Shown: piece by piece, positions 1 to 36,753 of the stretch
How the letters are laid out: every line of letters begins with the position of its first letter
How positions within the stretch are numbered: position 1 is the first letter of the stretch
Assembly (NCBI GenBank): GCA_009787115.1
Contig: WRGQ01000168.1
Span: forward strand, 1 to 36,753
Direction: 5' to 3'
DNA: 36,753 nucleotides
From: Bacteroidota bacterium
Lineage (GTDB): Bacteria; Bacteroidota; Bacteroidia; Bacteroidales; WCHB1-69
Program-made: the position numbers and the translations under genes
Notes under the pieces: generated by a model
Database searches by the model: none
What the model was told of the DNA's origin: nothing
Seen by the model: the letters and a program-made list of their open reading frames with translations, nothing else

Positions 1-372
1 GGTACCGATTTCATTGTGAAGATAAAGATAAGCAACACCAACGGCACCACCAAATATGAAAATCTGGCTTTGACCCACATTCTTCCCTCCGGTTGGGAGA
101 TTTTCAACACGCGATTGACAGATGACGCGCAAACTTACCCAAACACAGGCAAAACGCGCGAATATTCGGAAGGAATTACCTATCAAGACATTCGCGACGA
201 CCAAGTGTTGAGTTACTTTGACCTTCCGCCCGGAAGGAGCATCACGATAAGCATACGGGCGCAGGCAGCCTATTTGGGACGCTTTTTTATGCCCGCAATC
301 GCTTGCCAGGCAATGTACGATAATACGGTCTATGCCCGAACGGAAGGTGTTTGGGTGGAGGTGGGGAAGTAG
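1..372 (+). CDS. Alpha-2-macroglobulin family protein, C-terminal end (5' truncated by window)
   Basis: Frame open from base 1 (GTDFIVKIKISN...). Motifs LPSGWEIFNTR, YQDIRDD and G.F.MPAI...AMYD match the C-terminal domain of bacterial A2M/YfhM proteins. Stop TAG at 370-372. Confidence 0.85.
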   Translation, partial: GTDFIVKIKISNTNGTTKYENLALTHILPSGWEIFNTRLTDDAQTYPNTGKTREYSEGITYQDIRDDQVLSYFDLPPGRSITISIRAQAAYLGRFFMPAIACQAMYDNTVYARTEGVWVEVGK

Positions 373-461
373 TGATTAGTCTTATTGGTTAATTTTTCAT
401 AGCACCTCAAAAAAGAATTAACCTATTTTAAACTGCCACAAGAATAATAGAAAAATATAAA

Positions 462-469
462 TACTTTTG
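462..469 (+). promoter_or_regulatory. Bacteroidota -7 promoter element (TACTTTTG) for the wzx-GT operon
   Basis: Matches TAnnTTTG, about 45 bp upstream of the wzx ATG. Confidence 0.65.
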
Positions 470-512
470 CACTTTCAAAAAACTGTTTACATATTCAGTC
501 TAAATAACCAGA

Positions 513-1964
513 ATGAGCAAAACCTTAAAAGAAAAAACAGCGCACGGCATTTTCTGGAATTTTCTCGACAAGTTTGGGCAACAAGCGCTAAATATCTTAG
601 TGACAATTGTGCTTATGCGTTTCTTTTTGACTCCTGACGATTACGGTTTGGTAAGTGTGATATTTATTGTGAATGCTTTAGGGTTTGCATTTATTGACAG
701 CGGTTTTTCCAATGCGCTCATTCGCAAAAAAGAGGTTACCCAAACCGATCTATCCTCCGTTTTTTATTTTAATATTGTTATTAGTTTATTGTTTTATCTG
801 CTCATTTTCTGTACAGCGCCTCTTATTGCCCATATTTATCACAAACCTGTTTTAACAGGTTTAGTACGCGTTATGGCACTGAGTCTTCCATTATGTTCAA
901 TGGCTTTAGTACAAACCACATTATTAACAAAATCTATTGATTTTAAACGCTTAGCAAGTACAAATCTGATTGCCATTTTTTGTTCAGGCGCTTTGAGTTT
1001 GTTTTTGGCTTGGAAAGGATATGGAGTTTGGGTATTGGTAATTCAACCGTTCTCAATTACATTAGTGAGAAATATCTGTTTATGGAGTATCAGTTCCTGG
1101 CGCCCAAGTTTAATTTACAGCCGACAAAGTATTCAAAATTTATGGAAATACAGTTCAAAACTGTTGATATCTTCAACCGTCAGTATTATTTGTAAAAATA
1201 TTTATTCATCGCTTATTGCTTTTTTTTACCCGTTTAAAGAAGCGGGATTTTATTTTAATGCCAACAAATATTCCGAAATACCCCATCAAACCATTATCCC
1301 TGCAATACATACAACCGTTTATCCTGCTATGACTAATCTTGGCGACAACCCGGAATCATTAAAAAACGCTTTCAGAAAAATGATACGGGTTGCATCTTTT
1401 ATTTTCTTTCCGGTTATGCTGGGTTTAATAGCTACGGCAGATCCTTTAATGTTAACGGTATTTGGAGTAAAATGGATTCCCATTGTACCTTATTTTAAAG
1501 TATTATGTGTTGGGTATCTATTTATGGGAATCAATTCGCTTTATACGGTTATTCTCTTTCTTAAAGGAAAATCTTCAGCCGTTTTATTTTTTAATCTTCT
1601 GTATAGTATTGCATTACTATTAAGTATTGTTCTCACTGTAAGAATAAGTGTATGGTCAATGGCAATCAGTTGGACTATGGTTGGCGTGATTTATACTATT
1701 GTTTATACTTCTTATGTGAGAAAAATGATTCAATATACAGTTATTGAACAACTCAAAGATATTCTGCCCTATTTTATTTTGGCAACAACAATGGGAATAG
1801 GAATTTACTTGTTTTCTGCTCTTATTCATAATAATTTTATATTGGTGAGTGTGCAAATTATTACCGGGGCTATTTTTTACATAAGCGCCTGTTATTTACT
1901 CGGCTCGAAAGTATTTCGCGAAGCAATTGAAATGATTAAAAACAAAACTGTTAACGTGAAATGA
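513..1964 (+). CDS. wzx: Wzx/WzxC-type oligosaccharide flippase (MOP/PST family)
   Basis: 483 aa, many TM segments; LTPDDYGL, DSGFSNALIRKK, SSVFYFN and WGVWVLV-like signatures of PST flippases. Confidence 0.88.
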   Translation: MSKTLKEKTAHGIFWNFLDKFGQQALNILVTIVLMRFFLTPDDYGLVSVIFIVNALGFAFIDSGFSNALIRKKEVTQTDLSSVFYFNIVISLLFYLLIFCTAPLIAHIYHKPVLTGLVRVMALSLPLCSMALVQTTLLTKSIDFKRLASTNLIAIFCSGALSLFLAWKGYGVWVLVIQPFSITLVRNICLWSISSWRPSLIYSRQSIQNLWKYSSKLLISSTVSIICKNIYSSLIAFFYPFKEAGFYFNANKYSEIPHQTIIPAIHTTVYPAMTNLGDNPESLKNAFRKMIRVASFIFFPVMLGLIATADPLMLTVFGVKWIPIVPYFKVLCVGYLFMGINSLYTVILFLKGKSSAVLFFNLLYSIALLLSIVLTVRISVWSMAISWTMVGVIYTIVYTSYVRKMIQYTVIEQLKDILPYFILATTMGIGIYLFSALIHNNFILVSVQIITGAIFYISACYLLGSKVFREAIEMIKNKTVNVK

Positions 1965-2845
1965 AAAATTATATAAAACAAACAATTATGAATAAAGAAC
2001 CTCTATTTTCAGTACTTATAGCCAGTTACAATAATGGGCGCTACCTTGCCAAAGCGCTGAACAGCGTGCTGTCGCAAACCTATAAAAATGTAGAAATTAT
2101 TGTGGTTGATGATGGTTCTACCGATCATTCGCTTGAAGTGTTAGCCTCATTTAAAAACAACCCTGCGATAAAAATTGTACTGAATGAAACCAATAAAGGG
2201 TGTGGATATACCAAACGCAGGTGCGCACAACTCGCTACCGGAGAACTTTGCGGCTTTTTAGATCCCGATGATGAATTGATGCCCACTGCCATTGAGACGA
2301 TGGTACAAGCGCATATTCAAAACCCAAACTGTAGTTTAATAGGGTCGCAACACTACATTTGCAACAAAAACTTAAAACCTATGGGCATATCTGAACATAT
2401 TACCATTCCTGAGGGATATTCCTATTTAACATACGGACGTCATATAACTATTGCTTTCGCTACTTTTAAAAAATATTTATACGATAAAACTTCCGGAATT
2501 TCCGAAGAAATAACGCACGCTGTGGATCAGGATTTGTATTTTAAATTAGATGAAGTAGGAGATGTTTTGATACTCAAAAAAGTTTTATCTAAATACAGGC
2601 GTCATGAAGGTGGAATTTCGGTGGGTAAAAAAGGATTTGGAAAAGCCATGTATTGGCATATCATTTTAATACGCGAGGCATACAAACGAAGAGGTATTTC
2701 GGGCGCAGAACAACAAGCGGTAAAATTAATTACACGCCCTTATCATACTTATAAATACCGGTTTGGAAATCTTGTTCTATCTCCTGTAGAATGGTTACTC
2801 CAATGGATGAAAGTTATCCGGTTTTTATTTTTGAAAAAAAAATAA
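1961..2845 (+). CDS. Glycosyltransferase family 2 (alternative start at 1988)
   Basis: SVLIASYN, IIVVDDGSTD, NKGCG, FLDPDD (DxD) and AVDQDL motifs of the GT-A fold. Confidence 0.9.
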   Translation: MKNYIKQTIMNKEPLFSVLIASYNNGRYLAKALNSVLSQTYKNVEIIVVDDGSTDHSLEVLASFKNNPAIKIVLNETNKGCGYTKRRCAQLATGELCGFLDPDDELMPTAIETMVQAHIQNPNCSLIGSQHYICNKNLKPMGISEHITIPEGYSYLTYGRHITIAFATFKKYLYDKTSGISEEITHAVDQDLYFKLDEVGDVLILKKVLSKYRRHEGGISVGKKGFGKAMYWHIILIREAYKRRGISGAEQQAVKLITRPYHTYKYRFGNLVLSPVEWLLQWMKVIRFLFLKKK

Positions 2846-2880
2846 CATAATCTCGCAACATAATATTTTTCACTGTGAAA

Positions 2881-4089
2881 ATGGAAAAACTTAATATCCT
2901 TTTTATAACAAGTTCCGATGTTTCTCCCTTAAATGGGGGAATAGACAGGGTAGTAATTCTATTGGCAGAAGAATTAAATAAATTACCACAGTATCAGGTT
3001 TTTTCCGCCTATTTTGAGATAAAACACACATCTGCCAACATTTTTAAAAAGAAAATAAAAGTAGATGAAAAGAATATGCTTTCCGAATTATCCGATTTTA
3101 TAAGAGAAAATGAGATTAACATAATCCTTAATAATGTTTTAGAGCGTAAAAAACTCAAATTTCTTTTACCTGCATTAGAAAAAATATCCAAACAGGAGCA
3201 TACTTGTAAAATTTTATATCACTATCATAATCTACCCGGTTTTGAAAAAGCTTCCATCTATCCCAAAATGTATTGGATGCGTTTAAAGAATGGTCAATAT
3301 AAACTACATTATTTTTATAAATTGATGTTACAACTTATGGCACGTTTGACAAGAAACAAATTATTAATACGCTATTGGGTTAAAAAATATCGTGCTCTTT
3401 ATCAATTTTCCGATAAAATAGTTCTACTGTCTCGTGCTTATATCCCTGTTTTTGCAAATTGCGCTCAAGTTTCTGTTAATGATAAACTTGTAGCCATTAA
3501 CAACCCATTATCCTTTTCTGAGAGTATAAAAATTGATTCTATTTATAGCAAACAAAAAGAAGCGCTTATTGTTTCCCGTTTAGATGAAGAACAAAAACGT
3601 TTATCGCTTGCACTGAAAATTTGGAAAAAAATTGAATCTAATGCTCTTCTGTCGGAATGGAAATTAACAATTGTTGGCGATGGAGAAGATAAACTTTATT
3701 ATCAGAACCTTGTAAAAAAATTAAAATTGCAACGCGTATTTTTTGAAGGCGCTCAGAATCCTGAAATCTATTATAAAAGATCTTCTATTTTCATAATGAC
3801 CTCCGCTTATGAAGGGTGGGGATTAACACTAACCGAAGCACAACAAATGGGCGTTGTGCCTGTTGCTTTCGACACTTTTGGCGCGGTGCACGATATTATT
3901 GAAGATAAATATAATGGACTAATTATCCCCAATAATGATATTGAGAGATATGCAGATAAACTTGCATGGCTGATGCAACACGATGAAGAACGTCAAACGA
4001 TGGCTTGTAATGCCGTTGAAAGTTCCAAAAAATTTCATCCGTCTGAAATTGGGAAACAGTGGGTTAAATTGCTTTTTGCTCCCTCATAA
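2881..4089 (+). CDS. Glycosyltransferase family 4 (GT-B); GTG at 2875 is an alternative start
   Basis: GGIDRV N-terminal motif, SRL...QKR, IVGDG and EGWGLTLTEAQ (EX7E). Confidence 0.9.
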   Translation: MEKLNILFITSSDVSPLNGGIDRVVILLAEELNKLPQYQVFSAYFEIKHTSANIFKKKIKVDEKNMLSELSDFIRENEINIILNNVLERKKLKFLLPALEKISKQEHTCKILYHYHNLPGFEKASIYPKMYWMRLKNGQYKLHYFYKLMLQLMARLTRNKLLIRYWVKKYRALYQFSDKIVLLSRAYIPVFANCAQVSVNDKLVAINNPLSFSESIKIDSIYSKQKEALIVSRLDEEQKRLSLALKIWKKIESNALLSEWKLTIVGDGEDKLYYQNLVKKLKLQRVFFEGAQNPEIYYKRSSIFIMTSAYEGWGLTLTEAQQMGVVPVAFDTFGAVHDIIEDKYNGLIIPNNDIERYADKLAWLMQHDEERQTMACNAVESSKKFHPSEIGKQWVKLLFAPS

Positions 4090-5385
4090 TAACAAGTATA
4101 ATGGTCTAACAAATGGGGTGCAGTACACTTGATTTTAAAAAAACAAAAAGCATAATAAACCCAGTGCTTGAAAAAATATTGCCAAAAAAAATCAAATTTT
4201 TGAATTATGAATATACTCTTTGTAACCAATTCTGAGATTGTTGCTACTTGTGACGGAATCCATCGGATAACATCAACACTTTCACAGTATTTTACCATAA
4301 AACATGAATATAAATGTTTCCTTGCATACCTTGCACATAACAAAGCAGAACCAAAAACTGAGTTTGAAGAAAAATTTCAAGTTGACAAGAGTAATATTTA
4401 TGAACAGTTTAGCGATTTTTTGACAAGAAATAAGATTGATATTGTGATTTGTCAGCACGTAGTTGGTACCCGAAAAATATTTGAACAAATGAAACTTGCA
4501 GTAAATAAAACACAAAACTGCAAGTTTGTTTATTGTTTTCATCTTGCACCCGATTATTATTTTGTCCACCCAAATCTCAACGCAGAAATTTTTCGCTTTT
4601 TTGATACATTTAAGAATTTTAGAAAAATCGTGGTTGGTCTATTACCAAAATTATTGTATAACATTTTAGTCAGTAAAGAAATACAAAAAGAACTTGCAAT
4701 TTACAATGATTATTTTGATAAAATAGTTTTATTGTCCAAGCGATATATTCAGGATTATAACAAATTATCAAATATTCCTGCATGGAAACAGAAAGATGTA
4801 GTTGCCATACCTAATATTCTGACTTTTAATGAAAAAATTTCCGAAAAGGATATTGAAAGTAAAGAAAATATAGTTCTAATTGTAGCCCGTTTGTCTGAAC
4901 GGCTAAAACGAATTTCCCAAAGTCTAAAGATTTGGAAAAAAGTGCAACAAAGAACTGACATAAAAGATTGGCGACTTATTATTCTCGGTATTGGCGATGA
5001 CGAAAAGTATTATAAAAAACTTGTGAAAAAACTTGATATAAAAAAGGTTTATTTTGAAGGCAGACAAAATCCGATTGAGTATTACAAAAAAGCATCTGTT
5101 TATATGATGACATCTGCTTCAGAAGGTTGGGGATTAACCCTAACCGAAGCACAACAGATGGGCGTTGTGCCGATTGTTTTCGATAGTTTTGGCGCGGTGC
5201 ACGATATTATTGAAGATAAGTATAATGGACTAATTATCCCCAATAATGATATTGAGAGATATGCAGATAAACTTGCATGGCTGATGCAACACGATGAAGA
5301 ATGTCAAACGATGGCTTGTAATGCCGTTGAAAGTTCCAAAAAATTTCATCTGTCTGAAATTGGGAAACAGTGGGTTAAATTGCTT
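3876..5385 (+). repeat. 199-bp direct repeat, copies at 3876-4074 and 5187-5385
   Basis: Manual alignment at offset 1311 shows 3 mismatches (3909/5220, 3991/5302, 4040/5351). Looser similarity extends back to about 3811/5122. Confidence 0.95.
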
Positions 5386-5400
5386 GAAGATACTCTATGA
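4207..5400 (+). CDS. Glycosyltransferase family 4 (GT-B), paralogue of the preceding gene
   Basis: DGIHRI, ARL...LKR and EGWGLTLTEAQ motifs; C-terminus nearly identical to the upstream GT4. Confidence 0.9.
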   Translation: MNILFVTNSEIVATCDGIHRITSTLSQYFTIKHEYKCFLAYLAHNKAEPKTEFEEKFQVDKSNIYEQFSDFLTRNKIDIVICQHVVGTRKIFEQMKLAVNKTQNCKFVYCFHLAPDYYFVHPNLNAEIFRFFDTFKNFRKIVVGLLPKLLYNILVSKEIQKELAIYNDYFDKIVLLSKRYIQDYNKLSNIPAWKQKDVVAIPNILTFNEKISEKDIESKENIVLIVARLSERLKRISQSLKIWKKVQQRTDIKDWRLIILGIGDDEKYYKKLVKKLDIKKVYFEGRQNPIEYYKKASVYMMTSASEGWGLTLTEAQQMGVVPIVFDSFGAVHDIIEDKYNGLIIPNNDIERYADKLAWLMQHDEECQTMACNAVESSKKFHLSEIGKQWVKLLEDTL

Positions 5401-6125
5401 AACAACTTCTGTACGTATTAATCATAGTATTATCTGTAAATCACGCATTTGCAAATGATAATGTTCGCAGGGACACTGTGCCTTTTTCCTATTACATTGT
5501 ACCTTCGGCTTTGATAACTTATGGCATAATAACAAGATTCTCATGTGATTTGCAGAATTTTGACCATAAGATTGACGATAAAGTTCAACAAAATATTCAC
5601 CGCCGATATAAATTTGATGACTATATTCAATTTGTGCCATACGTTGGCATTTACGGATTGGATTTGTGCGGTGTAAAGGCTAAACATAATTTTTTAGACA
5701 GAACGCTTGTACTTGGTACTTCATTGATTTTTGCAACTGCTACCGTTCAAGGTACAAAATATCTTACTCACATAGAACGTCCTGACGGCTCAAATAAACA
5801 TTCTTTTCCGTCAGGTCATACGAGTACGGCTTTTTTGGGTGCGCATATTTTGTTTAGAGAATATAAAGATGTGTCGCCCTGGATTGGCGTAGCAGGTTAC
5901 GGCTTTGCCTTTACAACTGCTTCAATGCGTATCATCAACCGCAAACACTGGTTTAGCGATGTGGTTACAGGGGCAGGCATTGGTATTCTTTGTGCGGAAT
6001 TAGGGTATTTGATGTTGCCTGTCTGGCATAAACTTTTTAAAATAAAACAAAAAGATAAAGGTCTGGCAATTATGCCAATAATCACTGTAGATAATTTTGG
6101 AATAGGCGGAATAATGATTTTCTAA
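5397..6125 (+). CDS. PAP2-family membrane phosphatase
   Basis: K-x6-RP (KYLTHIERP), SFPSGH and R-x5-H-x3-D (RIINRKHWFSD) catalytic motifs; signal-peptide-like N-terminus; ATGA overlap with the GT4 stop. Confidence 0.9.
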   Translation: MKQLLYVLIIVLSVNHAFANDNVRRDTVPFSYYIVPSALITYGIITRFSCDLQNFDHKIDDKVQQNIHRRYKFDDYIQFVPYVGIYGLDLCGVKAKHNFLDRTLVLGTSLIFATATVQGTKYLTHIERPDGSNKHSFPSGHTSTAFLGAHILFREYKDVSPWIGVAGYGFAFTTASMRIINRKHWFSDVVTGAGIGILCAELGYLMLPVWHKLFKIKQKDKGLAIMPIITVDNFGIGGIMIF

Positions 6126-6141
6126 ATAGAAAAAAGTTTTC

Positions 6142-8604
6142 TTATTTTGCTATTATTGTTTTCATTTTTTTGTTTCTCACAAAGCCATAAGCAATTCCCC
6201 CAACAATCGTTCCATACATAATAATGATACACAGTATTGAAACCGGCTCCGCTTTTTTCAGGGTGTCGGGTTTAAATTCAAAACGGATATGATGTTCGCC
6301 GGCGGGCACGTTCAATGCTCTTAATGTGTAGTTTACCCTGAAATGTCCGGTCGGTTGTCCGTCAATAAAGGCATGCCAGCCGTAGGGATAGTAGATTTCG
6401 GAAAAGACTACGATGCCGTCTTTATCGGAGTGCGTTTGGTATTCAAGTGCATTCGGTGCGTATGAAAGAAATGTTATCTGCGCTGTTGTATCTTTTCCGG
6501 CAACAAAATCTTTCACAAAATCGGCAAATTTGACATCTAAAACAGCCGTTGTTTTTAAGTCAATCTCATTTAATGCGTCGCATTCTTCGTTTGGCGTGTT
6601 TACAACGAGCACAGAGTCAATGTACCACGCATTACCCATAGCAAGCGGATTGTATTGTGGTACCGGATTTTTATTGGCATCGGGCACAATGAAATATTTC
6701 GTATTGAGCATATTGATTACACTCATATTCATTTTAGTAGAAATATGTTCGGAAATTAAATCCTGATACCGGCGCAATTTTGCAGCGTGATATCCGCCGA
6801 TATGTTTCAAATAGTAAGAAGTTCTAGATTCATTAAACGTGTTGGTTGTGAGGTTTAAAACTCTGAAATGCGGATCCGGATCCTGCAAAATACGTTCCTC
6901 ATAAGGTTGTTTTTTAAAGTAACTGTTCTCCGATTTTGGAGAAACGAAGTTATTATCATTAAAAAAACGCTTACTTACCGTCCACATATCTGCCAAGATT
7001 AAAATACCCAAAATGCCAATAAAATAAGGGAGTTTCAGTTTTTCTTTTACAAACAGCCACAATGTTCCGGCACCCAACAAAATAAAGGCAAACGAACGGA
7101 AAGCATCAGTTCGCAGCATAGAGGCTCTTTCTGCAACAATAGCATTGCATAGCCATTCCGGAAGTTGAGCAAAAACAGATTCGTCATTCGGAGAAGTGAA
7201 ATCGTAGAACATACCTCCGAACAGAGCAATTATGAGACAAATTCCTGCAGTAATTCCGGATGAAATATAGATATTTTTAATTAATTTCTCTTTTGTAATT
7301 TGTTTCTCCATAATTGCTTTAATCGCCAGAAAACCCAGCAGCGGCATCGTTACTTCGGCAACTACCAAAATAGAAGAGACCGTCCTGAACTTGTTATACA
7401 TCGGAAAATAGTTGAAAAAGAGTTCGGTAAGCGGCATAAAGTTTTTCCCCCACGAAAGCAGAATAGAGAAAAGAGTTGCCACCAGCAAAGCCCATTTGTA
7501 GGGACCTTTCACGATACATAATCCTAACACAAACAGAAAACAGATGATTGCGCCGATATAAACGGGACCGGATGTAAAAGGTTGGTTTCCCCAATAAACA
7601 GGTACATTCTTACAAAAATCTGTCGAATTTTTTTTAGAGACACCGTTTTTCATTAATTCATCATAAACGATAGAGTTTGTGCCCACATCATAATTGGAGG
7701 AAGCGCCCATAAAGTTGGGAATGAGCAGTGTCATTGTTTCATCAATACCATAACTCCATTGGGTAGCATAATCCAAATCTAACCCTTTTGTTTTATTTTG
7801 ATTGTCAGTGTCTTTCACCAACTCGGAGTGTCCGCCCCGCATGGTTTCTTTTGCATATTCCTGATTTAATTTTATGGTCGTATAACGCGTTCCCAAACCA
7901 ATGCCAACGGCAGCGCCGAAAAGGAGTGTTGCAATCAAAAAATCTTTTATTCTCTTCTCTTTAATATGAATAAAGAGTTCAGCTATGAGCAAGCACCCAA
8001 TAAGCATAAAATAATAGTATGCCATTTGGGGGTGTTTGGTAATTCCCATTATACAGCCAATCATTGTAAATACTGCACCCCATATATGGTTTTTATTAAA
8101 AATAAAGAAGAACCCTGCAATAACCGGTGCCATTTGTGCAATGGCAATCGCTTTGTTCACGTGTCCGGCTTCAATAATAATAAAGAAATAGGAAGAGAGT
8201 GTAATCGCCATAGCGCCCACAATACTAAGCCAGGTGTTCACTTTGAATGCTTTGAGTAATATAAAGAAACCGAGCAGATACCAAATCAGCAGTTTCAGAG
8301 TATCTTTAAATCCAAGTGAAACAACCATACTCACAGGTTTCAGATAGGTTTCGGATTGAATTTTTCCACCCCCAGTCTGGTAAGTGGGCATTCCCGAAAA
8401 CATAGAACCTGACCAAAAAGTATCATCTCCTGTCTTTTCATTATACACTTTTGCTTCCTGATACATTCCTTTCCAACTTAGAATATCGCCGCTCTGCACA
8501 ACCTTCCCCTCTAAAATAGGAGAACAGTAAATAATAGTAAACAGAATGAAAATCACTATGGCTATTAAGTAAGGAAGCCATTTTCTTAATAAATCTTTAT
8601 TCAT
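6142..8604 (-). CDS. YfhO-family membrane protein (GT-C type glycosyltransferase)
   Basis: 820 aa, multi-TM; W..SMFSGMPTY, YATQWSYG, YWG.QPFTSGPVY.G, IGGYHAAKLRRYQD and C-terminal FSEIYYP.GW.A.IDG...VNY.LRAL.VPAG.H.I.F.F.P. Confidence 0.85.
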   Translation of the reverse strand: MNKDLLRKWLPYLIAIVIFILFTIIYCSPILEGKVVQSGDILSWKGMYQEAKVYNEKTGDDTFWSGSMFSGMPTYQTGGGKIQSETYLKPVSMVVSLGFKDTLKLLIWYLLGFFILLKAFKVNTWLSIVGAMAITLSSYFFIIIEAGHVNKAIAIAQMAPVIAGFFFIFNKNHIWGAVFTMIGCIMGITKHPQMAYYYFMLIGCLLIAELFIHIKEKRIKDFLIATLLFGAAVGIGLGTRYTTIKLNQEYAKETMRGGHSELVKDTDNQNKTKGLDLDYATQWSYGIDETMTLLIPNFMGASSNYDVGTNSIVYDELMKNGVSKKNSTDFCKNVPVYWGNQPFTSGPVYIGAIICFLFVLGLCIVKGPYKWALLVATLFSILLSWGKNFMPLTELFFNYFPMYNKFRTVSSILVVAEVTMPLLGFLAIKAIMEKQITKEKLIKNIYISSGITAGICLIIALFGGMFYDFTSPNDESVFAQLPEWLCNAIVAERASMLRTDAFRSFAFILLGAGTLWLFVKEKLKLPYFIGILGILILADMWTVSKRFFNDNNFVSPKSENSYFKKQPYEERILQDPDPHFRVLNLTTNTFNESRTSYYLKHIGGYHAAKLRRYQDLISEHISTKMNMSVINMLNTKYFIVPDANKNPVPQYNPLAMGNAWYIDSVLVVNTPNEECDALNEIDLKTTAVLDVKFADFVKDFVAGKDTTAQITFLSYAPNALEYQTHSDKDGIVVFSEIYYPYGWHAFIDGQPTGHFRVNYTLRALNVPAGEHHIRFEFKPDTLKKAEPVSILCIIIMYGTIVGGIAYGFVRNKKMKTIIAK

Positions 8605-8629
8605 AAACTAATTTTAAAATTTGGAAGTG

Positions 8630-8637
8630 CAAAAATA
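8630..8637 (-). promoter_or_regulatory. -7 promoter element (TATTTTTG) for the YfhO-family gene
   Basis: Reverse complement of caaaaata, about 25 bp upstream of the ATG. Confidence 0.6.
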
Positions 8638-8706
8638 AACATTATTTAAAAGCAATTTAGAAAAACTTAAAAAGGGATGTAAAGGAGATTTATGATTAAA
8701 AACTCC

Positions 8707-8714
8707 TATCTTTG
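8707..8714 (+). promoter_or_regulatory. -7 promoter element (TATCTTTG) for the rfbF operon
   Basis: TAnnTTTG followed by CA, about 20 bp before the ATG. Confidence 0.7.
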
Positions 8715-8733
8715 CACGTCAAAATAAAATTGT

Positions 8734-9507
8734 ATGAAAGCAGTGATTTTAGCCGGCGGTTTAGGCACCCGAATGAGTGAAACAACCGCCACGATACCCA
8801 AACCTATGGTGGAAATCGGCGGAAAACCTATCTTATGGCACATCATGAAAATTTATAGTATGTATGGTGTCAATGAATTTATTATCTGCTGCGGTTATAA
8901 GCAATACATGATTAAAGAGTATTTTGCCAATTATTTTCGTTATAATTGCGATATGACAGTAAATCTGACGGACAATAGCGTGCAAATTCTGAATAATCGC
9001 TCCGAAGATTGGAGAGTTACCATGATAGATACGGGATTAAATACCATGACAGGTGGGCGTATCAAACGCATACAACAATATATTGGAAATGAAACATTTT
9101 TGCTTACTTACGGCGATGGCGTAGCAGATGTCAACATTCATAAAACAATTGAAAAACATAAAAATTCAGGGAAAATATTAACCATGATGGCTTATCAACA
9201 CACCATTCGATTGGGCGTACTGAATATTGACAAACAGGATCTCGTTGAATCTTTTACCGAAAAACCTGCCGAAAGTGGCTCATGGATCAATGCCGGCTTT
9301 TTTGTTTGCGAACCTCAACTGTTCGATTATTTGGAAGGGGATCACGAAATGTTGGAGTGCGAACCTATGGAACGCCTAATGAAACAAAACCAAATCCATG
9401 CCTACAAGCATTATGGCTTTTGGAAACCAATGGATACACTGCGCGATAACACTGAACTTAATGAATTGTGGTATCAGGAGAAGGCCCCTTGGAAAATTTG
9501 GAAATAA
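8734..9507 (+). CDS. rfbF: Glucose-1-phosphate cytidylyltransferase
   Basis: MKAVILAGGLGTR.SE.T..IPKPMVEIGGKPILWHIMK, TMTGGRIKR, LTYGDG, WINAGFFV, GFW.PMDTLRD, APWKIW. Confidence 0.95.
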   Translation: MKAVILAGGLGTRMSETTATIPKPMVEIGGKPILWHIMKIYSMYGVNEFIICCGYKQYMIKEYFANYFRYNCDMTVNLTDNSVQILNNRSEDWRVTMIDTGLNTMTGGRIKRIQQYIGNETFLLTYGDGVADVNIHKTIEKHKNSGKILTMMAYQHTIRLGVLNIDKQDLVESFTEKPAESGSWINAGFFVCEPQLFDYLEGDHEMLECEPMERLMKQNQIHAYKHYGFWKPMDTLRDNTELNELWYQEKAPWKIWK

Positions 9508-9522
9508 TTTGTACATATTTAT

Positions 9523-10599
9523 ATGAATAATATTGATATATTTGATCATTTTTATAAAGGTAAAAAAGTATTCATAACCGGACATACAGGATTTAAAGGT
9601 TCATGGTTATCGCTTTGGCTTCATGAGTTAGGCGCTGAAGTAACCGGATTTGCTTTAGCCCCATACACTGTTAAAGATAATTTTGTTTTGTCGGAACTCT
9701 CTTCAAAGATAAATGATATTAGAGGGGATATTCGAAATGCTGAGTTTTTAGATGAAAAAATACAACAAGTTCAACCTGATATTATTTTTCACTTGGCGGC
9801 TCAACCTTTAGTGCGCTTGTCGTACCAACTGCCTGTGGAGACTTATCAAACCAATCTCATGGGGACTCTTCATGTTATGGAATCTTTTAGACGTTGTGCT
9901 TCTGCAAAAGTGGCAGTGATGATTACAACCGATAAATGTTATGAAAATAAAGAACAGATGATTGCCTATAGTGAGAATGAACCTATGGGAGGCTACGATC
10001 CGTACTCTTCTTCTAAAGGCGCTGCCGAATTAGCCATTGCATCATGGCGCAATTCCTTCATAAATCCAAATAATTATATTAATCACGGGAAAACTATTGC
10101 CAGCGCACGCGCCGGAAATGTAATCGGTGGCGGTGACTGGACACCCGACAGGATTATCCCCGATTGTATTCGTGCTTTAGAAGCCCATGAAGATATTTGT
10201 ATAAGAAACCCTAAAGCGATACGTCCGTGGCAGCACGTTTTAGAGCCCCTGAGCGGTTATCTGTTGCTGGCAAGTAAAATGTGGCAAGATCCCACCGGCT
10301 ATTGCGAAGGATGGAACTTCGGACCCGATATAGACGCCGTCGAAAATGTTTGGTCAGTGGCATCCAAAGTGATACAATGCTATGGAAAAGGAACATTGAA
10401 AGAAATGTCGGATCCGAAAGCACCCCACGAAGCCAATCTCCTGATGCTTGATATTCATAAAGCAAAATCCAAACTAAATTGGCACCCCAAACTGAATATT
10501 GATAAAACTATTGAGATGACCATTGACTGGTATCGGAATTACCAAAGTCAAAATGTTTACAAGTTGTGTCTGCAACAAATTCAACAATATTGCTTATGA
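9523..10599 (+). CDS. rfbG: CDP-glucose 4,6-dehydratase
   Basis: ITGHTGFKGSWL, HLAAQPLVR.SY, TTDKCYEN, GGYDPYSSSK, RAGNVIGGGDW, RPWQHVLEPL. Confidence 0.95.
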   Translation: MNNIDIFDHFYKGKKVFITGHTGFKGSWLSLWLHELGAEVTGFALAPYTVKDNFVLSELSSKINDIRGDIRNAEFLDEKIQQVQPDIIFHLAAQPLVRLSYQLPVETYQTNLMGTLHVMESFRRCASAKVAVMITTDKCYENKEQMIAYSENEPMGGYDPYSSSKGAAELAIASWRNSFINPNNYINHGKTIASARAGNVIGGGDWTPDRIIPDCIRALEAHEDICIRNPKAIRPWQHVLEPLSGYLLLASKMWQDPTGYCEGWNFGPDIDAVENVWSVASKVIQCYGKGTLKEMSDPKAPHEANLLMLDIHKAKSKLNWHPKLNIDKTIEMTIDWYRNYQSQNVYKLCLQQIQQYCL

Positions 10600-11141
10600 T
10601 TTTTGAACCAACATATATTAATGGACTTTCTGTAATTACATTAAATCCTTTTCAAGATATAAGAGGAGAATTACTTAAACCGTTTAATACAGAGATGTAT
10701 CAGTATGGAATTTCAAACAATGTAAACCTGAATATTAAGGAAGTCTGGTTTACAAAATCAAAAAAAGATGTCATTCGTGCCATGCATTTGCAAGTAGGAG
10801 CATTTGCCTGTGAAAAAATTGTTACCATTATTCAAGGTAAAGTGCATGATGTTGTTTTGGATATTAGAGATAACTCCCCCACGTATGGACAATATTTTGA
10901 TATTATTTTGGACGAAAAATCTCCAAAAGCGCTCTACATTCCAATAGGATGCGCACATGGATATAAAATTTTGAATAACAATTCTATAGTAATGTACATG
11001 GCAACACAATTGCATGTAGCGAAAGATGATGTGGGTATTCGATACAATAGTTTCGGATTTGACTGGGGTATTGAAAACCCAATTTTATCGGAGAAAGATA
11101 AAAATTTACCTCTCTTTGGCGAATATAAATTTAATTATTAA
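10596..11141 (+). CDS. RmlC-like NDP-4-keto-6-deoxyhexose 3(,5)-epimerase
   Basis: F.D.RG, SKKDVIRAMH.Q, DVVLDIR..SPTYG, IP.GCAHGY and PILSEKD. ATG at 10596 overlaps the rfbG stop (ATGA), so it is preferred to the ORF-track start at 10566. Confidence 0.88.
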   Translation: MIFEPTYINGLSVITLNPFQDIRGELLKPFNTEMYQYGISNNVNLNIKEVWFTKSKKDVIRAMHLQVGAFACEKIVTIIQGKVHDVVLDIRDNSPTYGQYFDIILDEKSPKALYIPIGCAHGYKILNNNSIVMYMATQLHVAKDDVGIRYNSFGFDWGIENPILSEKDKNLPLFGEYKFNY

Positions 11142-11146
11142 ACAAA

Positions 11147-12079
11147 ATGAAAATACTAGTAACCGGTGCAACCGGATACGTTGGACAAAATTTTATACCA
11201 AAGTTACTTCAGATTTTTCCGGAGTTGGAAATTTTAACAGTAAATCTTTCTGTTGAAGAAGCAAATACGCTGTTCCCATTCCAACAATGCAAACATATTT
11301 CTACCCAAGAAATGGCTTTCATTCAAGATTTTAACCCTCATCTTGTATATCATTTGGCAACCCTTTCAACCAGCAGAAACGATGAAGCTATTATCCATCC
11401 CATGTTGCAAGCCAACATTGAGTTTGGCGTAAAGTTGTTGCATCATCTCTCTTTTTGTAGCAATTTACAACTTTTTGTAAACATTGGTTCTTTTGCAGAA
11501 TACAATCAAGGTACCCAAAAAATAAGTAATAGTTACCTTTATTCTGCAACAAAATCTGCATTTCGACAATTCGTAGAATATTATGCTGTATTGTCCGGTT
11601 ATAAGGCTATTCATTTAGTTCCCTATTCTCTCTATGGAGGAAAAGATACTGCAAAAAAAATCATTGATTATATTCGCGAGTCTTTTGATTCGGAAACGCC
11701 GGTCAAAATGTCAAAAGGAGAGCAAATATTAGATTTTACTCATGTACAAGATCTTGTTTTTTTCTTTTTGTTAATTATTAAACAATTAGACAGATTTCTC
11801 CTATTCCCTGTTGGAGAAGAGTTTCATATTGGAACAGGCACAGGTACTTCCATTAGAGATTTAGCGAAGAAAATGGAAAAAGTTTTTGGGAAACAGTGCA
11901 ATGCTGATTGGGGTGGAATTCCTTATCGCCCATTAGATACTATGTATGCAGTGGCTCCTATTGAAAAAAATATTAAGTTATTGAATTGGAAAACCGCAAT
12001 CTCTCTTGATGAAGGTCTTGAAATGTATAAAGAAGCACATATTAAAACTATCCGTACAATTCCTCCTGAGTTACTTTAG
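11147..12079 (+). CDS. NAD-dependent epimerase/dehydratase family (extended SDR), likely CDP-4-keto-sugar reductase
   Basis: GATGYVG Rossmann motif, YSATK (YxxxK), GEQILDFTHV.D; resembles CDP-abequose/paratose synthase-type reductases. Confidence 0.8.
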   Translation: MKILVTGATGYVGQNFIPKLLQIFPELEILTVNLSVEEANTLFPFQQCKHISTQEMAFIQDFNPHLVYHLATLSTSRNDEAIIHPMLQANIEFGVKLLHHLSFCSNLQLFVNIGSFAEYNQGTQKISNSYLYSATKSAFRQFVEYYAVLSGYKAIHLVPYSLYGGKDTAKKIIDYIRESFDSETPVKMSKGEQILDFTHVQDLVFFFLLIIKQLDRFLLFPVGEEFHIGTGTGTSIRDLAKKMEKVFGKQCNADWGGIPYRPLDTMYAVAPIEKNIKLLNWKTAISLDEGLEMYKEAHIKTIRTIPPELL

Positions 12080-13034
12080 ATGCCTTTTTGGTAATCCATT
12101 CCGAAAGAAAGCCAAAACCATAACCGAATAATTGAATATAACTGGTTAGAATTGACATCAAAGCGATGTTAATTTTTTTGTTTTTAAATAAAGATTCAAG
12201 AAACAGAGCCAATACAAATATTCCTATCGGCAATAGCGGCAATGGATTGAATAAAATTAAACTTAACAGCAATAATGCAACATTTCCCAATGCAAAACAG
12301 GCAGGAAAAAGATGTATTAATTTTAATGATCCCGGATGTAACCTTGACAATAAAACCCTTGCTTTCCCAAAAGTAGTAACCTGTTTTAAAAATTTCTTCA
12401 AATCAAGTTTACGTTTGTGAAAAACAAAAGCATCTTTAAAGAGCATTACACGAAAACCGGCATTTTTAATGCGAATACTCAAATCTAGATCTTCTCCTAT
12501 CACATTTCTAAAACCGCCAACTGTTTCAAACACTTGTTTCGACATTCCCATATTAAAAGAACGGGGAAAAAACTTCTCAACTTTGTAGGTATTTCCTCTA
12601 ATCCCACCGGTAGTCATCAAAGAGGTCATTGCAAAATTAATTGCTTTTTGTGTGTTGCTGAACGATTGATCGGCATTATCGGGACCACCGTAGCAATCCA
12701 CATAATCGGAAGTTAATTTTTTTCTAACAATTTCAAAATAACGAGGAGGAACAATACAATCGGTATCAAAAATGATAAAGTAATTTCCTTGTGCGTGTTG
12801 CATAGCAAAATTTCGTTTTTCGCTACGTCCCGAAGGAGGAACAAAATAATAGGCAATATTCAATTTACCGGCATATTGCTCACAAACCTTTTTACAAGGC
12901 GCTTGTAAACTGTCTTCTACTACAATGACATCAAAATTTAAATCCGTCTGAGTGGTTAGGCTATTTAGAAATTCTATAACCTCATCGGGCGTATTATAAA
13001 CAGTAATAATAATAGAAAAATATAAATCGGTCAT
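12048..13034 (-). CDS. Glycosyltransferase family 2 with C-terminal membrane segment
   Basis: FSIII.VYN, IIFDTDC, GGPD, PRSFNMG, GEDLDLS, V.HKR; conserved Bacteroidota GT2. Confidence 0.88.
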   Translation of the reverse strand: MTDLYFSIIITVYNTPDEVIEFLNSLTTQTDLNFDVIVVEDSLQAPCKKVCEQYAGKLNIAYYFVPPSGRSEKRNFAMQHAQGNYFIIFDTDCIVPPRYFEIVRKKLTSDYVDCYGGPDNADQSFSNTQKAINFAMTSLMTTGGIRGNTYKVEKFFPRSFNMGMSKQVFETVGGFRNVIGEDLDLSIRIKNAGFRVMLFKDAFVFHKRKLDLKKFLKQVTTFGKARVLLSRLHPGSLKLIHLFPACFALGNVALLLLSLILFNPLPLLPIGIFVLALFLESLFKNKKINIALMSILTSYIQLFGYGFGFLSEWITKKASKVTQEELYG

Positions 13035-13080
13035 TCTGTTTTTGTGCGCAAAATAAGTAGAAATAATGAATAAATTTTGC

Positions 13081-13088
13081 TACTTTTG
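13081..13088 (+). promoter_or_regulatory. -7 promoter element (TACTTTTG) for ugd
   Basis: TAnnTTTG about 30 bp before the ATG. Confidence 0.65.
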
Positions 13089-13118
13089 CACTTTTATTTT
13101 AATAAAACCTAAATAAGT

Positions 13119-14441
13119 ATGAAAATTGCAATAGTAGGAACAGGATATGTGGGTTTGGTAACTGCCACTTGTTTGGCAGAAGTAGGTCTTAATTTAATCT
13201 GTGTTGATGTAGATGAGGCTAAAATAGAGAAACTTAAAAAAGGAATTTCTCCGATTTATGAACCCGGATTAAATGATATGCTTCAACAGAATATCAAAAA
13301 AGGGAGATTAATTTTTACTACCTCTTTGGCTGAGGTTATGCCGGAAGTAGATGTACTTTTTTCCGCAGTAGGAACGCCACCCGATGAAGACGGTAGCGCC
13401 GATTTGCAATATGTGCTCGATGTTGCTAGAACCATTGGCGCAAATATGCAGAAATATGCACTTGTTATCACTAAAAGTACGGTACCTGTGGGTACTGCAA
13501 AATTGGTCAGCAATGCAGTGCAACAGGAACTTGATAAACGAGGAGCCCGAATAGAATTTGATGTAGCCTCAAATCCCGAATTTTTGAGAGAGGGAGATGC
13601 GATTAATGATTTTATGAAACCCGATAGGATTGTTTGCGGCGTAAGTTCAGCCAAAGCACAGAAAATATTAGAAAAAATTTATGCCCCCTTCATTTTGAAT
13701 GGACACCCTGTGATTTTTACAGATATTGCTTCTGCTGAGATGATTAAGTATGCAGCAAATGCCATGCTGGCTACCCGAATCAGTTTTATGAACGATATTG
13801 CAAATCTTTGTGAAATTGTGGGTGCAGACGTAAATATGGTGCGAAAAGGAATCGGCAGCGATACCCGCATCGGCAGCAAATTCCTCTATGCCGGCGTTGG
13901 CTACGGCGGCTCCTGTTTCCCAAAAGATGTGAAAGCGTTGATTAAAACTGCCGACGGCTACGGATACACTTTGGAAATCTTAAAAGCGGTTGAAAAAGTG
14001 AATGATAAACAAAAAATAGTTTTGTTTAATAAACTAAACAAATATTTTCAAGGAGATTTAAAAGGGAAACACATCGCTTTGTTGGGTTTGGCATTTAGAC
14101 CCAATACCGATGATATGCGGGAAGCCCCCGCTCTGTCGCTCATCGAAAAATTGAACGAAGCCGGTTGCTCCATCTATGCTTACGATCCGGTTGCTATGGA
14201 AGAGTCCAAACGCAAAATCGGCAATGTCGTACATTATTGCAAAGATTTATATGAAACTTTGAAGAATGCCGACGCCATGTTGCTCGTAACCGAATGGACG
14301 GAGTTTAGAATTTTAGATCTGAAAAAAGTAAAATCATTGATGAAAAACGCTGTTATTTTTGACGGTAGAAATATTTATAACGAACAGGAAATGAAAGATA
14401 ACGGCATAGTTTATTTCTGTATCGGCAAAAAATCAAAATAA
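13119..14441 (+). CDS. ugd: UDP-glucose 6-dehydrogenase
   Basis: GTGYVGL, AVGTP, KSTVPVGT, SNPEFLREG, KYAANA.LA.RISF.N, GYGGSCFPKD (catalytic Cys), DGRN. Confidence 0.95.
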   Translation: MKIAIVGTGYVGLVTATCLAEVGLNLICVDVDEAKIEKLKKGISPIYEPGLNDMLQQNIKKGRLIFTTSLAEVMPEVDVLFSAVGTPPDEDGSADLQYVLDVARTIGANMQKYALVITKSTVPVGTAKLVSNAVQQELDKRGARIEFDVASNPEFLREGDAINDFMKPDRIVCGVSSAKAQKILEKIYAPFILNGHPVIFTDIASAEMIKYAANAMLATRISFMNDIANLCEIVGADVNMVRKGIGSDTRIGSKFLYAGVGYGGSCFPKDVKALIKTADGYGYTLEILKAVEKVNDKQKIVLFNKLNKYFQGDLKGKHIALLGLAFRPNTDDMREAPALSLIEKLNEAGCSIYAYDPVAMEESKRKIGNVVHYCKDLYETLKNADAMLLVTEWTEFRILDLKKVKSLMKNAVIFDGRNIYNEQEMKDNGIVYFCIGKKSK

Positions 14442-14470
14442 AATTAAGATCAAAAGTTTATAACAGAATA

Positions 14471-17400
14471 TTATAACTCATAAAATGCCCCCGCAGGCGT
14501 AATTTTTCCATTTACCTCATCAGAAAGCGTTGCAGAAAATATAATTACCTTTTTATCTTTGGGTAAAACAATCTGGGTAGTTTCCGATGTAATCGGAATA
14601 GCAATTTTATACATATAGGTATAGATATACGATTCGTTTCCGGTGGTGCGGTCGTGGCGGTGAGTTCCTACGTATGCCACATTGGCATCACGTTGATAAG
14701 CAGGCTTTTCTGCCGTGTACCACTGTCCGTAAAAGTCTGAAAAATAAGGAATATGACAGGTTACTGTTTTTTCATTAACAATATATGTTGCATCACTGCC
14801 CTCTTTTTCAGCGGACGCCGCCAGCAAATACAATGTTTTGTAGTTCTTTGCCTCGGCAGGCAGCGTAATGATGTTGCTGTCGCATAAAATAATGTTGTTC
14901 CAGCCAAACTGTCCGAATTTAAAAGGAGTTCCTTCGCTGTACAGCGTTTCGGGAAGCAGTTCGTAAGCGTAAGTATGTTCTTTCCCGTCCACATTGCCGG
15001 TGCGCAAAAAGTTGTCCATAGTGTAACCCTCCGCATTAAAGGGCAAGTCTATTATCAATGATTTTGGAGTAGCGAGTTTGGTGGCGGACGTTTCAAACCA
15101 CACACGATAAGTTTTTGGTTTATATGCAGTTGTATTGACAATTAATTTATTACCGGAAAATGTTGCCGCGCCGATCTCCTCCTCAATTCCGTTTGTTTCT
15201 ACCGCTTTTTTAATCGGAAAAGCAAATATAATTTCTCCATTATTAACCGATTGACCGGCAGTTTCATAAATACGAACCACATAGCCGTTGCCGTCATCCG
15301 CTTTTTTAAACGCTTTGATTTCCATATTGGCAACGTCGTATTTTACAAAAGAGAACATTTTTGTTTTTCCGGTGTGTGCGTTTGTGTTAAAAGCGAACAG
15401 CGGATTATTCATAGCGTCTGCCTTACGCACAGAGCCTGCCTCTGCAAAATCACCCTGATGTCCCATAATGGAAAAGGTAAAATGGTGTTTTCCCAAATCC
15501 TGTCTATTTTGATAGATATATCTTTTCTCGGTTTTCGGCGTGTGCAACAACGTTAAACGCAGGGTGTTGTCGTTGGGTTTGTCCCAGCCGTACTTGCAGT
15601 TATTCATAATGGTAACGCCATATTCACCGGAAACATCGGTTAAGTCTGCCCATTGCTGTGCAAAAACTTCGTAGGCAATATCGGTGTTGTTTCCGCGCTC
15701 TATAGAACCCATTCCAATATCGTAACGTGCATTGGGATTGGATACTGCAAGCGGGAACTCCGCTTTTAGCAGTGCATTTTGGGTCTGCCAGTCAATATCA
15801 TTCATAATATCAATTCTGTCGTCGTTTGCGCCTTCGGTTAAACGGATGGTTTGCTTAAATGTAGAGTTACCATACGTTTTTTCAATGATTAAAGTAGCAA
15901 AAACCTCGCCCACTGTGCCTTTGCTGATTTTCACATTTTCGGTAATGGAAATAGGCTCTCTGTCAATGGTTTCTTTAAGGATTTCCCACGCAGGCCAATT
16001 TTTCGATTCATTTTCGGTGAACAGTGCCAAACGGATGGGGTGGTTGGCTTTCACCAATTCTTTTTTTGCTTTTTTATCGTAAATAGAAACAATGTCACCG
16101 TTATTATCCAACGTTATTTTGTAACAACTGTTTTCAATGGCGCTGAGATTGTCGCCCACGCTAACTTTCAGATTTGTAGATTTTCCTTGCGCTCCCGGAC
16201 AAACATCATACACCGAAAAACTCATGGGGGGTACGTTTGCCGCGAAAGCAACGGTGGCTTTTCTGTCTTCGTAATTATAATCCATAAGTTGTGCTTTTAT
16301 TTTTTCGCCGTTGGGTGCGTAAACAGTTACTCCTAAAACATTACTCTGCATAGGCACTGTTGCCACCACCACCTCTTTTCTTTGTTGTGCCAATGAATTA
16401 TACACAATCACAGGCTTCCCTTTTCCCTGTGTATTCAATTGTTGTGCAATATTTTGTGTAGAAGCCGTAATCATATCGCTGAGTTGATTCATACACAAAA
16501 TCTCATCATTCCACGAGTAGGTATAGGCTTCGGGGATGCTGGTGCCGGTCAGGTCGTCGTGAAACTGATGCCACAGAAAACGTTTCCAATTCTCCGTCAA
16601 TTTTTCTGCAGGATAAGATAATCCGCCCATTTGGTCTGCAATAGCGGCTGTGGTTTCGGCGGCAACCGCCAACTGTTCGTTTCTTCTGTTGTACTGTTTC
16701 ATAGCAGCCTGCGAAGTGTAGCAACCGGTGGCGTGTACATCCATCGTAAGTTCTCCGTTATAAACCGGCAGTTCGGGATGATCTTCGTAGGGCAGGTACT
16801 CCTTAAAAAGTTGGTCGGAGGTAGCGCTAACAATTTTTAAAGGACCTTGCGGATGGGTGATACTTTTTTCGATGGAAACCACTGAGCGCACGGTGGGCGA
16901 GCCGCCGATATCGCCGGTGCCATAATACCGAAATGCCTTATTGTTAGGTGATTCAGCCGCTAATTTCAATAACTCTTCATCAGCGGTAATATCGTTCCCA
17001 TCGTAGCGCTTTACGTATGCCCTACCATCTAACGCGGCAATGATTTTCGAGCCGTCAATCCCTTGCCACAAGCCTATTTTGAAAGGCATTTTCAAATCTC
17101 CGTGAAACGGTTTGGCGCGCCATTGCAGTTTTTGTGTAGAGAAACCTATCAATCCGCAGTGTGCAGCCAAAGTGGGCAATTGCCAACCAAATCCGAAACA
17201 GTCGGGAAGAAAAACATCGGTTGACTTTACGCCAAACTCCTCCTGATACAACTTTTGCGCCAGCAATACGCTTCTAAAGAAAGATTCCGGAGCCGGCATA
17301 TTAGGGTCGGCAGCATCCCACGAAGCGCCCGAAATGTGCCATCTGCCATTCTTAATGTAGGGTTTTATTTTTTCATATTCAGCGGGATAATACTCTTTCA

Positions 17401-17644
17401 TCCACGCATATTTAATTCCTCCTTCAAAATTGAAAACATAATCGGGATAACGCTCCAACAACCACAAATTTTGGGTTAATGTATTTTTAACAAAAGCATC
17501 AATAGAGAGGCGTACATCCCAGTTCCACTGCGAGTCTAAATGCGCATTGGAAACCATATAAACCGTGCCTTGAGGTTGCGCAAATCCTGTTGAAGTAGAA
17601 AGCAGAAGGCAGAAAACAGAAAGATAAAAAGTAATCTTTTTCAT
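14471..17644 (-). CDS. GH38 alpha-mannosidase, secreted
   Basis: AHLDSQWNW, LPDCFGF (nucleophile), YG.GD.GG and QFHDDLTGTS motifs. The ATG at 17644 gives the signal peptide MKKITFYLSVFCLLLSTSTGFAQ and lies downstream of a -7 element. Confidence 0.92.
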   Translation of the reverse strand: MKKITFYLSVFCLLLSTSTGFAQPQGTVYMVSNAHLDSQWNWDVRLSIDAFVKNTLTQNLWLLERYPDYVFNFEGGIKYAWMKEYYPAEYEKIKPYIKNGRWHISGASWDAADPNMPAPESFFRSVLLAQKLYQEEFGVKSTDVFLPDCFGFGWQLPTLAAHCGLIGFSTQKLQWRAKPFHGDLKMPFKIGLWQGIDGSKIIAALDGRAYVKRYDGNDITADEELLKLAAESPNNKAFRYYGTGDIGGSPTVRSVVSIEKSITHPQGPLKIVSATSDQLFKEYLPYEDHPELPVYNGELTMDVHATGCYTSQAAMKQYNRRNEQLAVAAETTAAIADQMGGLSYPAEKLTENWKRFLWHQFHDDLTGTSIPEAYTYSWNDEILCMNQLSDMITASTQNIAQQLNTQGKGKPVIVYNSLAQQRKEVVVATVPMQSNVLGVTVYAPNGEKIKAQLMDYNYEDRKATVAFAANVPPMSFSVYDVCPGAQGKSTNLKVSVGDNLSAIENSCYKITLDNNGDIVSIYDKKAKKELVKANHPIRLALFTENESKNWPAWEILKETIDREPISITENVKISKGTVGEVFATLIIEKTYGNSTFKQTIRLTEGANDDRIDIMNDIDWQTQNALLKAEFPLAVSNPNARYDIGMGSIERGNNTDIAYEVFAQQWADLTDVSGEYGVTIMNNCKYGWDKPNDNTLRLTLLHTPKTEKRYIYQNRQDLGKHHFTFSIMGHQGDFAEAGSVRKADAMNNPLFAFNTNAHTGKTKMFSFVKYDVANMEIKAFKKADDGNGYVVRIYETAGQSVNNGEIIFAFPIKKAVETNGIEEEIGAATFSGNKLIVNTTAYKPKTYRVWFETSATKLATPKSLIIDLPFNAEGYTMDNFLRTGNVDGKEHTYAYELLPETLYSEGTPFKFGQFGWNNIILCDSNIITLPAEAKNYKTLYLLAASAEKEGSDATYIVNEKTVTCHIPYFSDFYGQWYTAEKPAYQRDANVAYVGTHRHDRTTGNESYIYTYMYKIAIPITSETTQIVLPKDKKVIIFSATLSDEVNGKITPAGAFYEL

Positions 17645-17667
17645 GTAAAATTGTTTTTTATTGTTGG

Positions 17668-17675
17668 CAAAAATA
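17668..17675 (-). promoter_or_regulatory. -7 promoter element (TATTTTTG) for the GH38 gene
   Basis: Reverse complement of caaaaata, about 24 bp upstream of ATG 17644. Confidence 0.65.
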
Positions 17676-17737
17676 GTAACTTTTGTGCAAAAAAGACTAA
17701 TAATACACAAAAAACTATTGCTATCTAAAAAAAATGT

Positions 17738-17745
17738 TATTTTTG
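17738..17745 (+). promoter_or_regulatory. -7 promoter element (TATTTTTG) for the tRNA
   Basis: TAnnTTTG about 10 bp upstream of the tRNA 5' end. Confidence 0.7.
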
Positions 17746-17754
17746 CCACCGTAT

Positions 17755-17826
<72 letters not shown>

Positions 17827-17830
17827 CTTG

Positions 17831-17871
17831 AAAAATCCTAACATTTTGATTGTAAAATTGTTAGGATTTTT
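17831..17871 (+). terminator. Hairpin immediately downstream of the tRNA (probable intrinsic terminator)
   Basis: AAAAATCCTAACA (17831-17843) / TGTTAGGATTTTT (17859-17871), a 13-bp perfect inverted repeat with T-rich tail. Confidence 0.7.
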
Positions 17872-17975
17872 GATTTTATGTTTTGCACCACACTTGCACA
17901 ACATCAAATTAAAATACCCCAAATTTTTATCAATTCAGGGTGTTTTTTAACAGAAAAAATTAATAATTACAAAGA

Positions 17976-18050
17976 TTATTTAGCAGAGAGATGCACCGTA
18001 TTTATTTTCTCACGCTGTTTAAAATAAGCAACAATTTCTTCTTTGCTCAT
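17976..18050 (-). pseudogene. C-terminal remnant of a small putative antitoxin partner (MSKEEIVAYFKQREKINTVHLSAK*)
   Basis: Begins where the PIN reading frame breaks off; resembles the 'M[ST]KEEI..YF' tail of small proteins encoded downstream of this PIN family (from recall, unverified). Confidence 0.4.
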
Positions 18051-18392
18051 ACGAAATAATCGGCTTTGTGAATGGTGGCTAATGCAATATGTAAACAGTC
18101 GGAATAACTTGTTTGTCCCACTACCCGTTCTGTGATATATTCTGTTGCCAATTCAACAGCTTCATCTGAGGTGTCAATAAATTGAGTAGAAGCGGCTTTA
18201 ATTTGAGTTACCAAACCTTTTACTTGTTGAGGGGTATTTTCAAGTTCATCTTGAGTAAGATTAGAAAAGAGCAAAATAAACTCATCATTGGTAATTCTAT
18301 CAAAAAGAGGTTTGGTGTATTGTTCAAACTCCTCATCGTAGTAGCCGCCAAAAACCGATGTATCTAAAATAGATTTTTATTTTGTTGGACAT
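18047..18392 (-). pseudogene. PIN-domain (VapC-like) toxin, frameshifted and C-terminally truncated
   Basis: Removing one T from TATTTTAGAT (about 18366-18369) restores MSNKIKIYLDTSVFGGYYDEEF...DELE...DCLHIALATIHKADYFV*, with the PIN acidic residues. The expected SWNFKH tail is missing. Promoter-like TATTTTCG at 18411-18418 (-). Confidence 0.85.
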
Positions 18393-18428
18393 AACTCATT
18401 ATTTCAAGTACGAAAATATAATTTTTTG

Positions 18429-18519
18429 TTTATCAAGAGGACAATCCATACAGCATAGGAGAGCGGTGGGCGGTAAGCGGTAAGCGGTGAAAATCTTACG
18501 GTCTTGCGCTCTTGATAAA
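18429..18519. repeat. 91-bp element with 11-bp terminal inverted repeats enclosing four GCGGTRR heptamers
   Basis: TTTATCAAGAG (18429-18439) / CTCTTGATAAA (18509-18519); GCGGTGG-GCGGTAA-GCGGTAA-GCGGTGA at 18463-18490. Confidence 0.8.
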
Positions 18520-18555
18520 AATAGTGCTTTAGAAGAATACTTAACTTTTTTTTTC

Positions 18556-18563
18556 TATTTTTG
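18556..18563 (+). promoter_or_regulatory. -7 promoter element (TATTTTTG) for the 18614-21853 operon
   Basis: TAnnTTTG about 50 bp before the ATG. Confidence 0.6.
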
Positions 18564-18613
18564 CTCGCCTTTAAGAAAGCGTTAATTGAAAATCAAATTA
18601 ATTTAACAATAGT

Positions 18614-19291
18614 ATGAAAGTTAAAACTTTATTCAACATCTTATTAATTGTAGTAGCGTTATTACTTGCGCTACTTGCGACACGTAGTATTCTACGTCCG
18701 GAAAGATACAAAACTGCTTATAATCAACGTGCCGGAGAAATAAAAGCGCGGCTGATTACCATTCGTGCCATTCAGGCAGTATATCGTGCCGAATTTAAAA
18801 AATATGCCGGCGATATTGACACTTTAGTTGATTTCGTAAATAATGGCGTAGTGCAAATTATTAAAACCACCGGTGAAATTCCTGAAAATATGACGGAAGA
18901 GGCTGCCTTCAAAGCAGGCTTGATCAAGAAATCTGTGGAGAAGATTCCCGCAAAAGATAAAATAGTAGAATCTGACCCGAATGTGAATTACGAAAGTTTG
19001 AAAAACTTTGAATTTATTCCCTATTGTGATGGCAAAAAGTTTGAAATCCAATTGGGAAAATTAACCAGTAAAACTTATGAAATCCCTGTTTATAGAATTG
19101 ATGTACCGTTAGATGATATTTTAGCTAACTTGAATAAAACCATCACGCCCAAAGAAGCTAATATGTTTACTAAACTAGCAAACAAACTGTTTTATAGTGG
19201 GTTAGCAAACGAAACGCAATATAAATCGCAATATAAACCGATGTGGTTGGGCTCATTAATGGATTCCGGTACATCGGGCAGTTGGGAATAA
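18614..19291 (+). CDS. Conserved Bacteroidota hypothetical protein with N-terminal TM anchor
   Basis: N-terminal TM helix, SI..P, L..IR..Q..YR...KYA...DTL.DFV..G and C-terminal GSL....TSGSWE, typical of the conserved gene I recall next to DUF3822. Confidence 0.75.
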   Translation: MKVKTLFNILLIVVALLLALLATRSILRPERYKTAYNQRAGEIKARLITIRAIQAVYRAEFKKYAGDIDTLVDFVNNGVVQIIKTTGEIPENMTEEAAFKAGLIKKSVEKIPAKDKIVESDPNVNYESLKNFEFIPYCDGKKFEIQLGKLTSKTYEIPVYRIDVPLDDILANLNKTITPKEANMFTKLANKLFYSGLANETQYKSQYKPMWLGSLMDSGTSGSWE

Positions 19292-19301
19292 TTATTTTAT
19301 T

Positions 19302-19772
19302 ATGCCTACCATAATTCGCCAAACTCCATCAGGATTAATTCCGAAAGAATTATTTACGGAAAAAAAAATTCAGGAGTATTGGAATGTTTTATGCCCCAAC
19401 CTGTTTTATGAGTCCATCAGAGTAGATGATTTAGGCGAGTTTTATTTACTCTATCCAACCCCCATTGATGCGGATACTATTCACGAAATTACCCTTATGT
19501 ATAAGAATATAAGAGAAAAATTTCCCTGCCAGACTGCTACTGTTTGTATAGATGTTTATGAAAACAATTTTAACTTGTTGGTGTTGAAAGATATGAATAT
19601 CACATTTGCCGGATATTTTAATTTTTCTGTAAGTGAAGATATTGTATATCATCTTACTAACGTTGCTCAACTTTTTTTTGATGACATTTCACAAATTAAC
19701 TTCTATTATACGCAATTATCTCGAAATATCCTGAGTTTTTTAAAAAAATATTTTAAGATGAATCAACTATGA
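19302..19772 (+). CDS. Short DUF3822-like protein
   Basis: LIP.ELF, 'N.F.LLV......FA.YF.F...EDIVY.L.NV.Q' pattern and gene context; 156 aa is shorter than I expect for the family. Confidence 0.5.
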   Translation: MPTIIRQTPSGLIPKELFTEKKIQEYWNVLCPNLFYESIRVDDLGEFYLLYPTPIDADTIHEITLMYKNIREKFPCQTATVCIDVYENNFNLLVLKDMNITFAGYFNFSVSEDIVYHLTNVAQLFFDDISQINFYYTQLSRNILSFLKKYFKMNQL

Positions 19773-19777
19773 TATTT

Positions 19778-20611
19778 ATGAAAAAAATAATTTTATTACT
19801 TATCCTCTTTCTTTCTACTGTAACGACTGCTTTCTCACAGGAATTTTTCTTACCCAATTCAAACTATGTGGATACTGCAACCTTTATGGTTTGGGCGTCT
19901 CCGAAATTTGCTGTGCACTTTCCTTTTGATAGTGGATATTTATCTTCAACATTCGGATATAACTATGTTGCAGGGTTGGATATTACAATAAAAACAAAAT
20001 CAAACTGGACAATAAGTTTGACTTTTGACTATATGTTTGGGAGCAAACTCAAAAAAAGCCCCAAAGATATTTTAGGGGGAATGTACTTTCTTCAACAAAA
20101 AATTAGTGGTAATGATACGACATATATTCCTGTGATATTCAACAGTGTCGGCAATAATAATGTAGTTTTGGGTTATGAAGGAAGATATTGGTCTTTTGGC
20201 ACTACTGTAGGAAAGATATTTTCTGTGGATCGTTGGAAGAACTCAGGGCTTTGGCTAAAATTAGGAGCAAGTTATTTCGGACATAAAATCCATTTTACCG
20301 ACCCTAATCACTTCTTTCCGCAAATTGACCAAAATTATGGCAAAGGTTACGACCAACGCTCTTCGGGAATAGCGCTGAACCAGTTCTTCGGATATCTTTT
20401 TTTGCAAAGAAGAAGAGTATTAAGTTTTTACATCGGTATTGAAGTATGGGAAATATTTTCCAAACCTGATAGAGGCTATATTTTTGCCGGCGACCTCAAA
20501 GGTACTACAGATAAATTGCCTCGACTATTTAGTGGTTTGGTAGGTGTTAAATTGGGATGGAATTTACCTTTTTATGAAAAAAAGCGCATTACTACTCTTT
20601 ATACTTATTAA
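19778..20611 (+). CDS. Exported hypothetical protein, probable outer-membrane beta-barrel (alternative start 19769)
   Basis: Signal peptide MKKIILLLILFLSTVTTAFSQ, amphipathic beta-strands, KGYD.R..G...NQF.GY motif, aromatic C-terminus. Confidence 0.65.
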   Translation: MKKIILLLILFLSTVTTAFSQEFFLPNSNYVDTATFMVWASPKFAVHFPFDSGYLSSTFGYNYVAGLDITIKTKSNWTISLTFDYMFGSKLKKSPKDILGGMYFLQQKISGNDTTYIPVIFNSVGNNNVVLGYEGRYWSFGTTVGKIFSVDRWKNSGLWLKLGASYFGHKIHFTDPNHFFPQIDQNYGKGYDQRSSGIALNQFFGYLFLQRRRVLSFYIGIEVWEIFSKPDRGYIFAGDLKGTTDKLPRLFSGLVGVKLGWNLPFYEKKRITTLYTY

Positions 20612-20614
20612 TTT

Positions 20615-21853
20615 ATGCGGGTTTTTTATTCGCTTTTTATTACAATCCATACCTGCTTAATAAAATCGGCTTCTCTCTTTTTTAAAAAAGCAAAATTATG
20701 GAGCAACGGGAGGAAAAAATTGTGGATTTCTTTAGAAGAAAAATGTCAGGGAAGAAATGATATTATTTGGTTTCACTGCGCCTCACTTGGCGAGTTTGAA
20801 CAGGGAAAACCTTTAATGGAAAAAATCAAACAGGATAAAAATGTTTCTCTTTTGGTCACTTTTTTCTCTCCTTCAGGTTTTGAAGTGAAAAAAGATGACC
20901 CTCTCGCAGACATTGTCACATATCTACCTGTTGATACCCCACAAAATGCCAAAAAATTTATCAGTATCGTAAAACCTCAAAAAGTTTTCTTTATTAAATA
21001 TGAAATTTGGTATAACTACATTATGGAACTTTCTAAAGCCGGTATTCCGTTTTACTATGTTTCCTCAATCTTTAGAGAAAATCAATATTTCTTTAAAGGT
21101 TATGGAAAATGGTTTTTGAAACAGTTGAAAAAATGCAACTGTTTCTTTGTCCAGAATGAAAATTCGGGAAAAATATTAAGGAAGCACGGAATTTCTAATG
21201 TTGTTGTTGCAGGAGATACCCGTTTTGACAGAGTCTATGCAATTGCACAATATCCATTTGAGTTAGAGTTTATTCCATTATTCAAAAAAGAAAAAAAAAT
21301 ATTGGTGGCGGGAAGTACGTGGATGCCGGATGAAAAACTGTTAGCCCAACTATTTCAAAAAATCAGTACCCAATACAAACTCATTATTGCGCCGCATGAA
21401 GTAGAAAAAAATCATATAGAACAAATTAAAAAATTGTTTCATTCCTTTTCAGTGGTTTGCTATTCTGAAAAAGAGACAAAAGATATTTCAAATGCAGAGA
21501 TATTAATTATTGATAGTATCGGACTGTTAAGCAAGATTTATAAATATGCTGATATTTCGTATATTGGTGGGGCTTTTAAAACGGGATTACATAATATTTT
21601 GGAAGCCGTCGTTTTTGAAAAACCTATCTTCTTTGGACCTGAATATCGGAAATTTAACGAAGCCGTAGAATTAGTAAATCACGGTGCCGCATTTTCTATC
21701 ACGTGCGCCAATGAAATGGCTCAGCAACTGCTCTTTTTTGAGAATAATCCTTCCTCTTATCAAACCACCTGCGACATTTGTAAAAACTACATCGCACAAA
21801 ATCTCGGCGCTACGGATAAAATTTTGAAATACATTATAATGGTTAGTGATTAA
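20615..21853 (+). CDS. waaA: 3-deoxy-D-manno-octulosonic acid (Kdo) transferase
   Basis: WFHCASLGEFEQG, TFFSPSG, YLP.DT, GDTRFDRV, AGSTW..DE, IAPHE, HNILEA. Confidence 0.93.
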   Translation: MRVFYSLFITIHTCLIKSASLFFKKAKLWSNGRKKLWISLEEKCQGRNDIIWFHCASLGEFEQGKPLMEKIKQDKNVSLLVTFFSPSGFEVKKDDPLADIVTYLPVDTPQNAKKFISIVKPQKVFFIKYEIWYNYIMELSKAGIPFYYVSSIFRENQYFFKGYGKWFLKQLKKCNCFFVQNENSGKILRKHGISNVVVAGDTRFDRVYAIAQYPFELEFIPLFKKEKKILVAGSTWMPDEKLLAQLFQKISTQYKLIIAPHEVEKNHIEQIKKLFHSFSVVCYSEKETKDISNAEILIIDSIGLLSKIYKYADISYIGGAFKTGLHNILEAVVFEKPIFFGPEYRKFNEAVELVNHGAAFSITCANEMAQQLLFFENNPSSYQTTCDICKNYIAQNLGATDKILKYIIMVSD

Positions 21854-22107
21854 TGATTAATTTCTATACTCACTCGTTACTATAGAGGCTAAATTAATAC
21901 TAAAATAACGTGGAGAAAAAAGGAAAAATGGGTATGCGCTATGTGAGGAAAAAAGGAAAAACAGGGCAAAATCATTAAATAAGCCTTCTTTTGCGGTAAA
22001 CCCAAAAAATAAAATATTTTTGCACCGCTAACGAATTACGAATTAAACCCTATAGTCACTTGTCACTCGTCAAAATAAACATTAATCACTAATCACTAAT
22101 CACTAAT
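21840..22107. repeat. Inverted heptamer arrays bracketing the waaA / acyltransferase spacer, plus other heptamer families
   Basis: TGGTTAG-TGATTAA-TGATTAAT (21840-21861) vs ATTAATCACTAATCACTAATCACTAAT (22081-22107); ACCGCTA-ACGAATT-ACGAATT (22024-22044); GTCACTT-GTCACTC-GTCA (22055-22072). Confidence 0.85.
21990..22022 (+). promoter_or_regulatory. Full Bacteroidota -33/-7 promoter for the acyltransferase-rimM operon
   Basis: TTTG (21990-21993), 21-nt spacer, TATTTTTG (22015-22022). Confidence 0.7.
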
Positions 22108-23859
22108 ATGCCCCTAATCACCCCTCAGGACATCCTGCGTCAATCCAATAAATTTAGAAGGTCTTTTTCTAAAGTGATGATGCATTTGTTGGGATTCAAT
22201 CAATTAAACGATTCGTATGCTGCAACGGCGGAGTATCTGGGGAACGATGTTACGGCGCATTATCTTTTTCAACATAATATTAAATATGTAGTTGATGAAA
22301 CAAATTTGAAGAATATTCCTGAAAAGGGGAGTTGTGTCTTTATTTGCAACCACCCCACAGGTATGTTAGATGGCATTGTGCTTATAGATTTAATTTCGCG
22401 TATTCGCCCGGACGTTAAGTTCTTAGGGAATTTTCTTTTGGGAAGAATGGACGTTTTGAGTAATTTTTTTATTGAAGTTGACCCCTTTGACGCTCAAAAC
22501 GCTCAAAATATTAAAGGAATAAAAGTAGCGTTGCAGCACGTGAAAGCGGGGAATTGTTTGGCAATGTTCCCCGCTGGAGAAGTCTCAACGGTGCACGGAC
22601 TCAGAATTCAGGATAAAAAATGGCCCAACTCTATGATGAAATTTATTCGCAAAGTTCGTGTGCCGATTGTTCCTATGTTTATGTCCGGAAAAAACTCGCT
22701 CTCTTTTCATATTTTGGGATTTCTTCATCCACTTCTGCGTACTATACAGTTGGTGCGACAATTTAACAGAAAAGACAATACTATCGTAAAAGTTGCGATT
22801 GGTGCACCTATTTTGCCTGTTCGCACGGCTTCTCTTAATGAAAAAGAGTATGCCGATTTTGTACGAATGAACGTGGATTTGCTCCGCAAAACACTCACAA
22901 AAAAAACAGATACCCCGAAAGCCACTAACATTGTGAGCGCTCCTATTGCACAGTCTCAAAATAAAGATATTATTACAGAGGAAATCAATCGTTTAGCGGA
23001 AAATCATACGCTTTTTCGGCAAGGTCCTTTTACATTGTTGTTTGCACATCCAAACGAGTTAAAATATGTGATGGAAGAGATTGGACGACTGCGCGAAATT
23101 ACATTCAGAGAAGTAGGCGAAGGCACGAACAAAGAATTGGATATTGACAAATATGATGCCTATTACCACCAACTCTTTATCTGGGATCACGAACAGGAAA
23201 CCATTGTAGGCGCATACCGTATTGGAATGGGCGAAGAGATTATTACAAGATATGGAAGAACAGGATTTTATACAAATTCTATTTTTAAATTGGGAAAACC
23301 CCTTAATCCTGTGCTCCATAAAACGGTGGAATTAGGTCGTTCGTTTATCATCAAACCCTATCAGGGAAACTCTGTTGCCCTTATGTTACTTTGGAAAGGA
23401 ATTTTGCAGGTTTTAATACAAAACGATGCCTATCGCTATCTGTTAGGTCCTGTTTCTATCTCAAATGATTATTCAGACATATCTAAAACATTGATAGAGA
23501 GATATATCAAAAAACATCATTTCGACTATTATCACAGTAAATTTGTTACCCCAATCAAAGAATTACCCAAAGAAAAGTTTAGTTTCGTGAAAAGTTATTT
23601 AAAAGATGTTAATAGTTTGGAACTTTTGGATAAACTGATTATAGATTTGGAGAATAAACAGCGCGGACTGCCTGTTTTGGTAAAACGTTATTTGCAACTG
23701 AATGCCAAAGTACTGGCATTTAATATTGATGTGGATTTTAACGATTGTTTGGACGGGTTGATATTATTAGATTTAAAAGATGTTCCCGAAAAAACCTTAA
23801 AAATGCTCTCTAAAGATATGAATATTAATGTGGTAGAAAGATTTAAAACCTTAGAATAA
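22108..23859 (+). CDS. Bifunctional PlsC-type O-acyltransferase + GNAT N-acyltransferase (OlsF-like aminolipid synthase; often annotated 'hemolysin')
   Basis: N-half NHPTGMLDG (HX4D) and FPAGEVS; C-half EIGRLREITFR.VGEG, D.D.YD.YY, GAYR, ELGRSF, LLWKGI, LGPVSIS, FNID..F.DCLDG. Confidence 0.85.
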   Translation: MPLITPQDILRQSNKFRRSFSKVMMHLLGFNQLNDSYAATAEYLGNDVTAHYLFQHNIKYVVDETNLKNIPEKGSCVFICNHPTGMLDGIVLIDLISRIRPDVKFLGNFLLGRMDVLSNFFIEVDPFDAQNAQNIKGIKVALQHVKAGNCLAMFPAGEVSTVHGLRIQDKKWPNSMMKFIRKVRVPIVPMFMSGKNSLSFHILGFLHPLLRTIQLVRQFNRKDNTIVKVAIGAPILPVRTASLNEKEYADFVRMNVDLLRKTLTKKTDTPKATNIVSAPIAQSQNKDIITEEINRLAENHTLFRQGPFTLLFAHPNELKYVMEEIGRLREITFREVGEGTNKELDIDKYDAYYHQLFIWDHEQETIVGAYRIGMGEEIITRYGRTGFYTNSIFKLGKPLNPVLHKTVELGRSFIIKPYQGNSVALMLLWKGILQVLIQNDAYRYLLGPVSISNDYSDISKTLIERYIKKHHFDYYHSKFVTPIKELPKEKFSFVKSYLKDVNSLELLDKLIIDLENKQRGLPVLVKRYLQLNAKVLAFNIDVDFNDCLDGLILLDLKDVPEKTLKMLSKDMNINVVERFKTLE

Positions 23860-23860
23860 A

Positions 23861-24376
23861 ATGAACGATTATTTTTATTTGGGAGTAGTAACCAAGACCT
23901 TCGGGTATAAAGGGCAAGTGGTGATTTACTTAGATACAGACGAGCCTGAAAAGTACAAAATGTTAGAGGCTGTGTTTGTGAAAGATGATGATGATTTTTT
24001 GCCTTATATCATTGAAGATTTTATTTACAAAGGCGTCAATCAGGCTATTGTAAAATTTACCGATGTGGATGGGGAAGCCGCCAAGAGTTTGGTAAAATCG
24101 GAACTCTATTTGCCGCTCAGTTTTTTACCGCCTTTAACGGGAAATCAATTCTATTTTCACGAAGTAATCGGTTTCGATGTGATAGACAAAGAGAAAGGCA
24201 ATATCGGCAAATGTGTTGATTTTATGGAGATCAGTCGTCAGTCTATCATGCAAATAGATTTTAACGGCAAAGAGATTTTAATACCGGCAGTGGATGAGAT
24301 TTTTGAGACAGTGGACAGAGAAAATAAAACGATTACCATTTCAGCGCCGGAAGGGTTGATTGAGGTTTATTTATGA
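23861..24376 (+). CDS. rimM: 16S rRNA processing protein RimM
   Basis: G...KT.GYKG.V, LPPL....FYFHEVIGF.V, EILIP, PEGL. Confidence 0.92.
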   Translation: MNDYFYLGVVTKTFGYKGQVVIYLDTDEPEKYKMLEAVFVKDDDDFLPYIIEDFIYKGVNQAIVKFTDVDGEAAKSLVKSELYLPLSFLPPLTGNQFYFHEVIGFDVIDKEKGNIGKCVDFMEISRQSIMQIDFNGKEILIPAVDEIFETVDRENKTITISAPEGLIEVYL

Positions 24377-25654
24377 CATCAACCCCTCAATATCTGTCAT
24401 CTCAATCGGGACTTCAGCAAAGAGGTCTATGGGTTTTTCTCCTACTACTACATCTGTTTCGAGGCGTACGCCAATCCCTTCTTCTGCGATGTAAATTCCC
24501 GGTTCGCAACTCAGTACCATACCGGGTTGAAAAACCACTTCGCGCTGCCCTACATCGTGAACATCCAAGCCAATAAAGTGGCTGGTATTGTGCATATAGT
24601 ATTTCTTAAACAGTGGTTTATCTTTCGGTTGGTTTTTCACATCTTCTTCGGAAAAGAGTCCCAACTTAATCATCTCTTCCTCCATACGTTTAAACACGTA
24701 GTCGTTAATTTTATGGATGGTCATTCCGGGCTTAAAGAGCGGTATCGTTTCTTTATAAATATCTAAAACAGATTGATATACTTGTTTTTGTCTGGGAGAG
24801 AATTTTCCATTTACAGGTACGGTGCGTGTAATATCGGCAGCGTAGTTGGCGTATTCGGCGCCAAAATCCATAAGGAGCAGGTCGCCGGCTTGCATTTTTT
24901 TATCATTCTTAATATAATGCAAAATACAGGTATCTGCGCCTGCTGCTACAATGGGAGCAAAGGAGTGTCCGGTGGCGCCACTTTTTGTCATTTCGTAAAT
25001 CAGTTCCGCTTCAATTTCATATTCGTACATATCCGGTTTAATGGCTTTTACGGCACGCAGGAAAGCCTTGTGCGTAATTTCACAGGCTTTGCGGAGCGCC
25101 TTAAACTCTTCCGCACGTTTTACCATACGCGGCGGATATAAAACAGGTGCTAATCGTTTGTAATTATGTAATGGATATTCTTTTTTCAATTTTTCGATGA
25201 GGCGAAACTCTTGTGTTGGATGCGTAACCTTATTGCGCGGGTTTTCCGGAAAATGCAGATAAATATTTTGTGAATTGACCATTACATCGTGCAAAACGCC
25301 CTCCAAACTTTCTACAAACATTACATTTTTAATTCCTGATATTTCAGTGGCTTGCTCTTTGGTAAGACGGTGTCCGTACCAAACTACCATTTCCGGCGAA
25401 GGGTTTTTAATAAACAGAATTTCGCGGTATTCGGGATTATGATGCCAGGGGGCAATGATTAACGTAGTCTCTTCCTGGTCAATGCCGCAAAGGTAGAGCA
25501 GTTCGGCGTTTTGTTTAAAAGGGAAAGTGGTGTCGCCGGAGCGTGGATACTCGTCGTGGGAAGTAAGAATGGCAACGGAGTTTTGTTCCATTTCGCCTAC
25601 CACATTTTGGCGGTTGGTGATGTAAAAATCGGGGTGTAAAGGAGTATATTTCAT
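24371..25654 (-). CDS. pepP: Xaa-Pro aminopeptidase (M24B)
   Basis: LHY, D.GAEY.NYAADITRT, H..SHFIGLDVHD, EPGIY, GVRLE.D metal ligands. Start at 25654 is supported by TATCTTTG at 25673-25680 (-). Confidence 0.9.
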   Translation of the reverse strand: MKYTPLHPDFYITNRQNVVGEMEQNSVAILTSHDEYPRSGDTTFPFKQNAELLYLCGIDQEETTLIIAPWHHNPEYREILFIKNPSPEMVVWYGHRLTKEQATEISGIKNVMFVESLEGVLHDVMVNSQNIYLHFPENPRNKVTHPTQEFRLIEKLKKEYPLHNYKRLAPVLYPPRMVKRAEEFKALRKACEITHKAFLRAVKAIKPDMYEYEIEAELIYEMTKSGATGHSFAPIVAAGADTCILHYIKNDKKMQAGDLLLMDFGAEYANYAADITRTVPVNGKFSPRQKQVYQSVLDIYKETIPLFKPGMTIHKINDYVFKRMEEEMIKLGLFSEEDVKNQPKDKPLFKKYYMHNTSHFIGLDVHDVGQREVVFQPGMVLSCEPGIYIAEEGIGVRLETDVVVGEKPIDLFAEVPIEMTDIEGLMS

Positions 25655-25717
25655 TTTTAAGGATTTTGGGGGCAAAGATATGTTAAAAATAAACACAACA
25701 ATACTACTCCTTAAACT

Positions 25718-28561
25718 CTAAATTTTCCCTTCCAAAAACTTTCCCGTGTAAGAGCGTTCGCATTTTATAAGTTCTTCCGGCGTTCCTTCAAATACGAGAT
25801 ACCCGCCTTTATCGCCCCCTTCTGGTCCTAAATCTATCACCCAGTCGGCACACTTGATTAATTCGGGATTGTGTTCTATAACAATGATAGAGTGTCCTAT
25901 CTCAATGAGTTTGTTGAACGAATGATATAAATTGTTAATATCGTGGAAATGAAGCCCTGTAGTGGGTTCGTCAAAGATGAAAAGATGATTTTTTTGGGTA
26001 TTTCCATGGCACAGGTAGAATGCCAATTTTACACGCTGTGCTTCGCCACCGGACAAAGTAGATGAGGATTGTCCCATTTTCAGATACCCTAATCCCACCT
26101 CTTGTAACGGCGCAAGTTTGTGAATGATGGAAGAAACTGTTTTAGAAACAGGCAACGACTCGAAAAACTCACGCGCTTGATTGATAGTCATCTGCAATAC
26201 ATCCGCAATAGAAATATTGTTGATTTTTACATCTAATGCTTCATCTTTAAAACGTGTTCCGTTGCAGTCGGTACATACCAAATCCACATCAGCCATAAAC
26301 TGCATTTCAACGTGAATAACGCCTTCTCCTTCGCACGTTTCGCAGCGACCGCCCGGCACATTGAAAGAGAAAAAACCGGGTTTATAGTTACGCTGTTTTG
26401 CTAACGGTTGCTGCGCATAGAGTTCTCTAATATCGTCATATACTTTGATATAGGTAGCAGGATTTGACCTTGAAGAACGCCCGATAGGATTTTGATCCAC
26501 TAAAATGACCTCTGAAATAGTTTCTTTAGAAAGATGCAGATTAGCAACGTCGTTTAGTTCTTCTCCTGCAATATATTGTAATTTTTTTTGCATTAAAGGA
26601 TAAAGTACCTCTTTTATCAGCGTACTTTTTCCCGATCCGCTTACGCCTGTTATCACCGTAAAAATATCGAGCGGAAATTTCACGGTAATATTTTTTAGAT
26701 TATGCACGGAAGCATTTTTAACTTCCACATAATTATGCCATTTGCGTCTGTGTTTCGGCAACGGAATAGAAAGTACATTTTTTGCCACTTTCTCCTCAAA
26801 TTCGTAATTCGTAATTCGTAATTCGTAATTCATGCCACGCAGGTAAGCGGCTGTTAAATTATCAGGTGTTTTCAACAGATTATCAAAAGTTCCGGTAAAA
26901 ACTATTTTTCCACCCAAACGACCTGCTTTTGGACCGATGTCAATAATATAGTCGGCGCTACGGATAATCTCTTCGTCGTGTTCAACAACAATGACGGTGT
27001 TACCGATGTCGCGCAAACGTTTCAGCACGCGAATTAAGTTCTGCGTATCTCGCGGGTGCAACCCAATGCTGGGCTCATCCAAAATGTAGAGCGAGCCTAC
27101 CAGACTGCTGCCCAGCGAGGTGGCTAAGTTAATGCGTTGCGATTCGCCACCTGACAACGTTTTGCTTAAACGATTCAGCGTTAAATAACCCAACCCGACA
27201 TCTAACAGGAAGCGCAAACGGTTTTCCAATTCCTTTACTAATTGTCGGGCAATCTGTTTTTCATGTTCCGAACTATATTGAAAATTTGCAAAAAACCGAT
27301 ATGCTTCTTCAATAGATATTAGTGTCAAATCGGAAATAGATTTTTCTTGAATTTTCACGTAATTGGCGTCTTTTCTAATGCGGGTGCCTTTACATTTGGG
27401 ACAGAGCGTTCTCCCCCTGTAACGCGCTATCAATACGCGGTTTTGCACTTTATATCCTTCATCTTCCAACATTTTAAAAAATGGAAGTACTCCAATAACT
27501 TCTTCATTTCCATTCCACAACAAGTCAAACTGTTCTTCCGTAAGATCTTCAACAGGACGATGTATCGGGAAGTTGTATTTTGCGCTTTTGTGAATGAAGA
27601 GGTTTTTGAAGTTTTGCAGTTTTTCGCCACGCCAACATACTACCGCATCATTAAACAACGATTTAGAGCGGTCGGGAATAGTCAGTTCGGGAGAAACGCC
27701 GTCCACAAAGCCTGTTCCGCCACAAACCGGACACGCGCCGTAGGGATTGTTGAAACTAAAAAACAGAGGCGACGGCTCTTCAAACGCGATGCCGTCCATT
27801 TCAAACAGATTGCTAAAAGAACGTTGTGTAATTTTGTCGTTCTCTGTTTGCACAATAGTTTCTCCCTTACCCTCCTGAAATGCGGTTTGAATAGAATCTG
27901 CGAGCCGCATCTTTTGCTCCTGAATATTTTCCGATTTAAAACGGTCAATGAGAAGTTGCAAATTGTCACTTTTCGCAATATTTTTTCTATTCAGCATTTC
28001 GTCAATATCGCACAACTTCCGGTTCAGCATCATACGGCTGAAGCCTTGCATTTTCAATATTTCCAGTTGTTGGAGCGGAGTTCTGTCGGGTGCAATTTTA
28101 AAAGGCGCAAGGATGTAGATAAGGCTGCCCGCCGGCGCTCTTTCAATATATTGAATAACATCTTGAATATTTTCCCGCTTTACTTCTTTCCCGCTTACGG
28201 GTGAAAACGTTTTGCCGATACGGGCGAAAAGCAGTTTCAGATATTCGTAAATTTCTGTGGCAGTTCCCACCGTAGAGCGCGGATTTCTTGAAATAACGCG
28301 CTGCTCAATAGCAATAGCAGGCGGGATACCTTTGATATACTCTACTTCCGGTTTGGAGAGTTTGCCCATAAACTGCCGCGCATAGGAACTTAAACTTTCC
28401 ACATAGCGCCGCTGCCCTTCCGCGTACAGCGTATCAAATGCCAATGAGGATTTTCCTGATCCCGAAAGCCCTGTGATAACTACAAGTTGATTTCTGGGAA
28501 TGGAAACATCTATATTTTGAAGGTTGTTGGCACGTGCGCCTTTTATTTCAATATAGGGCAT
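25718..28561 (-). CDS. uvrA: Excinuclease ABC subunit A
   Basis: TGLSGSGKSSLAFDTLYAEGQRRYVESLS, CxxC zinc fingers, LSGGESQRI.LA, second Walker A GVSGSGKSTL, LSGGEAQRVKLA, DEPTTGLH. Confidence 0.96.
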   Translation of the reverse strand: MPYIEIKGARANNLQNIDVSIPRNQLVVITGLSGSGKSSLAFDTLYAEGQRRYVESLSSYARQFMGKLSKPEVEYIKGIPPAIAIEQRVISRNPRSTVGTATEIYEYLKLLFARIGKTFSPVSGKEVKRENIQDVIQYIERAPAGSLIYILAPFKIAPDRTPLQQLEILKMQGFSRMMLNRKLCDIDEMLNRKNIAKSDNLQLLIDRFKSENIQEQKMRLADSIQTAFQEGKGETIVQTENDKITQRSFSNLFEMDGIAFEEPSPLFFSFNNPYGACPVCGGTGFVDGVSPELTIPDRSKSLFNDAVVCWRGEKLQNFKNLFIHKSAKYNFPIHRPVEDLTEEQFDLLWNGNEEVIGVLPFFKMLEDEGYKVQNRVLIARYRGRTLCPKCKGTRIRKDANYVKIQEKSISDLTLISIEEAYRFFANFQYSSEHEKQIARQLVKELENRLRFLLDVGLGYLTLNRLSKTLSGGESQRINLATSLGSSLVGSLYILDEPSIGLHPRDTQNLIRVLKRLRDIGNTVIVVEHDEEIIRSADYIIDIGPKAGRLGGKIVFTGTFDNLLKTPDNLTAAYLRGMNYELRITNYEFEEKVAKNVLSIPLPKHRRKWHNYVEVKNASVHNLKNITVKFPLDIFTVITGVSGSGKSTLIKEVLYPLMQKKLQYIAGEELNDVANLHLSKETISEVILVDQNPIGRSSRSNPATYIKVYDDIRELYAQQPLAKQRNYKPGFFSFNVPGGRCETCEGEGVIHVEMQFMADVDLVCTDCNGTRFKDEALDVKINNISIADVLQMTINQAREFFESLPVSKTVSSIIHKLAPLQEVGLGYLKMGQSSSTLSGGEAQRVKLAFYLCHGNTQKNHLFIFDEPTTGLHFHDINNLYHSFNKLIEIGHSIIVIEHNPELIKCADWVIDLGPEGGDKGGYLVFEGTPEELIKCERSYTGKFLEGKI
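26799..26831 (-). repeat. (AATTCGT)x4.7 heptamer array inside uvrA, translated as NYELRITNYEF
   Basis: Four exact AATTCGT units (26799-26826) plus AATTC; reading frame stays open. Confidence 0.95.
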
Positions 28562-29130
28562 GTTTGCAAAAAGTTGTTAAGTTTTTTTGTGGCTAATGCG
28601 CGATGGCTGATACTGTTTTTCTCATCTTCAGTCATTTCCGCAAACGTTTTATCATAGCCCAAAGGTTTAAAAACGGGGTCGTAGCCAAACCCATTTATAC
28701 CCTTCTCACTTTCCATTATTTCTCCGTCAATTTTACCTTCAAAGAAGTAGTTTTCTTCATTTACAATGAGTGCGATTACGGTTTTGAAACAGGCTTTTCT
28801 ATTAGAAATTCCTTGCATTTCATACAATACTTTTTGAATATTATCTTTAAAGGAACAATGCTCTCCGGCGTAGCGTGCAGAATAGACGCCCGGTTTTCCG
28901 TTTAACGCTTCAATTTCCAAACCGGTATCATCGGCGAAGCAGTTGCAATGAAATTTATCGTGAATATATTTTGCTTTTTGTAAAGCATTTGCAATCAAAG
29001 TATCTCCTGTTTCGGGGATTTCGTCGTAGCAACCAAGTTCTTTAAGACTGATAATAGAACAACGGGCGCCCGCAATAGCGCGCACCTCGTTTAATTTATG
29101 AGCGTTGTTGGTGGCAAAAACAAGTTCCAC
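28543..29130 (-). CDS. rdgB: Non-canonical purine NTP pyrophosphatase (RdgB/HAM1)
   Basis: LVFATNN.HKL.E, ETG.T...NA..KA, ADDTGLE..ALNG.PGVYSARYAG, GFGYDPVF, KN.ISHR. GTG start at 29130 lies 1 nt after the rpmF stop. Confidence 0.93.
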   Translation of the reverse strand: MELVFATNNAHKLNEVRAIAGARCSIISLKELGCYDEIPETGDTLIANALQKAKYIHDKFHCNCFADDTGLEIEALNGKPGVYSARYAGEHCSFKDNIQKVLYEMQGISNRKACFKTVIALIVNEENYFFEGKIDGEIMESEKGINGFGYDPVFKPLGYDKTFAEMTEDEKNSISHRALATKKLNNFLQTCPILK

Positions 29131-29131
29131 A

Positions 29132-29305
29132 CTATACTTCGATGGCTTGTTTACCTCTGTAGTAGCCACATTCGGGGCAGATTCTATGTGTAAGAATGGC
29201 GGCGCCGCAGTGACTGCAAGTAGTTAAGTGAGGAGCCGTGATAAAATCGTGCGATCTCCGTTTATCTCTACGTTGTGCGGAATGATTTCTTTTTGGATTC
29301 GGCAT
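29132..29305 (-). CDS. rpmF: 50S ribosomal protein L32, zinc-ribbon form (absent from the ORF track)
   Basis: Hand translation: MPNPKRNHSAQRRDKRRSHDFITAPHLTTCSHCGAAILTHRICPECGYYRGKQAIEV* (57 aa); canonical position after yceD. Confidence 0.95.
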   Translation of the reverse strand: MPNPKRNHSAQRRDKRRSHDFITAPHLTTCSHCGAAILTHRICPECGYYRGKQAIEV

Positions 29306-29318
29306 AATATTTATTTTT

Positions 29319-29401
29319 TAGTGATTAATGATTAATGATTAGTGATTAGATATTAGAGTTTGATGTTTTATTCGTAATTGTTAATTATTAATTGTTAATT
29401 G
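29319..29401. repeat. Two heptamer arrays in the yceD-rpmF junction
   Basis: TAGTGATTAATGATTAATGATTAGTGATTAG (29319-29349) and CGTAATTGTTAATTATTAATTGTTAATTG (29373-29401). Confidence 0.85.
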
Positions 29402-29938
29402 TTTCAAGGCGTCCCATCGGGGGTCAGTTTCCGTATCGTTGTGTTCATCGGTTGTTGGGGCGAGTTCTGCGAGTTTTTTTAGCATTTCAGGATTGCATGT
29501 GGGATTTCCGTTTTCGTCGTTAGGGTGAATCAGTTGAGTAGGGAGGGCAAGTTCTATCGCTTCGTATAAAAAGTGAGTAAGATCAAGTTCGTGCGCTTTT
29601 TCGTGGAGTTGCCAGATGTTTTCATCATTTTCAAACGATTCATCAAGATGAGAGACAAAATTGACCACCAAAAAATCTGAAAAATCCAAAGGCAATGTCA
29701 AAAAGTCCAAACATCTATCGCAAATTACGGTTATTTCACCGTTAAAATGGAACTTGAGTGAGAGCATTTTGGCGCTTTTTTCCATCTCTATTTGCACTTT
29801 GATGTTACCCTCTTCAATTTCAGTCAATCCTGTAAGTTCAAAGAACGCTTTATCACAAATCATTGAATATTTGTGATTTCCAACATCAATGCCGGAAAGT
29901 CTCAGTACAAAATCATCTCTTAAATCGGTCATTTTCAC
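29381..29938 (-). CDS. yceD: DUF177/YceD family protein
   Basis: CDRCLD, LYE.I.LALP...IHP and C-terminal DPRWDALK.L; upstream of rpmF. Confidence 0.9.
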   Translation of the reverse strand: MKMTDLRDDFVLRLSGIDVGNHKYSMICDKAFFELTGLTEIEEGNIKVQIEMEKSAKMLSLKFHFNGEITVICDRCLDFLTLPLDFSDFLVVNFVSHLDESFENDENIWQLHEKAHELDLTHFLYEAIELALPTQLIHPNDENGNPTCNPEMLKKLAELAPTTDEHNDTETDPRWDALKQLTINN

Positions 29939-30036
29939 TTTGCATTAATTGGGGCGCGAATATATACTTTTTATGTTGTTAAAAATTTATTAAATCTTTA
30001 TGGTTAAGAAAAAGTTAACAAATAACAGAATATTCC

Positions 30037-30044
30037 TATTTTTG
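30037..30044 (+). promoter_or_regulatory. -7 promoter element (TATTTTTG) for the ABC ATPase
   Basis: TAnnTTTG followed by CCA, about 62 bp before the ATG. Confidence 0.6.
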
Positions 30045-30069
30045 CCACTCTAAATTATCCTCCCTTACA

Positions 30070-30104
30070 CTCTAACCTCTAACCACTAACCGCTAACCGC
30101 TAAA
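30070..30104 (+). repeat. Five-unit heptamer array in the ABC ATPase 5' leader
   Basis: CTCTAAC-CTCTAAC-CACTAAC-CGCTAAC-CGCTAAA, ending 2 nt before ATG 30107. Confidence 0.9.
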
Positions 30105-30106
30105 CC

Positions 30107-30856
30107 ATGCCCCCCGTTATCAAAACAGAATCCCTCACCAAGCGTTTCGGCAATTTTACCGCCGTGGATAACATTTCGTTTGAGGTAGAGAAAGGAGAGA
30201 TTTTTGGATTTCTGGGAGCGAACGGCGCGGGGAAAACTACTGCCATGAAAATGTTGATTGGCATTAGCAAACCCACCTCCGGAAGAGGATGGGTGGCAGG
30301 ATATGATATCAAGACCCAAGCCGAACAGATAAAAAAGAGCATTGGCTATATGAGTCAAAAGTTTTCTTTATACGACGATTTGAAAGTGTGGGAAAACATT
30401 CGGCTCTACGCCGGTATTTACGGTATAAAAGAGAAAGAGATAGCCGAAAAAACAGAAATCGTGTTGCAAAAATTAGGTTTTGAGAATGAGCGTAATACAT
30501 TAGTAAAATCGCTGCCATTGGGATGGAAACAACGGTTAGCCTTTTCCGTAGCCATTTTCCACGAACCGCAAATTGTGTTTTTAGATGAACCCACCGGCGG
30601 CGTTGACCCTGCTATGCGCCGCACATTTTGGGAGATGATTTATGAAGCCTCCGCACGAGGTATCACCATATTTGTTACTACCCATTATATGGATGAAGCC
30701 GAATACTGCAACCGCGTCTCTATTATGGTGGACGGCAGAATTGATGCGTTGGATTCTCCCAAAAATTTAAAACAGCATTTTAAGGTGAACAGTATGAATG
30801 AGGTGTTTCATAAACTTGCGCGAGAGGCAAAACGTGGAGATACTCGTGCTTTTTAG
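30107..30856 (+). CDS. ABC-2 type transporter ATP-binding protein (YbhF-like)
   Basis: GANGAGKTT Walker A, GYMSQKFSLY, degenerate signature LPLGWKQR, FLDEPTGGVDP, TTHYMDEAEYC. Confidence 0.92.
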   Translation: MPPVIKTESLTKRFGNFTAVDNISFEVEKGEIFGFLGANGAGKTTAMKMLIGISKPTSGRGWVAGYDIKTQAEQIKKSIGYMSQKFSLYDDLKVWENIRLYAGIYGIKEKEIAEKTEIVLQKLGFENERNTLVKSLPLGWKQRLAFSVAIFHEPQIVFLDEPTGGVDPAMRRTFWEMIYEASARGITIFVTTHYMDEAEYCNRVSIMVDGRIDALDSPKNLKQHFKVNSMNEVFHKLAREAKRGDTRAF

Positions 30857-30858
30857 GG

Positions 30859-30900
30859 AAAGGATAGTTATCTTTTTGGGAAGTGTTAACTATCTTTTTT
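30859..30900 (+). terminator. Probable intrinsic terminator after the ABC ATPase
   Basis: AAAGGATAGTTA (30859-30870) / TAACTATCTTTT (30887-30898), one G:U pair, T-run. Confidence 0.55.
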
Positions 30901-31211
30901 GCAGGCATAGCCTACTTGTGGCTACTGAACATAATCGCAACACCTCTCACCGTACACCACCTGCCGACATTGCCGCCCGCAAACGCTTTCTGTTTCGTGA
31001 TACCGTTGTTGCAGGTTTTCGGTTGCCGTCGCGCAATAGTAAACCCCGTTTTCTTCGTACTCGTAACCGGATATAACCGGTTTTTGTACTTCAAAAATAA
31101 AATTTCTTATTACAGCATAACTGTAATAATCAAGGTTTAAAGCAGGAAGGGTAGGGGGGGTGTCATGAGTTTTGCTTCCTGTTCTTGAACAGTAAAATTA
31201 AAGTTATTTTT

Positions 31212-31427
31212 TTATTGGTCACACTTCCATTCTATGATTTTGCACGTTTCTTTTGAAATCTTAATATATCCACCACTACCACCCATTCTCAAGATACCGT
31301 CATTTATATAGCGATAGTCAACCAAAATAAAAGTTTCTTCTTCGGTAATTGTTCTTGTAAGGCGTGTTAGATTTTTGTATACTCTTTTCATAATACACTT
31401 AATATTTTTTGTTATTATCCGCCCCAT
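31212..31427 (-). CDS. Small hypothetical protein or fragment, resembling the C-terminus of NTF2-fold immunity proteins
   Basis: GGSGGYIKISKETCKII ending; AT-rich; directly follows the pseudogene at 31468-32040. Confidence 0.35.
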   Translation of the reverse strand: MGRIITKNIKCIMKRVYKNLTRLTRTITEEETFILVDYRYINDGILRMGGSGGYIKISKETCKIIEWKCDQ

Positions 31428-31467
31428 AAATTAAAATTTTGTATTAGTCGTTGATAATTGCCTTTTT

Positions 31468-32040
31468 TCAATATTTGTTGCTATTCCTTATTTTTAAATC
31501 TGTTAGTTTAGTTAAAAAATCACAGCATTGATAATATTTATTTTTCTTACTTGGTGACCACCTGTCAACTACATGATATTGAAAATCATTTTTCCCTTCT
31601 AAAATCCATTGAGCGCCATCAAAACCCATAACTCTTTTATTGGTTTCCATATTCCAAAAATCAATTTGATTTAGCAAATTCTTAAATTCAATCCAAGAAT
31701 TTTCGTCAAGTTCTTTTTGTTTCACTATCATAATCCATTTTTCCGGATTATGCCATACATCATCACAATATTTCCAACCATAATATTTTCAACATAGCAT
31801 ATATTTACAATCTTGTTTTTCTATTCGTATAATAATAGGATGATCGCGACTACGCAACCATGTAAATCTATAAATTTCATTTAAGTCATCCGGGCTATGC
31901 CATTCTATTGGTCCAGGCTGACGTGTATGGGTATGGAATGCGGTTACATCGCCGTCAGGTTTTTGTGACATACCTACTTTTCCATTTCTACCTCCAACTG
32001 ACAAACCTACTAAATTCGGAAATGTTTTTTTCATACGCAA
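31468..32040 (-). pseudogene. Chimeric pseudogene: HxH..SxxD toxin-like fragment fused to a conserved Bacteroidota hypothetical protein, interrupted by one in-frame TGA
   Basis: The two ORF-track entries (31789-32040, 31468-31731) share a frame and are separated only by TGA at 31789-31791. Joined they read EIYRFTWLRS.DHPIIIRIEK...IDFWNM...G.DGAQWILEG....YHVVDRWSP. Confidence 0.7.
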
Positions 32041-32171
32041 TAATTTTAGTTAATAAATCAGGGGTGAAAATAGAAAAATATTAATCAAAAACAAAGTACG
32101 TTTGTTTTATTAATTATACGAAAAACACTATTCCCGCGTTTCTTCCTTGGTTTTTTAAAATTTTATATTGT

Positions 32172-33920
32172 ATGAAAAAAGTTAATCTGTTTGTATTTTT
32201 CTTCCTGACTGTTATTGTTTCATTTTCACAAAACCCAACTTATCAAGTGAATAACCAAAAAATGAATCAATTGCTAAAAAATATTAACGATATGTATTTG
32301 GATACAGTGAATTTTGATGTGTTGGTAGAAAAAGGAGTAACAGAGATGCTGAAAGAATTAGATCCCCACTCTGCATATATTTCTAAAAAAGATGTGCAAC
32401 AGGCAAACGAGCCGCTCATCGGCTCTTTCGACGGCATTGGGGTTACTTTTCAAATTATTAAAGATACTATTAACGTGATGGAAGTTATAGTGAACGGTCC
32501 TTCCGAAAAAGTAGGCTTAAAAGCAGGAGATAAGATTGTAAAGGTGGACACTACAACGGCTTGTGGCAAACATGTAAATAACAAATGGGTGGCAGACCAC
32601 CTGCGCGGACCTAAAGGAACTAAAGTTGCTGTTTTTGTAAAAAGAGGAAAAAATCCTGAACTTTTAGAGTTTACTATTACCCGCGACAAGATTCCAATGA
32701 ACAGTATCAACGTGTATTTTATGGCAGATAAAAATACGGGATACATCTGTTTGGAGCGTTTTGCCCAAACCTCCACGCAGGAATTGCGCGATGCCATGAC
32801 CCGCCTCAAAGCACGCGGTATGAAAAACCTTATCCTTGACCTGCGCGGAAATACCGGCGGTTACCTGCAGGCGGCATTTGAAATTTCCAACGAATTTATA
32901 GGAGCGGACAAAATGATTGTTTATACGGATAACTTCCGAAAAACAGGCGAAACATTCAAATCCAACGGAAAAGGCGAGTTTCAAAAAGGTAAGTTAGTGG
33001 TCTTAGTAGATGAAGGCTCAGCCTCTGCCAGCGAGATTGTCTCAGGCGCCGTACAGGATTGGGACCGCGCCCTGATTATGGGACGCAGGACTTTTGGAAA
33101 AGGACTTGTGCAAAAACCCATCTACCTTGCCGATGGCTCGCAAGTACGACTCACCATCTCCAAGTATTATACTCCTTCAGGAAGATGTATCCAACGCCCG
33201 TATGAAGATGGTTTGGACAACTACTTCAACGACCTGAACACCCGCTCAAAACACGGCGAACTATTAACCGCCGACAGTATCAAATTTCCCGATTCCCTCA
33301 AATATCAAACCGCAAAAGGAAGAACTGTTTATGGCGGCGGCGGTATCATGCCCGATATCTTTATCCCGTTGGATACTTCCCGCTACTCTTCACTTTACAA
33401 TGAAATGTACAGAAAAGGGATTATCAGCGGTTTTACATTAGATTATATGGAGCAAAACAGAGAGCAACTCAAAGCTAAATATGCCACAATGGAGGATTTT
33501 AAAAACAACTTTGAAGTCTCTGAACAGTTATTTCAAGAGTTAATGGATTACACCCATAAAGAGGGAGTGAAAGATGTCATTGAGTTTCAGTTTTCCAAAC
33601 GATTGGAAGGGTTTGTAAAAGATAAAGCCTCATCATTGGATTCATTATATAATTCTTTGGAAGATTTGAATACAAATGAACAGTTTAAAGAGATGCTCAC
33701 TAAATACATTACAGAATCTTTTAACGAGTCAATGCGGTTGCGCAATTTGAATAAAGCCAATGAGTTTATTAAAGATGCTTTGAAATATGAAATAGCAAGG
33801 AATCTGTTCAGTTACGGCGAAGCACGCCAAATCTTTTTAATGAAAGATGATGGTTTTCTAAAAGCGTTGGAAGTGATTAGCAACGATAAGATTTTTAAGA
33901 AATTTAATGTAGAGCAGTAA
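32172..33920 (+). CDS. S41A carboxy-terminal processing protease (CtpA/Prc family)
   Basis: LDPHS.Y, PDZ GIGV...GPSEKVGL, LDLRGN.GG, SASASEIVSGAVQD, TFGKGLVQ (Ser/Lys dyad), YYTPSGR.IQ. Confidence 0.93.
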   Translation: MKKVNLFVFFFLTVIVSFSQNPTYQVNNQKMNQLLKNINDMYLDTVNFDVLVEKGVTEMLKELDPHSAYISKKDVQQANEPLIGSFDGIGVTFQIIKDTINVMEVIVNGPSEKVGLKAGDKIVKVDTTTACGKHVNNKWVADHLRGPKGTKVAVFVKRGKNPELLEFTITRDKIPMNSINVYFMADKNTGYICLERFAQTSTQELRDAMTRLKARGMKNLILDLRGNTGGYLQAAFEISNEFIGADKMIVYTDNFRKTGETFKSNGKGEFQKGKLVVLVDEGSASASEIVSGAVQDWDRALIMGRRTFGKGLVQKPIYLADGSQVRLTISKYYTPSGRCIQRPYEDGLDNYFNDLNTRSKHGELLTADSIKFPDSLKYQTAKGRTVYGGGGIMPDIFIPLDTSRYSSLYNEMYRKGIISGFTLDYMEQNREQLKAKYATMEDFKNNFEVSEQLFQELMDYTHKEGVKDVIEFQFSKRLEGFVKDKASSLDSLYNSLEDLNTNEQFKEMLTKYITESFNESMRLRNLNKANEFIKDALKYEIARNLFSYGEARQIFLMKDDGFLKALEVISNDKIFKKFNVEQ

Positions 33921-33977
33921 AAAATAAGATTAAACTCATTAATCATTAATTCTTATTATTCAATTGCACCGATTGCA

Positions 33978-34015
33978 ACAAAAAAAGGCATCAAAATTTT
34001 GACGCCTTTTTTTGT
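33978..34015. terminator. Bidirectional intrinsic terminator between convergent genes
   Basis: ACAAAAAAAGGCATCAAA..TTTGACGCCTTTTTTTGT hairpin with A-tract and T-tract flanks. Confidence 0.8.
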
Positions 34016-34058
34016 AGTGTATTAGATATATTTAATACAATTATTCTTTACTGCAGGT

Positions 34059-34496
34059 TTAGTGTTTAGCGCAGCAGCCTTCTTCTTTTTCTTTGCAGCA
34101 CTTTTCTTTGTGGCATGCTAAAACTTGGTCAATGATAGCCTTTTTCTCATCTAAGGTAAGATTGTCGAAATCTTCCCATTTAGCTTTAAATTCTGCGCAT
34201 TTAGCTGCTTTCTCAGGGCATACTTCTTCTACTTCTTCACCTTCTTTTGCACAACATTTTGCTTCACATTTTGCTTTACATTCATCAATGAAAGCTTTCA
34301 TGTCAGCAACGAGAGCAGTTTGTTGAATTTCATCTAAATCAGCCCATAAGTCCCAATTTTCGAACATAGCTTCCTGTTCGGGAGTTAAAGCGCAACATGT
34401 TTCTTCTGCTACTACTTCAGTTGCTTTTTCTTTTTTTGTTCCGCATGAAACAAAAACCAGGCAAGCAACAGCCAATAAAATCATAAGTTTTTTCAT
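34059..34496 (-). CDS. Cys-rich acidic lipoprotein of unknown function
   Basis: Lipoprotein signal MKKLMILLAVACLVFVS-C; 13 further Cys including four CC pairs; own -7 element (TATTTTTG, 34558-34565, -) and terminator. Confidence 0.8.
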   Translation of the reverse strand: MKKLMILLAVACLVFVSCGTKKEKATEVVAEETCCALTPEQEAMFENWDLWADLDEIQQTALVADMKAFIDECKAKCEAKCCAKEGEEVEEVCPEKAAKCAEFKAKWEDFDNLTLDEKKAIIDQVLACHKEKCCKEKEEGCCAKH

Positions 34497-34642
34497 AATA
34501 AAATTGTTTTTAGTTAATAAATAAATGAATGAATGATTTTCTTAAAAAATTATGTGGCAAAAATATATAATATAATGTAATGAAGAAATAATTAAGTTTT
34601 TTTAACAATAAAATTCAAGATAAAATGCTATATAATTTATTA

Positions 34643-35449
34643 CTAACATGTTATATTAAATATTTTAATAGTTTCAGCACACTGTTTCACATCGTGAACG
34701 CGCAATATTGAGGCTCTGTGGCAAAGCGCCAGAGTATTTAATGTAACAGTTCCGGTTAAAGATTCCGCAGGAGATACCTGTAAGAGTTCTTGAATCATTG
34801 ATTTTCTTGAGATCCCTGCCAAAATTGGAAAGTTCAGAATGGAAAGTGTTTCTAATTGATTGATAAGGTAATAATTTTGTTCTATAGTTTTGCCAAATCC
34901 AAATCCGGGGTCAATAATAATATCTTTAACTCCTTTTACAATCAGTTTTTCAATATTGTTTCCAAAAAATGAGAGCATTTGAGGTATCAGTTCTTTTGTT
35001 GCAATGGGTTGGTTACGGTTGTTATGCGTTAAAACGTATGGTATCTGGTATTTACCTGCTACTTCAAACATATTGGGGTCGTTTCCTCCCGAAACATCGT
35101 TAATTATGGCAGCGCCTTCGCCAATCGCCATTTCTGCCACATTTGCCCGAAATGTATCCACAGAGATAAGGGCTTCCGGAAAATGGGAAAGAATGAGACG
35201 CAGATACTTCATTATGGATTCTAATTCCTTATTTTCATCAACATCAACAGCGTTTGGTTTGGTAGAAACTGCTCCCAGATCCACAATAGCAGCTCCTTCT
35301 TCCAATATTTGTTCTACACGTTTTAAAACAGCCGTTTCGGAAAGATACCTGCCCCCATCAAAAAAAGAATCCTCAGTAACATTGAGAATCCCCATAATTA
35401 TTGGGGTTTCTAATGATATCAGGGTTTGGTTTATGCGAAGGGAATACAT
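34643..35449 (-). CDS. folP: Dihydropteroate synthase
   Basis: IMGILNVT.DSFFDGG, DLGA.STKP, SVDTFRA, IINDVSGG, DPGFGFGK, SRKS, RVHDV. Confidence 0.95.
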   Translation of the reverse strand: MYSLRINQTLISLETPIIMGILNVTEDSFFDGGRYLSETAVLKRVEQILEEGAAIVDLGAVSTKPNAVDVDENKELESIMKYLRLILSHFPEALISVDTFRANVAEMAIGEGAAIINDVSGGNDPNMFEVAGKYQIPYVLTHNNRNQPIATKELIPQMLSFFGNNIEKLIVKGVKDIIIDPGFGFGKTIEQNYYLINQLETLSILNFPILAGISRKSMIQELLQVSPAESLTGTVTLNTLALCHRASILRVHDVKQCAETIKIFNITC

Positions 35450-35514
35450 AGTGATTAGATGATTATGATACAGGGTTTAAGATTTAAGGTTTAAACGTTA
35501 TACCCTAATCACTA
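35449..35514. repeat. 10-bp perfect inverted repeat bracketing the A2M-folP spacer, with an internal heptamer array
   Basis: TAGTGATTAG (35449-35458) / CTAATCACTA (35505-35514); GGTTTAA-GATTTAA-GGTTTAA (35474-35494). Confidence 0.85.
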
Positions 35515-36753
35515 ACTTTTACTCTCACCCCTTCCGAGTGGCTCGTAAATTCCGGCGCATACATGCTTTGCATCGTAGTTATGCCGTTAGAAAAATCCCC
35601 TTTCTGCGATACGCGCAAGTCGTATTCAAATACGTAAGTCCCCTTACGCAAATAATCTATGAAGAAATTCATAGAGGCATCTTTAATGGCTTGATAATAA
35701 CCGAGACCCGCTTTGTATCTGTATCCCGATAAATAATCTATCGGCTCAAAACAGGCGGCACGCATATCTTTCAGATGCACATACTCCATGTCGCGGTCGC
35801 AACGAATTTCTATTCTTACGGTAATTTTATCGCCTGCAATTAATTTTGCGTCTTTTTCAATGGGGACGATAACTGTTTTATTACCCTCTTTTCGTTCTAC
35901 AAAGAGTTGTTTGGTAATGGTTAAGGGGGTTTCTTTAAATTGCTTTATTTTGTCTAACTGTTCAAAATATTGCCAATACACTGCCCCCCATGCTACGCTG
36001 TTTTCACTTTTGGTAACGCTTATTTTTCCCCAATCGGGGGTTACGAGCGAGCCCTCCCAGCGTTTTTTAAAGTAGCCGGTGCCGGCTTCTGTCTTTATTT
36101 CAGCATCAGTAGCAGGGTCAATGGTCATATTGCCTATTTTTATAATTGGGTAATCTGTTTCTGCCAATAAATCAGTGCCTTGCAACAACAGCGCGTAAAC
36201 GGCTTCGGTGGTGGCTTTGGTCGTTTTCCAATCTTGCGTTTGCTTTTGTTTGAGCAACCACACTTTCATTTCTTCTACTGAGGTTTTGTCGTTGGCAACA
36301 TCGCTAAAAACTTCTATTAAAAGCGCTTGCGTTTCGATGGGCGCTTGATACCAATAGCAGCCGTTGTTATATTTCCAATACATACCCATTTCGTTATTAT
36401 GGATAGCGTGCTCTTTTAAAGAGGCGACAATTTTGGCGGGAACTTTCGGCTCGCCCTGTTTATACAACGCCAACGCAATCATGCCCTGCATGTAAAAATC
36501 TTTGCTCGTCCAATATTTTATTGCTTGATTTTTGTAATACTCAAACGCTACTGAGGTAGTTTGCGGTAAAGGAATATCATTCATAAAAAATGAGCGTACA
36601 TATAAATATTGAATTTGCATATAACTCAAATGGTCTTTTTCCAAACACTTTTCATCGCAATGTTTTTTCAGGTCTTCGTAACTCTTTTCCAACTGTTTAT
36701 CTAAATAGGGAATTGCCTTTTTAACCATATCCCAAACGGTTGTATTGGTTTTG
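35505..36753 (-). CDS. Alpha-2-macroglobulin family protein, C-terminal part (5' truncated by window)
   Basis: WY.APIETQALLIE.F, WLLKQKQTQ.W.TTKAT.EA.YALL, WGAVYWQYFE, DRDMEYVHLKD.RAA..EP, QSMYAPEF.SHS.G; frame runs off the window end. Confidence 0.9.
   Translation of the reverse strand, partial: KTNTTVWDMVKKAIPYLDKQLEKSYEDLKKHCDEKCLEKDHLSYMQIQYLYVRSFFMNDIPLPQTTSVAFEYYKNQAIKYWTSKDFYMQGMIALALYKQGEPKVPAKIVASLKEHAIHNNEMGMYWKYNNGCYWYQAPIETQALLIEVFSDVANDKTSVEEMKVWLLKQKQTQDWKTTKATTEAVYALLLQGTDLLAETDYPIIKIGNMTIDPATDAEIKTEAGTGYFKKRWEGSLVTPDWGKISVTKSENSVAWGAVYWQYFEQLDKIKQFKETPLTITKQLFVERKEGNKTVIVPIEKDAKLIAGDKITVRIEIRCDRDMEYVHLKDMRAACFEPIDYLSGYRYKAGLGYYQAIKDASMNFFIDYLRKGTYVFEYDLRVSQKGDFSNGITTMQSMYAPEFTSHSEGVRVKVSD

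Follow-up and report, generated by a model that had tools for sequence, protein, structure and literature searches.

The stretch of DNA analysed here (the window; 36,753 nucleotides of contig WRGQ01000168.1) is dotted with short tandem arrays that share a period of seven bases and differ in unit sequence, and the question it raises is how such arrays arise and why so many of them lie where genes begin or end. The window belongs to a 1.89-Mb Bacteroidales MAG from termite gut, 94.7% complete (G000), which we compared at orthologous junctions with six congeners (among them G001-G004 and G006). Arrays in the window were called by TRF, and the genome was scanned by TRF and by counts of exact arrays; gene calls were crude (longest ATG ORFs of at least 80 aa), so distances to starts are approximate. 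Eleven of the 37 TRF rows in the window have period 7 (Table 1), and most of them match arrays of the original prediction, in which the repeats at 370-379, at 22024-22030 (one unit only) and in the imperfect outer stretches of 35449-35514 (1.5-2.5 units) proved weak. Eight of the eleven touch a stop codon or sit 0-16 nt from a start or stop, which bears out the expected contact with gene boundaries for these but not for the array inside uvrA; the exception among spacer arrays, 18462-18488, lies beside a broken PIN-like ORF. The glycan/GH38 block (500-17700), originally described as free of arrays, contains one within the signal-peptide codons of the GH38 gene. The genes that the window's arrays flank are housekeeping genes (kdtA, olsF-like, rimM, uvrA, rdgB, rpmF, yceD, an ABC ATPase, ctpA and folP).

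Table 1. Heptamer arrays and array-bearing elements of the window.
Feature	Coordinates	Strand	Basis	Context
TAGTGATTAG	370..379	+	about 1.4 units; too short for an array	stop of first (partial) alpha-2-macroglobulin-like ORF
CTGCTTT/CTGCCTT-type array	17593..17623	-	TRF, 4.4 copies, 79%	inside GH38 gene; codes for hydrophobic core of signal peptide (MKKITFYLSVFCLLLSTSTGFAQ)
AGCGGTR array	18462..18488	.	TRF, 3.9 copies, 85%	spacer between broken PIN-like ORF (~17985-18390, minus strand) and gene starting 18614; loop of 16-nt inverted repeat (18429-18444 / 18504-18519)
ORF-less inverted-arm element	21837..22107	+		fills spacer from kdtA stop to olsF-like start
GTGATTA/ATGATTA array, G-rich arm	21837..21861	+	TRF, 3.6 copies, 83%	provides kdtA stop codon (21851-21853)
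CGAATTA array (AATTACG family)	22031..22045	+	TRF, 2.1 copies	olsF-like leader
GTCACTY array	22055..22072	+	~2.6 copies; seen in sequence, under TRF score	preceded by connector AAACCCTATA
TAATCAC array, C-rich arm	22083..22107	+	TRF, 3.6 copies, 100%	finishes one base before olsF-like ATG (22108)
GAATTAC array	26799..26831	-	TRF, 4.7 copies, 100%	in uvrA
TAATCAY array (sense strand)	29318..29349	-	TRF, 4.6 copies	rpmF leader, 12 nt upstream of ATG (29305-29303)
CAATTAA-type array	29375..29403	-	TRF, 4.1 copies	codes for final yceD residues and stop
CTAACCG-type array	30072..30103	+	TRF, 4.6 copies	3 nt before ABC ATPase ATG (30107); TAnnTTTG-like box upstream (30037-30044)
TCATTAA array	33936..33950	+	TRF, 2.1 copies	16 nt past ctpA (S41 peptidase) stop
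Spacer, alpha-2-macroglobulin-like stop to folP start	35449..35514	-	arrays and hairpin	minus strand: GTGATTAG arm at stop, TTAAAYC units (35476-35494, 2.7 copies, TRF), TAATCA arm ending at folP ATG

The heptamer arrays are real and too frequent to be ascribed to chance. Period 7 accounts for 502 of the 1820 TRF rows in G000, versus 101 for period 6 and 196 for period 8, and exact arrays of at least three copies number 89, 1 and 12 at periods 7, 6 and 8, respectively; exact period-7 arrays of at least 2.5 copies number 241, whereas three 3rd-order Markov simulations average 3.7. The 194 strict arrays comprise 96 between genes, 43 across a gene end and 55 in coding sequence, when 200 rounds of random placement on the crude ORF calls (9.9% non-coding) predict 16.5, 5.3 and 172; arrays in or across spacers thus number 139 as opposed to 22 expected (6-8-fold enrichment). 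The predominance of period 7 over its neighbours and the non-random placement both agree with the original prediction, as does the contention that simple slippage is not enough. The roughly 470 heptanucleotide tandem repeats of G000 fall into ten or so recurrent unit families. Of 1171 possible unit classes, 53 are used; two arrays share a unit class with a probability of 0.046 (0.0036 expected), and a few families recur 27-60 times above what singleton 7-mer frequencies predict, so local slippage acting on any sequence does not suffice. A repair defect was rejected as the source of the excess, because each of the five genomes tested has MutS and MutL and the presence of XseA does not follow array load.

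The phenomenon is not, as had been supposed, undescribed: heptamer repeats beside start codons are already in print (PMC4679880, PMC4692102), and the arrays are heptamers of the STRR/LSSR kind, a published class, as are the TAACTGA repeats of Bacteroidetes (PMC4679880). Among long simple sequence repeats, those with 7-nt units are the most frequent, and a slippage origin has been suggested for them (Mrazek 2007, cited in PMC4679880 and PMC4692102). In published accounts of STRRs and 7-nt LSSRs (cyanobacteria, Xanthomonas, Burkholderia and others), heptamers are likewise over-represented and mostly intergenic, with several families per genome, and their length and sequence vary among close relatives while location is often kept. 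Here, however, the arrays reside in a Bacteroidales from termite gut and have AT-rich units that do not form G-quadruplexes; they additionally show a fixed handedness (G, then C), pair in inverted orientation inside spacers and occupy signal peptides, T9SS tails and UvrA in frame. The TAACTGA repeats (Beggiatoaceae, cyanobacteria and five Bacteroidetes) also form forward arrays a few nt from the starts of unrelated genes, ribosomal protein genes included, with reverse-oriented sets after stops and array-less relatives at the same junctions, and other heptamers have been noted in Bacteroidetes spacers (PMC4679880). Yet TAACTGA does not figure among the 60 most frequent TRF unit classes in the G000 list; in this analysis it turned up at one four-helix-bundle locus (in G015) and, allowing a single mismatch, at four unrelated loci, but nowhere else, and many families coexist in G000 where one dominates in TAACTGA hosts.

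The arrays had been proposed to be scars of gene gain and loss, and for the window we conclude that they are not. At orthologous junctions of the six congeners arrays are gained, lost, resized or replaced, so the anticipated insertion/deletion polymorphism is there, but no cargo gene was found at the array-polymorphic junctions of the window; its arrays flank housekeeping genes, and its one clear gene-gain junction (30856-32172, missing in G003 and G004) has no arrays. The TAATCAY array between yceD and rpmF has 4 copies in G000, 5 in G003 and ~30 in G006 (homogenised to TAACCAC), the rpmF leader holds other families in G002, and yceD ends in a related repeat in all six congeners. In the kdtA-olsF spacer of G001, units drift stepwise from TCTTTAA(A) to ATCTCAA, and arrays of period 8 differ from the TAATCA family by one base; we count these three observations as favouring evolution in place. 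Conversely, the uvrA array adds 33 nt in frame (NYELRITNYEF) to the linker that joins the two ABC halves of UvrA; related arrays occupy this site in G002 and G006 but none was found in G004, G001 or ten more distant Bacteroidota UvrA genes, and the lack of a precursor in G004 or G001 argues for seeding from elsewhere.

Arrays are also oriented. Stop-proximal arrays have more G than C (61, versus 24 with C>G) and start-proximal arrays the reverse (46 with C>G, 10 with G>C; rho -0.52), and spacers with at least two arrays run from G to C in 15 of 27 cases and from C to G in none. When the first and last arrays of one spacer are related, they are inverted (9 inverted, 0 direct) and can base-pair, as in the folP spacer, which forms a hairpin of -14.5 kcal/mol (z -4.6). 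Other counts weigh against the explanation favored below: unrelated families are paired in 20 of 32 multi-array spacers, same-family pairs 60-2500 nt apart show no inverted excess (13 inverted, 15 direct), and array spacers fold no better overall than array-less ones (z below -2 in 17 of 111 and 22 of 150, respectively).

The kdtA-olsF spacer of the window (21837-22107) brings these features together. Its imperfect 56-nt arms (21837-21892 and 22043-22098) are 71% complementary, the outer 17 nt (21843-21859 / 22090-22106) 94%, the RNA is predicted to fold as a panhandle (-48.5 kcal/mol, z -1.95), and a TAnnTTTG-like box lies inside (22015-22022). The element is missing from this junction in G002, G003 and G006, and G001 carries other arrays there. 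One contig, which comes from a different sample and study (run X2, 20858-22645), shows no difference over a stretch with three arrays; all other contigs end at arrays, so that length polymorphism was not seen within a population. Contigs C156, C31 and C143 repeat the order AATTACG, connector, GTCACTY, A-rich stretch, TAATCAY, ATG; C65 has it without the connector, and C96 and C164 have it in part. This composite leader with its non-repeat connector, AA(A)C(C)TATAG, occurs at four unrelated loci in G000, and a search of 40 other genomes of the family did not recover it, the matches in G002, G003, G005 and G006 being chance coding ones only; like the uvrA array, it argues for seeding from elsewhere.

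The spacer is an ORF-less form of an architecture that we found around four-helix-bundle (S23p/Avd-like) genes, whose suggested link to heptamers is real. In relatives, 11 of 18 such genes lie between inverted heptamer arrays (control, 139 small ORFs, with 7 per 139 expected above the 95th percentile), and in 30 other Bacteroidota genomes 20-23 of 30 loci do; 20 of the 30 loci lie above a score that 2 of 59 controls exceed, and these controls are neighbours sharing the cassette flanks, so that the periodicity measure does not discriminate there. Strongly periodic flanks have period 7 in 19 of 20 cases, and polarity is G-rich upstream (25/30) and C-rich downstream (26/30). One could therefore envision that the arrays are arms and relics of a selfish cassette family, an S23p/Avd-like gene between inverted arrays as in the 23S rRNA IVS, whose ORF-less derivatives and solo arms spread through spacers in a REPIN/RAYT-like manner, with a protein that would recognise the arms. 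We regard this as possible but doubtful. In its favor, the cassette on C156 (gene plus two arrays, arms 622-677 and 1045-1077) is a ~470-nt indel relative to G003, whose junction is intact, although the C156 insertion showed neither a target-site duplication nor a defined end. Four-helix-bundle fragments adjoin arrays at C117 and C132, in the latter as 22 aa directly upstream of a TAATCAC array, and arm units elsewhere match solo families of G000: GTCACTY (L168, L207, L213), AAATCTT-like (L162, L206) and AAACTCT/A (C156, L231). The 56-nt arms of the window's spacer fit as well, but the window holds no four-helix-bundle or GxxExxY remnant, and most arrays in G000 are solo or paired with unrelated units.

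Numbers also weigh against a purely selfish family. Array-rich G000 has 2 four-helix-bundle genes for ~470 arrays in at least ten families, whereas array-poor G004 has 7 and G008 has 10, so that gene count does not track array load; nor does the suggested GxxExxY link hold, these genes bearing arrays of period ~8-11. No partner enzyme was identified, and the four-helix-bundle fold is not known to have catalytic, nuclease or transposase activity. Among known elements, the 23S rRNA IVS of Coxiella and Leptospira is similar: the published account describes terminal inverted repeats, a stem and loop, an optional S23p ORF and, in Coxiella, purine-rich tandem GACAGAT heptamers of strain-variable number upstream of S23p, in an element taken to be selfish or mobile (PMC4990558). 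Unlike the IVS, the elements here lie between protein-coding genes rather than in rRNA helices, both arms are tandem heptamers, and the window copies lack the ORF. REP/REPIN-RAYT systems resemble them in having a small gene with inverted short-repeat flanks and the repeat also scattered through spacers singly or in inverted pairs, but our arrays are tandem rather than palindromic hairpins and flank four-helix-bundle genes instead of Y1 transposases. These genomes contain a REP/RAYT system as well: each of the eight Y1_Tnp loci examined has inverted REP-like hairpin repeats on its flanks.

Alternatively, the arrays could be host cis-elements, G-poor sense-strand repeats before ATG providing translation leaders that are free of structure and need no Shine-Dalgarno sequence, or binding a single-strand RNA-binding protein of the S1, Csp or RRM type, and G-rich repeats after stops and paired arms serving as intercistronic processing or stability hairpins. 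Such a role would suit the 73 of 226 upstream arrays that end between 10 nt inside the ORF and 10 nt before the called start, the orientation bias, and leaders in which G makes up 6.0% of array bases versus 10.9% of other bases and whose folding energies lie between 0 and -2.1 kcal/mol (lengths 81-103 nt; the 81-nt ABC ATPase leader has -1.1 kcal/mol); selection for G-poor leaders alone could even account for the G-first handedness. The rpmF-leader array is kept in three congeners with remnants in two more (G004 and G001), the TAATCAY unit occurs in 17 of 401 Bacteroidota genomes (13 of 180 genera), initiation in Bacteroidetes is tuned by mRNA structure and not Shine-Dalgarno (PMC6847099), and regulatory roles have been proposed for TAACTGA repeats (PMC4679880) and, in a preprint, for Nostoc heptamers (bioRxiv 10.1101/2022.06.06.494920). 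However, orthologous leaders in congeners have no arrays or other units, array-poor relatives such as G004 manage without them, members of these families also turn up within ORFs and behind stops, and the genes downstream share no function, which makes this explanation improbable.

Coding arrays invite comparison with contingency loci, in which a change of one 7-nt unit shifts the frame or leader length and switches expression, as 7-base repeats phase-vary hmw in Haemophilus influenzae according to reports (PMC12721329, PMC8262952), where repeats likewise lie in the leaders or 5' coding sequence of surface-protein genes. Arrays occur in ~20 signal-peptide regions and at least 13 T9SS tails of G000 (4 of 4 tails tested match PF18962), and the C152 tail is frameshifted at its own arrays relative to its C119 paralogue. 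Yet coding arrays survive only in frame and in the orientation with a tolerated translation (hydrophobic in signal peptides, hydrophilic in loops, strand-like in T9SS tails and the UvrA linker); all signal-peptide arrays found are in frame, and no array of the AAAGCAG/AAGGCAG family is found immediately before a called start. The majority of arrays adjoin housekeeping genes, no switching was observed, and no length variants were seen among contigs, although contigs would not reveal them, so switching of secreted and surface proteins is very unlikely to be their basis. That a dedicated template-copying enzyme (reverse transcriptase, DGR-like or telomerase-like) writes the arrays is scarcely credible: the fixed period, recurring families and association with an Avd-like family would suit it, but the expected reverse transcriptase (PF00078) has no match in G000, G001, G005 or G006 and has one in array-poor G004.

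The explanation we favor, with about an even chance of being correct, combines maintenance of heptamers by slippage with seeding of loci by copying. Replication slippage and homogenisation would keep and resize each array in place; new loci would be seeded by copying of existing arrays instead of being born locally; at least part of the spread would be in the form of arms of small hairpin cassettes, IVS-like and at other loci equipped with the four-helix-bundle gene; and selection on neighbouring genes would sort which arrays, orientations and lengths persist. What these genomes add to a known class of repeats is its G-rich/C-rich handedness, the inverted related arrays within single spacers, and the bracketing of four-helix-bundle genes by inverted arrays across Bacteroidota.

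The heptamer arrays of the window are of a known kind, that of STRR/LSSR-type repeats, and they are thus not an undescribed system as such, as the original prediction had supposed; heptamer repeats have already been published from cyanobacteria, Xanthomonas, Beggiatoaceae and Bacteroidetes, and two papers on them give no accepted origin or function (PMC4679880, PMC4692102). One of these places them before the start codons of genes in Beggiatoaceae, cyanobacteria and five Bacteroidetes; the spacers concerned also contain other heptamers, and relatives lack the repeats (PMC4679880). Heptamers are the commonest long simple sequence repeats, for which polymerase slippage was suggested (Mrazek 2007, cited in PMC4679880 and PMC4692102), and possible regulatory roles have been raised for those of Nostoc (bioRxiv 10.1101/2022.06.06.494920). 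The arrays of the window's genome (G000) share with these repeats tandem 7-nt units that are over-represented against neighbouring periods and chance, a mostly intergenic location, and multiple unit families whose copy number and sequence vary between close relatives. Strict STRRs belong to heterocystous cyanobacteria and have STRR1-3 units, whereas the host here is one of the Bacteroidales and its units differ from these. The TAACTGA leader repeats of the literature also differ in unit from those of G000, but share with its TAATCAY arrays a forward orientation a few nt upstream of start codons. TAACTGA is outside the 60 commonest unit classes that Tandem Repeats Finder (TRF) gave for G000; among 232 loci examined, which include only parts of G000, L169 and four others hold two copies (one mismatch allowed), and none of the five is the window or another G000 locus.

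Period 7 accounts for 11 of the 37 TRF rows of the window, and these match most coordinates of the original prediction, although 370-379, 22024-22030 and the outer parts of 35449-35514 hold merely 1-2.5 imperfect units. The GTCACTY stretch at 22055-22072 is readable in the sequence, with a TRF score too low for listing. The array at 26799-26831 had been placed among those at gene boundaries and actually lies inside a gene, and the block 500-17700, said to be array-free, has one at 17593-17623 (Table). The genes flanking the window arrays are ordinary (kdtA, an olsF-like acyltransferase gene, rimM, an M24 aminopeptidase gene, uvrA, rdgB/Ham1, rpmF, yceD, folP, and genes for an ABC ATPase, an S41 peptidase and alpha-2-macroglobulin-like proteins), and the sole Rfam match in the window is the tRNA at 17755-17826. 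Across the G000 assembly (1.89 Mb, 170 contigs, 38% G+C), 502 of 1820 TRF rows have period 7, as compared to 101 with period 6 and 196 with period 8; for exact arrays of at least three copies the counts are 89, 1 and 12, so the expected enrichment of period 7 over its neighbours is borne out. With the threshold lowered to 2.5 copies there are 241 period-7 arrays, where three third-order Markov simulations gave 3.7 on average; one-base variants of the TAATCA family account for most period-8 arrays, and the period-6 arrays look like chance. With ORFs called crudely (longest ATG ORFs of at least 80 aa, n = 1521, leaving 9.9% non-coding), 194 strict arrays fall into 96 intergenic, 43 straddling a gene end and 55 coding, where random placement would give 16.5, 5.3 and 172, respectively. 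The predicted non-random placement therefore holds, and arrays make up 4.4% of the non-coding bases. Of 47 TAATCAY arrays, 18 have an ORF of at least 60 aa starting within 60 nt downstream, many at 1-15 nt.

Arrays, their state at orthologous junctions, and array density (exact period-7 arrays per 100 kb of sampled DNA) in the window's genome (G000), six congeners (G001-G006) and one other compared genome (G011)
Feature	Genome	Window position	State
Array	G000	26799-26831	33-nt in-frame insert within uvrA
Array	G000	17593-17623	within signal-peptide codons of the GH38 gene
kdtA-olsF	G000		254-nt spacer, four array families
kdtA-olsF	G003		about 1.5 TAATCAC units and a REP-like hairpin
kdtA-olsF	G006		REP-like hairpin only
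kdtA-olsF	G002		without arrays
kdtA-olsF	G001		entire spacer of TCTTTAA(A) grading into ATCTCAA units
yceD-rpmF	G000		TAATCAY, 4 copies
yceD-rpmF	G003		TAATCAY, 5 copies
yceD-rpmF	G006		about 30 copies, homogenised to TAACCAC
yceD-rpmF	G004 and G001		TAATCAY remnants
yceD-rpmF	G002		GAAGTTA, GTCACTT and AAACATT arrays in place of TAATCAY
UvrA linker	G000, G002, G006		GAATTAC-type arrays, in frame
UvrA linker	G002		additional AAACTCA array
UvrA linker	G006		array interrupted by a 33-nt hairpin insert
Density	G000		10.3
Density	G002		16
Density	G001		8.8
Density	G005		8.3
Density	G006		6.3
Density	G003		4.2
Density	G004		0 in 80 kb sampled
Density	G011		5

How arrays change can be followed at three orthologous junctions, kdtA-olsF, yceD-rpmF and the UvrA linker, at which copy number and unit sequence differ between congeners, as had been anticipated. 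A CAATTAA-like repeat terminates yceD in all six genomes. The UvrA linker has no array in G004, G001 or ten more distant Bacteroidota, nor is a local precursor visible there; the UvrA of G002 (L001) also has an extra insert of about 20 residues, SDNNMEISPFGRNELAAERN, at aligned residues ~150-175, absent from the window protein. None of the three junctions has a cargo gene. Gene content in the window differs clearly at one place only, 30856-32172, where 1.3 kb with small ORFs intervenes between the ABC ATPase gene and ctpA. These two genes are adjacent in G003 and G004, and heptamer arrays are absent from the edges of the stretch. The proposal that arrays are scars of gene gain and loss is not supported in this window. 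The stretch holds four small ORFs without Pfam matches, and pieces of it match two other G000 contigs (C152 and C170) and three places in contig C8 of G001, so that it contains repeated or mobile DNA.

The unit families are few and recurrent. The 194 strict arrays fall into only 53 of 1171 possible unit classes, the leading families (AAATCTT, AATTACG, AATCATT, AATCACT, AAAGCAG, AAGTGAC and ACGAGTG) are 27-60 times commoner than predicted from singleton 7-mer frequencies in non-coding DNA, and the chance that two arrays share a unit class is 0.046 as compared to 0.0036 expected, so slippage of arbitrary local sequence does not explain them. A composite leader, in the order AATTACG array, connector AA(A)C(C)TATAG, GTCACTY array, A-rich stretch, TAATCAY array and ATG, stands before unrelated genes in the window and on contigs C156, C31 and C143, without the connector on C65, and partially on C96 and C164. 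A search of 40 other genomes of the family did not find the connector, and in G002, G003, G005 and G006 the only matches were chance ones in coding sequence. Its recurrence at unrelated loci of one genome suggests that array-bearing sequence has been copied between loci within the G000 lineage. Array phase had been meant to separate copy-paste from local birth; the bias in phase at array starts and ends is explained by variable unit positions that cut exact runs (e.g., CG to CA in AATTACG).

The arrays also have a handedness. Among 183 arrays in co-directional spacers, read on the coding strand, those near stops have more G than C in 61 cases and more C than G in 24, while those near starts have more C than G in 46 and more G than C in 10 (rho = -0.52); in the 27 spacers with at least two arrays, the G-rich-then-C-rich order occurs 15 times and the reverse never. 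G makes up 6.0% of array bases in leaders as compared to 10.9% of other leader bases, and the predicted folds of three leaders over 81-103 nt (olsF-like, -2.1; rpmF, 0; ABC, -1.1 kcal/mol) are essentially unstructured; initiation in Bacteroidetes is Shine-Dalgarno-independent and tuned by structure (PMC6847099). The first and last arrays of multi-array spacers are inverted relatives in 9 cases, direct relatives in none and unrelated in 20. In the kdtA-olsF spacer, inverted arms of 56 nt (21837-21892 and 22043-22098) are 71% complementary, rising to 94% over the outer 17 nt, with a predicted panhandle of -48.5 kcal/mol (z = -1.95), and a hairpin is predicted before folP (z = -4.6). As a class, array-bearing spacers fold no better than array-free spacers, and same-family pairs 60-2500 nt apart show no inverted excess (13 inverted, 15 direct). 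Boxes resembling TAnnTTTG, the Bacteroidetes -7 promoter consensus, lie at 22015-22022, 30037-30044, and also ~17737-17744 and 467-474, a short way ahead of array-built leaders and of the tRNA, so that transcripts would include the arrays at 22024-22107 and 30072-30103 in their 5' untranslated regions.

The most promising lead to the origin of the repeats is their association with genes for four-helix-bundle proteins (S23p/Avd-like, PF05635; the family is similar to Avd, PMC10053308). In Coxiella, the intervening sequence (IVS) of 23S rRNA carries an S23p ORF, has a 28-bp terminal stem and is cut by RNase III; upstream of its ORF, two to three GACAGAT heptamers stand in tandem and differ from strain to strain (PMC4990558); beyond this single remark we found nothing in the literature on a general link between heptamers and S23p or four-helix-bundle genes. 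In G000, PF05635 matches two genes, on C156 and C140. The C156 gene (655-1032, minus strand) has (AGTTTAG/ATATTAG)n on one side, at 622-677, and the reverse complement of this array on the other, at 1045-1077; in G003 the neighbouring genes abut with overlapping stops, with neither gene nor arrays between them. Like an IVS, the C156 arms and the kdtA-olsF spacer have terminal inverted repeats able to pair; unlike an IVS, which sits in a 23S rRNA helix, the window elements are between protein genes, and the window has neither a PF05635 match nor a four-helix-bundle remnant. We scored upstream flanks against the reverse complement of downstream flanks, with the 95th percentile of 139 control small ORFs as threshold. 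The association named in the original prediction proved real: 11 of 18 four-helix-bundle loci in relatives exceeded this threshold. A second, independent set took one locus from each of 30 Bacteroidota genomes, and there 20 of 30 loci exceeded it, as compared to 2 of 59 neighbouring ORFs. Both flanks were strongly 7-periodic at 5 of the 18 loci and at 1 of the 139 controls; in the 30-genome sample, 19 of 20 strongly periodic flanks had period 7, although there the periodicity measure did not discriminate because the controls share flanks with the cassette. Upstream flanks in that sample had more G than C in 25 of 30 and downstream flanks more C than G in 26 of 30. G000 has solo arrays made of units of such arms (GTCACTY, AAATCTT-like, AAACTCT/A and GCGGTGA), one four-helix-bundle locus carries the TAACTGA of the literature, and two four-helix-bundle fragments adjoin arrays in G000, one of them a 22-aa piece on C132 directly upstream of a TAATCAC array and start codon. 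The number of four-helix-bundle genes does not track array load, with 7 in the array-poor G004, 10 in G008 (another compared genome, also array-poor) and 2 in the array-rich G000.

Two other small-gene families have flanking repeats of other kinds. Inverted tandem arrays of the CACAAAGG / CACAGAG type bracket 14 of 20 GxxExxY (TIGR04256) loci (L177-L200, from 11 genomes and including C103 and C110 of G000), but their units are ~8-11 nt long; GxxExxY thus joins the two other small-gene families that have cognate repeats of their own at their flanks. RAYT-like Y1_Tnp genes, considered as mobilisers of the heptamer arrays, were rejected, since all eight loci examined (L233-L240, from G000, G001, G002, G004 and G008) are flanked by inverted palindromic REP-like hairpins rather than heptamer arrays. 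Hairpins of a similar kind lie in the kdtA-olsF spacer of both G003 and G006, and another splits the array of the G006 UvrA linker; alongside the heptamer arrays there is therefore a system of REPIN-RAYT type. Between the tRNA and the AGCGGTR array of the window, a broken small ORF (17985-18390, minus strand) is PIN-like by eye, its longest piece (75 aa) has no Pfam match, and the whole resembles an accessory gene that has decayed close to a tRNA.

The window stretch is present in four termite-gut metagenome runs, its UvrA is 87% identical to that of a metagenome-assembled genome labelled Bacteroidales bacterium, and the six congeners have 72-82% DNA identity to it over the larger aligned genes. 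Array load varies widely among these genomes (Table), and no exact period-7 array was found in 13 others (13-40 kb sampled each); by TRF, G004 shows no period-7 excess, with 7, 9 and 12 rows for periods 7, 8 and 9, respectively. A search for three TAATCAC copies, one mismatch being allowed, gave matches in 17 of 401 Bacteroidota genomes, which represent 13 of 180 genera; its built-in control, the pattern reversed, amounts to the repeat in another rotation and is uninformative. A period-7 array is present at 14 of 80 UvrA loci (26 arrays); at those 14 loci, periods 5, 6, 8 and 9 give 1, 0, 5 and 0. A repair defect does not explain the excess, because all five genomes tested have MutS and MutL, and XseA (not found in G000 or the array-poor G008; found in G001, G002 and G004) shows no pattern with load. 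Nor do reverse transcriptases accompany the arrays, as had been suggested: PF00078 has no match in G000, G001, G005 or G006, which sets these arrays apart from DGR or other reverse-transcriptase-linked repeats, and its presence does not correlate with load.

Within genes, which hold 173 of the 473 merged TRF arrays of G000, arrays take the stop-codon-free orientation. CTGCTTT/CCTTCTG read in sense gives the LLSAFCF-like cores of about 20 N-terminal signal peptides, including that of the window GH38, and the complementary AAAGCAG gives AESRKQK-like hydrophilic stretches at internal positions. GH38 itself (14471-17644, minus strand) has no match in five congeners at E ≤ 1e-30, its signal peptide being built from a heptamer family typical of G000, and the adjoining polysaccharide-synthesis block is patchy among congeners. 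AATTACG (ELRITNY), AAAATTC, ACTCGTC and ACACCGC arrays occupy fixed places in T9SS C-terminal sorting domains, and the four tails tested all match PF18962 end to end. Compared with a close paralogue on C119 (8900-10564), one tail on C152 (3220-4830) leaves the reading frame at its AAAATTC array and stays out of it; this is consistent with a change in unit number that is not a multiple of three, and the tail may be a pseudogene or an off state. On length polymorphism of the kind seen at phase-variable contingency loci, the observations are this one frameshifted tail and a contig from a different sample and study that spans 20858-22645 and is identical throughout, including 21837-22107.

Contigs of four metagenome runs end at arrays, and word depth in three runs (X1-X3) is 3- to 18-fold higher in bins that hold them (22107, 26804-26828, 29314 and 35495), spikes that reflect shared k-mers. 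Contig joints at 26830, 22107 and 29355, which could be taken for rearrangements, in fact join arrays of different loci. Arrays thus act as assembly breakpoints common to many loci or organisms of the same samples; they break short-read assemblies and can mislead gene callers at starts, stops and signal peptides.

In the account that these observations best support, arrays would be resized and homogenised in place, probably by slippage. Copying of array-bearing sequence would seed new loci, and at least part of this spread would take the form of arms of IVS-like hairpin cassettes, which in full include a four-helix-bundle gene. Selection would then act as a filter, retaining G-poor arms as leaders, G-rich arms after stops and, within genes, only tolerated translations. 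One could go further and envision heptamer arrays in general as the cognate repeat arms of S23p/Avd-like cassettes. The full element would consist of a G-rich array, the four-helix-bundle ORF and an inverted C-rich array, built as in the 23S rRNA IVS, with ORF-less and single-arm derivatives filling spacers between genes. A putative oligomeric four-helix-bundle protein would bind the arms, one unit per subunit, promoting their copying or retention, and host genes would put the arms to use as G-poor leaders, as sources of stop codons, as the cores of signal peptides and as linkers. Such a system would resemble REPIN-RAYT, except that its partner would not be an enzyme; taken jointly, with protein binding and host co-option included, we consider it rather unlikely.

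To what was known of heptamer repeats, this analysis adds a clean set of orthologous junctions from which the speed of array turnover can be seen, a handedness that is fixed with respect to stop and start codons, evidence that signal peptides, T9SS sorting tails and a UvrA linker include translated arrays, and a reproducible association with four-helix-bundle genes across the phylum, which makes the origin of the arrays experimentally approachable.
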